From IMG/VR virus record IMGVR_UViG_3300046794_000311, positions 21,748-85,747 of that record: a stretch of DNA of 64,000 bases; one strand, given 5' to 3'. A program made the translations under genes and the position numbers. Source of the DNA: a virus. Positions 1 to 64,000 of this stretch are shown here, piece by piece. Within the stretch, counting starts at the first letter, position 1. The number at the start of each line of letters is the position of its first letter. The notes under the pieces are model-generated. The model was not told the DNA's origin and did not search any database. It was given only the letters and a program-made list of their open reading frames with translations.

Positions 1-770
1 CCTCGTCTGGTCGCTGTTCGCCTATTGATCTGGATCTGGTTGTAAAACACGCCCTTCTCATAGGTGGGCGTGCCGGTAAACACCATGGTCGCATTCGTCG
101 AGGCACCCATCGGGCCGATCGACTTGTTCACCATCTTGGCGTCGGCGCCCTGACACTCATCAATGAGAATGAGGTGGTAGGTGCGGCCTTCAATGGTGGC
201 GCGCGGGTGACAGGTCTGCTTTCGGACGAGGGAGCCGGAGCGCTTGAGGGTAATGGAGCGGCCCTTGCCCTGGACGGTCTCGTCGATTTCCGGGTCCGCC
301 ATGATTTCCAGGGCGTGCTCACTGGTGAGGCGGGCCACGATACGGCCGTACAGGTTGTCGGCCTGCTCCTCCACGGGCGCGAAGGCACCTACCCACAGGC
401 CCTCCTTGAACTTGCCCAGGAGGTCGGGGAAGATCTTCGCCAGCCTCGGCAGCATGATCATGCAGGCGGCGACGCAGTTGGCCACGGTCTCGGACTTGCC
501 GGACTGGCGGGAGAACAGCGCGGTGATGGTGGCGCCGTCGTCGATGATCAGGGACTCGATCAGTCGGGCGGCGAAGGGGCGCTGATAGGGGCGCAGCGGG
601 TGGCCGGAGACTTCATCGACGATCACCAGCAACTTGGAGACCAGCTCGTCCACGAACTGCTGGCTGGTCTGGTCGAGTACTACCTCGGTGTCGAGCCGGG
701 CCTGATGCTCTGCCTCGGTCTCGTCGCTGGTTATGTCGTCGTGCTCGACGTCCTCCGTAACAACAGACAC
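1..770 (-). CDS. terL: Terminase large subunit, N-terminal ATPase part (runs off window start; not in ORF track)
   Basis: Manual translation from GTG at 770: LRPYQ adenine-binding motif, Walker A FSRQSGKSET, Walker B LILIDECQ, coupling motif FTGTP; no stop before position 1. Confidence 0.88.
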   Translation of the reverse strand, partial: MSVVTEDVEHDDITSDETEAEHQARLDTEVVLDQTSQQFVDELVSKLLVIVDEVSGHPLRPYQRPFAARLIESLIIDDGATITALFSRQSGKSETVANCVAACMIMLPRLAKIFPDLLGKFKEGLWVGAFAPVEEQADNLYGRIVARLTSEHALEIMADPEIDETVQGKGRSITLKRSGSLVRKQTCHPRATIEGRTYHLILIDECQGADAKMVNKSIGPMGASTNATMVFTGTPTYEKGVFYNQIQINRRTATRR

Positions 771-853
771 GCCTAACCCCAATCCGTTTCTATTACGGAT
801 TCGAGATTAGGCGTTTCTGGCTATGTGTTTGTAATTACGGCTTGACAAGCCGC

Positions 854-1123
854 TCAAGCAGCCTTACGGACATCCCTCTTCGCGACGATCTGCTGTGCGC
901 GCTGGCGGGTGAAACCGAACATCTCCCCCAGCCGGTCATAGGTGTAACGGCCCTTGTAGTAGACGGCCTCCACGAGGGCGTCACGGGCCTCGGTGGACAC
1001 AGCCGGAAAGTCTGCGAAGCACATGGCGTCACAGAAGATCGGGGCTTCCTTCTTGGCCATCTTCTTGCCCACTCCGAGCAGGCGCCAGCAGCCCCGGCAA
1101 CGAACCTCTACCAGGTCGGTCAT
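854..1123 (-). CDS. Zn-ribbon (Mu Com-like) plus C-terminal HTH putative regulator
   Basis: EVRCRGCWRLLG...FCDAMC; YTYDRLGEMFGFTRQRAQQIV resembles a sigma region 4-type HTH. Confidence 0.6.
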   Translation of the reverse strand: MTDLVEVRCRGCWRLLGVGKKMAKKEAPIFCDAMCFADFPAVSTEARDALVEAVYYKGRYTYDRLGEMFGFTRQRAQQIVAKRDVRKAA

Positions 1124-1404
1124 CAGCCTGCCTCTCCCTTCAGGCGGTCCTCGGTCTCGTTCTCCTCGCCGAAGTCACCTCCGCCGTTCTCATGCCAGGC
1201 GCTCTCGAAGCCCTTCAGGACGTCGTTCAGCATGCCGAGAGGGAAGGTGAGGCCCCGGCCGTAGAACTCCTTGCTCGGGATGAACTCTCGGGCATCCACG
1301 AACAGGCCGTCCTGGGGACTCTGGACCGTGGAGACGTGGATCTCCTTGTCGTACACGTAAGGGATACGCGCGTGTACCGTGCGTCCTTCTGCCAGCTCGT
1401 CCAT
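1123..1404 (-). CDS. PC4/YdbC-like ssDNA-binding protein
   Basis: AGGAGG RBS before ATG at 1404; FVDAREF...GRGLTFP resembles the PC4 signature; acidic tail. Confidence 0.5.
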   Translation of the reverse strand: MDELAEGRTVHARIPYVYDKEIHVSTVQSPQDGLFVDAREFIPSKEFYGRGLTFPLGMLNDVLKGFESAWHENGGGDFGEENETEDRLKGEAG

Positions 1405-1515
1405 GCCAACCTCCTGAGACGCTTCCTGATCTACGAGGCTACACCTACGCAAGCGGTCTCGACAACCCGCTTGACGAGCGCGTAGAGTGGAGATCCACGA
1501 GAGAAGGAGCCACCC

Positions 1516-1734
1516 ATGGGCATGTACCCGATGCGAGACCCGGAGAAGTGCCCGAAGTGCGGGCGGAGCCTCGACGAAGAGCCGAAGCCTGAGCGCCCCT
1601 CTGTGCCTGGATTTCCCGAAGGAGTAGCCTACGGACAAGATCCGGTCTGTGGGGGGCGCTGGAGCGTATGGGACAAGACCTCTCCGCTGCGGAGCAAAGC
1701 ACAGCCGTATGTGGATGGAGGCCCTGATGCCTGA
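1516..1734 (+). CDS. Small Cys-containing hypothetical protein
   Basis: AAGGAG RBS; CPKC...C motif. Confidence 0.6.
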   Translation: MGMYPMRDPEKCPKCGRSLDEEPKPERPSVPGFPEGVAYGQDPVCGGRWSVWDKTSPLRSKAQPYVDGGPDA

Positions 1735-1993
1735 CGACTTTCTCTTCACCAGCGCGATACACCAGACTGCCAACGCGCTCAACCCGCCCGAGGGTTACGA
1801 CCCTACGGCGGACGCCATGGCTCACCAGTTGGCGCGCGAGCAGCACGACTTCTACACCAGCCAGCAGGCGATGCAGTCCACCCCGCCCGGAGGGCACGAC
1901 TTCTCCCTCCAGGGGATCAAGGAGTTCGCCTACGGCGTCGGCGCCCTGCTCGCGCTCGGACTGTTCCTGAAGTACGTCGTCGGAGTCGGCTGA
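1727..1993 (+). CDS. Hypothetical protein with C-terminal TM helix
   Basis: GGAGG RBS, overlaps the upstream stop, hydrophobic C-terminus. Confidence 0.6.
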   Translation: MPDDFLFTSAIHQTANALNPPEGYDPTADAMAHQLAREQHDFYTSQQAMQSTPPGGHDFSLQGIKEFAYGVGALLALGLFLKYVVGVG

Positions 1994-2003
1994 CCTTCTC
2001 AGC

Positions 2004-2044
2004 ACGAAGCCCCCACCGGATATCTCTGCCGGTGGGGGCTTCGT
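2004..2044. terminator. Bidirectional hairpin terminator between convergent genes
   Basis: ACGAAGCCCCCACCGG...CCGGTGGGGGCTTCGT 16-bp stem. Confidence 0.75.
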
Positions 2045-2048
2045 CGTG

Positions 2049-3122
2049 TCATCGTGCCCGGCGGAGCTGCACGACGTTCTGCTGGGAGACCATGCCCGTC
2101 AGGAACGGCTTGCCCTTCATCGTCTCGTCCCGGCGCCGCTTCTCACTCGACAGCCCCAGGTACCGCTCCGTGGTCGTCATGGACGAGTGGTGCAGCAGCG
2201 CGGAGACCGTACGCAGCGCCGCGTCGTAGCCGACGTCCTCGGCGAGCTGGTCGAAGTAGGCACGGGCCACCGCCCGGCGCACCGTGTGCGTGCCCTCGTA
2301 GCGGGTCGGCAGGCCCAGCTTGGCCAGGGCGCCCTTGACGATCTTCTCCGTACGCTCCACCGGCCGGTCGGCGTGGTAGACGAACGGGGTCCGCTCATAC
2401 ACCCGGCGACCCAGCGCCTCGTCGAAGTAGTGCGTCTTGATCTGGTTGCCGGACCGGGCCGGGAAGAGGTAGTCGTCCGGCCGCAGCGGGCGCCCGAGCA
2501 GAGCCGCGTACTCCTCGAACCAGATCCGCAGCTCCCGCTCCAGGTCGGCAGTCAGTGGCATCTCGTCCTCCTCCTTGGTCTTGATCACGGTCACGAAGAC
2601 CTCGGAGGCCGCGAAGTCGACGTCGCCGACGCGCAGGTTCACCAGCTCGCTCGCGCGGCACGCGGTGTTCACGGCCGTCGCGAGGTAGGCGCGGTGCATG
2701 GCGCACTCGGACTGGTCCAGGAGCTGGAGGAGGATGCCCGGCGCGGGCTGCATGCGCTGCTTGCGCACCTCGGGCAGTGGGTCGACCAGGCACAGGTAGT
2801 CGTTGCGCGGAGCGAGCCCCCGGGCGTGGGAGTAGCCGAAGAACAGGCTCAGCCGCTTGCGGTAGTGGTTGTGCGTGCTCGGCCCCACGGCCGCCCGGAG
2901 CTGCTGGCCCTTGATGCGGGTGACGTGGATGTCCATCAGCCCGCCGTCGCCGTAGAAGAAGTCACGGACCTGCTCAGGGGTGAGGGCCGCGAAGTCGGGG
3001 TTGCCGACGTGCTCGGCGAAGCGGGGCAGCAGGTTGTCGTCGGCGCGCATCGTGTTGTCGGCCTTGGCGGCTCGCCGGTTGCCCAGGTACTCGTCGATGG
3101 CGCTGCGCAGTGCGATGGTCAC
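2049..3122 (-). CDS. Tyrosine recombinase/integrase
   Basis: Catalytic R (ACRASE), HxxR (GTHTVRR), LLHH, Y (TTERYLG); AGGAGG RBS before GTG at 3122. Confidence 0.9.
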   Translation of the reverse strand: MTIALRSAIDEYLGNRRAAKADNTMRADDNLLPRFAEHVGNPDFAALTPEQVRDFFYGDGGLMDIHVTRIKGQQLRAAVGPSTHNHYRKRLSLFFGYSHARGLAPRNDYLCLVDPLPEVRKQRMQPAPGILLQLLDQSECAMHRAYLATAVNTACRASELVNLRVGDVDFAASEVFVTVIKTKEEDEMPLTADLERELRIWFEEYAALLGRPLRPDDYLFPARSGNQIKTHYFDEALGRRVYERTPFVYHADRPVERTEKIVKGALAKLGLPTRYEGTHTVRRAVARAYFDQLAEDVGYDAALRTVSALLHHSSMTTTERYLGLSSEKRRRDETMKGKPFLTGMVSQQNVVQLRRAR

Positions 3123-3242
3123 GCTTCCTCCTGTTGCGGGGTGAGCTGCGACCCTCAGCGTAAAGACGTCAAGCCTTCTCGTCAATGCGCTGGACAACAG
3201 GTTATGTAGACGTAATCCTGAAGGCGTAGTACGGTTCCCGTC

Positions 3243-3401
3243 ATGATGACGAACACGCTCACCGGGCTTAATACCTCGGGCTCCGACGAGCCCCAGGTCA
3301 CCGTGACCCTCACCAACAACCGGATGGAAGACAGCCGCTGGAACCGGCTCCTCACCATCCTGTTCACCCCGCAGGACGAAGACACACCCGCAGCGACCTA
3401 G
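3243..3401 (+). CDS. 52-aa small protein upstream of the serine recombinase (not in ORF track)
   Basis: ATG 3243 to TAG 3401, MMTNTLTGLNTSGSDEPQ...; carries the CTTAATACC motif in frame as L-N-T like other genes. Confidence 0.5.
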   Translation: MMTNTLTGLNTSGSDEPQVTVTLTNNRMEDSRWNRLLTILFTPQDEDTPAAT

Positions 3402-3525
3402 CACAACTACCCCACACAGGCGGGCCGTTCCTCATATACTGCGCTGATCAACAAGACGGGCCTGCCCATCGCGAGTCTAGGCGCGAGGGACAGGCCCTTG
3501 ATCAGTCTGTAAAGGAGACTGAACC

Positions 3526-5619
3526 ATGGCCAGCATAGCGGCCGAGCGCGCCCGCGAACGCGCCCTGAAGGTAAATGGCACCCGCCCCGGCACCCCCGGC
3601 ACCCCCGGCACCTTCAAGTCCTGTACCGCCCTCGCACGCATCGTCAAGCGCGTCGGCGCGTACCTCCGCGTCTCCACCAAGGACCAGATCGTCGGCTACG
3701 GCCTCGACGTCCAGCTCAAGGGCATCCAGGACAACATCGACGTCAAGAACACGATGGAGGCGCGCAACGGCACCAACATCGTCTGGGAACTCTCCGACGT
3801 CTACGAGGACGCAGGCGAGTCCGGCGCCAAGCAGGACCGCCCCGAGATGATGCGCCTGGAGCGCGACGTACTCGCCAAGAAGATCGACGTCGTCGCCGTC
3901 CACAAGTTCGACCGCATCGGTCGCACCGGCCGCGCCTTCTGGCACTGGGTCTGGGCCCTCGAAGACGCCGGTACCTCGATCATGTCCGTCACCCAGGAGA
4001 TCGACACCACCACGACCCACGGCGTCACCGCACTCCAGCAGCTCGCGTCCTTCTCCGAAATGGAATGGCGCACCATCCTGGAGCGCACCCAGAACGGCCT
4101 CAACATGAAGGCCGCAGCCGGAGGCTGGACCGGCGGTCCCCCGCCCTTCGGCTACTGCATCGAGAACCAGGGCAAGCGCGACTCCAAGCTGGCTCTGCAC
4201 GCCGAGGAGTGCCGCACCCTCGACATCGCCGCCCAGATGATCGTCGAAGGCGGATACACCGTCGACCGCGCCGCGCACATGCTCAACCTCATCGGCCGCC
4301 TCACCCGCAAGGGCGTGGAGTGGACCGGATCCAACCTGCGGCACAAGTTCTTCAACACCGCCCTGGACGGTTTCGTCGTCTACCGAAACACCGACGAGGT
4401 AGTCAACAAGCGCCGCAAGCGCGCCACCAAGATGAACCCCGACGGCACCCCCAAGCACGGCCCGATGATGATCATCGACACCCCGATGGTCTTCGAGATC
4501 GACCGGCTCATGTCCATCCGCCACGCCCTCAAGCGAAACGGCTGGAACCTCACCGGCCCGTACAAGTACCACCCGCTCAGCACCCGCGTGATCGGTGAAT
4601 GCGGCGCCCACTACACCGGGGTCTGGGTAAAGGCAGAAGACCGCCGTACCTACCGATGCACCGGAAACAAATGCGGGGACTCGGTGATCGACGCCGTGGC
4701 GCTCGAAGAGGTCGTATGGGACAGCCTGAAGAACTTCCTCGGCGACAAGGAGAAGCTGCGCGAGATCGCCAAGGACTGGGTCACCACCGCGCCGGATCAC
4801 CGCAAGATGTACGAGGCGCGTATTGAAGAACTCACCCGGGAGATCTCGGGCCTGCGTGAGCTGACCACCACCACGCTGGTGAACCTCGCGAAGGCGGGCG
4901 TCGATGCGCTGGCCATCAATTCAGCAGTGGCGAAGCTGAACGAGGAGATCAACAACAAGCAGGCGATGCTGGACGACGCCGTGTCAATGCTGTCGGAGGC
5001 AGAAGAGGCCGCTACTCGGGCCGAGGATTTCCAGCGTCTGGTGGAGATCGCCAGCTTCAACCTGGAGCACATCACCGACCGGCAGAAGGCCGAAGTGATG
5101 GACCTGCTGGAGATTCAGGTGTCGCTCATGGGGCCGGTTCCGCTGGACGGCCGTTTCGGGCCGGACTCCGACATTGAGCAGTGGTTCGGGAAGCGCGGCG
5201 TTCAGCCGGTCGAGATGACCGATGCGCTGTGGGAGGAGGTCCGTCCTCGGATCAGCTTCCGGGTCACGAAGAAGAGCCACGATCTGCGGTCGCTGGTGGA
5301 GGGTCTGCTCTACAAGGCCCGCACGGGTTGCCCGTGGTCTGAGATGCCGGAGCACTTCCCGCCGAAGGAGGCGCTGAGGGCCCGCTGGAGGGCCTGGAAG
5401 GACGGGGCGTGGGAGAGCATCGTCGAGCCCCTTCTGGAGCCCGCTCCGCCGCGTAAGCCGCCTCTGCCGCCCATGAAGGTGACGGGGAACATCGACCCCC
5501 GTCTGGTCGAGTTCACGAACGGGCAGGCGACGAGCCAGGTTCCGCACTCTGGTGGACGAGCGTCCAGGGGTTCGTTCACGTACGTCATCAACCTGGAAAA
5601 ATGGCGATTGGCCGCCTGA
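3526..5619 (+). CDS. Large serine recombinase with C-terminal IS5-transposase N-terminal-like (DUF4096-type) domain
   Basis: YLRVST catalytic Ser, DRPE, KFDRIGR, GGPPPFGY, Zn ribbon (ECG...YRC...C), coiled coil; C-terminal MTDALW...LLYKARTGCPWSEMP...WRAWKDGAW. Confidence 0.9.
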   Translation: MASIAAERARERALKVNGTRPGTPGTPGTFKSCTALARIVKRVGAYLRVSTKDQIVGYGLDVQLKGIQDNIDVKNTMEARNGTNIVWELSDVYEDAGESGAKQDRPEMMRLERDVLAKKIDVVAVHKFDRIGRTGRAFWHWVWALEDAGTSIMSVTQEIDTTTTHGVTALQQLASFSEMEWRTILERTQNGLNMKAAAGGWTGGPPPFGYCIENQGKRDSKLALHAEECRTLDIAAQMIVEGGYTVDRAAHMLNLIGRLTRKGVEWTGSNLRHKFFNTALDGFVVYRNTDEVVNKRRKRATKMNPDGTPKHGPMMIIDTPMVFEIDRLMSIRHALKRNGWNLTGPYKYHPLSTRVIGECGAHYTGVWVKAEDRRTYRCTGNKCGDSVIDAVALEEVVWDSLKNFLGDKEKLREIAKDWVTTAPDHRKMYEARIEELTREISGLRELTTTTLVNLAKAGVDALAINSAVAKLNEEINNKQAMLDDAVSMLSEAEEAATRAEDFQRLVEIASFNLEHITDRQKAEVMDLLEIQVSLMGPVPLDGRFGPDSDIEQWFGKRGVQPVEMTDALWEEVRPRISFRVTKKSHDLRSLVEGLLYKARTGCPWSEMPEHFPPKEALRARWRAWKDGAWESIVEPLLEPAPPRKPPLPPMKVTGNIDPRLVEFTNGQATSQVPHSGGRASRGSFTYVINLEKWRLAA

Positions 5620-5633
5620 CCTGCGAAAACAAC

Positions 5634-5668
5634 GAAGGCCCCGACCCGATCAAGGGTTGGGGCCTTTC
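5634..5668. terminator. Hairpin terminator between convergent genes
   Basis: GAAGGCCCCGACCC...GGGTTGGGGCCTTTC. Confidence 0.7.
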
Positions 5669-5929
5669 TCATGCCTCCCGTCGGGAGAGCACATCCAGGA
5701 CTCCGAGCAGGCTCTGGGCTCCTCGGTGGGCCTCCAGCAGACTCTCCGGCGTGGCCTGCTTGCGGTAGTCGTCGAGCGTCTTCGCCAGGCCCGAGCCGAC
5801 ACTGTCCGCCCAGTCGAGTACGTCCCCCGTGGGCAGTCGGTCGAGTCGCTTGGCGACCTTCGCGCGGACCGGGTCCACCTTCTCCTCGCCGCCCCGAAGG
5901 GCGCGCTTCACATCAGCCCAAGTGCGCAC
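5669..5929 (-). CDS. Hypothetical protein
   Basis: Plausible helical 86-aa ORF in a minus-strand operon. Confidence 0.55.
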   Translation of the reverse strand: MRTWADVKRALRGGEEKVDPVRAKVAKRLDRLPTGDVLDWADSVGSGLAKTLDDYRKQATPESLLEAHRGAQSLLGVLDVLSRREA

Positions 5930-6010
5930 AGGACCTCGAACTCCTCTTCCGTGTCGTCAGCCTTCTGGGATACGACCCGGCGGGCCGCTGCCTTCTCGTC
6001 GTCGGTGTTC

Positions 6011-6316
6011 TCAGGTGAGGAGGGCATCGTCGTCCTCCCTGTCGAATCTGTGGGCGTGGTCGCGGATGTCGTCGGTCGACAGCGCGTTTCCGTATCCCTG
6101 GATTGCGGTGTAGAGGGCGTCGCTTTCCGAGCGCCAGGTGTGGCGCCAGCGGCCGAGGACGATTCCCTTTCCCGGCCATACCTTGATGACGAGGGAATTG
6201 GAACGCCGGTAGGGCGGCTCTATCTCGTCGGTGGGCGCGGTATGAAGAAGCGGCGTATGGGGGCGCAGGTTCACCGCGTGAACGAAGAAGGGCCCCACCC
6301 CATGTGTATTCGGCAT
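6011..6316 (-). CDS. Hypothetical protein
   Basis: 101-aa ORF, operon context. Confidence 0.55.
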   Translation of the reverse strand: MPNTHGVGPFFVHAVNLRPHTPLLHTAPTDEIEPPYRRSNSLVIKVWPGKGIVLGRWRHTWRSESDALYTAIQGYGNALSTDDIRDHAHRFDREDDDALLT

Positions 6317-6355
6317 GGGATGGAGCCTATTCTCCGGGCGGCCGGAAATGGTAAA

Positions 6356-6805
6356 TCAGTAGTCGCCCGTGGGTTCGTCGAGATCGTGCTCCGGCGCGTA
6401 GGAGTAGTTGTTCAGAGTCCGGTTGATTGCGCGGCCGGGGCTCTTCACCCGCTTGAAGTTCCGCCAGACATTCGGCGGGACGTTGTAGTAGCCGTAGACC
6501 TGACCATTCCGGAATCGGACCCGTAGCGTCTGAGAATCCTTGTCGTAACCAGCGGCAAGAGTTCTCGGGCGCGGCGGATTGATAGAGGGGGTCGGCTGGT
6601 ATGGGAGGAGATCTCCGTCGTCGCCGTCCTTGGCCAATTGGATGGCGTCGGCGAGTTCCTGCGACATTACCCGGCGGGATCCTGGCCGGGGTCCTGGGTT
6701 GGGGGTTGTGCGGGGCGGCTCGGGCGTGGTCGGCATCGAGAACAGGCTGAGCTGTTCGAAGTCGTTGCCTCGCTTGTTGGGGCCGCGTGGGCCTCTGCGT
6801 GCCAC
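6356..6805 (-). CDS. KTSC domain protein
   Basis: AAGYDKDSQTLRVRFRNGQVYGYYNVPPNVW...SPGR matches the KTSC pattern. Confidence 0.8.
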   Translation of the reverse strand: MARRGPRGPNKRGNDFEQLSLFSMPTTPEPPRTTPNPGPRPGSRRVMSQELADAIQLAKDGDDGDLLPYQPTPSINPPRPRTLAAGYDKDSQTLRVRFRNGQVYGYYNVPPNVWRNFKRVKSPGRAINRTLNNYSYAPEHDLDEPTGDY

Positions 6806-6870
6806 TGTGTCTCCTTACGCAGCAGCCCCTGCCCCGGTGACGGGAAGCAGGGGCTTTGGGGCTGCTTGGA

Positions 6871-7278
6871 TCAGGCCGGGACGTTGTCGACCGTGGAGGC
6901 GATGGCCGGGCCGGTGGCGCCGGGAGCGGTCGCCGTGCCTGCGTTGCGGGTGCCTGCGTAGACGCCCGTGCCGGTGAGTCGGTCGTCGGCCTCCGGGCCG
7001 CCGGGGTGCTTCGCGGCCTCCTCGGGGGTGAGGACGACGAGACCGGCGTTGTGGGTGGCCGGGTCGACACCGATGGCGCGCTGGGCGGCCGGGTCGGGCA
7101 ACTGGGCCTGGACGAAGACCTGGCCGGGGATGGCGTCGGTGTTCTCGTACTTGGTGCCGTGCTGGACGGTCCAGCCGAGGTTGGGGTGGTCCCAGTCCGA
7201 GGAGCGCCCGGGGACTACCTCGGGGATCGCGGCCGGGGTCTCGCCGACGGGCTCGGTGTTCTTGGAAGCAGCAGCCAC
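6871..7278 (-). CDS. Hypothetical protein
   Basis: GAGGA RBS, 135-aa ORF followed by a hairpin. Confidence 0.6.
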   Translation of the reverse strand: MAAASKNTEPVGETPAAIPEVVPGRSSDWDHPNLGWTVQHGTKYENTDAIPGQVFVQAQLPDPAAQRAIGVDPATHNAGLVVLTPEEAAKHPGGPEADDRLTGTGVYAGTRNAGTATAPGATGPAIASTVDNVPA

Positions 7279-7440
7279 TGTGGATTCCTCTTTCGGTGCT
7301 TACCGGGTTTGCTGGACGGTCCAGCCCGGTTCCTGCACCGGACCCTCTTCGTCCTCTTCACGATTATGAGGGCAGTCAGGCCCTGAATAGACATGTTGGC
7401 CGTCTACGAATACGCAGCGGGATGTGTACATGTGGGTCTC

Positions 7441-7629
7441 CTACAGGGAACTGCCTGCCTCGGTATTCGAGCCTAGCGGCATTCCGGCCGGAGTTTCCCA
7501 TGGCTGCATTCCGGCGAACTGATCGGCGGATAGGAGTTGCTGCCGAAGGGGTGCCCCGCCGACGGTGAAGGTGTATCCGCCTGCGTAGGCGTCGCCGGTT
7601 GCGGGGATGGGTTCAGGCACCTTGGGCAT
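7441..7629 (-). CDS. Hypothetical protein
   Basis: GGAGGAG RBS; 62 aa. Confidence 0.5.
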   Translation of the reverse strand: MPKVPEPIPATGDAYAGGYTFTVGGAPLRQQLLSADQFAGMQPWETPAGMPLGSNTEAGSSL

Positions 7630-7816
7630 GGCTCTCCTCCCGGGCCTGGGCGAAGCCGGTGCGCAGCCGTACGAGGCGCACTCTGGTGATGCGCAGTCGG
7701 CTCATGTGCTCGGGGGTTGATCCGACGGCCTTGGACACTTCGTCGATGCAGCGGTCCACGAGGTCTTCGAGGTCGGAGATGTCGTCTCGTCGTGTCTGGC
7801 GCAGCAGGGGCATCAC
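7613..7816 (-). CDS. Hypothetical protein
   Basis: GGAGG RBS; coupled to neighbours. Confidence 0.5.
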   Translation of the reverse strand: MMPLLRQTRRDDISDLEDLVDRCIDEVSKAVGSTPEHMSRLRITRVRLVRLRTGFAQAREESHAQGA

Positions 7817-8154
7817 GGCCTCCTCCGGCGGGGCCGGGGGCCTCCGTCGCTCTGGAACAGATCCAATACGTCTTCCAGGACGTCGGTGACGGTGGCCTGG
7901 GTGGCGACACTGTCCCGGGTGGCCTGGACGAGGTCCTTGGCGGCGGAGACCATCTGCTCGGCGAGGGGTACGACCTTCTCGGTCAGGGCGCGGAGGCGCT
8001 TGTTCTCTTCGACCTCGCGCCGGTATGCCTTGCCTGAGACGACGATTTCGGTGACGAACACGGCGAAGATAAAGGCCGCGATCGGGCCGAGGACCAAGGG
8101 GTTGTCGACGGACAGTCCGCCCCCTCCTGATCCCGAAGCGAGAAAAAGAAACAT
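7813..8154 (-). CDS. Membrane protein with coiled coil (holin-like architecture); true start uncertain
   Basis: One TM segment (LVLGPIAAFIFAVFV) then a coiled coil. Confidence 0.5.
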   Translation of the reverse strand: MFLFLASGSGGGGLSVDNPLVLGPIAAFIFAVFVTEIVVSGKAYRREVEENKRLRALTEKVVPLAEQMVSAAKDLVQATRDSVATQATVTDVLEDVLDLFQSDGGPRPRRRRP

Positions 8155-8214
8155 CCCGGGTACCGTCCGTCGCTTTGGGGGTTGCGACTTTTAATGGTAC
8201 CCGGGATGTTTCTT
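8146..8214. repeat. 19-bp perfect inverted repeat (hairpin/terminator)
   Basis: AAGAAACATCCCGGGTACC (8146-8164) / GGTACCCGGGATGTTTCTT (8196-8214). Confidence 0.8.
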
Positions 8215-8226
8215 GGCCTATTAGGT

Positions 8227-8514
8227 CTAGAGATTAAGTCCCTTCTTCTGGAGTCGGTTCTTCAGCTTCGTGTAGGCGACGCTAACTGGCGTGAGTCCGC
8301 AGATCTCGGGAGTTTGCTTCTCTTTGTCTTCATCGGTCCAGTCCTTCTTCGGCTTGTCGAGGGGCGGTGGGGTCCACTTGAGGTGGTTGCCTCCGGTGAC
8401 CTCGATCTCCCAGCCCTGCTTGCGGGCCTTCTTGGCCAGCGCCTCGGTCTCCTTGTTGGTGCCGAGTTTCCCGCGTGTGCCGCTACCGGCAACTGCCTTG
8501 CCCTTGGGGGGCAT
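8227..8514 (-). CDS. HicA-like small basic protein
   Basis: ALAKKARKQGWEIEVTGGNHLKWTPP resembles the HicA GSH motif region; AGGAGG RBS. Confidence 0.55.
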   Translation of the reverse strand: MPPKGKAVAGSGTRGKLGTNKETEALAKKARKQGWEIEVTGGNHLKWTPPPLDKPKKDWTDEDKEKQTPEICGLTPVSVAYTKLKNRLQKKGLNL

Positions 8515-8739
8515 TGGGTCCTCCTAGGTCGTGTAGTACTTGCTGACGTAGTAACTGTATTGGCGTCAGTTACGGCTTCGCAAGCCGAATCACCAAACCG
8601 CTTGACGTGGCCTAGGTCACATACCGCCGAGTAAGCCTTGACTCACCGAGCGTCTAAGCCTCTGTCATATGCACGCATCTCTCGGGGCAGCACAAAGCCC
8701 CGCCTGCCAGTGTGGCAAACGGGGCTCGGTGTGACCAGG

Positions 8740-9243
8740 TCACGCCCCCTGGAGGGAGGCCAGTGTCTTCTGGACCAGGTCGGAGTACTCCTGCTGATGG
8801 GCGGCGATCAGGGCGGCCGTGGCCAGCTCGGTGGCCTTGGCGAAGCGGGCCTCCTCCTTGCGGCGGTCACCGATGGCCTTGAAGTGCTCGTAGCTCTCCG
8901 GGGAGGCGTAGTACTGGGCGCTGGCCATCAGCCCAGCCGAGGGCACACCGATCGCGTACCACTCGGGCCCGTTGTAGGCGTGCACCTGGTCATCTACGAG
9001 CATCCTGGCCAGCAGCCGCTCGGCGGCCGGTACGTCGATGACCTTCCGGGCGAAGGTCATCTGCGGGACACGGTAGTTCCACTCCGGCTGGACGGCCTTG
9101 GCCACGGCGATGATCAGGTCCGGTCGGCTGGACACTTTCGGGGCGTGGTCGTTCAGAGCCTCCAGGATCATCTCCTTGGTGACCTCGACCTTCTCAGGCA
9201 GGGCATCTCCACCGACGGGGTACCGGCGGGCACGGGTTCCCAT
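8740..9243 (-). CDS. Hypothetical protein
   Basis: 167-aa ORF with high-GC3 codons. Confidence 0.65.
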   Translation of the reverse strand: MGTRARRYPVGGDALPEKVEVTKEMILEALNDHAPKVSSRPDLIIAVAKAVQPEWNYRVPQMTFARKVIDVPAAERLLARMLVDDQVHAYNGPEWYAIGVPSAGLMASAQYYASPESYEHFKAIGDRRKEEARFAKATELATAALIAAHQQEYSDLVQKTLASLQGA

Positions 9244-9254
9244 GGTCTACGACC

Positions 9255-10394
9255 TCACTTTCCGATGGTGTCGCGGCGCCGGAACGGGTCCTTGCGCTGC
9301 GGGTCGACGGGGACGATCTGCGTGGGGGCGTCCACGCCCTCCGGCAGGTCCTCCAGCTTGGTCCAGTACGGCTCCACCCAGGTGGTCGTCGACTGCGTGC
9401 GCTGGCCGGACTTCCCCGGCCCGATCCAGACCGTCTTGAAGTGCCCGGCCCGGTGCTGGGGGCCGTACTCGACGCCGGAGGGGATGGACAGGCCGTCGCG
9501 GTTCACCGCTGCGGCCCGCTGCCGGGCGGTGTGCAACTGCGGACCGACGTACCAGCCGACGCGGACCCAGAACGGATCACGGTCCTTTGGCTTGCGGCCC
9601 TTGCCGGTCTTCTTCTTGCGCGTCTGGACCCACTCCGGGGGCTCCTTGACGTCCCTGTTGTCGGTGCACAGGTAGGTCAGCACGGAGAACGCCTTCTGGA
9701 GGATGGGGCGGAACGTCTTGACGGCCTCGGTCCGGTCTTTCCCGTCGGCGCTACCCCCCTGCCACTCCTCGGCGAAGCGGATGGCCTCGTCGGCGGTGAA
9801 GGTCTTCCTGTCCATCGGCAGCGGGATGAGGTCGCGGTGGCCCCCGGCGACGATCTCCCCGGTGTCCTCGTCGACCACGTCGTAGCAGAAGAGGAGCGCC
9901 AGGCCGTCGCGGTCGGGGTCGTTGGAGCTGCACAGTCCCATGCCGGAGAAGCCGACGATGAAGAAGCACCGCACGTAGCCCTCGGCCAGGCCGCCACGGC
10001 CCTTACCTGCGGGCCAGGGGTCGGGGATGACAACCATGGGGTTGATGTGCGGCAGCCGGTCGAAGAGTTGGCCGGGCACCTTGGACATCTTGGAGCGGTA
10101 CAGCGCGTCGGCCAGCTCCTCGTGCAGGTCGTAGACGACCCGGCCGTTGCGCTTCCACAGCTCGCTGACCGCGATCTCCCCCATGAGGTCGCCGACGCGC
10201 TCCAGCGTGGCCTGGTCGAACTGGACGCGGTCCTGCTGGTCCCAGCCCGGAGCGATCCCCCGCATCATCGCGTCGATCCGTCGCGAGATCTTCGGCACGC
10301 TTCGCAGCTCTTGCGATGCCTCCGTGAGCTTGTCCACGTGCGCCATGGCCGCCTTGTGCGCTTCGGCGGCCCTGCGGGTTCTGTCTTGTGCCAT
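9255..10394 (-). CDS. Hypothetical phage protein (C-terminal HRAGHF...WVEPYW motif)
   Basis: GGAGG RBS; own promoter at 10430-10458. Confidence 0.7.
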   Translation of the reverse strand: MAQDRTRRAAEAHKAAMAHVDKLTEASQELRSVPKISRRIDAMMRGIAPGWDQQDRVQFDQATLERVGDLMGEIAVSELWKRNGRVVYDLHEELADALYRSKMSKVPGQLFDRLPHINPMVVIPDPWPAGKGRGGLAEGYVRCFFIVGFSGMGLCSSNDPDRDGLALLFCYDVVDEDTGEIVAGGHRDLIPLPMDRKTFTADEAIRFAEEWQGGSADGKDRTEAVKTFRPILQKAFSVLTYLCTDNRDVKEPPEWVQTRKKKTGKGRKPKDRDPFWVRVGWYVGPQLHTARQRAAAVNRDGLSIPSGVEYGPQHRAGHFKTVWIGPGKSGQRTQSTTTWVEPYWTKLEDLPEGVDAPTQIVPVDPQRKDPFRRRDTIGK

Positions 10395-10429
10395 CGGTCC
10401 CTCCCTGACGTGCAAATCCTACGGGCAGG

Positions 10430-10458
10430 AACCTACCCATCACGTTACGTGTTGTCAA
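10430..10458 (-). promoter_or_regulatory. Sigma70/HrdB-type promoter
   Basis: TTGACA-17-TAGGTT. Confidence 0.7.
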
Positions 10459-10589
10459 GCGGTAACTTGAATCACTTTGACGAAACGGTCCGGGCAGCAC
10501 GAAGCCCCGGCCACTGCCTCGGGGGAGGGGCAAGGTGCCGGGGCTTCCTTCCGTACCGGTCAGCGCTCACGGGGAGGCCGGTACGGGAC

Positions 10590-10880
10590 TTAGACCTGCT
10601 CTGCTGGCTCGACCTGTCCAGGGTTGGGGACCAGCAGAGCAGGGGCTTCGGGAGGACCGTCCTCGTGCCGGACGACCCTGAAGTAGTTCGTGGTGAGCAG
10701 CCGGAAGCCGAAGTGGGCTGTACGGCCCGCGTGCTTGAGCGCCCACGTCTGGCACTCGTCGTACGGCAGACAGCCGGAGGTCTCAGGGCAGGACGTGCAC
10801 TCCATCTCCTCCATGTCCCGCTCGGCGCTGGGCTCCGGGAATATCGAGTGGTTGACGAATCGGTACTGTGCCGTGGTCAC
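10590..10880 (-). CDS. Small Cys/His protein of the kind found divergent from Streptomyces XRE-DUF397 loci
   Basis: CTSC...WALKHAGRTAH...FR motif. Confidence 0.6.
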   Translation of the reverse strand: MTTAQYRFVNHSIFPEPSAERDMEEMECTSCPETSGCLPYDECQTWALKHAGRTAHFGFRLLTTNYFRVVRHEDGPPEAPALLVPNPGQVEPAEQV

Positions 10881-11104
10881 AGCTCGCCCCTACTCCGGGC
10901 GTTGGCCAGCGCGACACCCTGACTCAGCGTCTCAGCCGTGGTCGGCTTGCGCAGGTCAGCCTTCGAGGTCCACCACTCCAGGCCACCGGTCGTCTTGCGC
11001 AGGGCGCAGTTCGTGGGGCCGATCTCCATGACCTCGGCCACGCAGTCCTTGGTCTCGTCGTACGCCAGCGTGTGCAGTTCGGGCTCGTACCACGCTTCAG
11101 CCAC
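10877..11104 (-). CDS. Hypothetical protein (XRE-DUF397-associated)
   Basis: 75 aa, translationally coupled. Confidence 0.6.
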   Translation of the reverse strand: MAEAWYEPELHTLAYDETKDCVAEVMEIGPTNCALRKTTGGLEWWTSKADLRKPTTAETLSQGVALANARSRGEL

Positions 11105-11378
11105 TGACCTTCGCCTCCTCCTTCTCAGCCGCCGCGACCTTTTCGCGCAGCTCGACCAGCTCGACCAGGCAGGCCGCCAGGTCCTGGGCGACGTCCGGCC
11201 GACATCGGCCGAGGTCGACCAACGGGCTGTCCAGGGCGCTGTGCTCCCGGCTGAGCGAGGGGAGCGTGACGCCCACCGCCGTGAGCCCGTCTTTAAGCGC
11301 CTGGACGGCGTCGTTCGTCTCCTTGACAGACCACCTGGTGGGAGGCATCCCCTGCTTCTTCGCTCTCGTTCCCGCCAT
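11097..11378 (-). CDS. Hypothetical protein (XRE-DUF397-associated)
   Basis: AAGGAG RBS; GVTLPSL...LVDLGRCRPDVAQDLA motif. Confidence 0.65.
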   Translation of the reverse strand: MAGTRAKKQGMPPTRWSVKETNDAVQALKDGLTAVGVTLPSLSREHSALDSPLVDLGRCRPDVAQDLAACLVELVELREKVAAAEKEEAKVSG

Positions 11379-11601
11379 CTGCGTCTCCTTCACCCAGGCC
11401 ACAGCCGTGCCCAACGACTGCGATGCGAACAGCAGTTGGAAAAGGCAGTAACGACGTAACCACCCTCCGCTAGTAGCATCCTCTCCATCCGTCTGTCATG
11501 CAAGTGCATGAGAAGAGCAAGTGCACGTGAGAGTGAAGGCTGTCCCGTGATAAGAGGGGGTGGCAGACTGTGAGGCAGTACCCGCAACCTGGGAGGTCAC
11601 G

Positions 11602-12468
11602 TTGGCAGCCAGTCCGACCGTGCTGAAGCGACGGCTCGGTAGAGAGCTGCGCAACTTGCGCCAGTCCAAGAAGTTGACGGCCGCGCAGGTCGCCAAGTCG
11701 CTCAACTGGTCCGAGTCCAAGGTCAGCAGGATCGAAGGCGGAAAATCTCCGCTGTCCGACAAGGATGCCAGAGCACTGCTGGGGCTGTACGGAGTTGAGA
11801 ACTCCGATGAGGTTCAGCAGTTCGTCGGTCTCGTCCGAAAGAGCCGTCAGGAGGGCTGGTGGCACAGTTACGGCGACGCGCTCCCCGACTGGTTCAAGGC
11901 ATTTGTGGGCTTCGAGGCCGACGCGTCGGAGATCCGCACCTACCAGAACGAGCTGATTCCGGGACTTCTTCAGACCAAGGCGTATGCGTTCGAGGTCATC
12001 CGCGCAATGAACCCGGAGGAGTCGACCGAGCAGGTGGAGAACCGTGCGTCTCTCCGCTTCGAGCGTCAGGAGATCCTGGGACGCAAGCAGCCTGCCGCAC
12101 CGAGGATCTGGACGATCCTCAACGAATCGGTTCTACGTCGTTACGTGGGATCTGGGATGGTCATGTCCGAACAGCTCAACCACCTGGCCAACCTTGTGGA
12201 TGAGCACCCGGGCGTCACTGTCCAGATCCTCCCATTCGACGCTGGGGCCCATGCCAGCATGGGGTACAACTTTTCGATCTTGTCCTTCAGTGACGTCCCC
12301 GGCAGCATCGCCTACACCGAGGCGCTGACGTCTGCGACGTACATCGACAAGGAGTTGGACCTCACCCGCCATGACCAGATCTTCCAACGGCTCATGGCGG
12401 CATCCGTACGGCCAGAGAAATCCGTCTCCTGGCTCAGAGAAACTGCAAGGGATTACGAACGTGGGTAA
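11602..12468 (+). CDS. XRE-family regulator (HTH + DUF5753; WhiJ/Scr1-like)
   Basis: RRLGRELRNLR, SKVSRIEGG, GWW, IPGLLQT, LNESVLRR, QILPF; GGGAGG RBS before TTG. Confidence 0.92.
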   Translation: MAASPTVLKRRLGRELRNLRQSKKLTAAQVAKSLNWSESKVSRIEGGKSPLSDKDARALLGLYGVENSDEVQQFVGLVRKSRQEGWWHSYGDALPDWFKAFVGFEADASEIRTYQNELIPGLLQTKAYAFEVIRAMNPEESTEQVENRASLRFERQEILGRKQPAAPRIWTILNESVLRRYVGSGMVMSEQLNHLANLVDEHPGVTVQILPFDAGAHASMGYNFSILSFSDVPGSIAYTEALTSATYIDKELDLTRHDQIFQRLMAASVRPEKSVSWLRETARDYERG

Positions 12469-12661
12469 CGACCAGCCGCTGGTCTTCGTCAAGAGCAGCT
12501 ACAGCAACGGACAGGGCGACTGCGTCGAGGTCGCCAAAAAGACCGAGGGCGGCCGTGCCGTCCGTGACTCCAAGGACCCCGATGGGGCGATCCTCGACTT
12601 CACCCCGGGTGAGTGGACCGCCTTTATCCAGGGTGCGAAGGATGGAGAGTTCGACAACTGA
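12461..12661 (+). CDS. DUF397 protein
   Basis: KSSYS...CVEVA...AVRDSKDPDG...WTAF signature; overlaps the XRE stop. Confidence 0.93.
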   Translation: MGNDQPLVFVKSSYSNGQGDCVEVAKKTEGGRAVRDSKDPDGAILDFTPGEWTAFIQGAKDGEFDN

Positions 12662-12672
12662 TCCAGACAAGC

Positions 12673-12710
12673 CAGAAGCCCCCGGCTCCTCGTGGGAGTC
12701 GGGGGCTTCT
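12673..12710. terminator. Hairpin terminator
   Basis: CAGAAGCCCCCGGCTCC...GGAGTCGGGGGCTTCTG. Confidence 0.7.
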
Positions 12711-12717
12711 GCATGTC

Positions 12718-13227
12718 CTACAGCCACTCTCCGGTGATGGCTCCGTGGACGTCGGCCTCGCGGTAGGTGTCGGGCTTGAGGATCTTGCCGTCCTCGCGCC
12801 GGATCACCTGGCCGTCCGGGCCGACCTTACTCATGTTCGAACGGTGAACCTCGCCGAAGACCGCTTCGATCGGGATCTCCAGGAGGTCGGCGGTGCCGTA
12901 GACGATGTACAGGACGTCGGCCAACTCCTTGGCCAGCGCGTCGTACCAGCGCGGCGCCTCGACGACGTGAGGAGGGCCGAAGAGGGTCGTCTCCGGGTGC
13001 GCCTCAGCGTAGTCGTCGAAGATCTGGGCCTTGCGGTAGTTCAGAAGGGCCTCCAGGGCCTCCTGTACTTCCTCGCTGAGGAGAGTGGACCGCAGGGCGA
13101 TCAGGTCGTCCCGTCCGGCTTCGTCGCGCTCGATGAAGTACTTCTCCCCCACCGCGCGGTGCCACTGTCTCAGGGCAGCCATGGGCCGGTGGGGCCGGGT
13201 ATTAAGCCAGGTCTTCGTGGTGCTCAA
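12718..13227 (-). CDS. MazG-like/PRA-PH family nucleotide pyrophosphohydrolase
   Basis: LLSEEVQE...KELADVLYIVYG...EVHRSNMSK...REDGKILKP. Confidence 0.85.
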   Translation of the reverse strand: MSTTKTWLNTRPHRPMAALRQWHRAVGEKYFIERDEAGRDDLIALRSTLLSEEVQEALEALLNYRKAQIFDDYAEAHPETTLFGPPHVVEAPRWYDALAKELADVLYIVYGTADLLEIPIEAVFGEVHRSNMSKVGPDGQVIRREDGKILKPDTYREADVHGAITGEWL

Positions 13228-13235
13228 GGGGGCTC

Positions 13236-13739
13236 CTAGAAGGTCTCGGCGATGTCGCCGGGGTCGACGGCCAGCGGAAGGCGTCCGTCGTCGAAGAGGT
13301 GGACGCCGTTGCGGGAGTACGCCAGGTCGCAGAGTTGAGCGCACTGGAGCCGGTCCTGGCGTGCGATCCGGTTCGCGACCCACGTGGACCAGATCCCGAA
13401 GAACCTGAGCCCGAGCGCGATGTCGTCGAGCCAGCCGTAGCCGATGCCCTTGCCGTTGTTGGCCTGGGCGAAGCCGAGGGCGGTCTCCCAGATCTTCTCC
13501 CGGGTCTCGTCCGGGATGAGGGTGCGGCTGTTGTACTTCGCCTTCGGGTACATCGAGATGTGACCGATGCGGGCGCCGCCCGGCTGAGCCTCAACGAGGA
13601 GACCGGCCGGGCCGACGATGAAGGCGTGGTTGTACCGGGAGAAGGTCAGCAGCCGGATGCCCCAGCCGATGATCCCGCCGGTCGCGGTGACGCCGATGGA
13701 GCCGATCGGGGGCGGGGTTCCCTCAGCCATTCTGGACAT
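13236..13739 (-). CDS. Permuted papain-like (YiiX/NlpC-P60) enzyme
   Basis: YNHAFIV, VEA, GYG, LQCAQL with His before Cys (permuted order). Confidence 0.7.
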   Translation of the reverse strand: MSRMAEGTPPPIGSIGVTATGGIIGWGIRLLTFSRYNHAFIVGPAGLLVEAQPGGARIGHISMYPKAKYNSRTLIPDETREKIWETALGFAQANNGKGIGYGWLDDIALGLRFFGIWSTWVANRIARQDRLQCAQLCDLAYSRNGVHLFDDGRLPLAVDPGDIAETF

Positions 13740-13974
13740 CCCCCTCGTCGGCCTTCTTGGGCTTGCTGCGCGGCCGGAGGAAGCCGTCGTAGAGGTACGG
13801 CAGGGCGAGGTGCTTGAGACCGGTGTACTGGACGAACGGGTTGATCGGCCCGTAGGGATAGCCGTCGTCGTCCCGCTCGACCACGGTGGTGACGGTCTTG
13901 GAGAACTCGCTCCAGTTGCCGTCCTTGTCCTTCTCGCTGTGGACCACGGTGGTGGTGGTCGTCTTACGCGACAC
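13723..13974 (-). CDS. Hypothetical protein
   Basis: GGAGG RBS; coupled. Confidence 0.55.
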   Translation of the reverse strand: MSRKTTTTTVVHSEKDKDGNWSEFSKTVTTVVERDDDGYPYGPINPFVQYTGLKHLALPYLYDGFLRPRSKPKKADEGDVQNG

Positions 13975-14161
13975 TGTCTTCCTCCAGGGTGTACTTGCCG
14001 ATGAAGTCGATCTGGAACAGGTTGGGTGCGCGGTCGGCCTTCTCCCGCCAGTCCGTGATGTGGAACTCGCGGGAGTAGAAGTACGTCTTGGGCTTCCAGC
14101 CGTACCGGCCGTTCATCAGGACCCGGACCTTCCAGACCGCGTTGTCGCGGGCTGTCCTCAC
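13964..14161 (-). CDS. Hypothetical protein
   Basis: Coupled 65-aa ORF. Confidence 0.5.
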   Translation of the reverse strand: MRTARDNAVWKVRVLMNGRYGWKPKTYFYSREFHITDWREKADRAPNLFQIDFIGKYTLEEDSVA

Positions 14162-14430
14162 TCGGCGCCCCCGGAGGGGGAGGTATTAAGCAGGCTGAGG
14201 ATGGTGGCCTCGGTCGGGATCTGCATGAACGGCTCGGCCAACTGCACGGCGACCTGGGTGAAGGCGTCGCCGATCTGCTCGTACACGCCGCCCAGACCCT
14301 CCAACTTCTCGGAGAACTCCAGGAGGGAGCCGACGACGTCCTTGATGGAGACGTACGTCTCCTCGTCGTCGCCGACGACGTAGCGGTAGGCGGACTCGTG
14401 ATCGGATGCGATCTCGGTGACGATACTCAA
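14158..14430 (-). CDS. Hypothetical acidic protein
   Basis: GGAG RBS before TTG at 14430. Confidence 0.55.
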   Translation of the reverse strand: MSIVTEIASDHESAYRYVVGDDEETYVSIKDVVGSLLEFSEKLEGLGGVYEQIGDAFTQVAVQLAEPFMQIPTEATILSLLNTSPSGGAE

Positions 14431-14458
14431 GGGGTTCTCCAGGATCGTGGTGGTCGGC

Positions 14459-15697
14459 TCAGAGCCAGATGCGGTGCTCACTGGTGACGCGTCCCTTCTC
14501 GGGGTGGACGAAGTGCAGGCGCTGGCTCGGGTCGCCGGTCGCGGCCACGAACTCATGGGCGTACACGTTGTCCGACTCGGGGCTGCCGGTCATGTAGACC
14601 GAGCCTCCATTGGCCAACTGGAGTTGCATGGACTGGTGGTAGTGGCCGATGTACAGGTCACGGAAGGTCGGCAGGACGCCGGAGGCCCACTGGTTGGCCT
14701 TGCGCAGGATGCCGTACGCCGGGATGTTCCCGCCGAAACTCTTGATCTCGTCGCCGTGGATGGCCATGGCCCGGTAGTTGCCGATGGAGAAGTTCTGGTA
14801 CCAGTCCCCGGAGGTCTGGAACTTCTTCAGGCGCCCCTCGTGGGCCAGCCGCTCGCGGACGATGTTGTAGACCATGCGGTCGACGTTGTCGGACGCCTTG
14901 ATGCCGTCGGACTTCTTGCCGAGGCGGCCGTGGTTGCCGTACTCGGCGACGACCTCGACCTCGTCGTAGATCTGGAGGGCCTGCTTGATCGTCCAGATCA
15001 TCAGGTCGGAGACGTCGAACATCTGCTCATAGAGCGTGCCGTCCAACTCCCAGACCTGGCCGGGGAAGATGCTGACGCCTTCGACCATGTCCCCGGTGAA
15101 GAGCAGGACGCCCTTGCGGACCGGGTGGTCGGCGCGCTGGATCTCGGTGATCTCGTGGGCCTTCTCGACGTACCGCATCACGCGGGTCCGCATGATGGTG
15201 CGGTCGTACGTGATGGTCTTCTTGCCGCCCTGCCAGTCCGTGAGGTGCCACAGGGCGACCTCGCTGGCCTTGGTGCGCTTGTCGGCCTTGGGCGGGGCCA
15301 CCGTGGTCGCTCCGACGAACTGTGCGGCGTCCCTCGCGGCGCGGTAGACGGCCTCGATGTACTCGTCTCCACGCGCCTTGGCCTTGGTGAACTGCTGGAA
15401 GAGTCGGCGGTTGTCGCCCTCCAGGGAGACGATGCGCTCCCTCAACTCCTCGTTCGCGGCCACTGCCTCGGCCTCGCCCTCCACGGGCTGGGTATTAAGC
15501 CGCTTCGGCTCCTTGCCCGGCTCGACGAGGATGGAGCGCTTGTAGCCGTTGGCCTTGCGCCAGCGCCGGACGGCCGTCTCGGACGTCTCGATGCCGTTGA
15601 AGACGAGGTCCGCAGCGGCGGCCTCGTGGCCGACGGTGGGGTCCATCAGGATCTCGCGGACCCACTCGACATCAGTGGACTCGGTAAGGGCGCTCAA
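14459..15697 (-). CDS. Calcineurin-like metallophosphoesterase/nuclease with N-terminal HTH and coiled coil
   Basis: Motifs TDWQ, TGDMVEG, YGNHGR, IHGD, IGHYH. Confidence 0.82.
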   Translation of the reverse strand: MSALTESTDVEWVREILMDPTVGHEAAAADLVFNGIETSETAVRRWRKANGYKRSILVEPGKEPKRLNTQPVEGEAEAVAANEELRERIVSLEGDNRRLFQQFTKAKARGDEYIEAVYRAARDAAQFVGATTVAPPKADKRTKASEVALWHLTDWQGGKKTITYDRTIMRTRVMRYVEKAHEITEIQRADHPVRKGVLLFTGDMVEGVSIFPGQVWELDGTLYEQMFDVSDLMIWTIKQALQIYDEVEVVAEYGNHGRLGKKSDGIKASDNVDRMVYNIVRERLAHEGRLKKFQTSGDWYQNFSIGNYRAMAIHGDEIKSFGGNIPAYGILRKANQWASGVLPTFRDLYIGHYHQSMQLQLANGGSVYMTGSPESDNVYAHEFVAATGDPSQRLHFVHPEKGRVTSEHRIWL

Positions 15698-15753
15698 GGT
15701 GGTTCCTCTCGCAGGGGGTTGGTGGTGCCGGACCTCCCGGCCCGACCTGGATT

Positions 15754-15783
15754 ACGTTATAGGCATTACGGCTTCCATGTCAA
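15754..15783 (-). promoter_or_regulatory. Sigma70-type promoter with an operator half-site in the spacer
   Basis: TTGACA-18-TAACGT; spacer contains AAGCCGTAAT. Confidence 0.7.
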
Positions 15784-15899
15784 CACTCACTCCAGGAGTG
15801 AACTTCCGCCACCCCGGGGTCAGCAGCCCCACTCGGACGCCTGACCTGCGCAGACTATCCTGATTACTGGTTCTGAACCAGTAATGAGGAGTCGCTTTA

Positions 15900-16319
15900 A
15901 TGAGCGGTATCGGTGGTTTCACCTACATCTTGACCAACAACGACCTGTCCGTGGCCCAGCCGGTCCCGGCCGGTGCGGAACTGGTCTCCATCTACGCGAA
16001 CCTCGGCACGGCGGGCTCTACGCAGTCCACGTTCCAGGTCAACAAGAACGGCTCGGCCGTCTCCGGCGCGGTCGCCACCGTGGCGGCCTCGGCGACCAAG
16101 GGCAACAAGGTCATCTCCAACCCGTACGTCGGCGTGAACGCGGGCAACCAGGCGGGCTGGACCGACCAGTCCGGCACCCAGTTCACCGCGAGCCAGGGCG
16201 GCGTGAACAACGTCGCTGCGCTGGCCACCTTCGCGGCCGGTGACACGGTCTCGCTGACCAACACCCTGGGCACGTCGGCCGCCAACCCGGGCGTCGTGCT
16301 GGTCTTCAAGACGCTCTGA
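15900..16319 (+). CDS. Beta-rich Gly/Ala/Thr protein, possibly virion decoration
   Basis: GAGGAG RBS, strong codon bias, followed by a terminator. Confidence 0.6.
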   Translation: MSGIGGFTYILTNNDLSVAQPVPAGAELVSIYANLGTAGSTQSTFQVNKNGSAVSGAVATVAASATKGNKVISNPYVGVNAGNQAGWTDQSGTQFTASQGGVNNVAALATFAAGDTVSLTNTLGTSAANPGVVLVFKTL

Positions 16320-16392
16320 TCCCCACGGCGAACCCCCGGGCCACTGTTCACGCGGAGGTCCGGGGGTTTGTTGTATCCATGGAAGGAAGCCC

Positions 16393-16677
16393 ATGATCTG
16401 GTACTGCGACGAATGCAACGACTGGGGCACGTCCGACACCGAGGTGGACGCGGCCGTCGACAAGCAGAACCACCTGGACGCCCACCGGGGCCGCTACGTT
16501 CCCGAACCGGCCGCCGAGGATGAGCCGGACGAGGTCACTGTCTGGACGACGAAGCACGTGGCGTGGGGTATCACGGTTGTGCTCGGGCTACTGTCCGCAC
16601 GCTTCCCGGCCCTGCTGGGGGTATCAGCGGTTTCTGCGCTGCTCACGTTCGTGGTGACAGGCATCTCAGACGACTGA
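16393..16677 (+). CDS. Zn-finger plus membrane hypothetical protein
   Basis: CDEC...H...H, two C-terminal TM segments. Confidence 0.55.
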   Translation: MIWYCDECNDWGTSDTEVDAAVDKQNHLDAHRGRYVPEPAAEDEPDEVTVWTTKHVAWGITVVLGLLSARFPALLGVSAVSALLTFVVTGISDD

Positions 16678-16728
16678 GCCCCGGGTAACCACGTGGGTTC
16701 CGGGGCTGTTCAGTCGTGCAGGGAGGTG

Positions 16729-17049
16729 TTACGCGATCCGACGGACGGACACTCGGAGGGTCGCATTCGCGGAACCGCCGGTGACCTTGACGCGGAAGTA
16801 CCGCGCAGCCGGGTTGAACACCGAGTTGTTCGACAGTGAGGACATCGGGGAGAGCGGAAGATCAGCGAACCCAAGCGGGTTCACGCCGTCGACCGACTCC
16901 TCGATGCCGACAGACCCACTGCCGTAGAGGGCGAAAGCAATGCGGGCCGACAGGATGCTGCTGCTGTCCACCCACTCCCCGGTGTAGGTGCCCGCACCGT
17001 CGAGCGTGGTGTCAGCCTCTACCGGGAGGTCAGGTCGCTTGAAGGACAT
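16729..17049 (-). CDS. Hypothetical beta-sandwich protein
   Basis: 106 aa; ARYFRVKVT motif; AAAGG RBS. Confidence 0.55.
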   Translation of the reverse strand: MSFKRPDLPVEADTTLDGAGTYTGEWVDSSSILSARIAFALYGSGSVGIEESVDGVNPLGFADLPLSPMSSLSNNSVFNPAARYFRVKVTGGSANATLRVSVRRIA

Positions 17050-17154
17050 GTAGTGCCTTTCTTACGGAAACGAGAACCCGGCGTTTTGAGATGGGGCCGG
17101 GTAACCATCAGCGAGCTATTTGTTCATAGGAGCATGGTCGCTATCCGCTCCTAG

Positions 17155-17227
17155 CTCCCCCACCTGGACTCGAACCAGGAACTCGCGGATTAACAGTCCG
17201 CTGCTCTGCCAATTGAGCTATGGAGGA
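17155..17227 (-). tRNA. tRNA-Asn(GTT)
   Basis: Cloverleaf: TCCTCCA/TGGGGGA acceptor, GCGGA-CTGTTAA-TCCGC anticodon arm, TTCGA T-loop. Confidence 0.93.
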
Positions 17228-17232
17228 TTGTG

Positions 17233-17312
17233 TAGCCAAGGTGGGACTCGAACCCACACGCCTTTCGGCGCCGCTTTTGAGGCGGCTGACTGTGCCATTC
17301 GTCTACTCGGCC
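17233..17312 (-). tRNA. tRNA-Leu(CAA)
   Basis: GGCCGAG/CTTGGCT acceptor, GCCGC-CTCAAAA-GCGGC, long variable arm, GTGGG-TTCGAGT-CCCAC. Confidence 0.88.
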
Positions 17313-17400
17313 GAACGTGCTCCGCACTGTTGTATCCGGTTTAGCACGGGCACTCCAGTCCAGGGTTCTTACCGGTCCCGGACTTTCCTACTGGTGAATC

Positions 17401-18024
17401 CTACTTCACCGTGTAGCGCCCGTAGTAAACGGACCGCGTCCACGGCTTGTAGTAGTTCACGCCCTTACCGGGACGCTCCGACTCCAGCCACGTCGTGGAA
17501 TTGACGTAGATAGCCACGTGGTAAACGCTGCCGTGGGAGTCGTGAACGAAGACCAGGTCGCCCTTCTGGGGCTTCGAGACCTTCGCGCTGGAGCGGTACT
17601 GCGCGTCCGCGACGCGGGGGATGCTCTTCCCCAGCTTCTTGAACGTGTAGTAGGTCAGGCCGGAGCAGTCGAAGCCCGCCGACGGCGAGGTGCCGCCCCA
17701 GACGTACCGCGTACCGATGTACTTGGCGGCCTGGTTGACGATCTTCGTGCCCGACGAGGTCGAGCTGCTGGTCGTAGGAGGCTTCGGGGTGGACGTGGAG
17801 GCGGTCAGGTAGATCTTCTCGCCGACGTAGATCCTGTTCGGGTTGGATATGTGGTTGATGGACGCGAGGTGCTGATACGTCGTCTTGTGGGCTGATGCGA
17901 TCCCGCTCAGGGTTTGTCCGCTCTTCACGGTCACGTAACTGGCCGACGCGTCCGCGACCGAAGCCGCGATCGGGGTTATGGCCAGTGCGCCCGCAAGAGC
18001 GAGTCCAGCGATCCTCTTATTCAT
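17401..18024 (-). CDS. Secreted LysM + NlpC/P60 peptidoglycan endopeptidase
   Basis: Signal peptide; Lys[14 protein letters not shown]...NPNRIYVG; YVWGG, GFDCSG, YHVAIY. Confidence 0.92.
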
Positions 18025-18036
18025 GATGCACTCCGC

Positions 18037-18183
18037 ACGCCTGCGAAATTAGGTGACGGGCTCGGGATAAGTGCTGTTCCCTACCACAAATGGTTCTGCG
18101 GATTCGCCCCAGTACTGCGTTTCGGTCTCCCGCCCCTGTTCAGGGTTGATTGCAGTTTTTGTCCAGGAACAGGGCTCGGCGTC
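18037..18183 (-). ncRNA. c-di-AMP (ydaO/yuaA-type) riboswitch
   Basis: Minus strand: GACGCCGAGCCCTG...GGGAGACC...TGGGGCGAATC...GTAGGG...CCCGAGCCCGTCACCTAATTTCGCAGGCGT matches the ydaO consensus blocks in order; directly 5' of a cell-wall hydrolase. Confidence 0.8.
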
Positions 18184-18192
18184 TGGACAAAG

Positions 18193-18265
18193 TGGCCCCC
18201 CTTGGAATCGCACCAAGATCTCCCGCTTTTCAGGCGGGCGCATTAACTGCCTCTGCCAAAGGGCC
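18193..18265 (-). tRNA. tRNA-Phe(GAA), atypical T-loop TGCGATT
   Basis: GGCCCTT/GGGGGCC acceptor; CCCGC-CTGAAAA-GCGGG; CTTGG-TGCGATT-CCAAG. Confidence 0.8.
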
Positions 18266-18270
18266 TTGAG

Positions 18271-18344
18271 TCTGGACGGCAGGATTCGAACCTGCGACCC
18301 CCTGAATCCAAATCAGGCGCGCTACCGGGCTGCGCTACGTCCAG
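18271..18344 (-). tRNA. tRNA-Pro(TGG)
   Basis: CTGGACG/CGTCCAG acceptor; CCTGA-TTTGGAT-TCAGG; GCAGG-TTCGAAT-CCTGC. Confidence 0.92.
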
Positions 18345-18419
18345 AAGTTGATGGCTTCACATTACGGTATCAGGGATAGGGCTTGTCAACCCCATTGAGC
18401 AACTAGCTTGCGTTGGGAG

Positions 18420-18740
18420 AGAGTGTTCCCCGCCGGGTCTTACGCCTCGCTTGGGGTAGCGGGCCAAGGGGCTGCCCTAGCGGGCGGGGAACAGGAAGCG
18501 GCCGAGGCAGAACGCCTGCAAGGCCGGGATGAGCGCGGGCATGCTGCCGGAGGGGAGGTGGTTCCCCTGGCCCGGCCGTCGCTCGCTCATCGTGTTCATG
18601 CATCCTTTTTACAGGATCACGGTTACGGCTTTGTAATCCGAGGCCACTGCCCCGACGCCTCGCGCGAGGCGGGGGGTAGGGCACTGTCCTGGACAGCGAA
18701 AAGGGCCGGGGGACGCCGTTGTCCCTCCGACCCTTGCTGT
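18420..18740. ncRNA. Candidate structured non-coding element
   Basis: Consecutive hairpins (11-bp 18424-18434/18483-18493; 8-bp 18528-18535/18584-18591; others); no convincing ORF. Confidence 0.35.
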
Positions 18741-18752
18741 GTCAGATGAAAG

Positions 18753-19127
18753 CTACTTGTGCGCGGCCTCGAACTCCTGGATGTACGACTTGGGGATCCG
18801 CCCCGTGGAGGAGATCTCCCGGCCCTGCTCCTTCAGCCACTGGCGCACGTCGGCAGCGGTGAAGGTCTGACCACCCTTGCCCCGGATGGCCTTGAGCACC
18901 TGCGTACCCACGCGCTTCTCGGTGTTGTGCGCGATCGAGGTGAACGGGTTCAGGGACTCCACGAGAAGCTGCTGATGCTCATCGCATAGGTCCATGAAAT
19001 ACCTCGTTGTCCCGTACGTGATGGCCGTGGCCTCGTTGTCCGGCACGTCCTGGCCACAGGTCTCCATCTTGCGACCGCGCTTCACCTTGAAGTCGCAGAA
19101 CTTGTCGACGCTGACTCGCTCACCCAT
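18753..19127 (-). CDS. lsr2: Lsr2-like nucleoid-associated protein
   Basis: RYFMDLCDEH...L N-domain; ADVRQWLKEQG.EISSTGRIPK C-terminal AT-hook-like DNA-binding domain. Confidence 0.85.
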   Translation of the reverse strand: MGERVSVDKFCDFKVKRGRKMETCGQDVPDNEATAITYGTTRYFMDLCDEHQQLLVESLNPFTSIAHNTEKRVGTQVLKAIRGKGGQTFTAADVRQWLKEQGREISSTGRIPKSYIQEFEAAHK

Positions 19128-19252
19128 GTGATCCACTCCTTAAACGGCCTCGCCGTCGGCGCAGCGATCGGCACGATGACTATGTTGGTCATCGACCAGG
19201 CTGTTGTCAAGCGACTGCCGTCACACGCTCGACAAGGCCGTTCCAGGAACAC

Positions 19253-20116
19253 CTATTTAAGAAGGGTTTCAACCGGCGCCAGGACGTTGTGAACGACCTC
19301 CTGAACAGCGCCCCTGCCCTCATCGGGTACGGAAGGGGCCGTGCGCAGCGGGGTGGTCTTCGCCACTGTCCCGGACGGAGTAGGCGAGGCTGGCGCCGTG
19401 TTCTTGGGCTTCGACGTGTCCTTCTTGGGCTTCCCCGAAGGGTTCGAAAGGTGGTTTCCGATCACCTTCCGGTGCTTGCCGACGTAGGAGCCGGGCTTCT
19501 CTACCGTCGGCGAGGTGGTCACCTTCGCGTGCCTGACCGCGTCCTGATACGCGGATCTTGTCGGCCGAAAGGTGTTGTGGGTGGGGGTGGGGGTTGCCGT
19601 CGGCACGGGCAGGTCGTCGCTGGCTATGTCCGGCTGGTCCATCGTGGGCTTGTGGCGGTGGTCCCACTGGTCCAAGGCAGCTTCAGTGGTCATACCAACG
19701 ACAAAGGGGGCTAGGGACGCGACCAGCGTGAGCATGGTGCGCCGGTACAGGGGCTTGGGCCTACGGGGCCTCTTCGCCCGGCGCGAACGCGGCTTCGGGG
19801 CGGGGTCAGGCTGCTTCACCAGCGCGGGATCATCCTCGCGCAACCAGTAGACGAACTCCTGCTGCTCCGGATCCCATCCGAAGTTCAGCACGCCCTCATC
19901 GACCAGGGCCATCAGTTCGGTGTCGACCTCGTCGGGCTCCTGGAGGCCGTAGAAGTCGGGGATGGCGTGCTCATGCGGCACGTCTTCCTTGTGACGTACG
20001 TGCGGCTCGCTCGCCGCTTCTGGGGGCATGGGAGGCTCCCCCGCAAATCTGTGACGCAGCTCTCGGACGTCCTGCTCCCCGGTGTCGTCACGTCCGTCGC
20101 GCCTGATTGTGTTCAT
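19253..20116 (-). CDS. Membrane-anchored Pro/Thr-rich hypothetical protein
   Basis: Central TM segment, low-complexity C-terminus; start uncertain. Confidence 0.55.
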   Translation of the reverse strand: MNTIRRDGRDDTGEQDVRELRHRFAGEPPMPPEAASEPHVRHKEDVPHEHAIPDFYGLQEPDEVDTELMALVDEGVLNFGWDPEQQEFVYWLREDDPALVKQPDPAPKPRSRRAKRPRRPKPLYRRTMLTLVASLAPFVVGMTTEAALDQWDHRHKPTMDQPDIASDDLPVPTATPTPTHNTFRPTRSAYQDAVRHAKVTTSPTVEKPGSYVGKHRKVIGNHLSNPSGKPKKDTSKPKNTAPASPTPSGTVAKTTPLRTAPSVPDEGRGAVQEVVHNVLAPVETLLK

Positions 20117-20605
20117 GTCCCTTGTAAACCCCTCCAGCAACGCGCCCCCCGCGATGGCTGTGGGGCGCGTGAAGACACATGGCCCTGGCCAAATCCCAAC
20201 CCTGGGCGCTGAGTTTCGTGCTTCGCGGTAGGCAAAGACCTCGGGGATCAGCATGTGGAGAAACGGTGGATGGCCAGTGCATGGAACCTAACATCCAGTG
20301 ATCGGAGAGCACACCCCCCGGGCAAGTTACGCAACTCAGTTTCTTTACCCTCCCATGACCGTACGGGCAGGTTGCGTTTACTTAAACCCTCAACAGATGC
20401 CGGACCACTGCGCAGCAATCCGCGCAAAGTAGACACCTAAACAATCTGTTGCTGTGAGGCACGTCACACAGTCAATTCTGGGCATTCGGCCAGGTTGTAG
20501 ATCATTATCGTCAAGCATCGGCCGGACACAACTTGACCCCATCACGGATTTACCGTAATGGGGTCAGGCGCCAGGCTATGTCAAGTCATTTGCCTCAGAG
20601 GCAAC

Positions 20606-21529
20606 TCAGAAGTTTCCGGGCGCCACCTGAAGGACTCGCAAGCCGAGATTGCGCCACATGTCGACCACCTGGTTGCGGTCGTCGAGGACCAGCCAGACGT
20701 TGTACCGGCCCAGGATCTCCTGCCGGTAGATCTCCTCCTTCACGATCGAGTCCTTGCGCATGTCGTACTCGGATCGCATCAGCAGCGGCGACAGGGAGGT
20801 CCAGTCCCCCACGTGCTGCACCAGCCAGGCCCGGGTCTTCTTGTAGGCCCTCGCGTCGCGGCCGGAGACGAAGATGATCTCGGCGCCAGCGTCCCGCAGC
20901 GTGTTCACCAGGTCGACGACGTCCTGGTGTGCCTCGTCCTCGTCCACGCGGTCCCAGTCGAAGGGACTGCGGTCGGCCATCTTGGCCAGCGTTCCGTCCA
21001 GGTCCACCAGAACGGCGTGAGGGCGGCCCTGGATGTACTCCGGCGGGTCGGCGGGCTTCGGGGCCAGGTACTTCTCGTACATGTCCCTGATGACCTTCTC
21101 GCCGACGCTCTTCTCCCGCTTCAGGTCGCGGCGGACGCAGGTATTAAGCGGGACGTCGGTGAAGTCCTTGACGAAGAACCGGGCACCTTCCTCCTCCGCG
21201 ATCTTCGCCAGCCGCTCCTCGTGGAACGGGTTGAGGTTGGTGTCGGCGACGATCACGGAGACGCCCTGGAGCAGGAACGTCTTCACCAGCGCGTCGCGGG
21301 CCTTGACGACCTGGCGCTCGTGCTTGCCGTGGAAGCGGTCGGCGTGCAGCATCGCCCGCAGGTCGTCCTTGCACACGACGACGGCGCCGCCCGGGACAGC
21401 CTTGAGCACCTGCTCCCGGGCCCACGTCGTCTTGCCCGAGCCCGGCAGGCCCTTGGTCATGGTCAGCGTCGTCACGGGCTTCTCCTTGGTCTTCTTCGGT
21501 CCGCAGCACTGGCACTTCAGCAGGCTCAT
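20606..21529 (-). CDS. Polynucleotide kinase/3'-phosphatase (T4 PseT-like)
   Basis: P-loop GLPGSGKTT, DDLR, DTNL; HAD DLDGT, VSGR, LDDR. Confidence 0.92.
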   Translation of the reverse strand: MSLLKCQCCGPKKTKEKPVTTLTMTKGLPGSGKTTWAREQVLKAVPGGAVVVCKDDLRAMLHADRFHGKHERQVVKARDALVKTFLLQGVSVIVADTNLNPFHEERLAKIAEEEGARFFVKDFTDVPLNTCVRRDLKREKSVGEKVIRDMYEKYLAPKPADPPEYIQGRPHAVLVDLDGTLAKMADRSPFDWDRVDEDEAHQDVVDLVNTLRDAGAEIIFVSGRDARAYKKTRAWLVQHVGDWTSLSPLLMRSEYDMRKDSIVKEEIYRQEILGRYNVWLVLDDRNQVVDMWRNLGLRVLQVAPGNF

Positions 21530-21825
21530 CGACAGCACCCGTCGCAGCCGTGCAGGCCCTCGTAGGGGTGGTAGTCCACGCCCTGCATCAGCCGCTTGTA
21601 GTCGAGGTCGTCCGGGTCGGGGTGACCGACACCGTGGGGGCACATCCGCTCCATCAGCGCGCGGTCCATACGGAAGTGCTGGGGCCAGTCGGCCATGTGG
21701 TGATCGGAGGGGTTGTGTACGCAGCAGTGGCGGCCGATGCAGTCCTTGCGGGGGTGGGCGAGGAGTCGTTCCCCGCCCACCAGTTCCGCCGCCTCGAACC
21801 AGCCGCCGAGGTCGTCGGGCTCCAT
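21526..21825 (-). CDS. Cys/His-rich hypothetical protein
   Basis: HCCVHNPSDHHM...CPHGVGHPDPD...HGCDGCC. Confidence 0.65.
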   Translation of the reverse strand: MEPDDLGGWFEAAELVGGERLLAHPRKDCIGRHCCVHNPSDHHMADWPQHFRMDRALMERMCPHGVGHPDPDDLDYKRLMQGVDYHPYEGLHGCDGCCR

Positions 21826-22928
21826 CAGGCCGCGTCCTCCGAGAGCGTCTGGAACGGCTTCTCGTACGTCGGCCGGACCCGCTTCCAGACGTCGGCCGTG
21901 ATGTCCTTGCCGTCGTAGAGACGGAACAGGACGCCCGGGTACGGAGTCTCCTGGGCCAGCAGCGCGAACTCCTTGCGCCGCTTCTTCACGTCCACCTCGG
22001 GCCGACGCAGACGGCGCGTGATCCAGTCGAAGTCGTCCTGGATGCCGTCGTAGGCCCGCTTGTAGTCGCCCTCCAGCCGGTGCACCTGCTGATGAACCCA
22101 CGTGTAGAACTCGTCCGGCACGCGGTCGATCCAGGAGTCGATGCCCTGCCCGTTGGCCAGCGCGTCCCACACGGAGAGGGTGGAGACGTTCGTCAGGATC
22201 CGGTGCAGGCGGATGTACTCGTCGTACTTGAACTTCACCCGGCGGTCGCTCCAGGGGAAGCGGACGACGAAGCCCTCGTGGTTCTTCTCCTGAATCCGCA
22301 TCGCTTCGAGGACGTCGACCATCGTCTGGAAGGAGAGCGGGCGGGTCACCGGGCCCTGCCAGTCGTAGGAAGCGGACGGCAGCGTCTTGCCGGTCGTGGT
22401 GTCGATGACCGCGAGCAGGACCAGGTCGTCCCGCCCCTTGTAGTCGACGACGATCCGGTTCTCCGGGTAGATGATCTCGAAGAGATAGGTCAGGCCCAGA
22501 ATCGGCTCGAAGGTCGGGTACCGCTCGTGCAGGACCTTCGTGGCGTGCTGGGCCTGGGGGCTGGTGAAGGAGCCACGCGACGCTATCGCGTGCTCCCCGG
22601 TATTAAGCCCGTACAGGATGCCCAGGGAGCCGTCCCACTTGATGTACCCCTCGACCGGCTGCTGGAGCAGCGTCGAGTGCAGGTGCGGGACCTGCTCCCA
22701 GTTGAAGAACTTCCTGAACGGCCGGGAGACGACCTCCCCGGTGTGGCTGTTGACGATCAGTCCTCGCGTCTGCTCGGTGACGTCGTTCCACAGACCGTCG
22801 AACTGGGTCTTGTTCGTGTAGTTGTAGATGGTCAGCGGCTCGGTGGGGTGGTTCTGCTTGCGGACGTAGCCCTGGTCGAGCATGTCCTGGAGCAGGCTCG
22901 CCGACATGATGCTGAGCAGGTTCGTCAA
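21825..22928 (-). CDS. T4 Rnl1-like RNA ligase
   Basis: YNY, RGLIV, RPFRKFFN, KWDGSL (motif I), SRGSF, EGFVV, VKFK. Confidence 0.92.
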   Translation of the reverse strand: MTNLLSIMSASLLQDMLDQGYVRKQNHPTEPLTIYNYTNKTQFDGLWNDVTEQTRGLIVNSHTGEVVSRPFRKFFNWEQVPHLHSTLLQQPVEGYIKWDGSLGILYGLNTGEHAIASRGSFTSPQAQHATKVLHERYPTFEPILGLTYLFEIIYPENRIVVDYKGRDDLVLLAVIDTTTGKTLPSASYDWQGPVTRPLSFQTMVDVLEAMRIQEKNHEGFVVRFPWSDRRVKFKYDEYIRLHRILTNVSTLSVWDALANGQGIDSWIDRVPDEFYTWVHQQVHRLEGDYKRAYDGIQDDFDWITRRLRRPEVDVKKRRKEFALLAQETPYPGVLFRLYDGKDITADVWKRVRPTYEKPFQTLSEDAA

Positions 22929-22951
22929 GGTGTCCTCCGGGGTGTGGTGGG

Positions 22952-23179
22952 TCAGAGACGCTGGTCGAGGGCCGCGACGACGCGCTTGGCGAAGGTCTCG
23001 TAGAACTCCTCGGGCAGGTGGTCGATGGCGAACCACTTCTTGGCCTCAAGGACGACGATGTCGACGGCCTCCTGGCGCTTCTCTCCCTGGCGCCGCAGCC
23101 AGTCCTGGGCGGCACTCTCGTGGGGGATGGCCAGGTGGCCGAGGTTCATGAGGGGGCGGTCATCCTGCTTCGCGGTCAT
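22952..23179 (-). CDS. Hypothetical protein
   Basis: 75-aa ORF in operon. Confidence 0.55.
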   Translation of the reverse strand: MTAKQDDRPLMNLGHLAIPHESAAQDWLRRQGEKRQEAVDIVVLEAKKWFAIDHLPEEFYETFAKRVVAALDQRL

Positions 23180-23181
23180 GT

Positions 23182-23586
23182 TCAGCCCTTCTTCGCGGCC
23201 TTCTTGGCCTTCTTCGCCTTCTTGGCGGCCTTCTTGTCACGCTTGTCGAGGTCGGTCTCGACGTCGCTCAGCGCCTCGTCGAGCTTCTGGACGAAGAGGA
23301 GGACGGCACCCTTGAGGCGGTCCGCCTTCGCGCGAGCGTTCTCCAGGTCCTTGCGGAGCTGTTCGCGGTCCTGCTCGGTGGTCGTCCCGCCGTAGACACC
23401 GAAGTCGAGCGTCACGCTGCGGGTGCAGTCCTGGATCTGGAGGGTGGCCCCGAAGTCCAGGTAGCTGTCGCTGTCGTCTCCGTCGGTGATCTCCGCGAGC
23501 ACCGCGCCGAGGCCGTGGTGGCCCTGGTTGTTCAGGAACTCGCGGATGTAGAGGCGGCGCTGCTCGTCGGTGATGGCGGTGCTCAT
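23182..23586 (-). CDS. Hypothetical protein with Lys/Ala tail
   Basis: GAGGAG RBS; promoter upstream. Confidence 0.65.
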   Translation of the reverse strand: MSTAITDEQRRLYIREFLNNQGHHGLGAVLAEITDGDDSDSYLDFGATLQIQDCTRSVTLDFGVYGGTTTEQDREQLRKDLENARAKADRLKGAVLLFVQKLDEALSDVETDLDKRDKKAAKKAKKAKKAAKKG

Positions 23587-23637
23587 GCGGTGCTCCTCGG
23601 CTCTGCGGCGGTTCTTCGGGTTACCCCGACAGAGAGA

Positions 23638-23675
23638 AACCTATAACGAAGAAGCCGTAATCTCAAGCCCGTAAT
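23638..23675 (-). promoter_or_regulatory. Promoter overlapped by two ATTACGG operator half-sites
   Basis: TTGAGA-17-TAGGTT; ATTACGGCTT in the spacer and ATTACGGG just upstream of -35. Confidence 0.65.
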
Positions 23676-23890
23676 CGTGAATCTGTTCAAGGGAACCCGT
23701 ATGGCGTGGGTCACACTTTCGAGTGGTTGCGCGGACATGCAAAAGACCCCCGCCGTAGCAGGGGCCTTCGCAGGTCAGGTCAGTGTCCGGACGCCACCAG
23801 GAGGGCGTGTCCGACGTAGATGGCCGCAGCCGCGTCCAGCGTCAGAGCCGCGATCCAGACGGCGTCAGGAACGTCTCGAAGCCACTTCAC

Positions 23891-24544
23891 TCAGATCTTC
23901 CTTACGTAGTTGATGAAGTCCTGGAGCCGGTCCGTACGCGGCTGCGCCGGGAGGATGCCGACCCGGTCGTTGAAGACGTCGAACGCCTTCCAGAACTCCT
24001 TCTCGATCTGGTCGGCCGACATGTCGTCGAACGCCCAGTAGAACTCCGGGTCTGGCACGCGGACGGTGAGCGTGCCGTACTCCAGCAGTTGCTGGCCCTG
24101 CCGCAGCAGCCGGAAGCAGTGCCGGGCGTGCTTGGCCACCCGCTTCTGCCTGCCGTCGTTGGCCAGCTCCTGCTTGATCCGCTTGATCTGCCCCATGGCG
24201 TAGCCGCCGTACGCGGAGCGCACATAGGGCTCAGAGAGGAAGTCCTCGCGGATGTCGACCAGCCACTCCCCCTCCCAGGACTGCTCCTCGTACTCCTCCA
24301 GGTACATCAGGTCCATGATCGTCGGGTTGCACTTCAGCGCGAGGCCCACGTACTTGCCGACCTCGTGCAGGGAGACGTCCGGGTCCTTCGTGACCAGCGA
24401 GTCCTGATGCCTGGCCCCAATGCGGAAGAACTCCGGAGTCGGACGGATGAAGATGCCCAGCCGGTCGATGTCCGAGCCGGGCCGAGCAAGGCCGAAGGCA
24501 GTGCTGCCCACGACCCCGCTCAGCAGAATGTTCGGCGTCCCCAT
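23891..24544 (-). CDS. Pol-beta-family nucleotidyltransferase (RlaP/PF10127-like)
   Basis: VGSTAFGL...SDIDRLG, KCNPT, KHARHCFRLL. Confidence 0.85.
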   Translation of the reverse strand: MGTPNILLSGVVGSTAFGLARPGSDIDRLGIFIRPTPEFFRIGARHQDSLVTKDPDVSLHEVGKYVGLALKCNPTIMDLMYLEEYEEQSWEGEWLVDIREDFLSEPYVRSAYGGYAMGQIKRIKQELANDGRQKRVAKHARHCFRLLRQGQQLLEYGTLTVRVPDPEFYWAFDDMSADQIEKEFWKAFDVFNDRVGILPAQPRTDRLQDFINYVRKI

Positions 24545-24999
24545 CAGAACCAGTACGCCTCGGACGGGTCGTCAGCGCGGCCGTCCTCCTCGTAGCGCTC
24601 GGCGGCCTCCTCGTACGTCTCCAGGGCCTCCTCCACGGCCCGGCCCCACGACATACCCGCGTCCTGCTCGGACTGCACGATCTCCAGCAGCGCCCGCGTC
24701 TCGTTGTCCGCCTTGATGAACTTGGTGTCCACCAGCGTCCCCGCCGACGCGTAGACGTTCTTGTCCTGGGCGGACATGGCGTCGAAGGTGATGCCCTTGT
24801 ACGACAGCACCTGGCCGACGATGCACGACGGCGCCTTCGTCTCGGGGTCGAAGTACGCACACAGCGCCGACCCGCCGATGGTGAGCATCGTGTACGTGTA
24901 GTCGGCGCCCCGCTCCTCGACCGCACGGGCCAGGAGGGTCTTCGCCTCGTCCAGGGTGATCTCTACGGCCGCCGGGGCGACCGAGGTATTAAGCGTCAT
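24544..24999 (-). CDS. Hypothetical protein
   Basis: 151 aa; N-terminus MTLNTSVAPAAV nearly identical to the ThyX N-terminus. Confidence 0.7.
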   Translation of the reverse strand: MTLNTSVAPAAVEITLDEAKTLLARAVEERGADYTYTMLTIGGSALCAYFDPETKAPSCIVGQVLSYKGITFDAMSAQDKNVYASAGTLVDTKFIKADNETRALLEIVQSEQDAGMSWGRAVEEALETYEEAAERYEEDGRADDPSEAYWF

Positions 25000-25126
25000 G
25001 GTGGTGCCTTTCAGGAGCAGTCGAACTCGGGGTCGGTGTCGGCGGTCTCGGTGGTGAAGTCGTTGATCTCGTCGATGATGATCAGGTCCGTGTCGATTCC
25101 CATGTACTCCAGCAGGGACTGAAGGC

Positions 25127-25363
25127 TCACAGGCCCAGCACCTCCTTCAGGCGCTTGCCGAACTCGTTGACGGTCTCTTCGCGCAGCCGGTCTTCGTGCA
25201 TGTTGTAGTCCTCCTCGTCGTCTCCCTTGCGCTCCAGGAGGACGACGTCGCCGATGGAGATGGTGCAGGTGAACTCGCGGTAGCCGGACCATCCGGCGCT
25301 CTTCCAGGACTCCGTCGTGACGACCTGGATCAGCGGTAGGGGTATCTCGATGGAGTCGGACAC
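25127..25363 (-). CDS. Hypothetical protein
   Basis: GGAGG RBS before GTG. Confidence 0.55.
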   Translation of the reverse strand: MSDSIEIPLPLIQVVTTESWKSAGWSGYREFTCTISIGDVVLLERKGDDEEDYNMHEDRLREETVNEFGKRLKEVLGL

Positions 25364-25413
25364 AGGTCCTCCAGGGTGGGGGCGGGGCCCGGCGAACCGA
25401 GCCCCGCGAGCTG

Positions 25414-26100
25414 TCACAGAGACGAAGGGTCGAACAGGTTGCGGCCGTCGGGGTCCTTCGAGACAGGGGTGAGCTTGCCCCGGTCGACCCACGTGCTGAT
25501 CGTGCTCGGCTTCACCTCAAGCAGCTCGGCCAACTGCTTGGCGGTGACCAGGGTGACCTCACCGCTGTCTCGCCGCTGTCTCAGCACCCCGGCGAGCCGG
25601 TGGAAGGTGAGTGCGGCCAGGTGCGTACCCAGCGCGATACAGATGGTCGGAGCGGCCGAGGCCAGGATCACGTGCCCCCACGTCGTCTTCGCGGACTGCC
25701 CCGTCACATGCGCGTACGCAGATCCGTGGGCGACGTTGAGAACGAGTGAGACAGCGGTGAGACCGACCACCGTGCCGATTGCCCACCGGTATCCCGGGGA
25801 GCCGACCAACGCCAGCGAGGCGACCACGCCCAGACCGTCCAGCCCGTCGATGACCAGGGGGTAGAACTCCCGGACCTCGTGCAGGCCGATGCCGTCTGCG
25901 GTGTCTCGAAGGGGCACCCAGCTCACCCGCATACCGACCAGCGCCACGAACGCCAGCGCCACCAGGATCATGGTGAACCCGATGACCAGACCGGTCGCGT
26001 GCAGGCCGTTAAGCGGCTGAGACGGGGGTGAGACAGGGTCTGTCTCAGTCTTGCTCGCGCGGTTCTCGCGCCAGCTCTGGATAGGCTTGGGGAGTCCCAT
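25414..26100 (-). CDS. DUF2637-like membrane protein with C-terminal HTH
   Basis: Four TM segments, YPLVIDG, SLVLNVAH; VTAKQLAELLEVKPSTISTWVDRGKL HTH. Confidence 0.7.
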   Translation of the reverse strand: MGLPKPIQSWRENRASKTETDPVSPPSQPLNGLHATGLVIGFTMILVALAFVALVGMRVSWVPLRDTADGIGLHEVREFYPLVIDGLDGLGVVASLALVGSPGYRWAIGTVVGLTAVSLVLNVAHGSAYAHVTGQSAKTTWGHVILASAAPTICIALGTHLAALTFHRLAGVLRQRRDSGEVTLVTAKQLAELLEVKPSTISTWVDRGKLTPVSKDPDGRNLFDPSSL

Positions 26101-26271
26101 GGAGAGACGACACCTCTCGTGGTGGGACAGGTGCCCGGTAGGTTCGCCGCCTGCCGGGCACCCGAATACCCGGGTTAGGTATTAAGCCGAACCACTTCCG
26201 TCTCCTCTCTGTCTCAGGCCGGGACAGCTCCCGGTATCGGTTGATCACTCTTCTCTCGAAGTCGTTCAGGC

Positions 26272-26634
26272 TCAGCGGCCGACCACCTCCGCTCGTACTG
26301 CGTTGCCCGAGGACGGGTGGATCACGAGACTGCTGCTCGCGTGGATCTCCAGCCGCCTGTCCTCCTCCAGCCGCACCAGGAAGTACGACCAGAACCTCTC
26401 GCCGTCCCGCTTCCACCGGAACTCGATCGTCGGGTTGCCGTGCAGGTGCCGACGGTTCGCGCTGTACGGGTCGATGACCACAGCGGCGTCCTCCGGGCCC
26501 TCGTTCAGCAACTCGCGGGCCGTGGCCAGCTCCTGCTCCAGGCGCGCGATCTTCTCGTCCTTCGCGCGGACGCGGTCCTTGACCCACTTCGGCAGGCGCT
26601 CGAACCTCGGGTCCTCCGTCATCGGTGTGTTCAC
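26272..26634 (-). CDS. Hypothetical protein
   Basis: GTG overlapping the upstream TGA. Confidence 0.6.
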   Translation of the reverse strand: MNTPMTEDPRFERLPKWVKDRVRAKDEKIARLEQELATARELLNEGPEDAAVVIDPYSANRRHLHGNPTIEFRWKRDGERFWSYFLVRLEEDRRLEIHASSSLVIHPSSGNAVRAEVVGR

Positions 26635-26960
26635 CAGGTACCGCCCTTCTTGGCCTTCTCCCAGGCCGCCTTGGACACGCACACGTGCCCGGTCTTCTTG
26701 CCGTCCCGAAGGTCGAGGCGCCAGCACTCCGGGTCCGTCTGCGAGACGGGGATGTACATCGAGATCGTCGAGTAGCAGACCCGCGACGAACCCGATCCCG
26801 AGCACTGCGTGGTGTAGACCGGCTGCATGTACGTGTAGGTGTCCTCGGGCACGTACCGCTTGGCGGTGATCGTGCCGTGGTCGAGGTCCGACCCACAGCC
26901 GGTGAGGACGAGCGCCCCCGCGAGCGCGGCAGAAGCCGCGTAGGTATTAAGACGCTTCAC
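26631..26960 (-). CDS. Putative lipoprotein
   Basis: Lipobox LTGC after a hydrophobic signal. Confidence 0.7.
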   Translation of the reverse strand: MKRLNTYAASAALAGALVLTGCGSDLDHGTITAKRYVPEDTYTYMQPVYTTQCSGSGSSRVCYSTISMYIPVSQTDPECWRLDLRDGKKTGHVCVSKAAWEKAKKGGTW

Positions 26961-26975
26961 GATTTCCCCTTCTTC

Positions 26976-26998
26976 ATTACGGCTTCAGAAGCCGTAAT
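26976..26998. promoter_or_regulatory. Perfect 23-bp palindromic operator
   Basis: ATTACGGCTTC-A-GAAGCCGTAAT; related copies at 834, 8569, 28142, 33495, 36448, 50451. Confidence 0.75.
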
Positions 26999-27216
26999 CT
27001 ACCGGATCCGGCCCGGCCCGTCGACCCCCTATTTGGACGACGGACCGGACCGGGGCTTGAGCTAGCCCCTGTCGGCGCACTTCTCGCCGTTCGGGCACTC
27101 CTCGCGCGGGAAGCCGTCCCCGCACAGGCTCGGGTCGATACCGACCCCGGCCCCCAGCTCACCGAGTTCCAGCGGGCCCTCGTCGTGGACCCACTCGTCG
27201 ACCGGGTTCTCGTACA

Positions 27217-27579
27217 TCAGGCAGGCTCCTCGGAGAGATGGATTGCGTTGCTCTCAGCGAGGCCGCAGTACATGCAGCCCGCGTCCATGTCCCACGTCAG
27301 GTACTCGTCGTACCCGTGCGGGATCTGCTGCCAGAGCGTCAGCGGGTCGCCGTAGTTGGGGAAGTGGTTCTCGTTCGGCATCCCCAGGAACTCGGCCGAG
27401 AGACGTTCGATCTCGTTCGGCGGCCCCCACTTCTTGATGCCACCCTCGAACAGCACGAGGTGCCAGCCCTTACGCTCCCCGGTGGGGTCGTACTCCGACC
27501 ACTCGCGATCGACGATGCCGACCATTCCCCGCCAGCGGACGAGGTCGCCCCAGTAGGCGGTCGGGCAGTGCTTGCTCAT
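27217..27579 (-). CDS. Hypothetical protein
   Basis: ATGA coupling with the upstream gene. Confidence 0.55.
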   Translation of the reverse strand: MSKHCPTAYWGDLVRWRGMVGIVDREWSEYDPTGERKGWHLVLFEGGIKKWGPPNEIERLSAEFLGMPNENHFPNYGDPLTLWQQIPHGYDEYLTWDMDAGCMYCGLAESNAIHLSEEPA

Positions 27580-28109
27580 CGCTCCCCCCGGACCGGCCAG
27601 CGGTACGCCGACAGGATGTTGCGCGAGGAGACGCCCCAGTGCTCGTCCTCCTCGTAACCGGGCAGCTTGCCGATCGCCTTCCGGCGCAGGGCGTCGCAGA
27701 AGTTGTGCGCCTCGGACTTCTCCCACTCCGGGTGCTCGCACGCCTGGTACTCGAAGCCGTCGATCGCCTTGAGCACCGCGACCGGGTTCGGGACGCCAGG
27801 CAGCATCTTGAAGAGGTAGGGCTGCTCCCACTCCTCCTCGGCGTACCGGTGGTCGACCGAGCGCCGGTTCTCCGCCAGGAGCATCGCGCCCACGTAACCG
27901 GCGTTCTCCCGGGTCAGATGCCGTACCACCCGGCCGTACATCATCTGCGCCTCCGGCCCCCACGGCTGGCCCTTGGAGTACACCCGGTTCTGCTCCTCGA
28001 CGGTCAGCTCGCGCACCTGCCACCGCAGCCGACTGCCGCCGGTCGAGTAGGACAGACCCGCGTTGACCAGCAGGTGGATGTGCTCGTCGTCGACCATGTA
28101 GGCGCTCAC
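27576..28109 (-). CDS. Conserved hypothetical phage protein
   Basis: ENRRSVDHRY...LKAIDGFEYQACEHPEW; promoter and operator upstream. Confidence 0.7.
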   Translation of the reverse strand: MSAYMVDDEHIHLLVNAGLSYSTGGSRLRWQVRELTVEEQNRVYSKGQPWGPEAQMMYGRVVRHLTRENAGYVGAMLLAENRRSVDHRYAEEEWEQPYLFKMLPGVPNPVAVLKAIDGFEYQACEHPEWEKSEAHNFCDALRRKAIGKLPGYEEDEHWGVSSRNILSAYRWPVRGER

Positions 28110-28127
28110 ATGACCCCTCACGCTTCC

Positions 28128-28196
28128 TTTACGGCTTCGTACTTACGGCTTCCGAAGCAGTAATCAGAATCTATAGGAGTTGCTAGGTCTCGTCAA
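28128..28196 (-). promoter_or_regulatory. Promoter followed by near-palindromic operator and an extra half-site
   Basis: TTGACG-17-TAGATT (28168-28196); CTTACGGCTTC-C-GAAGCAGTAAT (28142-28164). Confidence 0.7.
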
Positions 28197-28276
28197 GCCC
28201 TATCCGCCAACAGCTTTCCAAGCATGAAGAAGGCCCCCACCCGGTCTCCCAGGCAGGGGCCTCCTACGGCTGTACA

Positions 28277-28666
28277 TCAGCCGTACTGCTGCGTGCACTC
28301 CAGCTTCACCGAGGGCGCGTACGCCGCCAGCGCATCGGTGGGTGTCGCATGCGTACCGTCGGCCAGGTCCTTCAGACCCATGTCCCGGTACTCCTTGTAG
28401 ATGTCCCCCACCGGCTTACCCCGAGCGCTCTCCTCGAAGTCCGCGAAGTCCGCGTCGGTCATGACGTCGGTCGGTGTGCCCTGCGAATCCTCCAGGGCCT
28501 TGTCCACCGCCTTGATGACCCCGGAGAAGCACGTCGCCGCCTCCTTGCTGTACCCCTTGGACGAACTCGGCTTCGGGCTGTCCGACGCCTTCGAGTCGTC
28601 CCCCCCACTGCATCCCGTGACCGCGAGCGCCAGCACCGCAACCGTCAACAACGCCTTCTTGTTCAT
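28277..28666 (-). CDS. Putative lipoprotein
   Basis: Lipobox VTGC. Confidence 0.7.
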   Translation of the reverse strand: MNKKALLTVAVLALAVTGCSGGDDSKASDSPKPSSSKGYSKEAATCFSGVIKAVDKALEDSQGTPTDVMTDADFADFEESARGKPVGDIYKEYRDMGLKDLADGTHATPTDALAAYAPSVKLECTQQYG

Positions 28667-28679
28667 TTCGCCCCCCACG

Positions 28680-29108
28680 TCAGTTCTCCCCCACGAGCGC
28701 CTGCACGACCTTGTTCACCGCTCGCTGCGCCGCACGTTTCCCCGACTCGATGTTCAGCACGTCCACGTACTCCGGCCCGAGCGCTCCGAGGTGCACGCTG
28801 TACCACGCGGCGCGAGTACGGCCACCATGCGGCGCGAAGACCTCGGCGACCTTCTTGCCACCGATCCGACCGACCCACAGTTCACCCTTCGGGTGCTTCT
28901 CCTGGGTCCACTCGATCTTCTGCGCCAGTACCGGCGCACGGTCGGGCTCGTAGTCCTCCGAGACGATGTCCACGCGCGAGATTGAAGGGTTCAGCAAACA
29001 GTTCTCCACCGCGCGGGCGGCCTCCTGCGCCGATCCGAGGTCCGTGGCGTAGTTCTCGGACTTCTTCTGCCCCGGGTCCTTCTTCAGGTAGTAGCGCATC
29101 CGCCACAT
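28680..29108 (-). CDS. Hypothetical protein
   Basis: GGAG RBS; operon context. Confidence 0.6.
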   Translation of the reverse strand: MWRMRYYLKKDPGQKKSENYATDLGSAQEAARAVENCLLNPSISRVDIVSEDYEPDRAPVLAQKIEWTQEKHPKGELWVGRIGGKKVAEVFAPHGGRTRAAWYSVHLGALGPEYVDVLNIESGKRAAQRAVNKVVQALVGEN

Positions 29109-29110
29109 GT

Positions 29111-29941
29111 TCAGTTCTCCACTCCAGCCAGCTTCTCCAGTCGCGCTACCCGCTCCTCCAGGGTCATCGCCGACTTCTTCGGCGGCCCCGACAGCAAGGC
29201 CCATCCGTTGGCGCGGTCGGCCCAGTCCTGGCAGATGTCCATCAGCCACTCCGGCGCCCCGGTGAACTCGTTCAGCAGGTCCGAGAACAGGGTGGAGTAA
29301 TCGCGGGACGTCGCGACCTTCCCGTCCTTGACCTTGGGGCCCCAGACGGCGACGCTCGACACGCACCAGACCCCCGCCCGGTTGGGCGTGAGGGAGATCG
29401 TCACGGATTTCGGCCGCACCAGGGGGAATCCACGGGCCTGAGTGTCCGGAGCGGGGTCAACCAGCTCCACGGGAATCTCCCACCGGGCGGCGTCCGCGAC
29501 GCGGTACTTGATGCCCTTGGGCGACACGGGATCCGGCACCGTGCCCAGCTCCCACCCCTTGTCCGTCAGTTGGTGGGCCTCCTCGTCGACCTCCTGGTAG
29601 GCGATCCCCATGTCGACGAGCCGCGCCAGCACCGCCTTCGGGACACCGTAGAAGTGACCCGACGTCGTGTGCACCGCACGCTCGAACGCCTCGCGCATCT
29701 CCGCGTCCATACCCACCGCCGTCTGCTCCGGCTCGACGGGCTCCTCGATCACAGGCTCCTCCACCGGTCCCGGCCCCTTCCCCTCCATGTACCACTTACC
29801 GTCTCTCCGGTACGCGGCATCGGCCCTCTCCATCGCGCGCAGCGTCGCACCGTGGACGTTGACCAACTCGCCGTCCGGGTGCTGCTCTGCCGCCTTGAAG
29901 GCCGTCCCCCAATGCGTCTCCTTGGGCACCTTGCCAGCCAT
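29111..29941 (-). CDS. Hypothetical protein
   Basis: GGAGG RBS; 276 aa. Confidence 0.65.
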   Translation of the reverse strand: MAGKVPKETHWGTAFKAAEQHPDGELVNVHGATLRAMERADAAYRRDGKWYMEGKGPGPVEEPVIEEPVEPEQTAVGMDAEMREAFERAVHTTSGHFYGVPKAVLARLVDMGIAYQEVDEEAHQLTDKGWELGTVPDPVSPKGIKYRVADAARWEIPVELVDPAPDTQARGFPLVRPKSVTISLTPNRAGVWCVSSVAVWGPKVKDGKVATSRDYSTLFSDLLNEFTGAPEWLMDICQDWADRANGWALLSGPPKKSAMTLEERVARLEKLAGVEN

Positions 29942-29989
29942 CTTCCAAACCCTCCCCGCCGTAGTTAAATCTAGGAAATTGGCCGGGCC

Positions 29990-30202
29990 CTAATCGCCCA
30001 GCTCCCGCATACGCACCGGGTGATACGGCGGCGGTGTCACGGTCATTCTGCCGGTGATCGACTGCACCGGTACGCGCTTCGCGCTCCCCCCGCCGTACAG
30101 CTCGCGGAAGTGCTCGAACTTGGCCGCCCGCCGCAGCAGTTTGTCCTCGATGGTCCGCCAGTCGACGTCCACGGCGCTCCGCGCCTGCCCCGAGTCACTC
30201 AC
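29990..30202 (-). CDS. Hypothetical protein
   Basis: Coupled 70-aa ORF. Confidence 0.5.
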   Translation of the reverse strand: MSDSGQARSAVDVDWRTIEDKLLRRAAKFEHFRELYGGGSAKRVPVQSITGRMTVTPPPYHPVRMRELGD

Positions 30203-30390
30203 TGCTCGGACACTCGCTCCCAGCCGAGGCCCAGGTCCGCGAGCACACCACGCTTGGCGTCCTCGTCCGTGAGCACCAGGCGCTGCCCGTCCTGGACCGC
30301 AGAGTCCAGCAGCCGGATCATCTCGGCCGCCGTGTCCTGCGGGTGCCCGACCTTGATCCGCTGCACCAACTGCTCGTACGCCGTAGCCAC
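30199..30390 (-). CDS. Hypothetical protein
   Basis: Promoter TTGACA-17-TAGGGT at 30428-30456. Confidence 0.55.
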   Translation of the reverse strand: MATAYEQLVQRIKVGHPQDTAAEMIRLLDSAVQDGQRLVLTDEDAKRGVLADLGLGWERVSEQ

Positions 30391-30514
30391 CTCAACGCCC
30401 CTTCTCGCGGTCCTCAATTACGGGTTAACCCTATGGGCCGCACTCCCCCATGTCAACCTGTTTCCCCAACCCACTTGCGTTGCCGGAATCGCCTCGTCCG
30501 TTTAGGTTCAATCC

Positions 30515-30727
30515 ATGCGAAACCTGCGCGATGCCCTGTTGTGGCGTGGTACCCGAGCCGCCGCGCTCACCGAAGCCAAGAAGCTGAAGGCGGCTGCACG
30601 CCGCAAGGGTTACGACGTCGTGGTGCGTGGCACCGTCCGCAGGCCCACTCCGACGTACTCCTTCAACGGACCCCCTTACGGCGTCTTCCTCGAACCCCAC
30701 AACAGCGCCGACTCCCCCGATTCGTGA
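30515..30727 (+). CDS. Small basic hypothetical protein
   Basis: 70-aa ORF divergent from its neighbours. Confidence 0.45.
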   Translation: MRNLRDALLWRGTRAAALTEAKKLKAAARRKGYDVVVRGTVRRPTPTYSFNGPPYGVFLEPHNSADSPDS

Positions 30728-30729
30728 GT

Positions 30730-31590
30730 CCCCCATCCCCCCAATTCCCCGAATCCCCCTGGCACTGTGACACTGTCCGGTTCCCACAATCGTTGCGCTG
30801 CGCGGCTGTCTAGGCCCTTTGCTTCTGCGAATTTGCATTTAAGGGTAGGGGGGTCGAATATTTATTCATTGGCCCTACACTATTGACACGCCGCCCGTCA
30901 ACCCCCTGAGCCAGGCAATATCAAGCCTCGCGCTTCCTTTCGGTATCTGCACCCTTGCCCAGGGCGTGACCTACACCACACGGAGCAGCCAGGCACACCA
31001 GCCGGGCAGTGTCAACACCTGCGCGCGACGCATATTATGCATGCCAATTCGCCGTTATTCATGAGGCCACTACCCCAAATCGTCGATTTGCGTTGCTGCA
31101 AATATGCCCCGAGATATGGAGGGGTGGCGTTCGCTGTAGCAACTCGACAACATGGCGGCCAGGGAGTTACGGCGTATTGGGTGTGAGCCTGGCGACCGCA
31201 TGGCATGGGGTGGCGTGGTGCTGTGTCTCTCTGTGGTGTCAGCAGTGGGGAGCCTTCCCCTGGCCCCGGATTCCCTGGCCCCTTTGTCGGCACAGTGGCA
31301 GGCTGGAGGTATGGGCGTAGGCATGTCGTGGGGCGCGTTGGGGGTCGGCCAGGCATGGGGCGAGTATCCCAGCGTGGACGAGTGCGCACGGGCCCTGTGT
31401 CGCTCTGTACGGCGCTCCCTGGCCCGCATGGGCCCAGACTTCCGGGGCTGCATTTTGAAGCATTCAGCGCACGTGCTGCGGGTGGACATGTGCACGGAGG
31501 GGCTGCACGCGGTGAGCCATGGGAAGCGGTGGCACGCGGAGCACGGGACGGCGTGGGTTGCCCTGTATCCCCGTGGTGGGGGTGAACACG
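30730..31590. other. Long non-coding region at a GC-skew switch (candidate origin or genome terminus)
   Basis: AT-rich core 30830-30890; plus strand C-rich to the left and G-rich to the right; only implausible ORFs. Confidence 0.45.
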
Positions 31591-31650
31591 AAGAAACCCC
31601 CCACCGGCCCGAGTTAGGGCGGTGAGGGGTTGCTCAGGGGGCGTGCTGGC

Positions 31651-31998
31651 CTACGCGGTGCGGACAGACGCGCTCAGCCACGCGGCCAGGTGCTCCCACT
31701 GGGCCGCTTCCGCGCGAAGCGTGCTGATGTCCTCGGCGCTGAACTCCCGCAGAACGGGGCTGGTGATGGACGGGCGGACGCTGGCCATGTAGTCGGCCTC
31801 TTCGCGGCGCTCCCACGCCTGCCGCTGCGCGTCGCGCATGGTGGCGAATCGCTCGGAGCGCTGCCAGGGGGTGAGCGGCGCGGCGGGCGCGGGGGGCGTG
31901 TCGAGACCGTCACAGGAGACGCGGCCGAAGCGGGCAGACGTCCAGTCGTGGCGGGCGTGCGGGGCGGTGGCCGGGCAACCGTAGACGGTGCGGATCAT
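31651..31998 (-). CDS. Hypothetical protein
   Basis: Conserved leader plus AGGAGG. Confidence 0.55.
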   Translation of the reverse strand: MIRTVYGCPATAPHARHDWTSARFGRVSCDGLDTPPAPAAPLTPWQRSERFATMRDAQRQAWERREEADYMASVRPSITSPVLREFSAEDISTLRAEAAQWEHLAAWLSASVRTA

Positions 31999-32037
31999 GG
32001 GGTGACCTCCTGGTGTGGGGTGGTTGGTTGGGGTGAG

Positions 32038-32379
32038 CTAGGCGCGGGCGGCGGTGCCGTCCTCATGGCCCATGGCCAGGGCGCCGGACAGTTCGGGGCG
32101 CCATGCCAGGGCGCGGCGCAGGTCGGACAGGAACGCGTGTCGGTCGAACGCGGCCCCGTCGGTGTAGGCGTCCACGGCGCCGAGCATGTACGCGACCGCC
32201 TGCCGTCCCTCGTTCCGCGCGGAATCCCACGTGAGCTGTCGCGCGAGCGGGGAGCGGGCGACCGTGACGCGGTACCCCTTCCCGTCGCGGCCAGTGCCGA
32301 CCTGGACGGACACGCGCTCATGGGTGAGGGCGCCGAGGTGAGCGGCGACCATGGCGGCGGTGGTGTGGGTTACGCGCAT
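32038..32379 (-). CDS. Hypothetical protein
   Basis: Conserved leader plus AGGAGG before ATG at 32379. Confidence 0.55.
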   Translation of the reverse strand: MRVTHTTAAMVAAHLGALTHERVSVQVGTGRDGKGYRVTVARSPLARQLTWDSARNEGRQAVAYMLGAVDAYTDGAAFDRHAFLSDLRRALAWRPELSGALAMGHEDGTAARA

Positions 32380-32414
32380 TTGGGGTGTCCTCCTGGTGTG
32401 GGGTGGGTTGGTTG

Positions 32415-32624
32415 TCAGACGGTGCGGAGCGATGCGACCAGCGCGTAAACGGCGTTCACGTCGTCCAGCGCGGGCACGGGCGTACCGGGCACGTCGGCGC
32501 AGTACTGGACTACGGCGAGTTGCACCGTCACGGACGGGCGGCGGGTGGTGCTGCCGCAGCGCTCCCAGACGTCCAGCAGACGGGCGGCGGGGGTGCGGGC
32601 GGGGGCGGGGGCGGTGCTGGCCAT
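32415..32624 (-). CDS. Hypothetical protein
   Basis: AGGAGG RBS. Confidence 0.5.
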   Translation of the reverse strand: MASTAPAPARTPAARLLDVWERCGSTTRRPSVTVQLAVVQYCADVPGTPVPALDDVNAVYALVASLRTV

Positions 32625-32692
32625 GGTCTGTGTCCTCCTGTGGTGGGAGGGGGCCGGAGCGTTTCCCCGGCCCCCGTGGTGTGGGGCGGGTG

Positions 32693-33436
32693 CTACTCGG
32701 CCAGACCCTGGCCCGCGTGCATCTTCTGGGCCTGCTTGAACGTGGCGCGGTACTCCGCGAGGGAGGACGGGCGGACGGCTTCGAACTGCCGCGCCCAGTG
32801 CGGCATAACGGCGACCTTCTGCGTCTGGAAGACGCCACCGTTAGCGATCATCGCGTGATTCTGCGCGCGGGTCTCCGTGGCCAGGGCCTTACGGGCGAGC
32901 GGGGAGAACATCAGGGAGTGCTTACGGAACGCGGCCTCTTCCCCGTGGCGGTCGACACCGCGACCGGTGCCGCAGTGGCCGAACACGTCGTGCACGGCGC
33001 GGAACTGGTCGTTCACGTCGTCAGAGAAGAAGAAGTGACCACCCGTGGCGGCCGTCGACAGGATGCGCATACGGCCCGCCTTGACGTCCTCGAAAAACGC
33101 GCGGGTGCCCTGCTTGTTCATGTCGTACGGGTCGGCGTCCTCGACGCTCACGACGATGCCCAGGCCGCCGCGCGAGGCGGGGGCGGTCATGAACTCAAAC
33201 TGCCGCTTGACCTCTTCGGCCATGGCACGCCACGCGGCCGGGGCGGCGTTGTCGATGAACGGCAGTTCGGCGTACGCGTCGGCGATCTTCTGGACGGCCG
33301 AGGGGGCGACGATCACGCGGGAGTAGTCCCAGTGGTCGCGGGTGGACAGACCGGCCTTGGCGCAGAACGCGCGGGCGCCCTCGACGATGGAGCGGACGGG
33401 CGAGACGGACAGGGCGGGGATGTTGGCGGTACGCAT
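32693..33436 (-). CDS. Conserved phage protein with HDxxGH metal-binding motif (zincin-like)
   Basis: NDQFRAVHDVFGH...GEEAA...TETRAQN. Confidence 0.7.
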   Translation of the reverse strand: MRTANIPALSVSPVRSIVEGARAFCAKAGLSTRDHWDYSRVIVAPSAVQKIADAYAELPFIDNAAPAAWRAMAEEVKRQFEFMTAPASRGGLGIVVSVEDADPYDMNKQGTRAFFEDVKAGRMRILSTAATGGHFFFSDDVNDQFRAVHDVFGHCGTGRGVDRHGEEAAFRKHSLMFSPLARKALATETRAQNHAMIANGGVFQTQKVAVMPHWARQFEAVRPSSLAEYRATFKQAQKMHAGQGLAE

Positions 33437-33559
33437 TGCGGGGCCTCCTGGTGTGGGGCGGTTGGTGTGTTGTTGTGTGACCAACGTACCCCCGATTACG
33501 GCTTGTAAAGCCAGTTTCGGGGATCGCTGGACAAGTCTTTATAAAGCTGTGACCTACGG

Positions 33560-34510
33560 CTAGCGGGCGGTGGAGACGTCCCGGAAGTGGGGCACGGCGC
33601 GGGCGGCGTCCATGAACGCGGCGACGCGGGCGGGGTCACCGTTGGGCACGTGCGCATAGTTGATGCGCTCCCCGCTCCCCGTGGTCACCCAGACAGTCAC
33701 GGGCGCCGTGGCGGGCTCCAGGAGGGCGCGCAGCTCCTCCGTGGTCACGATCTCCAGGCCGTGCGCGGGGGCGTCCTCCTCGGCCTCTTCCGGGGCGCCT
33801 GCCACGTGCACGACGGTGCGCACGTCGGTCCAGTTGCGGCCGGTCGTCTCGAAGTGCTCCGGGGTGCGGTCCGTGCGGATCACCTCACCGGCGCCGACCG
33901 TGTCGACGATGCCCCGGCAGTACCGTTCGGCCGAACTGTCGGTGTGGCGGAACTCCGCATCGGCGTACGGGCCCCACACGCGCCCGGCGTGGTCGCGGTA
34001 GCTCCAAAGGGTGCGGTACTCAGCGGCCCACACGTACCCGGTGGCGTACTGACGCACCCAGGGGGCAACGTCGCCGTTACCCGTGATGCCCGTGGGCATG
34101 TCGCCCTCAAAGATGATCTTTCCGCCAAGGAAGACGTAAAGGCGGGTGCCGTTGCCCTCGACGACGGCCGAGACACGCTCACCGGCCAGCCACAGCGGGC
34201 GGGCCTGCGCCTCGCGCCAGGTACGGCAACCCGCCTCCGAGGGGTAGTAAGTGGCGTCCTCCGGGCGGGCCGGGCGCGGGTTCGTGATGGACAGCCAGCG
34301 GCGGCCGTTCTCCGCGTCGTAACCCTGGTAGTCGCCGTGGGTGTCGGAGTAGCGAACGCAGCGGGTGCAGAAGTCACGTTCGGCCGCGTCCCCGTAGCTG
34401 AGGTAACGGGCGACGGGGCGACCGCAGACGCTTTCGTCGTTGCCGGTGCTGTAGTGCACCGCCTTGCCCTTGCCGACCTGTGCGAGCTGGTATCCGTGCT
34501 GCGTGTCCAT
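33560..34510 (-). CDS. Hypothetical protein
   Basis: AAGGAG RBS before ATG at 34510. Confidence 0.6.
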   Translation of the reverse strand: MDTQHGYQLAQVGKGKAVHYSTGNDESVCGRPVARYLSYGDAAERDFCTRCVRYSDTHGDYQGYDAENGRRWLSITNPRPARPEDATYYPSEAGCRTWREAQARPLWLAGERVSAVVEGNGTRLYVFLGGKIIFEGDMPTGITGNGDVAPWVRQYATGYVWAAEYRTLWSYRDHAGRVWGPYADAEFRHTDSSAERYCRGIVDTVGAGEVIRTDRTPEHFETTGRNWTDVRTVVHVAGAPEEAEEDAPAHGLEIVTTEELRALLEPATAPVTVWVTTGSGERINYAHVPNGDPARVAAFMDAARAVPHFRDVSTAR

Positions 34511-34635
34511 GTCGTGCGCTCCTTCGTGTGTGGTGGGAGGGCCGATCTTTCCGATGGGGGCACCCCTTGTCAAGCCCTTTGAGCCCTCAGCTTTACAAGG
34601 CGTTATGAAGCTGTGACCAGCCCCGCCGGGGCGGT

Positions 34636-34693
34636 GTGTTCTCATGGACGCCGAAGGCCCCCACCGGCCAGCGGGACGCGGTGGGGGCCTTTT
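34636..34693. repeat. Terminator-containing repeat, copy 1 (37 bp identical to 36499-36535)
   Basis: GTGTTCTCATGGACGCCGAAGGCCCCCACCGGCCAGC followed by GGTGGGGGCCTT. Confidence 0.8.
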
Positions 34694-34705
34694 GCATGCC
34701 CGGGG

Positions 34706-36406
34706 TCAGACGGAGGGCGCGACGCTGTCGCAGCCGACGGCCAGCAGCAGGCCGCCCCAGTCGGCAGCGGCCCAGCCCTTGCCACCGACCCAGTCGGCAC
34801 CCTCGGTGTACGCCTGGCCCAACAGGTCGTAGCCATCGGCGATGTTCATCCGCTCGACGTCGTCACCGAGGCGGACCCATACGTGCAGCTCCCGCAGTCG
34901 CGCGAGGGAGTCGGATTCCGACTGCCCTTCCGGGGCGTATCGCTTGGCCATTCCGGCCGCGCCGCCCTCGAACATCCGCAGCGGATTCCGAACCGGTTCC
35001 GGCGCGGTGTCCACCACAGAATCCGACTGGGAAACCGGCGCGGGCTCCTCGACGATTTCCGGCTGCGCCTCCTCGACGACAACCGGCTCGGCCGGGGCGC
35101 TGGGCGCCTCCTCGACGACCTCGGGAGCCTCGACGGGCGCGGGGGCCGGGGTGGCCTTCTTGCGGGGCGTACGCGGCTTCTTGACCGGGTCGATCTCGTA
35201 CGCCTTGGGCTCCGGCACGGCGGTCTCGACGAGGGTGCAGCGGGTGAGGACGGTCGACTTGATGCCCTTGTACTCGTCGTGCTCCTTGACCGTGCCACGG
35301 AAGGTGACGCGCACGCCCGTGTTCTCGCCGAGGGCGTTGTTGGACGCGAACCACTTCACGATCACGCCGGACAGTTCGTCGCGGACCTGGTAGAGGGTGG
35401 TGGCGCCGTACAGGCCGTCGATGTACCGGATGGACTCGATCATGCCGGTGAAGGTGATGCGGGAGCCCTTGATGCCCTTGGCCTTGTCGGGCGCGGTGCC
35501 GATCCACTCGGACGGCTTCTCGCTGCGCGCCTTACGGATGAGGGTCTGCTCGTTGAAGCGGGCCCACGCCTGCGGGGCGGAGACGAGGATGCCGAAGTTG
35601 CGGGAGGACGCGCGCTTACCGGCCGCGATGGCCTTGAGGTTGAGGACGTACTCCGAGGTGCCGGAGAAGTCGTCGGAGAGGATGAACGCGCGGATCTCGG
35701 CGGCCTTCTCCTTGGCCTCGGCCGCGAGCGGGCGCATGGCCTCGGCGAACTCCTTGTCGCGGCGGCCCTTGCCGGGGTTGATGGCGTTGCGCACGAGCTG
35801 CACGGTGGGGGTGGCGTGGTAGTCCTGGGAGCGGACGAACCCGAACGCCTTGACGCAGGCCCAGGCGTAGGCGAGGACGGTGTCAGTGGAGACGTCGCGG
35901 TCTCCCCCGCCGAAGCCGTAGAACTCCTTCTCCTCGTCGTCGTCGGCCGGGGTCGACGGCCAGGAGATGCCGGTCTCCCAGCCGAGGAAGTCCTTGATGC
36001 AGGAGCGGCCGATCTGCTTCTCCTCGCCGGTCTCCTCGTTCTTGACGAGGAAGGTCTCCCGGCGCATGCGGTTCTTCTGGCAGTGGTCGCACCAGCCCTC
36101 GCGCAGGCCGTCGCGGTCGACGGAGTGCACGCCCGGAGCGGTGCGCACGATCAGGCCCGCGTTCTCGTCCCAGTCCAGGGTCGCGAGGAAGGTCCAGCCG
36201 TTGTGCTTGGGGGCCTCGCCGGAGAACTCGACGTCGTACATGATCTCGACGACCTCGAAGCCCATGTCGTCCTTGCTCTTGACCTCGACCTCGGTGACCT
36301 TGAGGTCCAGGCGGCCGGTCAGGCCCTTCTTCGACGCGCGGGCGTTGATCTTCTCGATCTTCTCCAGCGTGTTGGTGAGCTGGAAGTGGTCGATGCGAGC
36401 GGGCAT
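34706..36406 (-). CDS. Zn-finger + OB-fold-like conserved phage protein
   Basis: CDHC...QIGRSC; C-terminal RITFTG...VTFRGTVKEHDEYKG...TRC OB-like segment; Pro/Glu linker. Confidence 0.75.
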   Translation of the reverse strand: MPARIDHFQLTNTLEKIEKINARASKKGLTGRLDLKVTEVEVKSKDDMGFEVVEIMYDVEFSGEAPKHNGWTFLATLDWDENAGLIVRTAPGVHSVDRDGLREGWCDHCQKNRMRRETFLVKNEETGEEKQIGRSCIKDFLGWETGISWPSTPADDDEEKEFYGFGGGDRDVSTDTVLAYAWACVKAFGFVRSQDYHATPTVQLVRNAINPGKGRRDKEFAEAMRPLAAEAKEKAAEIRAFILSDDFSGTSEYVLNLKAIAAGKRASSRNFGILVSAPQAWARFNEQTLIRKARSEKPSEWIGTAPDKAKGIKGSRITFTGMIESIRYIDGLYGATTLYQVRDELSGVIVKWFASNNALGENTGVRVTFRGTVKEHDEYKGIKSTVLTRCTLVETAVPEPKAYEIDPVKKPRTPRKKATPAPAPVEAPEVVEEAPSAPAEPVVVEEAQPEIVEEPAPVSQSDSVVDTAPEPVRNPLRMFEGGAAGMAKRYAPEGQSESDSLARLRELHVWVRLGDDVERMNIADGYDLLGQAYTEGADWVGGKGWAAADWGGLLLAVGCDSVAPSV

Positions 36407-36498
36407 GTCGTGCCTCCTGGTGCGGAGCGGTTGTTGATGGGCACGACATTACGGGTTCTGGAAGCCGTTGTCTAGCTGTTTGCGGATCCGTCTTTCGC

Positions 36499-36556
36499 GT
36501 GTTCTCATGGACGCCGAAGGCCCCCACCGGCCAGCTCGATTCGGTGGGGGCCTTCG
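36499..36556. repeat. Terminator-containing repeat, copy 2
   Basis: Same 37-bp block as 34636-34672. Confidence 0.8.
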
Positions 36557-36572
36557 TCATGTCCCGGGCCTG

Positions 36573-37031
36573 CTAGGCCGGGCGGAGCGCTCCGGTGATG
36601 TTGCGCCGGAGCAGGCGGTACAGGACGCGCCAGCCGGTCTTCTTGTCCTCCGGGGCGTCCATGCCGTGGTCCTTCTCCCAGGCTTCCTGGACGCGGCGCA
36701 GAAGGGCGTTCCACTGGTTGGCGTCGATGAGCGGTGCGCAGGTGGCGCAGGCCATCCAGTCGCCCTCGTAGCCCTGCATCTTGCCGGTCACCGGGTTCCG
36801 TCCGGCCAGGAAATCCGCCACCGGCAGGACGAACATTTCCGACCCGAGATCCTGGTTGCAGAAGTCGCAGCGTCCCTTGACTTTTCCGGTCTCGGGATCC
36901 ACGGGAATTGCCTTGTGGCCGGAGAGGGAATCCTGCTCGTGGTGCTCCCAGGTGACCTCGCCCGTCCCCTTGGCGACGTTCCGCTCAAGGGGGCGCTTGC
37001 AGACCTGACAGACCATGGGCGGTGTGCTCAC
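36573..37031 (-). CDS. Cys-rich hypothetical protein
   Basis: CQVC, CDFC, CATC. Confidence 0.65.
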   Translation of the reverse strand: MSTPPMVCQVCKRPLERNVAKGTGEVTWEHHEQDSLSGHKAIPVDPETGKVKGRCDFCNQDLGSEMFVLPVADFLAGRNPVTGKMQGYEGDWMACATCAPLIDANQWNALLRRVQEAWEKDHGMDAPEDKKTGWRVLYRLLRRNITGALRPA

Positions 37032-37633
37032 TGGGCGATCTCCTGGCCCGGCTTGAGGACGCGGTACTCGGTGCCGTCCTCGGCGGTGAGGACGTCGCCG
37101 TTCTCCATGTCGGCGATGTGCGCGGCCAGCTCGCCGTAGCGAAGGCCCCGGCGCTGCATGTCGTCGGTCAGGGTTCCCCACGCGGCGTCGTGGCCGCTCT
37201 TCTCGGAGGTGCCGACCGTGCGCCATCCCGCGCCCTCGTGGCGGTCCTTGATCTGCGCCCAGTGGGCCGGGGCGGTGGTCGCGGGGTTGTCCAGGTACCA
37301 GCGCTTCGCGTCCTCGAACAGAGTGACCGTGGAGTCGGCGCTGTCCAGGGTCGGGAACTTCTCGCGGTTGCCGTCGATCAGCAGGGCGGAGACCTGCGCG
37401 CGGGTGAGCCGAAGGTTGAACGTCGGCTCGTCCGCCTTCTCCTCCACGGTGACGCGGTAGGTGCGGGTGGCGTCGGTGCCGGAGCCGTCGTTGACGAGCA
37501 CGTCCAGGGCCCACGGGCCGGTCGTCTCGGGGTTGACGAAGTCGACGTTCAGCACGTCCTCCGTGCGCAGGCTCGGGCGGGCCGGGCTGGAGAGCATGTC
37601 GCCGATCAGCTTTCGAAGACCGAGGAGATTCAT
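37028..37633 (-). CDS. Hypothetical protein
   Basis: AAGGAG RBS; promoter TTGACA-18-TAGCTT at 37675-37704. Confidence 0.65.
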   Translation of the reverse strand: MNLLGLRKLIGDMLSSPARPSLRTEDVLNVDFVNPETTGPWALDVLVNDGSGTDATRTYRVTVEEKADEPTFNLRLTRAQVSALLIDGNREKFPTLDSADSTVTLFEDAKRWYLDNPATTAPAHWAQIKDRHEGAGWRTVGTSEKSGHDAAWGTLTDDMQRRGLRYGELAAHIADMENGDVLTAEDGTEYRVLKPGQEIAQ

Positions 37634-37942
37634 CCGTCGCTCCTTATTCGGGCGGGGTGGTTGGTGACAGGACGAAGCTAGTCGTCGTTGTTACGTGTTG
37701 TCAAGTGCTCTCAGGAACTTACTTGACTGCGGTGTGCCTGCGCTGGACGATGCGACCGGTGCGGGGCTGCTCGATGTCCTCCGGCTCGACCGCCTGGCCG
37801 GGCTTGAAGGGGCCGACGACCGTGCCACCCATCTGCTTGGCGGCCGTCTCCGCAGCGCTCCGGCTGTAGCTGACGCCGGTCACCCGACGTACGCCGTCGG
37901 CGGTGTACAGGACCTTGAAGTTCTCCACGGTGATGCTCCCGA

Positions 37943-38611
37943 TCAGGCGAGGATGTCGGCGAGGCGCTGGGCCTGGGGCAGGGCGTGCTCGATATCCCAG
38001 TCGTCGAAGTAGCGCTTGCCCAGGTAGAAGTCGGCGGCCTGCGCGGCGTCCTCCTCGCTCTTGAGGTTGGCGCGCACGTAGCCGACCATCATGCCGTGCT
38101 CGCCCTCGATCACGCGGGCGCCGTAGGACGCGGTCTCGGGGTACCCCGGGGTGCTGTAGTCCTTGCGCATCCAGCGGACGATCTCGACCTTGTCGCCCTC
38201 GGGGAACTCGGTGCTGGTGATGGTTCGCACCAGCTCGCCGTCGTCGCCGTAGCCGGAGGGGCCCTCGCCCTCGGCGTAGCCGAACAAGGTCTCGAACCGG
38301 GGCAGGTCGTAGTAGAGACCGTGGCGGAACTTCGCGCGGTTGTAGTCGCCCATGGAGACGTAGTTCTTCAGTCCGTCGATCTCCTGCCGGGTCAGGTCGC
38401 GGTGACCGATCCGGACCACGGTGACGTCCTTGGGCTCGCCCTTGACCTTGCGGGTGAGCTGCACCCGACCGCTCGTGCCGATGGACGAGATGGTGACGGC
38501 GGACGTCTTGGTGACGTTGATGACGATCCGCCGGTCCTTCCATGTCCTGTAGTCCTGCTCGATGATGTCGCCGATGCCCAGCTCGCGGGCGGGGATCTCC
38601 TGGGCGGACAT
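37943..38611 (-). CDS. Hypothetical protein
   Basis: AAGGAG RBS before ATG at 38611. Confidence 0.65.
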   Translation of the reverse strand: MSAQEIPARELGIGDIIEQDYRTWKDRRIVINVTKTSAVTISSIGTSGRVQLTRKVKGEPKDVTVVRIGHRDLTRQEIDGLKNYVSMGDYNRAKFRHGLYYDLPRFETLFGYAEGEGPSGYGDDGELVRTITSTEFPEGDKVEIVRWMRKDYSTPGYPETASYGARVIEGEHGMMVGYVRANLKSEEDAAQAADFYLGKRYFDDWDIEHALPQAQRLADILA

Positions 38612-38624
38612 GGTGCGCTCCTTC

Positions 38625-38864
38625 TCAGACTCGGGTGGTGGCGTTGGGGACGCGGGGGCAGCCCTCGGCAATGTAGTCCTGCCAACTGACAATGCTGTTC
38701 CGCGTCGCCTGCATGCGTGTGAGGAGGAAGCGCTGGCGGGCGGCCTTGCTCTCCGTGCGCCACTGGGCCTCCAGGACCTTCAGGCCCTGCTCGCGCTGCT
38801 CGATCAGCGTCTCAGCAGCGCTCTGGCGCTCGGCAAGCAGGAAGGACCGGAACGGGCTCGACAC
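38625..38864 (-). CDS. Hypothetical protein
   Basis: AGGAGG RBS; promoter TTGACA-18-TAGTCT at 38900-38929. Confidence 0.55.
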   Translation of the reverse strand: MSSPFRSFLLAERQSAAETLIEQREQGLKVLEAQWRTESKAARQRFLLTRMQATRNSIVSWQDYIAEGCPRVPNATTRV

Positions 38865-38956
38865 GGGATGCCTCCTGTTGTGGGGCGGGTGATGGGAAAA
38901 GACTAAGGGGACCGCTCGACAGTTGTCAAGCGATCCCCTCAAACTGCTTGTCAGAC

Positions 38957-39310
38957 TCAGACCTCGATCACCAGCGAGTCAGGCGAGGTCGGCGCGGGCT
39001 CCTTCGGCCGGAAGTGCTCGACGACGTCCCTCACCCACTGCGGGATGCCGTCGTTCTCCAGGGAGAAGGAGGTCAGGTGCTCAACCTGTCCCGGGGTACC
39101 GTCCTGCTTCAGCAGGACCCCGATGACCGGCAGGGACGCGGTCGTCCACTCGCCGTTGGTGCTCGGCCAGTAGGTCAGGTGGAACCGGACGACCTTCATC
39201 TCCTTGTCCTTGGCCCGGCCCGAGTAGGCCCCGGTGGGGACGATCGGGCCGTCCTCGACGGGGACGAAGACCTCGCGGCGGGTGCTCCAGTTGGTGGGGG
39301 CGATCTTCAT
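38957..39310 (-). CDS. Hypothetical protein
   Basis: AGGAGGAG RBS. Confidence 0.6.
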   Translation of the reverse strand: MKIAPTNWSTRREVFVPVEDGPIVPTGAYSGRAKDKEMKVVRFHLTYWPSTNGEWTTASLPVIGVLLKQDGTPGQVEHLTSFSLENDGIPQWVRDVVEHFRPKEPAPTSPDSLVIEV

Positions 39311-39474
39311 GGTGGTGCTCCTCCTGATGCGGGGTGGGTGGTCAGTGCTGGGGGGTTGCTGCGTCGTCCTTGGGCGCCCAGTAGTGGCCCTTGTAGACGT
39401 GGGCCGGGTAACCGTCCTGCTCGACCTTCTTCAGGTGTCCGTCGAAGCTGCGGGCACCGCACTTACAGGTCATG

Positions 39475-39708
39475 TCAGTAGTCCTCGTCCCATCGCTCGC
39501 CCGCGTACGTGGGGTCGAAGCCGCTCGGCGGGACGTCGGAGAAGGGCGCGTACTTGCGTACGATCTCCTCCTGCTTCTTCAGCCGCGCCGACCAGTGGAC
39601 AGCGCAGCGCGGGAAGGACTGGCCCGTGCCAGACAGCGGGTCGCGGTACTCGACGGGACCGCTGCACTGGCCCGTGTGCTCCTCCAGGCACTTCAGCTCG
39701 TCGGTCAT
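39475..39708 (-). CDS. Small Cys-containing hypothetical protein
   Basis: CSGPVEYR...FPRC.H...FDPTYAGERW. Confidence 0.6.
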   Translation of the reverse strand: MTDELKCLEEHTGQCSGPVEYRDPLSGTGQSFPRCAVHWSARLKKQEEIVRKYAPFSDVPPSGFDPTYAGERWDEDY

Positions 39709-39896
39709 TACTTCTTCTCCTCGCTCCGGGCCAGGATCTCCTCGGCCGGGGCGTAGCCGGTCTGCTCGTCCAGCTCGCGGAAGACGCCCGCGTTGTCCAG
39801 CGTCTCCAGCGCGGTGATGGCGCGCTCGCTGTTGTCGCCGTCCCAGCCCTTGCGCAACCAGGCCAGGGCCTCGATGACGTCGTTGCTGTATGCCAT
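39708..39896 (-). CDS. Hypothetical protein
   Basis: GAGGAG RBS. Confidence 0.55.
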   Translation of the reverse strand: MAYSNDVIEALAWLRKGWDGDNSERAITALETLDNAGVFRELDEQTGYAPAEEILARSEEKK

Positions 39897-39898
39897 GG

Positions 39899-40309
39899 TC
39901 AGTTCTCCTCGTTCTCGTCGATCAGCTCGATTACGTCGGTGCCGGACAGCACCTTGGTGGCCGCGTTGTGCTGGGCCAGTGCCTGGACCACGTAGGTTCC
40001 GGTCTGGTCGTGCCGGGAGGTGCGCAGGTAGTGGATGATCTCGCCGCGAACCTTGCGGACGGCATCCAGGAAGACCTCGTGGCCGACCTGGCTCGCCTTC
40101 CCTCCGGCGATGTCTCGGATCTCCAGCCACGCGACGGCTTCGGCCTCATTCTCGATGAGCCGGTCCAGGTTGTGGGCCGACGTCGCGCGGCTGCCCGCCG
40201 TCAGGATCGGCTGCAAGGACTTGCCGACCTGGTCCCGCCAGCTCTGCGCGCCCTGCACGGCCTCGTCGATCTTCTTGTCGATGTACCGGGCGGTGGTCTT
40301 GGCGTCCAT
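39899..40309 (-). CDS. Hypothetical protein
   Basis: AGGAG RBS. Confidence 0.6.
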   Translation of the reverse strand: MDAKTTARYIDKKIDEAVQGAQSWRDQVGKSLQPILTAGSRATSAHNLDRLIENEAEAVAWLEIRDIAGGKASQVGHEVFLDAVRKVRGEIIHYLRTSRHDQTGTYVVQALAQHNAATKVLSGTDVIELIDENEEN

Positions 40310-40524
40310 TCTGGCTACTCCTGGTCTCGTATCGCTGCGTGCTTGGCAGTCTTGCGGGTTCGCTGCTTGCGGGGGCGGGAATCGTGCCCTCCGGCCGCTC
40401 CGCTGCGCCGACGCTCCTGGACGGCGCGGACATGCTCGGGGGTCTGCTGCTGGGCGTTCATGGGTGCCTCCGGGGGCCGTAGGGGAACACTCCAGGTTAT
40501 GGGTTGTCCCCTACGGCTTCCGAG

Positions 40525-41475
40525 TTACGGCTTCACCGGGTCCTTCGCCCACTCGCGCTGGATCTTGCGCAGCTTGGCCTGGGCCTTCTTCTCGTGGGTC
40601 TCGAAGACCTCCTGGAAGGTCAGGCCCTTCTTGTGGGCGACGGCCCGGATGAGGTACCAGGCGTGGCGGGTGTTCTCGAACTGGTGCTGGGCGTAGGACT
40701 TGCGCTCGAAGTAGTGGGCCCACTCCGGGTCGTTCTCGCGCGTCTGGTCCAGCAGGACGTCCAGCAGGGCGTCGGTCGCGGCGATCTCGGCGGTGCGGAG
40801 CGTCTTGCACACGTCGTAGGAGACGTGGTCCTTGCCCGCGTACAGCTTCTCGCCCTCGGGGGTGGTGATGCTCTTGTCGGCCGACTCCTTGGCCTTGCGG
40901 GTGCGCTCTGCCTCGCGCTCCTCGCGGGCCTTGGCGGCCTCCTCCTCGTCCGGGGTGAACATCTTGGTGCCCTTGGCGTCGACCGGGGCGGTCGGATAGC
41001 AGGTGGTGCAGGCGCGCTCCCCGGCGTCGGCGACGATGTCCGCCTCCGACTGGCCGGAGTACTGGATCAGCCAGGCGAACGCGGTCCGGTACTGGCCGTT
41101 GTGGCAGGTGGAGCACTCGGTGCCGTTGTGCGCGTGACCGTTGACACTCTTGGCCAGGAAGACCCGGTTCCAGCCGCCCCGTCGGGCGTACTCGGCCTCG
41201 TAGGGGGCGGCGTCCGCCTCGGCGGCGGCCAGCTTGTTCCCCTCGGCGACGATGAAGCGGCCGAGCCGGGCCAGGTCCTCCATCAGCTCGATGCCATCCA
41301 GTGCGGTGGTGATCCGGAGGACCCTCTCGCCCCTCTTGACCTTCTCGATCGTCGTGAAGATCTCGGCCTCGCGGCGCTTGTAGTTCACGATCCGGCTCTG
41401 GGCGCTGGCCTGGCGCTCCCAGATCGGGGCGAGAAGGGTGTCGATCTCGACCGGGGTGGCGGTGGTGAGGTCCAT
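40525..41475 (-). CDS. Hypothetical Zn-binding phage protein
   Basis: GHAH...CSTC...ACTTCYP; promoter TTGACA-17-TAGCGT at 41518-41546. Confidence 0.7.
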   Translation of the reverse strand: MDLTTATPVEIDTLLAPIWERQASAQSRIVNYKRREAEIFTTIEKVKRGERVLRITTALDGIELMEDLARLGRFIVAEGNKLAAAEADAAPYEAEYARRGGWNRVFLAKSVNGHAHNGTECSTCHNGQYRTAFAWLIQYSGQSEADIVADAGERACTTCYPTAPVDAKGTKMFTPDEEEAAKAREEREAERTRKAKESADKSITTPEGEKLYAGKDHVSYDVCKTLRTAEIAATDALLDVLLDQTRENDPEWAHYFERKSYAQHQFENTRHAWYLIRAVAHKKGLTFQEVFETHEKKAQAKLRKIQREWAKDPVKP

Positions 41476-41532
41476 CGTGTGCCTCCTGTTTCGGGGCGGT
41501 TGTTGCTGACAGGTAGAACGCTACGCGGGCCC

Positions 41533-41871
41533 TTACTTGTTGTCAAGCGTAATCGGGTTACCACTTGCGTCGATGTACTGCTCGATCTCGTAGCCCAGGT
41601 TCTTCGAGTTCAGCCGCTTCTTGCCGATGGACTTCACGCGCAGGTCAAGGCGCTTGGTCCAGTCGGCGACGTCCTTGGCGGAGATCTGCCCGACCTCGCA
41701 CTGGCGCAGCCAGAGGATGGGGTCGAAGCGGTCGGACGTGCCGGTGAGGGCGTCGGCGATGTCGAAGGCGACGTGACGGCGGGCGTTGATGTCGACGTCT
41801 TCCACGGACTCCGAGAGGGCGGCGGAAAGGGTCTCGTAGTCGCTGCGGCTCATCTGGCGGGGCGCGGGCAT
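41533..41871 (-). CDS. Hypothetical protein
   Basis: AGGAGGAG RBS; MSRSDYE...RFDP.W...C. Confidence 0.6.
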   Translation of the reverse strand: MPAPRQMSRSDYETLSAALSESVEDVDINARRHVAFDIADALTGTSDRFDPILWLRQCEVGQISAKDVADWTKRLDLRVKSIGKKRLNSKNLGYEIEQYIDASGNPITLDNK

Positions 41872-41973
41872 GTTGTGCTCCTCCTGGTATGGGGCGGGTA
41901 TTCGGTGGAACAGTACGGGCCGCCCAACTCAGGTGTCGAGTCGGACGGCCCGTACGCAGGGGGTGCGTATGGA

Positions 41974-42828
41974 TCACGCGGCGAGGCTGGTGCGCTGGCC
42001 TCCGATGGCCTTGGCGCTGCTCAGCCTCGCGGAGCGTCCGGCGTTGTCCCCGGCCGTGCGAGCGGCGCTGCTGTAGTTGGAGGTGCTGCTGGCACCCTTC
42101 CAGGATCCCTTGGCGGTGGACGCCTTCTCGTAGTACGCGCCGACCTCCTTCTTCTTGTCGAAGAGGACCAGTTCGGCAGTCACCTCGATCTCGTACTCGA
42201 CGCCGTTCTCACCCGTGGTGGGCAGGGTGTAGATGTTCTCCTTGGCCGCCTCCAGGGCCTCCTGGCGGGCCGACCACAGACGGGAGGAGATGCGCCGGGT
42301 GAAGGCGTCGTAGAAGTTGGCGCGGGCGGTGCGGCCGTCCATCGGGCGCTCCTCCAGGTCCTTGTACTTGCCCCAGGCGTCGCGCTTGGTGACCTGGCGC
42401 AGGACCTTCTCCTGCTTGTACTCGCCGGTCTTCAGCCAGGCGTTGGCGGACTCGGTCATCTGGAAGAGCAGGGAGGCGTACAGGACCTCGACGACCTCGA
42501 TGTCCGAGGGCATGCCGAACGCGATGACGAAGGTGGAGTTCATCGCGATGTTGCACTTGACGTCGTTGTTGTCGGCGATGGCGAGGAAGAGGTTGACCAG
42601 GCGGGCGTTGTTGTTCTTGCGCGGCTGGCCGATGGTGATGTGCTTGTGGGTCGGCTGCTCGCGCTGCTCCTTCTTCGCGGTGTGCTGCCGTGCCACGGCG
42701 AGGTCGATGCTGCCGAGGGTGGCCAGGGACTGCGCCTTCTTCATGTAGGTCGCGGCCTCCTCGGGGGTGGAGGCGTTCTCGGCCTGGGCGAGGATCTTGG
42801 CCAGCTTGTCGAGCATGCGGTCAGCCAT
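41974..42828 (-). CDS. DUF2786-domain protein (Rv0184-like)
   Basis: MLDKLAKILAQAE...EEAATYMKKAQ.L; FG..SDIEVVEVLYASL; promoter TTGACA-18-TAACGT at 42870-42899. Confidence 0.8.
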   Translation of the reverse strand: MADRMLDKLAKILAQAENASTPEEAATYMKKAQSLATLGSIDLAVARQHTAKKEQREQPTHKHITIGQPRKNNNARLVNLFLAIADNNDVKCNIAMNSTFVIAFGMPSDIEVVEVLYASLLFQMTESANAWLKTGEYKQEKVLRQVTKRDAWGKYKDLEERPMDGRTARANFYDAFTRRISSRLWSARQEALEAAKENIYTLPTTGENGVEYEIEVTAELVLFDKKKEVGAYYEKASTAKGSWKGASSTSNYSSAARTAGDNAGRSARLSSAKAIGGQRTSLAA

Positions 42829-42920
42829 CGTGGGCTCCTCCTGTTACGGGGGCGGTTGGTGTGAGGTAGACGTTACGGGTTCCCGGAAGTGGTTGTCAAG
42901 CACTTCCGGGAAACTATTTG

Positions 42921-43430
42921 TCAGGCTGCGACGAGGGCACCGAAGGCGACACCGTGCTGGGCGAAGGCGTCGGTGAGGATCAGGCCGACCTCGTCGCCGA
43001 CCAGTTCCTTGACCAGGTGCAGGTAGGTGGAGACGAACTGCACACCGTGGGACTCTCCGCCCCGGGCGAGGTGGTGGGCCAGCTCGTGCAGGACGACCAT
43101 CTCCCGCATGGCCCAGGAGATCCCCTGCCGGTGGTCCGGTACGGCGATGACGCCGAGGCCGTAGGTGGCCTGGGCGACTCCTCTGCGGGCGCGGACCTTG
43201 ACCGGCTGGGCGGCATACGTGGGCCAGGTGGAGCGCACCCAGTTCAGGTCCAGGACCTGGTCGACGTAGCGCTGGACGCCGTCGATGTCGCCGAACTTGC
43301 GCTCGTCGGGCAGGACCAGGTGGGAGCCGTAGAAGTCGAAGGTGCGGGCGTCGGTCTGGGCGACCCGGTTGAGTACGTCCATGACGAGGTCTTCGGCCCG
43401 GTAGACCTTGGTCATCTGGTTGTCGCGCAT
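42921..43430 (-). CDS. SprT-like metallohydrolase (TIGR04338/Rv0185-like)
   Basis: MRDNQ..KVYRAE, WAMREMVVLHELAHHL, SHGVQF. Confidence 0.82.
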   Translation of the reverse strand: MRDNQMTKVYRAEDLVMDVLNRVAQTDARTFDFYGSHLVLPDERKFGDIDGVQRYVDQVLDLNWVRSTWPTYAAQPVKVRARRGVAQATYGLGVIAVPDHRQGISWAMREMVVLHELAHHLARGGESHGVQFVSTYLHLVKELVGDEVGLILTDAFAQHGVAFGALVAA

Positions 43431-43432
43431 GC

Positions 43433-43789
43433 TCACGCCTCCTTGCCGGTGAGGGCGGCGAGGACCTTGCGCTTGGCCTCGGCGAGTCCGTGCATGAAGC
43501 CCTCGGAGCGGATGACGGCGCCAATGCGCTCGGCCTCGCGGCGGGCGCTGTTCGGGGACATGCCTCCGTCCTCCAGGCGCACGGCGAGGTCGTTGATCTC
43601 CAACTGGGCCGTGCGACCGTTGACGCCGACGACGGGGCGGCCCTTGTCGCGGCCCGCGTTGTAGATGTCGTCGAGGGCCCGGCGCAGGTCGTCGATGTTC
43701 AGGTCCTCGCCCTGGCCGACGAGGTTGAACACCTCGGCGTACTTCTGCTCCAGGGCGAGGTACTCGCGGACGCTGGTGTCCTTGGCCAT
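43433..43789 (-). CDS. Hypothetical protein
   Basis: Conserved leader plus AGGAGG; promoter and operators at 43832-43867. Confidence 0.65.
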   Translation of the reverse strand: MAKDTSVREYLALEQKYAEVFNLVGQGEDLNIDDLRRALDDIYNAGRDKGRPVVGVNGRTAQLEINDLAVRLEDGGMSPNSARREAERIGAVIRSEGFMHGLAEAKRKVLAALTGKEA

Positions 43790-43944
43790 GGGGTCCTCCT
43801 GTTTCGGGGCCGGTTGTTGCTGGCATGGAGAACACTACTCCGAAAGCCGTAATCGTCAAGCCGTAATCTGCGAGACGTAACGCAGAAAGCCGTGAGCCAC
43901 ATCACATGCGGCTCACGGCTTTCAGGTGTTGACCAGGAGGAGGA

Positions 43945-44328
43945 TTACTTGGTAGTCGTTGGGGTTCCCGTGACGGTCTTCACCGGGCACGGAATCTTGA
44001 CCTGCACGGAATGCGTATGTGCGAGCCCATATACGGGTGCGTACGGCGTAGCCGTGGACGTGGGCGTAACTGCGGGCGAAGGCCCGACCACGATCGACAC
44101 CTTGCATGTACCCGTGGTCTTCGCCGGGGTGGGTGCCTCCGCGTAACGGGTAACCGTGGGAACGGGCCACGGATTGGAATCCCCCTCGGTTCTGGAAGAA
44201 TCCGACTGTGAAACCCCGGTATTAAGTCCGGTGGAATTCTGCTCGGGGATCACGGAAATTCCGATCGCGGGAATCGCGAGAAATCCGATTGCGATGAGGG
44301 CGGCCTTGATTCGGCGGAATCTGTTCAT
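43945..44328 (-). CDS. Secreted/membrane Thr/Pro-rich protein
   Basis: N-terminal hydrophobic helix. Confidence 0.5.
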   Translation of the reverse strand: MNRFRRIKAALIAIGFLAIPAIGISVIPEQNSTGLNTGVSQSDSSRTEGDSNPWPVPTVTRYAEAPTPAKTTGTCKVSIVVGPSPAVTPTSTATPYAPVYGLAHTHSVQVKIPCPVKTVTGTPTTTK

Positions 44329-44486
44329 ACCAGCACCGTACCGTAGCCCTCGCAGGGGACACAGTCCGCTCCGTCGCGGTCCTCCCCCGTGCCGTAGCAC
44401 CGCTTGCACTCGACCTCTTGTGCCGCGTCGTCGCCGCTTTCGGCGAAAGACACTGCATGCACGTGCGCGCTCATGAGAAGTACTAA

Positions 44487-46025
44487 CTAACCTTCCTGGT
44501 TGTAGAAAGTTGGTACATCGACGATTTCCGCGTCGATGAATCCGCTGCCGGACTCGATCATCCGGTCAGCCGGGATGGGGTGGTCGAGGGCAGTCATCTG
44601 CTCCCCGGCGTCCTTTCCGAACAGGCGACTGATCATACCGGCCTGGGCGCCATTCCCCTTAGCCTCCAGTTTCACGGAGAAGGAATCCTGCTCCAGTTCG
44701 GTCTTCACCTTCACCAGTTTCTGGAGCCGGTCGATCTCGCCGGAGAGGTTCGGATCCGCGTAACCGCCGGTCATGTCCTCCACCATCTTCATGAAGAGGA
44801 CCCGCTGGGCCTGCATCTCGATGAGGGAATTCTGGAGCGAAGCCATCTGCTGCTTGCTCTTCACTTCGACCGGGATGTCGTATGCGCAGTTGGCATCCTT
44901 GTCGAAGGCCGGGCACTTCTGGGCCAGGAAGCACGTCGAGCACACCCGCATGGACTGCGAGCGGACGGTCACCAGCGGAACGTCTCGCTCCTTGTTAACG
45001 CCGTCGTCGGGGTCGGTGTAGACCTCCTTCTCCTGCACCACACCGATGACCGGCAAGTTGGTACGCGGGCGGTCCCTGCGAGGGGCGGGAGTTGTTACGC
45101 CGTTGAGCATTTCTCCGGTGGTCGTATCAACTGTGCCCCCCTGCATTTGAGAGAAAGTCGAAAGTACCCCTGAAGGGGAAGTAGTAACTGGATCGGCCTC
45201 GGGCGCGCGGTGCTGCTCGATGGAGGCTGCGAGTTGCTGCCACGACCAGATGGTGAACCGCAGCACCTCGTTGTTGTCGCCGTCCTCGATCTTGTCCGGA
45301 TCGAAGCCCGCCTCCTGGAAAAGGGTGCGGTGCCGCTTTCGCGCCTGGTCCTTGTATTTCTTCGGGTACCGCTTCAATTCCCGGCCGGTCCAGACGATGG
45401 TGTCACCGTACTGGGAGGGGGAAATCCAGGAGGTGGACGCGACGGAATCCCAGTTCACGGCCGCCATTTCAGCAGGCTTCGTCATTGCGACGCCGTGCAG
45501 CAGGGTTCCGTATTTCCGGGTGATCTCGTTGAGGATCGGAGCGAGATTCCGTCCGTCCAAATCCGTTTGCGGAACTCCGACGCGCTTATAGCGCTGGGCG
45601 AGGCGGTCGAGTTCTTCGACGCCCCATTCCGAATGCCAGATGGGAAGGAACTTGTCCTCCGGCAGGTCCTCCCAGAAATCCTCGCGCCGGGCCTCTATCC
45701 ATTCCCGTCCGAGAACGACAGCGTCGAACTCGGACACCATATTAAGCGAGTCGATGTTCTGCTGGACGAAGGCTTCGTAGTGCGCGGCGATTTCCTTGAG
45801 TTCGCCGATCGAGTACTTGTCGTCCTCGGCCTTGTTCACGGTGTAGGCGCCGGAGTCCAGGAAGACCTTCTGGCCCTCCAGGTAGTGGTCAGCGATGAGC
45901 CACGGACGGGAGAACTTGGTCCTCCTCCTGAGCCCCATGTAGGACAGGGAGACGTTCTCGACGCCTTCCTCGGCCAGCATCTTGCGCCAGCCGGGAATCT
46001 CTGAACCGCCGAAGTACAGTTCCAC
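44487..46025 (-). CDS. TGT/DpdA-like TIM-barrel protein fused to a C-terminal Cys4 and helical domain
   Basis: VFLDSGAYT, LPIWH, LHGVAMT, DSVASTSW; CSTC...C...C. Confidence 0.65.
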   Translation of the reverse strand: MELYFGGSEIPGWRKMLAEEGVENVSLSYMGLRRRTKFSRPWLIADHYLEGQKVFLDSGAYTVNKAEDDKYSIGELKEIAAHYEAFVQQNIDSLNMVSEFDAVVLGREWIEARREDFWEDLPEDKFLPIWHSEWGVEELDRLAQRYKRVGVPQTDLDGRNLAPILNEITRKYGTLLHGVAMTKPAEMAAVNWDSVASTSWISPSQYGDTIVWTGRELKRYPKKYKDQARKRHRTLFQEAGFDPDKIEDGDNNEVLRFTIWSWQQLAASIEQHRAPEADPVTTSPSGVLSTFSQMQGGTVDTTTGEMLNGVTTPAPRRDRPRTNLPVIGVVQEKEVYTDPDDGVNKERDVPLVTVRSQSMRVCSTCFLAQKCPAFDKDANCAYDIPVEVKSKQQMASLQNSLIEMQAQRVLFMKMVEDMTGGYADPNLSGEIDRLQKLVKVKTELEQDSFSVKLEAKGNGAQAGMISRLFGKDAGEQMTALDHPIPADRMIESGSGFIDAEIVDVPTFYNQEG

Positions 46026-46052
46026 GGGTTGTTTCTCCGAATCTGGGTTGGG

Positions 46053-46784
46053 TTACTGCGGGGGCTTGACGGCGCTCTTGGGGAAGAGGCCGGGCTGGGT
46101 GACGCGAGGCTTCCGGGTCTGGGTCGGACCGGACTTCGCCGGAGCAGCCTTCGCAGCCAGGCCGAACTGCTGCGGGGAGCGGACCGGGGCGACCTGGCTC
46201 GGCCCAAAGAGGCCGGGCTGTACGGTGCGCTGCGGCTTCGGGGCGGCCGGAGCCGAGGTATTAAGCGGGCGGTCGGGCTCGATGGAGCCGAGCTTGGCCT
46301 GGGACTGCCGGATGCTGTCGAGCAGGGCGCCGGAGCGGGACATGTTCTGCTCGTGGCGCTCCTCCGGCAGCGGGCTCCAGTCACGGTGCTCAGCGGCCGT
46401 GTTGCGGATGTTCTGGAGGATGTCGCCGGAGCGCTTCATGCGGGCGGCGTGGGAGGCTTCCTCGACGTTGCCCGCAGCGTAGGAGGTACGGTCCAGCGCG
46501 GCGGCCGACCGGGCCATGACGTGGTCGAAGTGTTCGTCGGTGCCCGGCTTCGGCTGGACGACGGGGTGCTGGCCGACCGGGTTGGCCTCGTTGTGCGGGG
46601 CCTGGCTCTTCTGGCCGCGCACACGGATCTTCATGCGGGAGTTGCCGGACCGCTGACCGCTCCGGCCGCTCTCCAGGTCGTCCAGCCGCTCGTCGACCGA
46701 GCGGTTGGAGCCGGGGAACTGGAGCGGGCTGAGCCAGCGCTCCTTGAACTTGCTGGTTATCGCGTGGATGCCTTCGACGCTCAT
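46053..46784 (-). CDS. Low-complexity hypothetical protein
   Basis: ATG at 46784 coupled to the upstream stop; two QPGLF motifs. Confidence 0.6.
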   Translation of the reverse strand: MSVEGIHAITSKFKERWLSPLQFPGSNRSVDERLDDLESGRSGQRSGNSRMKIRVRGQKSQAPHNEANPVGQHPVVQPKPGTDEHFDHVMARSAAALDRTSYAAGNVEEASHAARMKRSGDILQNIRNTAAEHRDWSPLPEERHEQNMSRSGALLDSIRQSQAKLGSIEPDRPLNTSAPAAPKPQRTVQPGLFGPSQVAPVRSPQQFGLAAKAAPAKSGPTQTRKPRVTQPGLFPKSAVKPPQ

Positions 46785-47071
46785 GGTCGTGTGTCCCTTC
46801 GGACGAAGTAGAGGTAGCGGTGCGCGGCGAGGAGGGAGAGGAGGAAGCCGACGTTGATCCAGGACCGGCCGGAGGAGGGCGAGGTCCAGAAGACGGCGCA
46901 GAAGACAGCGACGTTGGCGCTGTAGAGGAACAGAGCGGCCGACAGCCACTTCTCTGCGGCGCCGAGCTGGCGCCAGACAGGGAGGGTGGCCCGCAGCAGC
47001 AGGGCCGAGAAGGCGGCGCCGACGAGGGCGTTGAGCATGCGGGCGATCTCGATTACCAGGGTGAGGGTCAC
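46781..47071 (-). CDS. Three-TM membrane protein
   Basis: GGAG RBS; hydrophobic segments. Confidence 0.6.
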   Translation of the reverse strand: MTLTLVIEIARMLNALVGAAFSALLLRATLPVWRQLGAAEKWLSAALFLYSANVAVFCAVFWTSPSSGRSWINVGFLLSLLAAHRYLYFVRRDTRP

Positions 47072-47562
47072 AGGATCTCCATGTGTGGTCTCGGGTCTTC
47101 TTCGCGTAGTGCTCGTTGCCGCTCCACCTCGCCGACCAGTGCGGACCAGGGCGTGACGGTGTCGCGGTAGTCCGGCCGGAAGCGCGGGGAGGAGTAGTTG
47201 GGGTGCAGGTAGTTCAGGACCCCAATCCCGGACGCCATGACGTGCGCAGCGATCTGGGGATTGGGCTCGATCAGCAGCTCGACGTTGCATCCGGCCTGCC
47301 GGAGCCGGGCGATCTGCCGCATCCTGCGTTCGGCTGGATCCTCGGGGTCCAGGGCCTGGGCGAGGGTGAGGTAGGGGTGCTTGTTGAAGCCGTTGACGCG
47401 CAGCCAGTGCTGGATGTACTCGGCGTCCTCGCTGTCGCTGATCAGGGCGACCTTGTAGGACTCCATCAGGCCCCAGTACAGGCGCTGGCCCTGGTGGATG
47501 ACGGCGTCTCCTACCTCGCGGGAGAGCACTCCTTCGATGACGATGGCGACGGTTGCAGTCAT
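47068..47562 (-). CDS. HAD-fold-like protein with degenerate catalytic motifs
   Basis: VAIVIEGVL (cf. DxDGVL), VALIS, LLIEPNP (cf. xxDD). Confidence 0.5.
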   Translation of the reverse strand: MTATVAIVIEGVLSREVGDAVIHQGQRLYWGLMESYKVALISDSEDAEYIQHWLRVNGFNKHPYLTLAQALDPEDPAERRMRQIARLRQAGCNVELLIEPNPQIAAHVMASGIGVLNYLHPNYSSPRFRPDYRDTVTPWSALVGEVERQRALREEDPRPHMEIL

Positions 47563-47569
47563 GGCGCCG

Positions 47570-48418
47570 TCACCCGTGCTCGTGCTCGTGGAGGCCGAGG
47601 CGGTGCTCGGTCTCGTGCGTCTGGAAGGCGTTCTTGGCGTTCATGTTCGGGCTGTAGCCGTGGTGCTTGACCAGGTGCTCGACGACGTCCTCGGGGGCCG
47701 CCTTCTTCTTGATCTTCGGCAGTTGCTCGGGCTTGAACTGGTCCAGGTTGAGCACGTGGGCACCGACGTGGGTGTCTCCCCGGCCGCGCGCTTCTGCCAG
47801 CCGGTGGTGCGCGTCGGCGACGTACGGCGTGCCGCCTTGGACGACCACCTTGACGTGCGGGTGATCGGCGTCGAGCGGGCCGGTGATGTACGAGTGGGAG
47901 CCAGTCTCGAACGCGGTCTGGCCGGTGTGCAGCACCGAGCTGGTGCTGATGCGCTGCACCGTGGCGTGCTTGTTCCAGAACGCCTCGTTGCCGTGGCTCA
48001 TCTGTGGGCCGTGCTTCTCGTACCAACGGTCGGTGACCTTGGGGTCGACGACGTTGCCGTGGCCGTCCAGGTGACCGAACTGCTGCGGGTTGTGCGGCGG
48101 GCCCATGACCATCTGCCCCTCGGACTGGGGGTAGTTGGTGCGCTCCTCGTCGTGGATCAGGTCGTGGTCGCGCGGGGAGCCGATGGTGGTGACCTTGGTG
48201 TGCATCCCGCCCGGGTGGGGAGCGGGATGCGGGATATTAAGCGCGCCGGGCTTGTAGTGCGTTTGAAGGTGCAGCGGCGTATCGCGCGTCAGGTGGTACT
48301 GGGCGCGCAGTGCGGTCTGCTTCTTCGCCTGCGGGGACGTCCTGCCGTCGAGCGGGACAGGCAGGGCGGTCTGTTCGAACTGCGGCCCGGCGACAGGCTT
48401 TCGCTGGGAGAGGGCCAT
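47570..48418 (-). CDS. ParB/Srx-like domain protein
   Basis: VKVVVQGGTPYVADAHHRLAEARGRG (cf. DGHHR). Confidence 0.6.
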   Translation of the reverse strand: MALSQRKPVAGPQFEQTALPVPLDGRTSPQAKKQTALRAQYHLTRDTPLHLQTHYKPGALNIPHPAPHPGGMHTKVTTIGSPRDHDLIHDEERTNYPQSEGQMVMGPPHNPQQFGHLDGHGNVVDPKVTDRWYEKHGPQMSHGNEAFWNKHATVQRISTSSVLHTGQTAFETGSHSYITGPLDADHPHVKVVVQGGTPYVADAHHRLAEARGRGDTHVGAHVLNLDQFKPEQLPKIKKKAAPEDVVEHLVKHHGYSPNMNAKNAFQTHETEHRLGLHEHEHG

Positions 48419-49411
48419 TTACGACCTCCGGTAAGGGGTGTTCCAAAGAGCCGCCTTCGCGAGCGCGGTGGCGGCGTCATCGAGCGGAGCCCCGTACAGG
48501 TCGGTCTCCTGCGCCTTGTGGGCCTCGACGTCCGCTGTGGCGAGAGCGTTCAGGGCCTGTACGGTGCCCTGCTGCTTGTGTGCCTGCCAGCGGAAGTTGT
48601 AGTAGTCGCCGTAGCCGGATCCCCCAGGGCCGAAAGCCTGTCGGCGGCCGAGGTGGATGTCGTCGAAGAGGGCCTTGGCCTGCTGGACGACGATCTTCTG
48701 GGAGGCGAGGGAGTTCTGCCACGTGGCGGAGTTCGGGGAGGCGCTGGAGGCCGTCTTGCGCAGGTGGTTGTAGCGCTCGACCAGCGTGCGGGCGTGGGCC
48801 TCCTCCGTCTGCACGGCGTCCCACCAGTGCTTCGGGTACAGGCTGTGCGGGTCGGCGGGCAGGGACGGCGGCCGGATGTCCCAGCGGTCGTGGGTGAGGT
48901 TGTAGGCGGCGTACGGGTTGATGGCCGCGATGGAATTCGCCGTGGTGCCCGGGTTCAGGTAGTAGGTGACCTCGTAGACCTGTCCGTGGAAATCGGTGGT
49001 CGCGGTGCGCGGCCACAGGTTCTTCTTCAGGTCCGAGTTCATCAGGTCGGAGAATTCGGCTTCGGAGACGCCCTGGTAGGTGGGGTTCATCTCGTAGAAC
49101 TTCGGGAAGTCAATTCCGAACAGCACGTCGAGGTCGCCGTTACCCCGGTCCCCAGCCCACTGGAAGGAGATGCCGGACCCGGCCAGCCAGGCGGCCAGCC
49201 AGGTACGAACGCCCTGGTAGCGACCGTCGAGGTAGGTATTAAGGACGCCGAGGATGTGGTCCCGGACGTCTGGCTTGATGTGGTCCCCGTCGAAGATGTG
49301 CGGGTCGAGCCCTGCCTGGGGCGTGCTGAAATACCCAGAGGCTCCCGAGTGAATGTCGGGCTGCTCTCCCTGGGTGATTGCTCGATTGAGATAGAACTCG
49401 TATCCGGCCAT
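48419..49411 (-). CDS. Pol-beta-superfamily nucleotidyltransferase-like protein
   Basis: WLAGSGIS...GDLDVLFG. Confidence 0.65.
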   Translation of the reverse strand: MAGYEFYLNRAITQGEQPDIHSGASGYFSTPQAGLDPHIFDGDHIKPDVRDHILGVLNTYLDGRYQGVRTWLAAWLAGSGISFQWAGDRGNGDLDVLFGIDFPKFYEMNPTYQGVSEAEFSDLMNSDLKKNLWPRTATTDFHGQVYEVTYYLNPGTTANSIAAINPYAAYNLTHDRWDIRPPSLPADPHSLYPKHWWDAVQTEEAHARTLVERYNHLRKTASSASPNSATWQNSLASQKIVVQQAKALFDDIHLGRRQAFGPGGSGYGDYYNFRWQAHKQQGTVQALNALATADVEAHKAQETDLYGAPLDDAATALAKAALWNTPYRRS

Positions 49412-49498
49412 GGTTTCGATTCTAGCTGGAATAGGGAAAGCCCCCAGAATCCAATCCGATATGGAGGGAGACTGGGGGCTTTATAGTTGCTATTTCCG

Positions 49499-49888
49499 TC
49501 AGAGTTTCAGGCGCGAGCGGAGGGCGGCCTCCTGGGCCTGCTGCTGCATGGCCTGGCCCATCATCATCATCGCCTGCTGGGTCCTCTGGGCCGTCTCCAT
49601 GACCTGGAGGTCCTTCAGCACGACGGAGGCCGCGCCGTAGATGTCGTCGGGGGTGGCGCCGCGCCGGGGGGCGTACTGCTGGGTGAGGTCGGAGGTGGCC
49701 ACGACCGCGCCGTCCAGCCCGATGGCGACGATGAACGCGGTGGTGACGGGGGTGCTGATCTCGTCCTCGGCGGGCGGGTTCTCCTCGGCCATCTTGGCCA
49801 GTGCCTCGCGCTGCTCGGGCGTGAGGTCGTCGGTATTAAGCGGCTTGTCGGCGCTGCTGGTCTGTCCGAGGATCGGGACGTTGGGCAT
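49499..49888 (-). CDS. Hypothetical protein
   Basis: GGAG RBS. Confidence 0.6.
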   Translation of the reverse strand: MPNVPILGQTSSADKPLNTDDLTPEQREALAKMAEENPPAEDEISTPVTTAFIVAIGLDGAVVATSDLTQQYAPRRGATPDDIYGAASVVLKDLQVMETAQRTQQAMMMMGQAMQQQAQEAALRSRLKL

Positions 49889-49917
49889 GTAGTGCTCCAA
49901 GTTTGGTTCGGGTGGGG

Positions 49918-50403
49918 TTACTTGTAGAGTCCGGCCTTCTCGCGGGCCGCCTGGACCACGAGGGTGTGCACCGGGCAGAACTCGCACAGGTAGCGGTCCT
50001 GGGCGCTGCGGTACTTAGGCAGGCCCGCCGCCTTGCGCTCGGCGGCCGTGTCCGGCGTGAGCCGCTTGGACGCGGTCTTGTAGTCGTTGCAGCCCGGGTT
50101 GCGCAGGTGCTTGGTCCAGCAGGCGTGGGCGTCTTCCTGGAAGGTGTTCTTCGCGTTGTAGAACGCCGGGTCGAAGCCGGTGTGGCCCGTGTTCTCCCGG
50201 ATCTTCGCGATGACAGCGTCTCGGGTGGAGGGGCTGTCCCAGTGCTTCTTCTCCACGCGCATCAGCGGGTGGGCGATGTGGTCGGGGTGCTTCTGGACCA
50301 GGGCTTCGAGGAGGAAGTCCCGGCTCGGGTCACCCTCGTAGTCGGGCAGTTCTTCAAGGCTGCCGCAGGTCTTACAGAGCAGGAGCCGTACGTGCTCGGC
50401 CAT
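49918..50403 (-). CDS. Cys-rich hypothetical protein
   Basis: CKTC, C...C, LCEFCPVH. Confidence 0.65.
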   Translation of the reverse strand: MAEHVRLLLCKTCGSLEELPDYEGDPSRDFLLEALVQKHPDHIAHPLMRVEKKHWDSPSTRDAVIAKIRENTGHTGFDPAFYNAKNTFQEDAHACWTKHLRNPGCNDYKTASKRLTPDTAAERKAAGLPKYRSAQDRYLCEFCPVHTLVVQAAREKAGLYK

Positions 50404-50495
50404 GGTGTCCTTCCTCAAGGGGCTGTTCAGGGACCAAACATAGCATCCCCATTACGCCATTGGAAGACGTAATGGGGATGCCGTAACGAAGTGGG

Positions 50496-51476
50496 TTACT
50501 TGCCGGTGGCCAGGTAGCGGCCGAGCAGCACGTAGGAGTCACCGGCCGTGGCGCCCTGGACGGCGACCTTCTTGCCGGAGATGGCGACCGTGCCGGACTT
50601 CGCGTGCGTGTAGCCCAGGGCCACGTTGGCCGGGCCGCCGACCGCGACGACGACGTCACCAGCAGCCAGAGCAGCCTTCGCGACGTCCACGCGACCGGTA
50701 GCGACGGCACCCTTGGGCTGGAACGCGTCAGTGGCCGCCGCAGCGGTCATGGAGTCGATGTTCTCGCCGAAGATCACCATCGTGTACGCCTTCGCAGGGG
50801 TTGGAGCAGGAGCAGGAGCGGGGGTCGGCTTGGGCGCCGGAGCGGGAGCCGGGGTCGGCTTGGGGGCCGCCTTCACCGGGATGGCCAGGGCCTTCCAGGT
50901 ATTAAGGTCCCCGTTCAGCAGGTTCTGGTCGACGTTGCCGACGATGCCGTACTGGTGCACGGTCCAGGTCGACCAGCCCTCGGTCAGCGGGTGCCCGGCC
51001 GGGTTGTTCGGGTCGGCCACCCACAGCGGGTAGGACCGCAGTTCCTTCTTCTGCGCGTCCGAAGCCACACCGAGCAGGCCGGTGAGGTAGGAGGTGTAGG
51101 TGTAGATGAACGGCGCCGCCTTGGTCTGCGCCTTGACGTACGCGAGCCACGTCAGTGCGTAGTGCAGACGCTGGCTCCAGGAGCCTTCGGAAGCCTCCAG
51201 GTCGAGCGCCAGGACCTCACCGGGCAGGGCGCCCGCAGCGGACAGGAAGTGCTTGGCCTCCGTCGCCGCGTCCTGGGTGGGGTGGGCGAAGTGGTAGTGG
51301 CCCAGGGCCTTCTTCGCCGCCCGGGTCGCCTTGACGATGCCTGCGTGCTTCGTGTCGCCCGTGTGCTCGCCCTCGGACGCCTTGGCGATGATGAACGCGT
51401 TGTTCTTGCTGGCGATGGCCGCAGCGATGTGCGCGGCGTCGTTGTTGTTGGAGAGGTCGACTCCGTGGAGGGACAT
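50496..51476 (-). CDS. GH25 lysozyme (endolysin) with Pro/Ala linker and C-terminal wall-binding domain
   Basis: GVDLS, AKASEG, GHYHFA, LALDLE, LWVA, HQY, VDQN. Confidence 0.88.
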   Translation of the reverse strand: MSLHGVDLSNNNDAAHIAAAIASKNNAFIIAKASEGEHTGDTKHAGIVKATRAAKKALGHYHFAHPTQDAATEAKHFLSAAGALPGEVLALDLEASEGSWSQRLHYALTWLAYVKAQTKAAPFIYTYTSYLTGLLGVASDAQKKELRSYPLWVADPNNPAGHPLTEGWSTWTVHQYGIVGNVDQNLLNGDLNTWKALAIPVKAAPKPTPAPAPAPKPTPAPAPAPTPAKAYTMVIFGENIDSMTAAAATDAFQPKGAVATGRVDVAKAALAAGDVVVAVGGPANVALGYTHAKSGTVAISGKKVAVQGATAGDSYVLLGRYLATGK

Positions 51477-51481
51477 CAGAC

Positions 51482-51730
51482 TCAGAATCCTGCCTGGCTC
51501 GGAGGGGTGGAGACGTAGTTGGGTGTGTGGACGGCCTTGCCGTCGGGGCGGACCTTGACCTCGTCCTCGTGACGGCCGTACCAGACGTCGTTGAGGTCGA
51601 CGCGGTGGCGGACAGTGTCCGACTGCGCCACACCCAGGCCGCCACGGTCGACGACGATCTTCTTGTACTTGCCGTCGGTGGCGCCCTCATTCAGTTCCGC
51701 GTTCATCGAACGCGAGGGTGCGTACGCCAT
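51482..51730 (-). CDS. Hypothetical protein
   Basis: Coupled ORF. Confidence 0.55.
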   Translation of the reverse strand: MAYAPSRSMNAELNEGATDGKYKKIVVDRGGLGVAQSDTVRHRVDLNDVWYGRHEDEVKVRPDGKAVHTPNYVSTPPSQAGF

Positions 51731-51894
51731 TACTTCGCTCGCTTTCCGTTGCCGTTCTTGCCGTCGCGCCGGTCGTTGAAAATCGCCAGCGGCCTGGCCG
51801 AGCCGGTGGACCCTGCCTGTGCCTTCCAGCGCACGTTGTCCGACATTCCGGCGCGGCGCTTGTCATCGGCACGGTGTGTCTTGTGCTTGGACAT
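51730..51894 (-). CDS. Small basic hypothetical protein (54 aa, not in ORF track)
   Basis: TAATG coupling at both ends; MSKHKTHRADDKRR... Confidence 0.45.
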   Translation of the reverse strand: MSKHKTHRADDKRRAGMSDNVRWKAQAGSTGSARPLAIFNDRRDGKNGNGKRAK

Positions 51895-52193
51895 TAAAAG
51901 CCCCCGATGGTTGGCCTTGAACTACCAGAGTATCCGCCCTGAGTTCCCGTATAGGAGTTCGTCGAGGGCGATGGATACACCTTGTCTACCTGGAGCACGT
52001 CCTCAATTCCGAGGGCTGTGTCTCTGTATCCGAACCTCGGAGGGAAAAGAGGCCGGACGACCGGGGGCGGTGCACTCTGGAGCGCTAGCACATCGCCCGG
52101 AATGTTGGCGACGGAAAGCGCATCCGTGAGAATCCGCTCAGGGAGGGAGTCCCACGGATGCGTCCTGTCGTAGACGGAATCCGCGTTCTGCAT
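51894..52193 (-). CDS. Hypothetical protein
   Basis: Coupled 99-aa ORF. Confidence 0.55.
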   Translation of the reverse strand: MQNADSVYDRTHPWDSLPERILTDALSVANIPGDVLALQSAPPPVVRPLFPPRFGYRDTALGIEDVLQVDKVYPSPSTNSYTGTQGGYSGSSRPTIGGF

Positions 52194-53443
52194 CAGAACA
52201 ACTTCTGCTGGCCCGGGTGGACCTCGGTATTAAGGTGCTTGCCGTAGGTATTAAGCGACGCGTCGTGGTTGTCGCCTCGGCGCCGCTTCTCCTCGCTCCA
52301 CTGCGCGGACTGCATGTTGGTCAGCGAATTCAGGCCCCGCTCGGACATCACGTTCCGGGCGACGTGGTCGTGGAAGGCGTGAATGCCCTTGATGCCCATG
52401 TACGCCTGCTGGCTGCCGGAGCCCTTCTTGTCCTCCAGGTGCGGAGCGAAGGCGCCACCACCGGAGTGCGTGTCGGACACCCAGAACTGCGAAGAGCCGT
52501 GGGGGTCGACCCAGGAGTTGTGATAGGCCGAGACCTTCTCACCGGCCGTGGGCTTCCACGCGTTCGACAACTGCTTGCCGTTGAGGACCTGGTGGGTCAC
52601 GTCGATCGCGAGGGCGTGGTTACGGGGGTAGCCGTTGACCGGGTACGCCCGGGTGTCGCCGTCCTTCTTGACCAGTTCGGTCGCCTTGGAGCCGTTCTTG
52701 CGGGTGACGGTCTTCTCGACCTTGTCCTCACGCGGGACGTAGTAGTCCGGGTGGTGCTGGTACTCGGCGCCGGTCTTCCCGGACTTCGCCCACTGGATGG
52801 CGTGGCTGGCCGCCTCGTCGTTGGGGTAGACGGCCCTGCCGGTCTCCTTGTCCGGCCGCACGAAGACGTTCTGCGGGGACGTGATCGCGTTCGCAGCGGC
52901 CTGGACGCCGAAGGGGACGCCGTTCTCCTTGGCCGACACCTTCAGGCGCGCACGCGGCGACAGGGAGCCGTCACGGGTGTGGTCCTGGGCCGGGCTGTAG
53001 AACGAGTCGTGATGCCCGCCCTCATGGGCGTAGGCGCGGTCGACCTGGGAGGCCAGCGAGCGGTGAGCCGAGTCGGGGGTGACGCCGAACTTGGCGGCCG
53101 AGCGAAGCACGCGGGCCTGCTCGTGCGGGGCGAAGTCCTCCCACCGCTTGTTGACCGGCATCATGTCCTTGACCGGGGCCATGGTGTGCTGGCCGTGCCA
53201 GACGTCGGAGCCCTCCGGACCCGCCAGTTCCATCTGGCCGTGCAGGTTCGGCGCCTTGTCGGTGTTGCCCATCAGGGAGTACGACTGCCGTGGCGAGCTA
53301 CCGGCACCGGGCTGGTCCTGGATGGTCTTGAACCGCTCGGGGTTGGCCGCCTCGAAGGTCTCCCGCTTGGCGGTGGCCTCCTTGACGGTCTTGTTGTAGG
53401 CACGGGTGTCCGCACTCTTCTGTGCGGGGGTCTTGCCAGCCAT
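52193..53443 (-). CDS. Hypothetical protein, possibly HhH DNA-glycosylase-like (DUF7178-type)
   Basis: AAANAITSPQN, KVSAYHN..DP, VSDTH, MQSAQW pattern. Confidence 0.5.
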   Translation of the reverse strand: MAGKTPAQKSADTRAYNKTVKEATAKRETFEAANPERFKTIQDQPGAGSSPRQSYSLMGNTDKAPNLHGQMELAGPEGSDVWHGQHTMAPVKDMMPVNKRWEDFAPHEQARVLRSAAKFGVTPDSAHRSLASQVDRAYAHEGGHHDSFYSPAQDHTRDGSLSPRARLKVSAKENGVPFGVQAAANAITSPQNVFVRPDKETGRAVYPNDEAASHAIQWAKSGKTGAEYQHHPDYYVPREDKVEKTVTRKNGSKATELVKKDGDTRAYPVNGYPRNHALAIDVTHQVLNGKQLSNAWKPTAGEKVSAYHNSWVDPHGSSQFWVSDTHSGGGAFAPHLEDKKGSGSQQAYMGIKGIHAFHDHVARNVMSERGLNSLTNMQSAQWSEEKRRRGDNHDASLNTYGKHLNTEVHPGQQKLF

Positions 53444-53555
53444 CAGCCGCCACATCCCTGGGTCTTCTGTGCGTCACGTATGGACTGCATCGGGTTCTTC
53501 GGAGTGGCCTTCTTGATCGCCTGGATCTGGCCCCGGAATTCCTGGCTGCGCACGG

Positions 53556-54113
53556 TCACCTCCACTGGTCCGGCGAGTTGTACGGCGACGCGGACGGCAG
53601 CAGCTTCTTCATGCGCTCGCTGCGTACCGGGTCGATGTCGGCCATGACCTCGGAGATGCCGTACTTCTGCTGAAGGGCACCCATCTCGGCCGGAGAGAGC
53701 GCCTGGTTCTTGCCCATGTGGGCCAGCCGCTCGGTGACGTCGCCCTTCTGCGTCCACTTCAGGCCCTGGGCCTCGTAGACCAGACCGGCCTGCGGGTTGA
53801 CCCCGCCGACGTCCGGCCAGAAGTAGTCACTGCGGTCGATCACGTCGCCCTTGTGGACACCGCGCTGGTAGCTGCGGTCGGTCAGGCGCTTCTGAACGCC
53901 CTCCATGACGCGGTCGCGTCGTCTGTCGTTGATCGTGCCGAGGTAGCCGTCGGGGTACTCCGCTGAAGGCGTTCGAGCGCCCATAGCAGCGCGCCGGGCG
54001 TCCAGACCATCGCGGAAGGAGAGCGCATCTGTTCCGGCTCCTCCGTTCGCGCGCACTGGAGCGCCCGGCTGTCCGATGGCGTACGGCGTTGCGTACTGCC
54101 AGTTACTGGACAT
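53556..54113 (-). CDS. Conserved hypothetical phage protein
   Basis: TPSAEYPDGYLGTINDRRRDR...RSYQRGVHKG. Confidence 0.7.
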   Translation of the reverse strand: MSSNWQYATPYAIGQPGAPVRANGGAGTDALSFRDGLDARRAAMGARTPSAEYPDGYLGTINDRRRDRVMEGVQKRLTDRSYQRGVHKGDVIDRSDYFWPDVGGVNPQAGLVYEAQGLKWTQKGDVTERLAHMGKNQALSPAEMGALQQKYGISEVMADIDPVRSERMKKLLPSASPYNSPDQWR

Positions 54114-54123
54114 GGCTGCCTAC

Positions 54124-54462
54124 TCAGAGGCCCTGTCGGTACTGGCGACGCAGGTAGAAGTCCCGGTTGCCGACGGCAGAGGGGACGGTGACGACGTTGC
54201 GCTGGACGACCCCGGCCTCGGCCGCGTTGGCCTGGTAGAGGATCGCGGTCGGCCGCAGGGTCGCGCCCATCCGCTCCTGAACGCTGGCCCGGTGCGTGGC
54301 CGTCGCGGACTCCAGGAAGCCACCCTTGGCCTGGTTCTTCTTCGGGACGGAACGGCCCTTGATCGGCTTGGCCACGTTGCCCAGCCGGGAGGCGTCGGTG
54401 CCCATGGTCGGACGCAGCGACGGGTTGTCCGTCGTTACGATGTTGTCCTTCTTCTTCGCCAC
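54124..54462 (-). CDS. Hypothetical basic protein
   Basis: AAGGAG RBS before GTG. Confidence 0.6.
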   Translation of the reverse strand: MAKKKDNIVTTDNPSLRPTMGTDASRLGNVAKPIKGRSVPKKNQAKGGFLESATATHRASVQERMGATLRPTAILYQANAAEAGVVQRNVVTVPSAVGNRDFYLRRQYRQGL

Positions 54463-54476
54463 TGCTGGCTCCTTGG

Positions 54477-54755
54477 TTAGCCGCCGAGGGTGCGGTACGG
54501 GTTCTTGTCGATCCACAACCGGCTGTCATAGGTCTGCGACGAGGCGCCGTTCAGCGAGGGTGCGAAACCTCCGCCGATGCGCTTTCGTTCGTAGTCCTCG
54601 GAACCCAGACCGTTCGCGGAGCCGCGTACCTGGGTTTCGTCAAAGACGGACGTCGGGGTAAAGCGCTGAGTACGGACCGGCTGCGCTGACGGGTACTTTG
54701 TCTCCATTGCTCCCGTCGAAAACGAGCCTGTCCGCCCGTCCGAAACACCATTCAT
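54477..54755 (-). CDS. Hypothetical protein
   Basis: GGAGG RBS. Confidence 0.55.
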   Translation of the reverse strand: MNGVSDGRTGSFSTGAMETKYPSAQPVRTQRFTPTSVFDETQVRGSANGLGSEDYERKRIGGGFAPSLNGASSQTYDSRLWIDKNPYRTLGG

Positions 54756-54811
54756 TTCGCCTCCACTGGATCAAACCCAGTGTAAAGACGGAAAGGCAGC
54801 GGATTAGAACC

Positions 54812-55114
54812 TCAGTGAACGAAGATCCGCAGCAGCAGGGCCGAGATATCCCCGGCGTCCTGCGTGGTGACGGTCGTGAATCCGGGTCGGCAGTCGAGCA
54901 CGATTCCCCGGGGGGCCACGAAACTGTTCGCGATGGCGATAGCCTTCATGGCCTGGTTTACCGCACCGGCCCCGATGGCCCGCAGTGTGACCCGCTTACC
55001 GTCGTAGACGGCGTGGGAAATGGCGCTGGCCAGGCTGGCGGCGGACGAAGAACTCTTGACGCGGAGGATGGCCTCGTTACTCGGTGGCCCCTCGTCGTCG
55101 TACTGAACTCCCAT
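54812..55114 (-). CDS. spoVS: SpoVS-family protein
   Basis: ILRVKSSS...SLASAI...RAIGAGAVNQAMKAIAIA.SFVAP.G..L.C.PGF matches SpoVS. Confidence 0.88.
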   Translation of the reverse strand: MGVQYDDEGPPSNEAILRVKSSSSAASLASAISHAVYDGKRVTLRAIGAGAVNQAMKAIAIANSFVAPRGIVLDCRPGFTTVTTQDAGDISALLLRIFVH

Positions 55115-55237
55115 TGGTGACTCCTGTGTGTCCGATTCTGATCACAATTCGAGAATACGGAGACGCAGGAATCTTGTGTTAATGACAACAGGCCCCGGGG
55201 CGTCGTCTTCACCCGGGGCCTGCTGCGTGTCGAGTTG

Positions 55238-55645
55238 TTACTCAGGGGCGTACCAGCGACCTAGTTCCTGTGCTGGTGGCTTTTCGAGGTACCCCTTGGC
55301 TCGGGAGAAAAACTCCGGGTCGTCCCGGGCGTGGCCCAGGATGTCGTTGCACGGTCGGCAGAGAAGCCCTCTCACGAGCAGCGTCTTGTGATCATGGTCG
55401 ACGGACAGGCGCCGGGTTGCTCCTGTGGCCCGTCGGCATATCGCGCACTTCCCGCCCTGGGCCTCGTACAGGGTGGCGTAGTCGCCTTCGCCGAGTCCGT
55501 AGGTGGTCTGGACGCGCTTCTCGTGGGCGGCCTTGCTGCGCCGCTTCTTCTCCTCGCGCCAGTGGGTGGCGCACCGTGGCCCGGGGTTGGGCGCTGGGCG
55601 TTTGCTCCCGGGCTCACAGTCCTTGCAGGTTTTCGGGGCGGTCAC
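55238..55645 (-). CDS. Endonuclease VII-like protein
   Basis: YGL...QGGKCAIC...LSVDHDH...VRGLLCRPCN. Confidence 0.9.
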   Translation of the reverse strand: MTAPKTCKDCEPGSKRPAPNPGPRCATHWREEKKRRSKAAHEKRVQTTYGLGEGDYATLYEAQGGKCAICRRATGATRRLSVDHDHKTLLVRGLLCRPCNDILGHARDDPEFFSRAKGYLEKPPAQELGRWYAPE

Positions 55646-56244
55646 GCGAGTCGCAGGATCTCGCGGACCTTCGTATTAAGGTCCTCCAGCGTGCCGTCGT
55701 TGTTGATCCGGACGTCGAACCACTCGTCGGGCAGGCCCTTGTCGCTCTTGTGGGCGTTGACCGGGCCGTAGCCGGGACGGTCGATCTTGACCAGCAGGCC
55801 GATGCGGGAGTCGATCGCCTGGTGCTCGTTGACGAAGCGGACGTCGGTGAAGACGTACTTCTTGCCCTCCTCCAACTTCTTGAACACCGAGTCGACCCAC
55901 ACGTTCTGGTCGATCATCTCCCGGCCGACCTCGGTGCCCAGGACCTGGAGCATCCGTCGGATCTCCTCGTATTGGCGCTTGGCCTCGTCCCATCCGTGGC
56001 GGTCCACCAGGTCCTGGACTCGCTGGTCCTCGCCGTACGGGTGGAAGAGGATGACCGGGTTCAGTACGTACAGGGCCTCGCGCAGGACGTCGGCGAAGGC
56101 GACGCGGGTGTATCCGTAGTTGGCGAGGATCTTGGCGACGGCGTCCTTACCGGCCCCGGCGAATCCGTGGAGGCCGATGTACTGCGGAAGCCACGACTCG
56201 ACGATCTCGGTGTCGTTGTCGACAGGTGCGGTGGTGGTGTTCAC
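55642..56244 (-). CDS. Deoxynucleoside monophosphate kinase
   Basis: IGLHGFAGAGKD, FADVLR, LQVLGTE, TDVRFVNE, NDGTLEDL. Confidence 0.9.
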   Translation of the reverse strand: MNTTTAPVDNDTEIVESWLPQYIGLHGFAGAGKDAVAKILANYGYTRVAFADVLREALYVLNPVILFHPYGEDQRVQDLVDRHGWDEAKRQYEEIRRMLQVLGTEVGREMIDQNVWVDSVFKKLEEGKKYVFTDVRFVNEHQAIDSRIGLLVKIDRPGYGPVNAHKSDKGLPDEWFDVRINNDGTLEDLNTKVREILRLA

Positions 56245-56594
56245 TTGCTCGCTCCGATGCTCTTCTTCAGGTGGTCAGCGACCAGGGGGATGTCCCACAG
56301 GGCCCGGCGGGCGGAGACGACGGCCGCGTTGCGGTCGGACTCCTTCTTCTGGAGGAGGTGGAACTGGCCGTGCCAGCGGCCGGTCATCCAGTCGGTCTGC
56401 TCGATGAGCGGGGTGACCTTCTCGACCAGCCGCAGGGACTGCTCCTCGACCTTCTGGCGCCGCCTGTGCGCCATGGCGAGTTCGTCGGTGCGCTGGTCGA
56501 GTTGGGTGCGGAGGTTGATCAGGGCCCAGGCCATGAACATCATGCAGCCGACCCAGACCGTGACGATGGTGATGACGACAGCGGTGTTGGTCAT
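56241..56594 (-). CDS. Membrane-anchored coiled-coil protein
   Basis: N-terminal TM. Confidence 0.55.
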   Translation of the reverse strand: MTNTAVVITIVTVWVGCMMFMAWALINLRTQLDQRTDELAMAHRRRQKVEEQSLRLVEKVTPLIEQTDWMTGRWHGQFHLLQKKESDRNAAVVSARRALWDIPLVADHLKKSIGASK

Positions 56595-56748
56595 CGGTGC
56601 ATCAGGCACCGCGCGGGCGTATCTCCGGCCGAGGCGAACTTCCACAGGCCGCACGGGGCGGACGTCCAGCACCAGGCGGACAGAGAGATGATCAGGGCGA
56701 GGAGCGTCAGCACCACGATGGTGGTGGGACGGTCGTCGTTGCGGCGAC

Positions 56749-57483
56749 TCACGGGCAGACCCTTCCGTTGTCGAGGAACGCTTCCCAGGTGAGCGGGAAG
56801 TGCTCGGCGAACGCGGCTTCCATGTCCATGGCCACGCGCTCGATCTCCTCCTGCGGGAAGGAGGGGAAGGTGGCGAACTCGCTCTTCGTCCGCAGGCCCA
56901 GGAAGTGCATCAGCGAGCGCGGGTTGCAGGTGGCGTAGAAGGAGGTGTACGTGCCGACCGGCAGGACGCTGCGGGCGACCTCGCGGGCGACTCCGTCCTT
57001 CAGCATCTGCTGGTAGTGGCTGTAGGCGGCGCGGTAGATGACGCCGAAGGAGTGCTCGACGGACAGGTACTGCTCCTCGGTGCCGTGCTCGAAGCGGTAC
57101 TCCCCCGCCTTGCCGACCTGGACCAGCGGGCGGTGCGCCGGAGGCATGTAGAAGGTCGGCTCCAACTCCCGGTATCTGCCGCTGGTTTCGTTATAACTCC
57201 AGCCAACCCTGTGCCTCATGAACTCGCGGGCGACGAAGATCGGGGCCTCGACGAGGAAGGACAACTGCGCGTGCTCGAACGGGGAGCCGTGCTTGTTCTT
57301 CATCAGGTAGTTGATCAGGCCCCGGGCTTCCTTGGTCTCCGCCGCAGCGGTGCCGACCGTGGAGACGCGAGCGGCCTTGCAGATCTTCGCGTCGGACCCG
57401 GCGACAGTCTCCGCGTCGAGCGTCGCGGTGATCGAGGACCGGAAGGTGACGGCCGCCGGAGCGACCGAGGTATTAAGCGACAT
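56749..57483 (-). CDS. thyX: Flavin-dependent thymidylate synthase
   Basis: HGSPFEH, REFMRHR..SYNETSGRY, REVARSVLP. Confidence 0.95.
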   Translation of the reverse strand: MSLNTSVAPAAVTFRSSITATLDAETVAGSDAKICKAARVSTVGTAAAETKEARGLINYLMKNKHGSPFEHAQLSFLVEAPIFVAREFMRHRVGWSYNETSGRYRELEPTFYMPPAHRPLVQVGKAGEYRFEHGTEEQYLSVEHSFGVIYRAAYSHYQQMLKDGVAREVARSVLPVGTYTSFYATCNPRSLMHFLGLRTKSEFATFPSFPQEEIERVAMDMEAAFAEHFPLTWEAFLDNGRVCP

Positions 57484-57491
57484 GTGGTGGG

Positions 57492-57917
57492 TTACTCCCC
57501 TTCGTGGGATGAGTAGGCACTGAGTGGGACTCCGAAGCGGGGGCCGTCGGGGGTGTCGATCTCTCCTCCGGCCGCCAGCGCTTCCTTCTTGGAGATACGA
57601 AACACCATCTCCCGACGGTTGTCAACGTACTCGATCCAATCCGTTGACAACCTGATTACGGGTATCTCGTAATCGAGGTCGTACAGGACGTACTCGCCCC
57701 ACCGGACGGACTGCTCCGAGACGCCGACGTGCTGGTACAGCCGCAGCATCCAGTCGAACTGGCCGACCTTGAAGACGTGCTCGCCACGGCGGATGTAGAC
57801 CGGGTCGCGGTAGGAGGACAGGCACGTGCGGGGAGCCCCGGCCCGGAAGTGGTTGCGCCACTCCCACGGCGGCCGGGGCTGCTCCATGCGCGTCGCCTTG
57901 CGGCGTACGTACCTCAT
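57492..57917 (-). CDS. Hypothetical protein
   Basis: ATGA coupling. Confidence 0.55.
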   Translation of the reverse strand: MRYVRRKATRMEQPRPPWEWRNHFRAGAPRTCLSSYRDPVYIRRGEHVFKVGQFDWMLRLYQHVGVSEQSVRWGEYVLYDLDYEIPVIRLSTDWIEYVDNRREMVFRISKKEALAAGGEIDTPDGPRFGVPLSAYSSHEGE

Positions 57918-58423
57918 GCCTGCATCCGACCGGCGCGGGCCTCGCGGTCACCACGGCCGACCCGGCGGGTCAGTTCGCGGCTCAGCAGGGTGTTGCGCAG
58001 TTCGGCGGAGGAGTGCAGGGCCTGGACCATCTTGCGGTAGGCGTAGGCGGCCGTCTTGGCCTCCTGGGCCTCGATGTACTCCGGGTCCTCGTACGCCTTC
58101 GCCTTGGCCTGCGTCACTGTCTTCTGGCCAGCATTGCGGACGGCGGATAGGGCCTTATGTTGTTCGAGTGTGTCGACGCACGACTTTTCGTCCACCTCCG
58201 CCGCTGCCAGTCGGCTGCCCGTGTACTCCACCCACGCTGTCGTCCTGGCGAACAGGCTCATCAATTCGCCGTCTCCGAGTTCGGTGGGATCCGCTGGCAG
58301 TTCTGGCGCGTCGCCCTCCGGCTTCGGGGGCAGGAACAGGTCCTCCCGCTCCAGGCGCTTCGTCGCCCGCTGGCTCGGGCTCAGGACTGCTTCCCAGCCC
58401 CTGCGTGCTACCGCTTTCGTCAT
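57914..58423 (-). CDS. Helical protein, possibly a UvsY-like recombination mediator
   Basis: KTVTQAKAKAYEDPEY...LLSRELTRR helical pattern; lies in the recombination cluster. Confidence 0.5.
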   Translation of the reverse strand: MTKAVARRGWEAVLSPSQRATKRLEREDLFLPPKPEGDAPELPADPTELGDGELMSLFARTTAWVEYTGSRLAAAEVDEKSCVDTLEQHKALSAVRNAGQKTVTQAKAKAYEDPEYIEAQEAKTAAYAYRKMVQALHSSAELRNTLLSRELTRRVGRGDREARAGRMQA

Positions 58424-59423
58424 CGGTGGTGGTCTCCCAACAGGTCGACATGAACGGACAGTCCTTGCAGACCTTCTTGTCCGGGCCGGTGAACTCCGGC
58501 CGTGGTGGCGGCTTGCCCTTCTTCAGGGCGTATTTGATGTCGAGCGCGGTCTCGAACAGCGGCTCGACGATCTCGGGGTTGTACTGGACGACGAACTCCT
58601 TGTGGGCCTGCGTCGCCTTGTACTCGTAGAGGAAGATCACCTTGTCGAACGGCAGGCCCATCTCCTTGCACAGCCGGAGGTAGATCTGCGTCTGCCGTAT
58701 GTGGCTGCCGAAGGGGCGCCGCAGCGCCTTCCACAGTCCGTCCAGGTCGATGACCGTCTTGCCGTCCTCGGTCTTCACCGTGTACTCGCGCAGCAGCTCG
58801 GGCTGGTCGAAGCGGACGGTGCCGATGCCGATGGACTTGATCTCCACCAGGGCGTTCAGGTCCTCGATGGCGCCGTCCTCGTGCCCGGCGATCAGGAACT
58901 CGGACTCTGCATGCACAGGAACCTCGGCGTACTCCAGGTAGACCGGGTATCCCGAGAGGTCGGTGCGGTTCTTGCAGGACGGGCAGGCGATGCGTCCGGC
59001 CGTCCCCATCTCCCAGTAATCACAGACGGGGCACTTCCACTTGCCCCACAGCCGGTTCATCTGCTGGAGCCACTTCTGCCACTTCGCGTGGATGCCGTGG
59101 CCCTCCTCGAAGACGGCCTCCAGTTGTGCGGAGAAACTGCGGCCCTTCTCGGGGGAAACCCCCGCCAGCCTGTAGTAGGTCTGACGGGGGCACCAGTCGC
59201 TCTTGGCCATCTCGCTGGGGTGGATGATGTCCTGTCGCCGGTCGGTGGGCTTGTCGTGCTGATCGAGCAGGTGCTTGTGTACGTCACCCAGCAGCAGCGA
59301 GGTGTTCTTCCTCGTCTCCGCGAGGTTCGCCATCTTCCCCGTCGGCTTCGTCTTCGTCGTCGAGGTCTTCCGGCGCGACCCGGTCCGGCCAGACGCGGAG
59401 GAGGTCTTCGCGGGTCGGGGCAT
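58155..59423 (-). CDS. Cas4-like PD-(D/E)XK exonuclease with Fe-S cysteines and an inserted Zn ribbon (alternative start 59333)
   Basis: HPSE..WCPR, GHGIH, CPVC/CPSC, GHEDG, VEIKS, QTQIY, CKDCPFMSTC. Confidence 0.82.
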   Translation of the reverse strand: MPRPAKTSSASGRTGSRRKTSTTKTKPTGKMANLAETRKNTSLLLGDVHKHLLDQHDKPTDRRQDIIHPSEMAKSDWCPRQTYYRLAGVSPEKGRSFSAQLEAVFEEGHGIHAKWQKWLQQMNRLWGKWKCPVCDYWEMGTAGRIACPSCKNRTDLSGYPVYLEYAEVPVHAESEFLIAGHEDGAIEDLNALVEIKSIGIGTVRFDQPELLREYTVKTEDGKTVIDLDGLWKALRRPFGSHIRQTQIYLRLCKEMGLPFDKVIFLYEYKATQAHKEFVVQYNPEIVEPLFETALDIKYALKKGKPPPRPEFTGPDKKVCKDCPFMSTCWETTTDDESGSTQGLGSSPEPEPAGDEAPGAGGPVPAPEAGGRRARTASGSHRTRRRRIDEPVRQDDSVGGVHGQPTGSGGGGRKVVRRHTRTT

Positions 59424-59727
59424 TCTCGAAACTCCAGTCTTCCTTGGGGACGAACCTCCTGATGTAGGCCCGCTCCAGGACGGTGAGTCCGCCCCAGACG
59501 CCGTAGTGCTCGTTGTTGACCAGAGCGAATTGGAGACACTGTTCTCGCAGCGGACACACCCGGTCGGTATAGGTGCCGTTGCAGATGTGCTTTGCCTCGG
59601 ATTCCTCTCCCGTGCCGTCGCCGAAGAAGTCGTCGTGCTCTCTGGTCGGCCGGAACTTCCGGCAGGTCGCTTCCTTGGCCGGGTTTCCCCCGCCGTCCCA
59701 TTCGGGTGCGTTGAGACGCAGGTGCAT
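59284..59727 (-). CDS. whiB: WhiB-family transcription factor
   Basis: C...FF...AKHIC...CPLREQC...GVWGG.T..ER. Confidence 0.88.
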   Translation of the reverse strand: MHLRLNAPEWDGGGNPAKEATCRKFRPTREHDDFFGDGTGEESEAKHICNGTYTDRVCPLREQCLQFALVNNEHYGVWGGLTVLERAYIRRFVPKEDWSFENAPTREDLLRVWPDRVAPEDLDDEDEADGEDGEPRGDEEEHLAAAG

Positions 59728-60071
59728 TACCACGACAGCACCTCGTCCGGGTCGGCGTCCGGGAACGCCTTGGTATTAAGCGTGAGGAAGGTCTCCTCGG
59801 ACATCACGATCCAGTTCCTTCCGCTTTCCATCTGGATCCCGAAGAGCATTTCCCTGCCGTCGAGGAGGGCCTGTTTCTCTGCGGTCTGGAGTTCTGCGTC
59901 TTTGATGGCGTACTGCTTCTTGCCGGTGACCTTGTACTCGACGGAGTACTCGGGGGTCCTGACGTCGTTCTTACGGACCCAGCCGTTTCCGCTACCCGCG
60001 TTCACCGTCCCGCCCAGAAGTGCCGCTCCCCGCCTCTCCTGCCGCTGGGATTTCTTCAGCATGTCCGCCAT
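59727..60071 (-). CDS. Holliday-junction resolvase-like PD-(D/E)XK nuclease
   Basis: QERR.A..LGG...GSG...KNDV...VEYK. Confidence 0.7.
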   Translation of the reverse strand: MADMLKKSQRQERRGAALLGGTVNAGSGNGWVRKNDVRTPEYSVEYKVTGKKQYAIKDAELQTAEKQALLDGREMLFGIQMESGRNWIVMSEETFLTLNTKAFPDADPDEVLSW

Positions 60072-60203
60072 AGGACTTCTCCAGGAGGTTCGCGAGGATC
60101 AGGAACTTGCGGTGGGCGCGGCCCTGGCGCCGGGAGTACCGGGCGCCGAGGACCACGATGTAGACGGCCGCGAAGGCCAGCAGGAGGGAGAGCAGGGCCA
60201 CCA

Positions 60204-61406
60204 TCAGGCGGCCTCGGTATTAAGCGCCTCGTCCTCGGCCTTGGGCCGTCGGCTGACCTTCTTCGTTCCGGCCGACTCGGCGGCGTCCAGGTCCTCTTCG
60301 GAGATGGACCGCTCGTCGACCTTCTTGGAGGCGATGAGGATCTTCTCGTACAGGGACTCCTGGAGGTCCAGGTCCTGTCGGACGTGGTCGAGCATGGGGT
60401 CCTTGCCCTGCCAGCGCAGGACCGGCTTGCCCTTGTCGTCGTACTCCCCGTTGTCGATCTGGAAGTAGGCGCCCTTGCGCTGGATGACGTCGAAGAGGAT
60501 CCCCATGATCATGATCTCCTTCACGGTGTCGAAGTCACCGCGAGCGAAGTTCAGGAACGGGGCGGAGCGGAAGTAGAAGTCGATGGTGGCGGTCTGCTGC
60601 GGGGCGGCCGACTTGTTCTTGATGGTCTTGACCTTGATGACCTGGCCGACGTTGACCTTGCCCTTGCCGGGCCGGGCCTCCTGGATCCACTCGTCGCGCC
60701 GGACCTCGACGCGGGTGTAGAACGCGTAGTTCTTGGCGTTGCCGCCCGGGGTCGTGGTCGGGGTGCCGTGCGGGGAGAACTTGCCGATGGCGTCGCGGTA
60801 CTGGTTGATCACGATGCCGAGCAGCGGCCGGTCGTCGGTGTCCGTCATGGATCGCTTGGTGGCCGCCCCGCTCTTGCGGAAGAACTTGCCGGTGAGGCGG
60901 GCACCGAGTGCCATGACGGCCTCGTCCATGTCCTTCTCCGACTCCTCGTCGGCGATGAGCGCCGGGTAGGAGTCGAGGACGATCATGTCGACGGACCGGC
61001 TGGCGGCGAAGTCGAGCATGGTCTGGTAGGCGAACTCCATGGCCTGGGTGGGGACGACCAGGACGCGCTCGTTGTCGACGCCGAGGGCTTCTGCCTGGTC
61101 GACGTCGTAGTGCTCTGCGGCGATCCACAGGCAGGTGAAGTTCGGGTCCTTCTTCTGGTTGGCCGCGAGGGTCTTGTAGACGATGGCGGTCTTGCCGTGG
61201 GACTCGCGGCCGATGACCTCGACCCACTGGTTGCCCGGCCAGCCGCCGCCGAGGGCGATGTCCAGGGACAGGGAGCCGGAGGTGAACCGCTTGGGGATGC
61301 GCATCTCGGAGGCGAAACAGACCGCGCCCGGGTGCTCCTTGTTGATCTTTGCGATGAGCGCGAGGGCTTCCTTGTCGGGGCCGCCCGCGCTGGTATTAAG
61401 TGACAT
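60204..61406 (-). CDS. recA: RecA/UvsX recombinase
   Basis: SGSLSLDIALGGG.P, GRESHGKT, IVLDS, VINQYR, TPGGNA..Y, KNK. Confidence 0.93.
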   Translation of the reverse strand: MSLNTSAGGPDKEALALIAKINKEHPGAVCFASEMRIPKRFTSGSLSLDIALGGGWPGNQWVEVIGRESHGKTAIVYKTLAANQKKDPNFTCLWIAAEHYDVDQAEALGVDNERVLVVPTQAMEFAYQTMLDFAASRSVDMIVLDSYPALIADEESEKDMDEAVMALGARLTGKFFRKSGAATKRSMTDTDDRPLLGIVINQYRDAIGKFSPHGTPTTTPGGNAKNYAFYTRVEVRRDEWIQEARPGKGKVNVGQVIKVKTIKNKSAAPQQTATIDFYFRSAPFLNFARGDFDTVKEIMIMGILFDVIQRKGAYFQIDNGEYDDKGKPVLRWQGKDPMLDHVRQDLDLQESLYEKILIASKKVDERSISEEDLDAAESAGTKKVSRRPKAEDEALNTEAA

Positions 61407-61453
61407 GTGTGTGGTGTCTTCCAATCCCGTAATGCCGAAGCCGTAACGCAGAA

Positions 61454-61493
61454 CCGGTAGTCCCCATACCGTAATCGGTGAGGGACTACCGGT
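61454..61493. terminator. Hairpin between nrdJ and recA
   Basis: ACCGGTAGTCCC...GGGACTACCGGT. Confidence 0.65.
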
Positions 61494-61537
61494 CCAGCGA
61501 TGTATCAACTAGTCAGAGCAAGATCTTTTGATGAATT

Positions 61538-63502
61538 TCAGGTGGTCACGAGGTCGACGTCCTCGCAGCCGCCGTCCGCCGAGCAAGCCAGCGTGCTGGA
61601 GCCCACGGTCTGGTCGAAGGTCTCGTAGAACGCCAGGTCCGACCACTCCACGCGGTGCTTCGTGGCCGCCAGCGCCTCGTACTCCTCCCGCGTGATCTCC
61701 TCGTACGGCGCCTGGACGTACGTGTGCTCGCTGAAGGGCAGGAAGGAGACGCCGGAGATCTCGGCCAGGTGCTCCCACACCCACTCGCCGACCTGCTCCC
61801 ACTCGTGCTCGCGGACGCTGATGGTCACCGACGGCTTGTGCTCGCACCAGTGCCTCTGGAAGGCCAGCCACAGTTCCAGGTGCTCGATGGCGCTCACGTC
61901 GTCCCGTACCAGGGCCTCCTCGCCAGCCTTCTGCGGGAAGGTGAACACCCACGCGGCGGAGTTGTAGGAGTCCTCCTCGTAGGGCAGGCCCGAGTCGATG
62001 AGCACGAACGCGATCGGGTCCTTCTTGTCCACCCGCACCCGACGCTTGTAGAACTTCGCGTGCTTCTGGTGCAGGCCGGACTCACAGTCGACCAACTGGG
62101 AGACCGTGCCGGACGGCTTGACGCAGGTGGTCGCAGCCGACGCCGGGATACCGATGCGGGCAGCCTCGGCCGCGTTGGCCTCCACCACACTCCCGCGCAG
62201 GTCCGCCAGCAGCACCTCGGTCGTCTTCAGATTGACCGTGCCGTTGGTCCAGCGGTTGCCGTAGACCCCGGTGAGGGAGACACCCAGCAGGCGCTCCTCC
62301 TCCGCGTTCTTACGCCACTCCTCGCGCAGGTAGGGGTAGTCGGTCAGCGTCGACTGCCAGGTGCCCAGGACGGACGCCAGGCGCACCTTGCGGTACAGGT
62401 CCTCGGGGGTGTCCTCCGGCCTTACGACGACCTCGGAGAGATTGCAGAACGAGAACGGCCGGAGAATGATCTCCGAGCACGGGTTGGTCCCGTAGTCGGT
62501 GTCCTCCTCCCGGCGCCCGAACTTCGCCGCCTGACGCTGCGCTGCGCCACGGTGGAAGATGCCACGCTCACCCGAGCCGCTGGCTACGAGGGAGTCCCAC
62601 TCGGTGTGGAATTCCTCGTAGCGCATGCCGTCGGTGTAGACGGCCGAGTTGTTCGCCAGGGCGCGGTAGGGGTGCTCGACCCACCACTCCCCGCTCTTGG
62701 CCTCGGCCATCTCGCGGTCGTCCAGGTCGGACAGGGAGATCATCGCCGACCGGCGGACACCGCCGACGACCACGACGGACGCGATCTTGCATGCGATGTC
62801 GTGGACCTCGATCGGACGGAACTTCCGCCCGGCGGCCTGCTGGAACTTCTCGACGGTGAAGGTGAACAGGTCGTCCAGCGGACCCGGGCCGGAGGCTCGC
62901 CCTCCGAAGGTATTAAGACGTGCGCCAGCCGGTCGCACCTTGGACAGGTCCCAGTCGACGCGCTTGCCGTTCCACAGGGAGGTCAGCAGCGCGCGGTAGG
63001 CCAGGCCCCAGCCCTCCTTGGAGTCCTCGACGGGGATGTACACGCGGTCGTCGTACTCGATGACCTCGGGGACGGCAGGCAACTGGTCGGTGTACTTCCT
63101 CTCGACCGAGTAGCCGACCCCGGTGCCGTTCATCAGGACGTACAGCAGCTCGTCCAGAGCGCGGGCGTCCTTCAGCGGGAGGTACGAGCAGTTGAAGCCC
63201 GCGATGTTCGATCGGTCCAGGGCGGGACCGGCCGTCATGACCGCGCGCATCGACGGCATGACCTCGTGGTTGAGGATGGCCGCATGGACCTCGTCGACCA
63301 CGGTGGGGTCGGGGGTGTAGTCGTGCTTGTCCTTCAACTGGGCCAGCATGAACGTCACGTAGCGGGCGACGGTCTCGGACCAGGTCTCGCGCCGGTTCTC
63401 GTCCTCGATCCACCTGCTGTATCGCGACTTGGCGATGAAGGAGCGGTAGGGGTCGGCGATGTCACCGGCAGGGGTGAGCAGGGAAGTCACCAGGGTTTCC
63501 AT
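61538..63502 (-). CDS. nrdJ: Class II (B12-dependent) ribonucleotide reductase
   Basis: RRETW, FNCSY, GTGVG, GGVRRSA, TNPCSEI, CVKPSGT, EHKPS, C-terminal C...C. Confidence 0.93.
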   Translation of the reverse strand: METLVTSLLTPAGDIADPYRSFIAKSRYSRWIEDENRRETWSETVARYVTFMLAQLKDKHDYTPDPTVVDEVHAAILNHEVMPSMRAVMTAGPALDRSNIAGFNCSYLPLKDARALDELLYVLMNGTGVGYSVERKYTDQLPAVPEVIEYDDRVYIPVEDSKEGWGLAYRALLTSLWNGKRVDWDLSKVRPAGARLNTFGGRASGPGPLDDLFTFTVEKFQQAAGRKFRPIEVHDIACKIASVVVVGGVRRSAMISLSDLDDREMAEAKSGEWWVEHPYRALANNSAVYTDGMRYEEFHTEWDSLVASGSGERGIFHRGAAQRQAAKFGRREEDTDYGTNPCSEIILRPFSFCNLSEVVVRPEDTPEDLYRKVRLASVLGTWQSTLTDYPYLREEWRKNAEEERLLGVSLTGVYGNRWTNGTVNLKTTEVLLADLRGSVVEANAAEAARIGIPASAATTCVKPSGTVSQLVDCESGLHQKHAKFYKRRVRVDKKDPIAFVLIDSGLPYEEDSYNSAAWVFTFPQKAGEEALVRDDVSAIEHLELWLAFQRHWCEHKPSVTISVREHEWEQVGEWVWEHLAEISGVSFLPFSEHTYVQAPYEEITREEYEALAATKHRVEWSDLAFYETFDQTVGSSTLACSADGGCEDVDLVTT

Positions 63503-63534
63503 TCAGTAGAGATGCGTCAGGGAGGAGAGGGCGC

Positions 63535-63900
63535 TCAGACCGAGCCGTCGGCCTTGATGATGGCGCCCGGGTTGTAGTTGCTCCGGCCTCCCAGACCGCC
63601 CGAGGCGACCTGCTTGGCTGGGGTGGCGGGACCGTCTCCTCCGCTGCCCGACGGAAGGCCAGCCGTGCTCTGCTGGAAGCGCGGGTTGTAGCCGCACTCG
63701 TAGCACTGAGCCATGGCGTTGGGCTGGCCTACCGGTCGGAAGTAGTTCGAGCCTCCGCAGTCCGGGCAGTGCGTGTCCTGCTTGGCCACCATCGCGCGGG
63801 CCGGGGCCTGCTGCTGGGGCTGTGGCACTGTCTGCTGGACCGGCTGCTGCGGGGGGTAGGGCTGCTGTTGCGGGGTGGCCCACCATGGGCCCCCGGCCTG
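63535..63900 (-). CDS. Gln/Pro-rich Zn-ribbon protein (5' end unclear at window edge)
   Basis: CPDCGGSNY...QCYECGY. Confidence 0.55.
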   Translation of the reverse strand, partial: QAGGPWWATPQQQPYPPQQPVQQTVPQPQQQAPARAMVAKQDTHCPDCGGSNYFRPVGQPNAMAQCYECGYNPRFQQSTAGLPSGSGGDGPATPAKQVASGGLGGRSNYNPGAIIKADGSV

Positions 63901-64000
63901 CTGCTGCGAGGCCGGGGGCTGGGCGGGGGCGGGGGCCGGGGGGGGGGGGGGGGGCGCCCCCCACCTGGTTTGCCCGCACTTTGGGCACGCAAAACACCCC

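Follow-up and report, generated by a model that had tools for sequence, protein, structure and literature searches.

Why would a temperate, Streptomyces-type phage write the same nine letters, in three rare codons, at about 30 sites in its own genes? The word, CTTAATACC, came to attention in a preliminary description of the window (the whole 64,000-nt stretch analysed here, bases 21748-85747 of an 85,747-bp IMG/VR virus record), which reported 22 copies of the shorter CTTAATAC and proposed that they form a polar, genome-wide signal. That core inference holds, and the word can be followed from the DNA into the mRNA and, more tentatively, to a reader.

A polar word in rare codons

The 22 copies of CTTAATAC are reproduced exactly, in number and position: 21 lie on the minus strand and one on the plus strand (3267-3274), and 21 extend to CTTAATACC, the copy at 55672-55680 reading CTTAATACG. 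Two CTTAATAT variants are found where they had been reported (45738-45746 and 48233-48241). The claimed rarity by chance is borne out: 100 dinucleotide-preserving shuffles of the window average 0.09 copies of CTTAATAC and never hold more than 1, against 22 observed. The entire 85.7-kb record holds 27 copies of CTTAATACC (26 reverse/minus, 1 forward/plus) and 0 occurrences of the same pattern read backwards; GGTATTAAG is the top over-represented 9-mer (26 observed vs 0.02 expected under an order-2 Markov model), and its sub- and superstrings lead all over-representation lists from k=6 to k=12. The enrichment also stands against the codon-preserving shuffle suggested earlier: when the proteins and the codon pool are kept (n=1000), called genes hold on average 0.115 sense copies (maximum 2) vs 25 observed, with 0 antisense copies. 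Of the L-N-T tripeptides in the proteome, 25/29 are written as CTTAATACC, and across ten genomes the motif codons spell 251/268 cognate L-N/H-T tripeptides. The word is real and selected.

The sites in the window are as follows (sister phages are related genomes, considered below):

3267..3275, plus strand: CTTAATACC, codons 9-11 of a 52-aa ORF (3243-3401) upstream of a serine recombinase; 6-bp hairpin from +11
6239..6247, minus strand: CTTCATACC, the sister variant, present once in this otherwise AAT-type genome; in frame, codon 10 of an 87-aa ORF
13198..13206, minus strand: motif copy, codons 8-10 of a MazG/PRA-PH-like gene (12718-13227)
14182..14190, minus strand: motif copy, ~10 codons upstream of the stop codon in a 107-aa ORF; hairpin after it; next gene starts ~29 nt downstream
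15491..15499, minus strand: motif copy, codon 67 of a 412-aa ORF
21140..21148, minus strand: motif copy, codon 128 of Pnkp (kinase + HAD phosphatase)
22599..22607, minus strand: motif copy, codon 108 of a T4-type RNA ligase
24985..24993, minus strand: motif copy, codons 3-5 of a 151-aa ORF; then a 7-bp hairpin
26178..26186, minus strand: motif copy in a structured leader (26092..26198), within the 6-codon mini-ORF MVRLNT*
26943..26951, minus strand: motif copy, codons 4-6 of a 109-aa signal-peptide-like ORF; then a 6-bp hairpin; palindrome-bearing promoter region directly upstream
44218..44226, minus strand: motif copy, in frame in an uncalled ORF for a secreted-looking small protein
45738..45746, minus strand: variant CTTAATATG, codon 94 of a 512-aa ORF; CTTCATATG at the aligned place in sister phages
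46257..46265, minus strand: motif copy, codon 174 of a 243-aa ORF
48233..48241, minus strand: variant CTTAATATC, codon 60 of a 282-aa ORF; then a 10-bp hairpin; CTTCATATC in sister phages
49235..49243, minus strand: motif copy, codon 57 of a 330-aa ORF
49832..49840, minus strand: motif copy, codon 17 of a 129-aa ORF
50898..50906, minus strand: motif copy, codon 191 of a GH25 endolysin
52226-52234 and 52247-52255, minus strand: two copies, 21 nt apart, near the end of a 416-aa ORF (13 and 20 codons upstream of its stop)
55672..55680, minus strand: variant CTTAATACG, 12 codons before the dNMP kinase stop; CTTCATACC in sister phages
57469..57477, minus strand: motif copy, codons 3-5 of ThyX; then a 7-bp hairpin
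59772..59780, minus strand: motif copy, 17 codons upstream of the stop codon in a 114-aa ORF; then a 6-bp hairpin
60216..60224, minus strand: motif copy in RecA, 6 codons upstream of its stop; then a 7-bp hairpin
61392..61400, minus strand: motif copy, codons 3-5 of RecA; the aligned sister-phage copy lies in a 10-codon leader mini-ORF
62909..62917, minus strand: motif copy, codon 196 of a class II ribonucleotide reductase; then a 7-bp hairpin

Pfam supports the names given earlier to Pnkp, RNA ligase, GH25 endolysin, dNMP kinase, ThyX, RecA (two motif copies) and class II RNR; the 512-aa protein that had been called TGT-like has no Pfam match at E<=0.001.

Genes were called with our own simple gene caller. 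Of 30 CTTAATA sites in this phage, 28 fall inside called genes, all 28 on the sense strand and in the frame CTT-AAT-A; the other two (26178-26186; 44218-44226) are also in frame, in uncalled ORFs, so that 22/22 copies in the window read L-N-T: the reading proposed earlier stands, its count of 21/22 does not. Every copy is on the sense strand of its ORF, as claimed, including those in leader mini-ORFs, and only 2/28 copies lie outside gene calls, though ~14% of the record is non-coding. In five genomes, 107/123 sites are in called genes, 107/107 in frame 0, and a start codon lies in frame with each of the remaining 16, in several cases preceded by a clear SD (e.g., MVRLNT*, MRLHTYGGPC*). Copies concentrate in short leader ORFs or near the beginning of genes, within the first ~10 codons: 29/123 sites lie 0-29 nt past the start codon, vs 4.9 expected. 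The opposite orientation is absent despite coding freedom, as had been argued, with 0/47 synonymously writable antisense places carrying the word. Does the polarity belong to the genome or to the gene? The 52-aa plus-strand ORF (3243-3401), which lies between a minus-strand tyrosine integrase and the plus-strand serine recombinase, is telling: all seven related genomes with a minority-strand copy carry it sense and in frame, in a small minority-strand ORF beside a recombinase, and its place inside that ORF varies between genomes. Polarity thus tracks the gene strand, not the genome strand (7/7).

The word is the 5' part of a composite mRNA element

The 32 nt after the motif fold with a mean of -10.8 kcal/mol, vs -7.4 in 2440 in-frame control windows (Mann-Whitney p=7e-33), whereas the upstream side shows no extra folding (mean -6.3 kcal/mol). 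A perfect stem of at least 5 bp starts exactly at +11 at 49% of 244 unique sites, vs 4.1% of controls; the hairpin is GC-rich, mostly with a 4-nt loop, and alike in both motif types described below (71/124 and 65/120). Its sequence is variable and its distance fixed. The motif itself is predicted to be single-stranded (mean unpaired probability 0.64 vs 0.37 in controls). What the mRNA carries is a composite element with the 9-mer as its 5' part: an in-frame CUU-AAU-ACC, a 2-nt spacer and, at about half of the sites, a hairpin.

One copy sits in a more elaborate setting:

26092..26198, minus strand: structured leader; MVRLNT* stop, then the anti-motif GGTATT (26165-26170), then a long second stem

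In this leader, the RBS and the ATG of the gene that follows (25414-26100; DUF2637 + HTH) are paired in helices. The leader motif pairs with an anti-motif that covaries by type (A-U in 5 genomes, C-G in 4), and the loop and the motif/anti-motif spacing vary between genomes.

Two spellings and a candidate reader

Three things are absent from the preliminary description: the downstream hairpin, the variant CTTCATACC of the sister phages, and the gene of the candidate reader. Each of ten related genomes uses either CTTAATACC or CTTCATACC, in roughly 25-40 copies; beyond a single stray CTTCATACC copy in this genome, none of the ten mixes AAT with CAT, GAT or TAT. At 21/30 sites of this phage the other variant stands at the aligned place (in G001 and/or G002). 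The preliminary description had asked whether homologs keep CTT-AAT at these positions; at those 21, sister phages keep the place and have the other variant. Lineage-specific gains of the CAT type are all in frame (e.g., CTGCACACC to CTTCATACC), and further new CAT-type sites arose where AAT-type genomes have unrelated codons. The AAT-type word is blocked in its other frames by TAA and by TTA (TTA is used 0 times), whereas the CAT-type word meets no stop or TTA codon there; still, CAT-type genomes carry it in those two frames at 0/12 synonymously accessible places. This frame argument is partly one of ancestry, many sites being common to both types, and it draws on only 12 test places.

What could tell the two spellings apart? 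The best candidate, judging from association and family, is a small protein:

8227..8514, minus strand: candidate reader, 95-aa HicA-like protein; palindrome-bearing upstream region and downstream hairpin

In a 5 vs 5 genome-wide comparison this protein ranks first both ways (same-type identity at least 70-73%, other-type at most 40-42%); 46% of its alignment columns separate the types, the highest share among 215 genes, and its allele follows motif type with no exception across 10 AAT-type and 13 CAT-type contigs. The motif types are, however, also two lineages, with at least one type-separating column in 205/215 genes, so the association amounts to about one evolutionary switch. The gene ends in ...GGA CTT AAT CTC TAG. 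A homolog is also encoded by the motif-less relative G005, and other small proteins are strongly type-differentiated (53, 64-65 and 66-68 aa, plus a CAT-type-only 92-aa gene); among the type-linked small proteins scanned, none matches a Pfam DNA-binding family.

The HicA assignment comes from the family and from a model. Pfam HicA_toxin is matched by 33/41 family members at E<=0.1 (best 5.9e-6), though not by the window's own protein, and JGI annotation names three members HicA-like. The predicted model has the order alpha-beta-beta-beta-alpha and aligns with four HicA structures over 53-60 residues (rmsd 2.7-2.8) at Z 4.2-4.6, and a Z of 4-5 is a weak score for so small a fold; neither profile nor sequence searches of the PDB recovered HicA, and Foldseek returned nothing at E<=0.001. 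HicA proteins are mRNA interferases with a double-stranded-RNA-binding-type fold, and we know of no HicA with 9-nt specificity. The available text of one source describes E. coli HicA cleavage as strongly biased to just before codon position 1, which makes ribosome independence hard to reconcile, and lists its specificity as "poorly defined" (PMC8546651).

The tRNA genes also differ between the types:

17154..17227, minus strand: phage tRNA-Asn(GTT), cognate to the middle codon AAT

All loci have tRNA-Asn; an extra tRNA-His(GTG) is present at 9/11 CAT-type loci vs 0/9 AAT-type loci, two CAT-type genomes being without it. The phage tRNAs have ordinary anticodon loops.

How might the word be read?

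The word is probably a control signal, previously undescribed, that is read during translation; we found nothing on such a motif system in the published literature. Among the four candidates listed in the preliminary description, the RNA site (CUUAAUAC) fits best, because of the frame, the mini-ORFs, the 2-nt hairpin distance, the covarying anti-motif and the linked HicA-like protein of an RNA-binding/RNase family. Our tentatively favoured model is a translation-coupled mRNA pause or target element read by a variant-specific phage factor. The element would be read while under translation: when CUU occupies the P site and AAU the A site, the hairpin begins 12 nt away from the first base in the P site, about where mRNA enters the ribosome, and the ribosome should therefore dwell with AAU awaiting tRNA-Asn. 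A variant-specific, phage-encoded factor would then act on the dwelling complex, the two very different HicA-like alleles tracking AAU and CAU, and marked messages would likely be cut or repressed, to an extent that may be tuned by cognate tRNA supply (the phage tRNA-Asn here, the added tRNA-His in most CAU-type phages). Such control may serve either lysogenic silencing and immunity or the timing of the lytic cycle.

If the ribosome dwells at the word, is a protein reader needed at all? CUU is a P-site codon known to slip, and a slippery CUU followed by a wobble-read NAU and a hairpin could be a pause or abortive +1 frameshift site, whose efficiency reports how much of one tRNA is available (tRNA-Asn here, tRNA-His in the sister lineage); the phage tRNA genes would thereby set the expression of ~30 genes. 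This would account for the reading frame, the mini-ORFs, the bias to N-termini and the constant distance of the hairpin; the added tRNA matches exactly the changed codon, and in Ty1, CUU_AGG_C, with a slow A-site codon, is described as giving ~40% +1 frameshifting (PMC5009743, as far as its available text goes). We nevertheless consider it unlikely: the host's own tRNA-Asn and tRNA-His should in any case decode these codons, the phage anticodon loops are ordinary, tRNA-Asn is kept by all CAT-type phages and tRNA-His is missing from two, and the fixed ACC, the exact nine letters and the never-mixed AAT/CAT/GAT/TAT go unexplained. No used +1-frame ORFs were seen (the median next +1 stop lies at 50 codons vs 34 in controls), and the next codon after a +1 shift would be the rare AUA.

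Alternatively, the ribosome could have no part in recognition of the RNA, the reader being an RNA-binding regulator that does not cleave or another phage RNase, as at T4 RegA/RegB-type sites or nut-like "linear box plus hairpin" sites, with the frame a by-product of coding and ancestry. The sense strand, the unpaired motif beside a stem and the closeness to start codons suit this proposal, as do the blocked frames of the AAT type and the many CAT sites inherited from shared places. It is decidedly unlikely even so: lineage-specific CAT-type gains are also all in frame, sites beyond called genes have start codons of their own, and placement in UTRs, although cost-free, is not preferred.

About as unlikely, in our estimate, is a stoperator-like role, in which an asymmetric-site repressor (possibly a small type-linked protein) binds the double-stranded 9-mer and blocks RNA polymerase from one side, silencing prophage genes and defining immunity groups. 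Cluster A stoperators are described, in the available text, as 13-bp asymmetric, transcription-oriented sites, up to ~30 per genome, whose motifs covary with the repressor (PMC6550527); the phage word shares their orientation, copy number and lineage-specific variants, and that part of the earlier suggestion stands. The phage is temperate too, with two recombinases and relatives (G005, G006) classed as proviruses. Yet it leaves unexplained why the frame is strict, why the mini-ORFs have start codons and why the word is absent from the other frames of CAT-type genomes, and it accounts neither for a variable-sequence hairpin at a fixed distance nor for a covarying anti-motif with variable spacing; the ~12 kb of non-coding DNA is not preferred, 9 bp is short for such a site, promoter regions are already marked by a separate 23-bp palindrome, the gene most closely linked to type comes from an RNA-binding/RNase family, and no Pfam DNA-binding family is matched by the type-linked small proteins scanned.

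A DNA-strand signal (recombination, replication, packaging or nicking; Chi/KOPS-like, primase) or a DNA-modification target is most improbable: over-representation, near-complete one-strand bias and a phage-encoded RecA speak for it, but Chi, KOPS and packaging roles are contradicted by an orientation that flips with gene strand in the only minority-strand block, where the site also shifts within its ORF, frame, start-codon closeness and mini-ORFs have no role in such models, one letter switched everywhere demands a specific reader, and a TGT/DpdA target, of the kind proposed earlier for the TGT-like enzyme, is unsupported, that protein having no Pfam match.

If the word is indeed a translation-coupled element read by a variant-specific phage factor, it would constitute a single post-transcriptional switch over ~30 genes, existing in two specificity groups that do not cross-react.

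The word, its copies and its two spellings

The 9-nt word CTTAATACC, read as the codons CTT-AAT-ACC (Leu-Asn-Thr), is the most over-represented word in this phage at each length tried; its anatomy and its distribution among related phages are matters of direct observation. The 8-mer core, CTTAATAC, occurs 22 times in the window (21 copies on the minus strand, 1 on the plus strand) against 0.09 expected, which reproduces the count in the preliminary description. Of these copies, 21 extend to CTTAATACC, and the record as a whole holds 27, with the one-sided orientation persisting throughout (26 on one strand and 1 on the other). The enrichment survives shuffles that preserve both the protein sequences and the codon pool: these yield 0.115 copies, versus 25 observed within called genes. 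CTT and AAT are indeed rare codons here, as had been claimed (CTT 125 vs CTG 983; AAT 92 vs AAC 779), and 25 of the 29 Leu-Asn-Thr tripeptides in the proteome are spelled CTTAATACC. One CTTAATACG and two CTTAATAT bring the phage to 30 sites. A stretch of ~17 kb of minus-strand genes (window 26952-44217) has no copy of the word; ten of its larger proteins have no functional names in Pfam or PHROGs (PHROGs of unknown function), except for DUF2786/DUF7168 in one.

The record (85,747 bp, estimated 86% complete, with the window covering bases 21748-85747) encodes a myovirus structural module (terminase, portal, major head, sheath and tape-measure-like tail proteins; PHROGs and Pfam), both a tyrosine integrase and a large serine recombinase (Pfam), a DNA/RNA-metabolism block (RecA, class II RNR, ThyX, dNMP kinase, Pnkp, RNA ligase, a MazG-like protein and a GH25 endolysin; Pfam), four tRNAs and one c-di-AMP riboswitch. 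By our own simple gene caller, coding sequence amounts to 69,441 bp on the minus strand and 4,524 bp on the plus strand. The nearest named phages by capsid protein are Streptomyces phages BRock, LuckySocke, Alone3, GiJojo and pSt2308 (~73-75% identity), whereas IMG/VR relatives are much closer (90-96%); a megablast search with 8 kb against the phage collection gave no match. The BRock locus (L049) has no enriched word, and neither variant of the word, nor any comparably enriched one, occurs in the provirus G005 (83% capsid identity). An exact 14-mer scan of prokaryote genomes for prophages returned, among the matches listed, only scattered single chance ones. Four RNA-library runs contain parts of the stretch as assembled contigs, which carry no ends, strand or level, and some of these span motif sites; contigs at least 99% identical to window 47328-55078 are short and come from two 2017 soil metatranscriptome runs (X18 and X20). 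At least half of the sampled words of a 10-kb stretch are present, as presence only, in 16 soil and rhizosphere DNA runs from 13 studies.

What do the closer relatives have at these places? Six structural-module sites aligned to them show CTTAATACC in some genomes and, at the same place, the sister variant CTTCATACC in others, and these define the AAT and CAT types.

Copies of the word per genome, counted over whole records (G000 is this phage, the others are related virus genomes; G006 is a provirus in the IMG/VR classification)
Genome, type, total copies (majority strand / minority strand)
G000, AAT type, 27 (26/1)
G003, AAT type, 21 (20/1)
G006, AAT type, 38 (37/1)
G009, AAT type, 26 (26/0)
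G010, AAT type, 24 (24/0)
G001, CAT type, 29 (28/1)
G002, CAT type, 35 (34/1)
G004, CAT type, 10 (9/1)
G007, CAT type, 24 (23/1)
G008, CAT type, 31 (31/0)

The variants are never mixed within any of these ten genomes, bar one CTTCATACC in this phage:

6239-6247 (-), stray CTTCATACC, in frame at codon 10 of an 87-aa ORF; same place in G001 and G002, absent in G003 and G004

This stray copy may be a recombination relic or may be functional. Conservation of CTT-AAT at the same Leu-Asn-Thr positions, raised in the preliminary description, holds for some relatives and not for others: at 21 of this phage's 30 sites G001 and/or G002 have the C variant at the aligned position, while four sites align to an unrelated string of triplets and five are unalignable. 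Weaker variants have switched as well (CTTAATATC to CTTCATATC, CTTAATATG to CTTCATATG), and private sites have been gained by point changes in both lineages, for example CTGAACGCC in the C type vs CTTAATACC in this phage, or CTGCACACC in three genomes vs CTTCATACC in G002. That more than 20 scattered places have changed in concert implies that each site is selected to match a single reader, which would differ between the two lineages.

Strand, reading frame and the downstream hairpin

The lone plus-strand copy lies in a small gene next to the recombinase:

3243-3401 (+), small ORF with the lone plus-strand copy
3526-5619 (+), large serine recombinase with a C-terminal DUF4096 (IS4/5 transposase-like; Pfam E 3.6e-14)

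All seven genomes that have a minority-strand copy carry it in sense and in frame within such an ORF of ~50-60 aa; in six of them it lies close to the N terminus, in G004 at the C-terminal end. The reverse complement was found at none of 47 places where it could be written synonymously (G-I-K, G-M-K, x-Y-E-x). Polarity therefore follows transcription and translation rather than the genome strand, and the claim that every copy is on the sense strand stands: within called genes, 28 of 28 CTTAATA sites are sense and read CTT-AAT-A in frame, and the two others lie in frame in ORFs missed by our caller, including a leader of 6 codons (MVRLNT*) that has a good Shine-Dalgarno (SD) sequence. An antisense small RNA seeded by the opposite-strand copy was considered and rejected, since that copy is itself an in-frame part of a conserved coding ORF.

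The frame is fixed along with the strand. For the AAT word both alternative frames are closed, one by TAA and the other by TTA, which is used 0 times; in the CAT type, by contrast, they are open (x-TTC-ATA-CCx and xCT-TCA-TAC-Cxx), and the codons ATA (31) and TCA (38) are no rarer in G001 than CAT is outside the motif. Across five genomes, 107 sites fall within called genes, every one of them in frame 0, and all 16 outside called genes have an in-frame start; several of the latter are SD-preceded mini-ORFs of 6-16 codons, such as MKTIRLHT*, MTAALHT*, MRLHTYGGPC* before recA and MRLNTWVAV* overlapping the next start. Cognate L-[N/H]-T tripeptides are written as the word in 251 of 268 cases, peptide contexts that would allow it synonymously in frames 1 or 2 in 0 of 12, and the non-coding ~14% of the record is not favoured even though the word would be cost-free there. 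Sites are concentrated at gene starts: 29 of the 123 fall within 0-29 nt after a called start, versus 4.9 expected. Drawn from few test places and from many sites of shared ancestry, these counts point to a word that probably must be translated.

The word is followed by RNA structure. The 32 nt after it fold with a mean of -10.8 kcal/mol vs -7.4 kcal/mol in 2440 in-frame control windows (p=7e-33), while the 32 nt before it (-6.3 kcal/mol) are not more stable than controls. A perfect stem of at least 5 bp starts exactly 2 nt past the 9-mer at 49% of 244 unique sites vs 4.1% of controls, or at 56% vs 8.3% when one base either way is allowed; the two types behave alike (71/124 and 65/120), and within the window the stem follows 12 of 25 sites, counted with the variants. 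Loops are of 4 nt in 54 of the 119 stems starting at +11. Stem and loop sequences vary from site to site; it is thus the structure that is kept, which points to a constraint acting on RNA or another single-stranded nucleic acid. With CUU in the P site, the stem would begin at +12 from the first P-site base, 5 nt beyond the NAU codon. This is about where mRNA enters the ribosome. In the available text on a eukaryotic system, stem-loop-stimulated frameshifting peaks with 6-8 nt spacers (PMC3458567), placing the 5-nt spacing at the short end of the known range.

One site has a different partner. In the leader of the DUF2637/HTH gene (25414-26100), the word is directly followed by a stop codon and an anti-motif: AATACC...GGTATT in five AAT-type genomes and CATACC...GGTATG in four CAT-type genomes, 5-8 nt apart. 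RNAalifold pairs the word with the anti-motif, the type-defining pair being A-U in five genomes and C-G in four, and adds a long second stem with compensatory changes, as well as helices that would sequester the ribosome-binding site and ATG of the downstream gene; 8 of 31 pairs are doubly changed. The region matches no Rfam family. On this model, the leader resembles a sensor for the agent, whatever it is, that acts on the word.

A candidate reader and the phage tRNAs

If the word has a lineage-specific reader, which gene encodes it? Genes were ranked by how well they separate the five AAT-type from the five CAT-type genomes, and the same small gene came first from both reference genomes:

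8227-8514 (-), HicA-like protein, 95 aa here and 81 aa in the CAT type

Sequences of one type share at least 70-73% identity, those of different types at most 40-42%, and type-separating columns make up 46% of the alignment, the highest value among 215 genes. In all the contigs compared (10 AAT-type, 13 CAT-type), allele and type agree. Motif type and lineage coincide, however: 205 of the 215 genes have at least one separating column, and this association therefore counts as roughly a single evolutionary event. Strong differentiation is seen in further small proteins as well (53, 64-65 and 66-68 aa, and one of 92 aa whose gene is confined to the CAT type), which have no functional names in Pfam or PHROGs. 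G005 has a homolog although it lacks the word. Intermediate alleles combine the insertion-bearing body with the ...GLHI end; a metagenome scan for them found two distant loci only. Relative to the window's protein, that of G006 and an NCBI-named one from Streptomyces sp. BK022 both show 73% identity and, on the strength of this equal value, may be identical.

The family assignment comes from relatives and from fold. Of 41 aligned relatives, 33 match Pfam HicA_toxin (PF07927) at E<=0.1 (best 5.9e-6); JGI gives the name HicA-like to three relatives, and a precomputed PF07927 match exists for one. The window's own protein, with a 14-aa insertion, has no PF07927 match in Pfam. Its model (pLDDT 71) has the alpha-beta-beta-beta-alpha, dsRBD-like order (H21-32, E36-40, E44-48, E70-73, H78-91), with an extra helix in an insertion, and superposes weakly on HicA chains 6g26_F, 1whz, 4p78_C and 6hpb_A (Z 4.2-4.6, rmsd 2.7-2.8, 53-60 residues); a sequence search of the PDB gave nothing significant, and Foldseek nothing at E<=0.001. 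G42-N43-H44 is invariant or nearly so in 41 sequences, the N-H pair being invariant, and a non-significant alignment to 1whz (E 1.4) places H44 opposite its G-H. We take the equivalent histidine of HicA, which follows a glycine where strand 2 begins, to be the catalytic one. The gene stands alone, with its own upstream palindrome region and a terminator-like hairpin after it; no recognised HicB antitoxin is adjacent, and the neighbours (167, 94 and 66 aa) have no functional Pfam or PHROG match. Its 3' end is the cognate word or a near copy of it (CTTAATCTC here, CTTAATACC in G006, CTTCATATC or CTTCATACG in the CAT type), which is recorded and not relied upon. In the available text of a study of E. 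coli HicA, cleavage shows a strong preference for the position just before the first base of a codon, a bias that its authors find hard to square with ribosome independence (PMC8546651); by analogy, cutting at codon boundaries would suit a target locked to the reading frame.

About a dozen gene starts, among them those of terminase, the HicA-like gene and recA, are preceded at 16-68 nt by a 23-bp palindrome of the form ATTACGGCTT-CTG-AAGCCGTAAT or by its half-sites (window 835, 8570, 15766, 18623, 23652, 26977, 28129, 33496, 40525, 43844 and 61438). The palindrome resembles an operator associated with promoters and separate from the 9-mer.

All the phages share tRNA-Asn(GTT), tRNA-Leu(CAA), tRNA-Phe and tRNA-Pro. 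Here these tRNAs, and the RNA-repair genes, are arranged as follows:

17154-18344 (-), tRNA operon in the order Pro, Phe, ydaO riboswitch, hydrolase, tRNA-Leu(CAA), tRNA-Asn(GTT)
17401-18024, LysM-NlpC/P60 hydrolase
18024-18164, c-di-AMP (ydaO) riboswitch, 58 bits
20606-22928 (-), Pnkp and T4-type RNA ligase, an RNA-repair pair with a 99-aa ORF between them and one internal word each

Pnkp and the ligase might, speculatively, heal RNA ends left by an RNase such as the HicA-like protein. An extra tRNA-His(GTG) is present in 9 of 11 CAT-type loci and in 0 of 9 AAT-type loci (L091:9573-9658 (-), with counterparts in L102, L126 and L128-L133); it is 86 nt long with a long variable arm and, judged by eye from the sequence, retains the extra 5' G and the C discriminator. 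The added tRNA is the cognate of exactly the changed codon. A sensor made of tRNA only, with no protein reader, is one rival explanation; two CAT-type genomes do without tRNA-His, and its gain also represents about one evolutionary event. Pairing of the word with a phage tRNA anticodon loop was rejected: the tRNA-Asn and tRNA-His loops are ordinary and not complementary to it.

Proposed mechanism, alternatives and known systems

Most support goes to an mRNA element that is coupled to translation: codons and a pausing hairpin on which a variant-specific phage factor would act. From these patterns we infer pausing, cleavage and the identity of the reader: the in-frame CUU-NAU-ACC and its hairpin would pause the ribosome on the phage's own messages; the variant-specific factor, most likely the HicA-like protein, would act on the paused element; the cognate phage tRNA would serve as competitor or tuner; and the purpose might be prophage silencing with immunity groups, or lytic timing. 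A fuller version is tentative, and we think it rather improbable in all its parts: a domesticated HicA toxin would have become a ribosome-dependent, three-codon-specific "RNA operator" reader that cuts or blocks, in the A site, ~30 messages marked by CUU-NAU-ACC and a pausing hairpin, in competition with tRNA-Asn or tRNA-His, and at more than 20 places reader and word would have switched together, either from AAU to CAU or from CAU to AAU, setting up post-transcriptional immunity groups and the first stoperator-like system to act on translating mRNA.

Besides the tRNA-only sensor, a second rival is an RNA-binding regulator that works independently of the ribosome; the fixed hairpin would suit it, and the single translated frame would not. 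Phage T4 offers a parallel, as RegB and RegA exert post-transcriptional control over many of the phage's own messages through short RNA words near starts. For RegB this word is GGAG, within Shine-Dalgarno regions; for RegA the sites overlap start codons. We know of no RegB or RegA site that is in frame within coding sequence, followed by a hairpin or found in switched variants.

A stoperator-like DNA site, one of the candidates in the preliminary description, fares less well. The available text on the stoperators of Cluster A phages (L5, Bxb1, Trixie) describes tens of short asymmetric words, spread genome-wide and oriented with transcription, whose consensus differs from one relative to another in step with a phage factor and so sets up specificity (immunity) groups (PMC6550527); the 27 sense-strand copies of our word, and the seven of seven minority-strand copies that track gene strand, fit this picture well. 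Stoperators are, however, 13-bp double-stranded DNA sites bound by a helix-turn-helix (HTH) repressor, and that text reports no reading-frame rule for them (PMC6550527). Frame-independent action on double-stranded DNA is hard to reconcile with a 9-nt word confined to one translated frame in ORFs and mini-ORFs, often at codons 3-10, with a variable-sequence hairpin at a fixed distance after it, a covarying anti-motif in one leader and a link to an RNase family. The motif covaries with lineage, and the gene most strongly linked to it is HicA-like rather than an HTH repressor, alongside several small linked proteins with no family match. Signals on the DNA strand, such as the proposed Chi/KOPS-like cue or packaging and replication signals, are unlikely, because orientation flips with the sole minority-strand gene block in 7/7 genomes and the frame is fixed. 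Two further candidates are not supported: the TGT-like enzyme is a 512-aa protein (window 44487-46025, -) with no Pfam match at E<=0.001, and an antitermination site, which resembles the word in having a linear box then a hairpin (boxA and boxB of lambda nut) and phage-specific variants, would have to account for ~30 translated sites with stems and loops that all differ. The nut sites of lambda number two and lie in untranslated leaders; they are read on the nascent RNA, and the antiterminator recognises their conserved hairpin loop.

The layout of a frameshift or pause cassette is also present: CUU, then AAU or CAU (rare and wobble-read), then, at 49% of the 244 sites, a stem 5 nt on. It recalls Ty1 CUU_AGG_C (+1), in which, in the available account, a CUU P-site codon precedes a slowly read one (PMC5009743), and the slippery site, spacer and stem-loop of -1 frameshifting, with the stem at a fixed distance, here 5 nt past the presumed A-site codon (PMC3458567, likewise in part). 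Unlike such cassettes, the word is present in ~30 copies per genome in unrelated genes, with no conserved alternative-frame product, and has all nine letters fixed with one switched lineage-wide. Use of +1 or -1 frame products was rejected for want of a signal: +1-frame ORFs after the sites have a median of 50 codons vs 34 in controls, which is not unusual, and an excess of early stops in the +2 frame arises from the TAA inside the AAT-type word.

HicA mRNA interferases resemble the proposed reader in family, by the relatives' Pfam matches and by fold, and the codon-boundary cutting seen in E. coli would suit its target; their specificity, in the available text, is poorly defined and short, and they are neutralised by a HicB antitoxin (PMC8546651). 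The phage protein differs in having no recognised HicB, an implied 9-nt target in the phage's own messages and two alleles for two words. The literature covered (spellings of the word, BRock and relatives, actinobacteriophage motifs) yields no description of the word, although supplementary files of phage genome papers may contain motif lists; among the matches listed, all hits to the spellings are primers or miRNAs.

For annotation, the word generates rare-codon clusters and mini-ORFs that gene callers overlook. If the translation-coupled reading is true, it would add a new layer of phage gene control, in which a frame-locked three-codon word and its structural partner are read during translation by a factor specific to each lineage. 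A toxin-family RNase would be able to evolve a long, switchable specificity, which would be relevant to programmable RNA tools, and phage tRNA genes would be regulatory partners rather than codon-usage helpers only. Immunity-like specificity groups could then be RNA-based.

Follow-up and report, generated by a model that had tools for sequence, protein, structure and literature searches.

Introduction

Does a phage gene for a cell wall hydrolase, set among tRNA genes, answer to a second messenger of its bacterial host through an RNA sensor? The question is raised by a minus-strand cassette in a viral genome record, in which tRNA-Pro and tRNA-Phe are followed by a riboswitch-like leader, a gene encoding LysM and NlpC/P60 domains, and then tRNA-Leu and tRNA-Asn. 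In actinobacteria, association with wall genes is the general pattern for c-di-AMP riboswitches according to PMC9960051. The same text describes two modes of action. The ydaO-type riboswitch of Corynebacterium glutamicum nlpC (cg2402) represses at the translational level, and the Streptomyces coelicolor rpfA riboswitch is reported to lower transcript level and not translation (St-Onge et al. 2015 as cited in PMC9960051). The original prediction held that riboswitches are uncommon in phages, in agreement with the available text of PMC5473149, which names the c-di-GMP-I riboswitch of C. difficile prophages and the glutamine riboswitch of cyanophages as examples. A full-text literature search, with supplementary lists outside its scope, returned no report of a c-di-AMP riboswitch in a phage.

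Organization of the cassette

Coordinates are given in Table 1, and those of the cassette refer to the window, the whole 64-kb stretch of DNA that was analyzed. ARAGORN, Rfam and Pfam located every element of the minus-strand order that had been predicted, and the four tRNAs scored 49-69 bits with the Rfam tRNA model. The riboswitch occupies the 5'-UTR of the cell wall gene. Its first helix, P1, begins after 10 nt from the CCA end of tRNA-Phe (18192) and ends 13 nt upstream of the ATG at 18024; these spacings had been put at about 10 and about 12 nt.

The 207-aa product contains LysM (50.4 bits, cut-off 20.9) and NLPC_P60 (82.9 bits, cut-off 23), so both Pfam domains of the predicted secreted hydrolase exceed their cut-offs, and its N-terminus resembles a Sec signal peptide as judged by eye from the sequence and not by a predictor. 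The best solved relative is Bacillus subtilis LytE (8i2e_B, E 7.2e-24), with which the FDCSG cysteine and the HVAIY histidine align. Residues C120, H169 and E181 are invariant across 13 relatives. We assign the protein to the NlpC/P60 (PF00877, MEROPS C40) peptidoglycan endopeptidase family, the activity being predicted.

Table 1. Positions of the cassette elements in the window, and of the recombinase domains.
Feature	Positions	Strand	Basis or remark
tRNA-Asn (gtt)	17154-17227	(-)	ARAGORN and Rfam
tRNA-Leu (caa), 88 nt past the hydrolase stop codon	17232-17312	(-)	ARAGORN and Rfam
Predicted secreted LysM + NlpC/P60 (C40) endopeptidase gene, 207 aa	17401-18024	(-)	Pfam
Shine-Dalgarno GGAG (18034-18031), over pseudoknot 3' strand GAGUGC (18033-18028)	18028-18034	(-)	Sequence reading and pair counts
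GCACUU in the loop of the last hairpin, complement of the 3' tail	18069-18074	(-)	Pair counts
c-di-AMP-class aptamer, P1 to P1	18038-18181	(-)	RF00379 and covariation
P1	18181-18178 with 18041-18038	(-)	Covariation-refined
P2	18174-18167 with 18141-18134	(-)	Covariation-refined
P3	18133-18128 with 18048-18043	(-)	Refined fold
Helix A 3' strand CUGGAC (18166-18161) plus AAA	18158-18166	(-)	Inside the apical part of P2
Helix A 5' strand GUCCAG (18188-18183), extendable by UUU (18191-18189)	18183-18191	(-)	Pair counts
tRNA-Phe (gaa), CCA encoded	18192-18265	(-)	ARAGORN; Rfam tRNA 54.7 bits; CCA by sequence reading
tRNA-Pro (tgg)	18270-18344	(-)	ARAGORN; Rfam tRNA 69 bits
Promoter-like element: TTGACA (18389-18384), 19-nt spacer, TAATGT (18364-18359)	18359-18389	(-)	Conservation
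Phage_integrase domain (tyrosine integrase)	2049-3404	(-)	
Resolvase, Recombinase and Zn-ribbon domains (serine recombinase)	3526-5619	(+)	

Class and fold of the riboswitch

The leader had been called a ydaO-type aptamer, and the Rfam covariance model for that class returned a significant match. RF00379 (c-di-AMP, ydaO/yuaA) aligned over its full length (model 1-134 of 134) to 18024-18164(-) with 58.3 bits against a gathering score of 38 (E 6.3e-11). This was the sole RF00379 match in the whole 85,747-base record. Related viral loci scored 54.8-71.9 bits, and one further member of the lineage scored 49.2 bits. Treated as a repeated motif, the leader hairpin matched nothing in the window other than itself.

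We examined the pairing of 14 distinct sequences of the lineage. The Rfam placement of P1 and a short local P2 was rejected, as this P1 was 66% paired and showed no covariation. Covariation places the true 5' strands of P1 and P2 in what had looked like leader, and the aptamer therefore starts 10 nt past tRNA-Phe. The limits first proposed, 18037-18183, are closer to the covariation-supported P1 than the Rfam placement is. In the refined helices 99.6% of 568 cells were paired. Two-sided changes were found at four pairs, one in P1, one in P2 and two in an additional helix (helix A), and P3 and the remaining helices showed one-sided (wobble) changes. The covariation score was reached by none of 500 shuffles, with the number of independent events being small. 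By its covariance-model score and its helix covariation, the phage element belongs to the c-di-AMP riboswitch class.

Expression platform and direction of control

The Shine-Dalgarno sequence, 3 nt past P1 and 6 nt upstream of the ATG, shares its last three bases with the 3' strand of a putative pseudoknot with the loop of the last hairpin. This 6-bp complementarity has no mismatch: five pairs are present in all 14 sequences and the sixth in 13, with one gap. The pairs never vary and thus provide no covariation. The lineage member L072 keeps five of the six. By our reading of the alignments, the letters of the two strands differ from those of the host riboswitches and of the Rfam consensus while their complementarity is kept. 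A like complementarity of loop and tail can be read in the printed sequence of the crystallized ydaO RNA (PMC5393176), and from that paper we take this pseudoknot to be class-defining.

A simple scan of 16500-19400 found no terminator-like site. The putative pseudoknot over the Shine-Dalgarno sequence together with the lack of a terminator favors a translational OFF switch, for which C. glutamicum nlpC (PMC9960051) offers, by analogy, the most likely model. That paper reports that nlpC has no canonical terminator and proposes a pseudoknot onto the GGAG of the ribosome binding site. In the ligand-free minimum-energy fold of the phage leader, part of the Shine-Dalgarno sequence is likewise covered, by a 3' hairpin that is 89% paired across the lineage, so that the direction of control cannot be read from the sequence by itself.

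Transcription of the cassette

The 10 nt between tRNA-Phe and P1 are too few to hold a promoter. A promoter-like element was located about 15 nt upstream of tRNA-Pro; its TTGACA is the same in all 15 aligned loci, with TAnnGT retained. A simple sigma-70 consensus scan of 16500-19400 returned no promoter site, so that the putative promoter is called from conservation only. A conserved stem upstream of this element was searched for covariation and none was found.

RNA libraries contained near-identical contigs spanning 17325-17614, 17678-18032 and 17906-18167. Contigs from relatives join the ORF, riboswitch, tRNA-Phe and tRNA-Pro, although contigs cannot prove a single transcript. These are assembled contigs, with possible DNA carry-over and blind to 5' ends. 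The stretch 16134-17071 was uncovered in all four RNA runs, and uncovered stretches carry no weight. Pieces of tRNA size with loose ends in the RNA runs came from other organisms and were set aside.

Identity, host and lifestyle of the phage

The record is 85.7 kb long and 86% complete. With its place in IMG/VR and its polynucleotide kinase, ribonucleotide reductase and exonuclease genes, the assignment to a phage stands. The record is collinear (circularly permuted, 66-87% identity) with an insert of about 105 kb in the 203-kb Streptomyces contig NZ_JBEOXO010000018.1. The insert has a GC content of 0.63-0.67 against 0.69-0.73 in its flanks. Genes for a tyrosine integrase and a serine recombinase are located at the junction, and at the prophage borders neither an att repeat of at least 15 nt nor a flanking tRNA was found. 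We conclude that the phage is temperate, because of the integrase genes and the collinear insert, and that Streptomyces is its host, because a genome of this genus holds an integrated relative.

This prophage-bearing genome, that of the lysogen Streptomyces sp. NPDC002088, carries one diadenylate cyclase (DAC) gene and eight RF00379 leaders of its own before wall hydrolase genes. The genes behind these leaders read as M23, Rpf-like/LysM, NlpC/P60 and transglycosylase-like from their translations, and blastp confirmed the NlpC/P60 class. The phage record itself has neither a DAC nor a DHH domain.

Proposed mode of action

We consider it likely, partly by analogy, that this uncultured temperate phage of Streptomyces, about 105 kb in size, has a compact, AT-richer c-di-AMP riboswitch for a leader within a tRNA operon, and that this riboswitch shuts off translation of a LytE-like hydrolase at high c-di-AMP. 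The phage riboswitch would thereby probably tie a wall-cutting enzyme to a host second messenger. The cassette would probably have no promoter of its own and be read as one precursor, tRNA-Pro to tRNA-Asn, from the conserved element upstream of tRNA-Pro, and the ends of the mRNA may be generated by 3' and 5' maturation of the tRNAs. At high levels of host c-di-AMP the aptamer (P1-P3 and its 3' half) would fold and the pseudoknot would cover the Shine-Dalgarno sequence, turning hydrolase translation off, as in the nlpC analogy; when c-di-AMP is low, the hydrolase would be made. Since control would be translational and no terminator was found, synthesis of the downstream tRNAs would be expected in both states. 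The phage would in this manner add one wall hydrolase to the c-di-AMP-controlled set of its host, in the lysogen or during infection.

The original prediction was that the phage reads an osmotic or germination signal of the host to time wall remodeling. As the phage is temperate, expression in the lysogen (lysogenic conversion) is at least as likely as such timing in lytic growth. An accessory role in lysis or spread, in which the riboswitch delays or permits the endopeptidase according to the c-di-AMP of the infected hypha, is possible, but we think it doubtful. The gene is on the same strand and the same arm as the polynucleotide kinase, exonuclease and ribonucleotide reductase genes. A search of the 86%-complete record for a lysin of Amidase_2 or M23 type found none, so that the main endolysin was not located and the enzyme could contribute to lysis. 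However, the missing 14% may hold the lysis cassette of this temperate phage, the Sec-type signal peptide (by eye) speaks against the role, the gene is far from the structural genes, and a second NlpC/P60 domain is present elsewhere in the record, in a 1022-aa frame of tail protein type.

An additional helix at the 5' end

The fold outlined above leaves helix A to be placed. It starts 1-4 nt past tRNA-Phe and has no counterpart in the RF00379 consensus line printed by cmscan. Its core pairs are formed in 100% of the 14 distinct sequences and its 9-bp form is 98.4% paired; the compensatory changes, at two pairs, both come from the locus L046. Helix A crosses P1 and P2 and would thus form a pseudoknot or else belong to an alternative fold. 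In several host Streptomyces leaders a long P2 occurs with a complementary 5' flank resembling helix A, with weak or inconclusive support. It is conceivable, but in our judgment unlikely, that the aptamer is doubly pseudoknotted, by helix A and by the pairing of loop and 3' tail, that helix A is common to the long-P2 riboswitches of Streptomyces, that 3' maturation of tRNA-Phe both releases and shapes the sensor, and that the enzyme is a lysogenic-conversion hydrolase obeying host c-di-AMP.

Distribution and relatives

The order tRNA, riboswitch, hydrolase, tRNA was found in 18 of 18 related viral loci (55-100% protein identity). The cassette also occurs in three further viral loci, one metagenome contig and one Streptomyces prophage. 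This recurrence indicates that the arrangement is not a chance match. Among the 401 Streptomyces species genomes searched, one contained the cassette, with two candidates scored per genome in the listed genomes. An IMG/VR scan with the core pattern gave 16 stretches, comprising 14 of the lineage, one host-type leader at a contig edge (L074) and one stretch without RF00379 (L073); this pattern is narrow, and absence of the class in other phages is not implied. The metagenome scan yielded one further lineage member, L046, along with eight cellular-looking RF00379 loci lacking flanking tRNAs and nine loci lacking RF00379.

Cultured phages gave no close counterpart. The nearest NlpC/P60 genes occur in five Streptomyces phages (BRock, pSt2308, Wakanda, Satis and Zuko), which had no RF00379 match in their whole records or, at E <= 0.1, in the loci. 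A blastn search of the riboswitch against deposited phages gave chance matches of 22-29 nt, and when 24 kb of the window were compared with phage records by megablast, a single 168-bp match and no close cultured relative appeared. The best protein identities to cultured phages were at most 59% for ribonucleotide reductase and at most 45% for polynucleotide kinase.

The nearest host protein to the hydrolase, encoded at L034 (48.6% identity over 109 aa), is itself behind a riboswitch. The aptamer might on this account have been captured together with a host hydrolase gene, scoring with RF00379 while no longer regulating, and two conserved core positions are off consensus, as this would allow. 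We regard such a passive origin as very improbable. The leader is conserved as well as the protein in loci down to 55% protein identity, and the pairing of P1, P2 and helix A is maintained through compensatory changes; these two observations together point to selection on structure. Nor is the aptamer a recent copy, being 71-78% like the eight host aptamers as against 93% like the prophage copy.

The two off-consensus positions are capitals in the Rfam alignment, where GGGGUGAAU is GGGGCGAAU and CAGCUAAC is CACCUAAU; both changes are found in the whole phage lineage and are invariant across 14 of 14 distinct sequences. A shift of specificity to another (cyclic) nucleotide, which a change followed by such invariance might suggest, is very unlikely, as the score is well over the cut-off, neighboring core positions vary in host leaders too, and the controlled gene class is the typical actinobacterial c-di-AMP target (PMC9960051).

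Discussion

The reading that we prefer, a c-di-AMP riboswitch gating translation of a phage hydrolase, has its nearest parallel in C. glutamicum nlpC. That system too has an RF00379-class leader, in an actinobacterium, immediately upstream of a gene for an NlpC/P60 wall peptidase (PMC9960051). The nlpC riboswitch is chromosomal with its own transcription start, whereas ours is phage-borne and lies 10 nt past a tRNA; the phage cassette further differs in its downstream tRNAs, its extra 5' helix and the LysM domain of the enzyme. With the host Streptomyces riboswitches of rpfA type the phage element shares class and gene category. The host aptamers are 157-174 nt long with a GC content of 0.64-0.72, in contrast to 141 nt and 0.56 for the phage Rfam match. 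A parallel for the operon is thrU-tyrU-glyT-thrT-tufB of Escherichia coli, where tRNA processing yields the 5' end of an mRNA that follows tRNAs in one operon. Unlike the tufB mRNA, the phage mRNA is followed as well as preceded by tRNAs, and a riboswitch would form its processed 5' end. As in earlier phage riboswitches, a host-type riboswitch is found in a phage genome, and c-di-GMP-I also senses a cyclic dinucleotide; those cases differ in class, host phylum and controlled gene, and the available text of PMC5473149 does not describe embedding in a tRNA operon.

The phage RNA offers a natural compact aptamer, 141 nt by its Rfam match as compared with 157-174 nt in the host, and its helix A is a candidate extra helix for a subclass of Streptomyces riboswitches. 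If the operon model holds, the cassette would be a case of a riboswitch mRNA cut out of a tRNA precursor. If the riboswitch works, a virus would read a second messenger of wall homeostasis through RNA alone and use it to gate a secreted wall hydrolase.

A c-di-AMP-class riboswitch and a hydrolase gene within a tRNA cluster

We searched the whole window with cmscan against Rfam 15 and obtained five matches at gathering level, four tRNAs and the c-di-AMP riboswitch class RF00379. Together with ARAGORN and the domain matches, these recover every element of the original prediction, namely the tRNAs, the aptamer and the LysM-NlpC/P60 gene, and the Rfam ydaO model that it had proposed as a check matches above its gathering score (see table). 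The riboswitch itself thus belongs to a known class, of which it is a new member. The solved structure nearest to the hydrolase is that of B. subtilis LytE (8i2e_B, E 7.2e-24), with the catalytic Cys and His aligned, and residues C120, H169 and E181 do not vary among 13 relatives. Read by eye, its N-terminus (basic start, hydrophobic run, Ala-X-Ala-like site) looks like a Sec signal.

A second NlpC/P60 domain lies within a 1022-aa open frame, which probably encodes a lysin associated with the tail. Searches of the phage record for Amidase_2 and M23 domains found neither. The polynucleotide kinase/phosphatase, encoded near the tRNA cluster, and the queuine tRNA-ribosyltransferase-like protein may serve tRNA repair and 7-deazaguanine modification.

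Coordinates of the cassette and of other phage genes discussed in the text (window positions unless stated)
Feature	Positions	Strand	Details
tRNA-Pro(tgg)	18270-18344	-	ARAGORN
tRNA-Phe(gaa)	18192-18265	-	ARAGORN
RF00379 c-di-AMP riboswitch	18024-18164	-	58.3 bits (gathering score 38), E 6.3e-11, full model
Hydrolase ORF	17401-18024	-	207 aa; LysM and NlpC/P60 domains
tRNA-Leu(caa)	17232-17312	-	ARAGORN
tRNA-Asn(gtt)	17154-17227	-	ARAGORN
Tyrosine integrase	2049-3404	-	at permutation break
Large serine recombinase	3526-5619	+	697 aa; Resolvase, Recombinase, Zn-ribbon; C-terminal DUF4096 (IS4/5 transposase-like); at permutation break
Lsr2-domain protein	18753-19136	-	127 aa; 32.1 bits (cut-off 26.9)
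Polynucleotide kinase/phosphatase	20606-21643	-	phrog_505, E 4.5e-95
Queuine tRNA-ribosyltransferase-like protein	44487-46025	-	phrog_887, E 1.5e-79
Second NlpC/P60 domain	G000:C1:7448-7732 (same phage record, outside the window)	-	93.2 bits

Re-placement of the aptamer helices

The 37-nt segment from tRNA-Phe to the first position that Rfam pairs is conserved as strongly as the aptamer, because, judging from variation among 14 distinct sequences of the lineage, the true 5' strands of P1 and P2 fall there. In this alignment the P1 5' strand, CGCC (18181-18178), pairs with GGCG (18041-18038), and its closing pair is C-G in nine sequences, U-A in three and U-G in two. P2 comprises 8 bp (18174-18167 with 18141-18134), the sixth of which is U-A in 11 sequences and A-U, C-G or U-G in one each. 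The model with the helices re-placed in this way is 99.6% paired. Four of its pairs differ on both sides between sequences, and its covariation score was reached by none of 500 shuffles. Rfam's placement of P1, which is 66% paired with zero covariation, was rejected. We therefore set the aptamer at 18181-18038, nearly identical to the limits first proposed (18037-18183). The spacings of about 10 nt from tRNA-Phe and about 12 nt to the ATG also held: the aptamer starts 10 nt after the CCA, and the ATG lies 13 nt past P1. Several host leaders likewise appear by eye to have a long P2 with a large apical insert.

An additional helix in the phage leader and its possible counterpart in host leaders

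In addition to P1 and P2, a further helix (helix A) joins the 5' flank with the apical part of P2, GUCCAG (18188-18183) pairing with CUGGAC (18166-18161) and a UUU/AAA extension bringing it to 9 bp. It is formed in all 14 sequences, crosses P1 and P2 without sharing a nucleotide with either, and is absent from the RF00379 consensus line printed by cmscan. The metagenome contig L046 maintains the pairing in other letters, with two compensatory changes, and one wobble occurs in locus L025. Complementarity argues that helix A is real in the phage lineage, with thin covariation.

Host leaders share this topology, their 5' flank being complementary to a segment just past the P2 5' strand. In the long-P2 Streptomyces leaders (L113-L142 and L082-L111) this complement with the P1 5' flank is GC-rich and 8-10 nt long, and it too is absent from the printed RF00379 consensus line. 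In the leader of a small host NlpC/P60 gene (27 distinct orthologues) a 10-bp version is 97.4% paired, a level matched by 47 of 500 shuffles, with one compensatory pair, four wobble-only pairs and seven unpaired cells. In another leader (30 orthologues) seven of the eight pairs show little or no variation, each being paired in 29 or 30 sequences; the central pair forms in just 10. Covariation support is weak in one of these orthologue sets and gives no clear signal in the other. Helix A may plausibly be a general feature. It could represent a second pseudoknot that mirrors the known one, a kinetic intermediate, or a 5' hairpin that protects the processed mRNA.

Expression platform and sign of control

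The GGAG of the Shine-Dalgarno (SD) sequence (18034-18031) lies 3 nt past P1, and GCACUU (18074-18069) in the last hairpin's loop is the complement of GAGUGC (18033-18028). Across the 14 sequences these six loop-tail pairs are without mismatch and never vary. Host leaders, read by eye, have loop-tail complementarity in other letters (CUCC/GGAG; CUUCG/CGAAG), as does the crystallised ydaO RNA printed in PMC5393176, whose loop-tail pseudoknot is there called stable. For the C. glutamicum nlpC riboswitch, PMC9960051 reports repression at translation and proposes that a pseudoknot engages the GGAG of the RBS; in the phage RNA the loop-tail complementarity likewise overlaps the SD GGAG. By analogy, the most likely mechanism is an OFF switch in which ligand would stabilise sequestration of the SD, because a simple scan of 16500-19400 found no terminator-like site, the SD is near P1, the loop-tail pairs are kept and C. 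glutamicum provides a precedent. The downstream tRNAs would then escape riboswitch control.

The ligand-free minimum-energy fold weighs against certainty on this point: it has -53.7 kcal/mol versus -48.4 for the nested aptamer helices, pseudoknot and ligand terms being left out. In this fold the 3' strand of P3 and part of the SD pair in a 3' hairpin, which is 89% paired and has one pair broken in 9 of 14 sequences; we thus draw the sign of regulation from analogy and not from sequence.

Proposed transcription unit and upstream region

The 10 nt between tRNA-Phe and the aptamer are too short to hold a promoter. All 15 aligned loci share an unchanged TTGACA (18389-18384) upstream of the first tRNA. 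A TAnnGT box follows it after 19 nt; a generic promoter scan did not call this element. RNA libraries (four, from two studies) were available as assembled contigs, in which ends, strands and single molecules are not resolvable and DNA carry-over is possible. Two soil metatranscriptomes held contigs with 0-2 differences over 17325-17614, 17678-18032 and 17906-18167. Relatives' contigs (90-97% alike) from two root libraries spanned 17864-18220 and 17864-18323, running from the ORF through the riboswitch and tRNA-Phe to tRNA-Pro. None of the four libraries covered 16134-17071. The contigs would fit both a single precursor and expression in nature.

Just upstream of the cluster, the 127-aa Lsr2-domain protein is a predicted phage-encoded xenogeneic-silencer-like protein. 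Between its gene and the putative tRNA promoter is a conserved non-coding stretch (~18400-18530, minus strand), also covered by relatives' RNA-library contigs. A 10-bp long-range stem, GUUCCCCGCC with GGCGGGGAAC, occurs there in all aligned rows reaching the 5' strand; neither covariation nor a gathering-level Rfam match was seen.

A temperate Streptomyces phage

The window covers bases 21748-85747 of an IMG/VR virus record that is linear (85,747 bases; CheckV completeness estimate 86%) and contains one RF00379 match. Of ten large ORFs, two matched nothing and eight matched PHROG families. The eight comprise polynucleotide kinase, ribonucleotide reductase, two exonucleases, the queuine tRNA-ribosyltransferase-like protein, a family of unknown function, a head protein (weak match) and the hydrolase itself, which matched tail and lysis families. 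Megablast with 24 kb found no close cultured relative, only a single 168-bp match, and protein identities to cultured phages were at best 59% (ribonucleotide reductase) and 45% (polynucleotide kinase).

A search of genome contigs with the hydrolase gave one match, Streptomyces sp. NPDC002088 contig NZ_JBEOXO010000018.1. Record bases 1895-25002 are collinear with contig bases 102777-78477, and 27407-85679 with 182980-123622 (blastn, 66-87% identity over both blocks), a circular permutation. The prophage segment has a GC content of 0.63-0.67 and both flanks 0.69-0.73; att repeats were not found at the prophage borders. Judged from sequence, this is a temperate phage with a Streptomyces host.

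The serine recombinase gene has the tyrosine integrase gene on one side and, on the other, the next block conserved with the prophage. This piece of ~2.4 kb had no blastn match at the corresponding place in the prophage; it could represent a mobile element that inserted here, or else a further integration system.

Conservation and origin of the cassette

Relatives of the hydrolase (55-100% identity) occur in 18 viral loci. In every one RF00379 (54.8-71.9 bits) ends at the start codon, with one or more tRNAs on each side. The same arrangement was found in three further viral loci, contig L046 and the Streptomyces prophage (59.8 bits). A search of 401 Streptomyces species genomes found the cassette, among the candidates scored, in NPDC002088 alone; several further NCBI Streptomyces isolates have proteins 70-82% identical to the hydrolase. 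The cassette appears to be a trait of one phage lineage, because RF00379 is absent from the five cultured Streptomyces phages whose NlpC/P60 genes are nearest and 14 of the 16 stretches from an IMG/VR scan for the core pattern, narrow enough for other phage lineages to escape, belong to this lineage. L046 also has, between tRNA-Phe and the riboswitch leader (928-1040), ~110 nt resembling a long-arm tRNA with no Rfam match at gathering level.

Nine RF00379 matches occur in the Streptomyces genome that carries the prophage, eight of them host leaders preceding M23 peptidase, Rpf-like/LysM, NlpC/P60 and transglycosylase-like genes (classes read by eye). The protein closest to the catalytic half of the phage enzyme is a small host NlpC/P60 under riboswitch control (48.6% identity, 109 aa). 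The phage aptamer resembles the prophage copy at 93% and host aptamers at 71-78%; it is shorter than the host aptamers, with a GC content of 0.56 versus 0.64-0.72. It is plausible from these comparisons that the riboswitch-hydrolase pair was captured from a host, but long ago. The signal read would be the host's, because DAC and DHH domains are absent from the phage record and the host genome has one DAC gene.

Significance of the phage riboswitch

The original prediction calls riboswitches uncommon in phage genomes, and a passage in McCown et al. (PMC5473149) does describe them as rarely found there, naming only c-di-GMP-I and glutamine examples. Our search of openly accessible full texts found no report of the c-di-AMP class in a phage; the hits examined dealt with host riboswitches or other topics. 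The novelty of the whole lies in its phage setting, a promoter-less design flanked by tRNAs, and the extra helix. The observation in the original prediction is confirmed; its interpretation, that the phage reads a host signal to time wall remodelling and that tRNA processing may create the riboswitch 5' end, is supported in part. The cassette could serve either the lysogen or the lytic cycle. On balance we think it fairly probable that this temperate Streptomyces phage carries a secreted endopeptidase gene that is repressed by c-di-AMP, controlled at translation and cut from a tRNA precursor.
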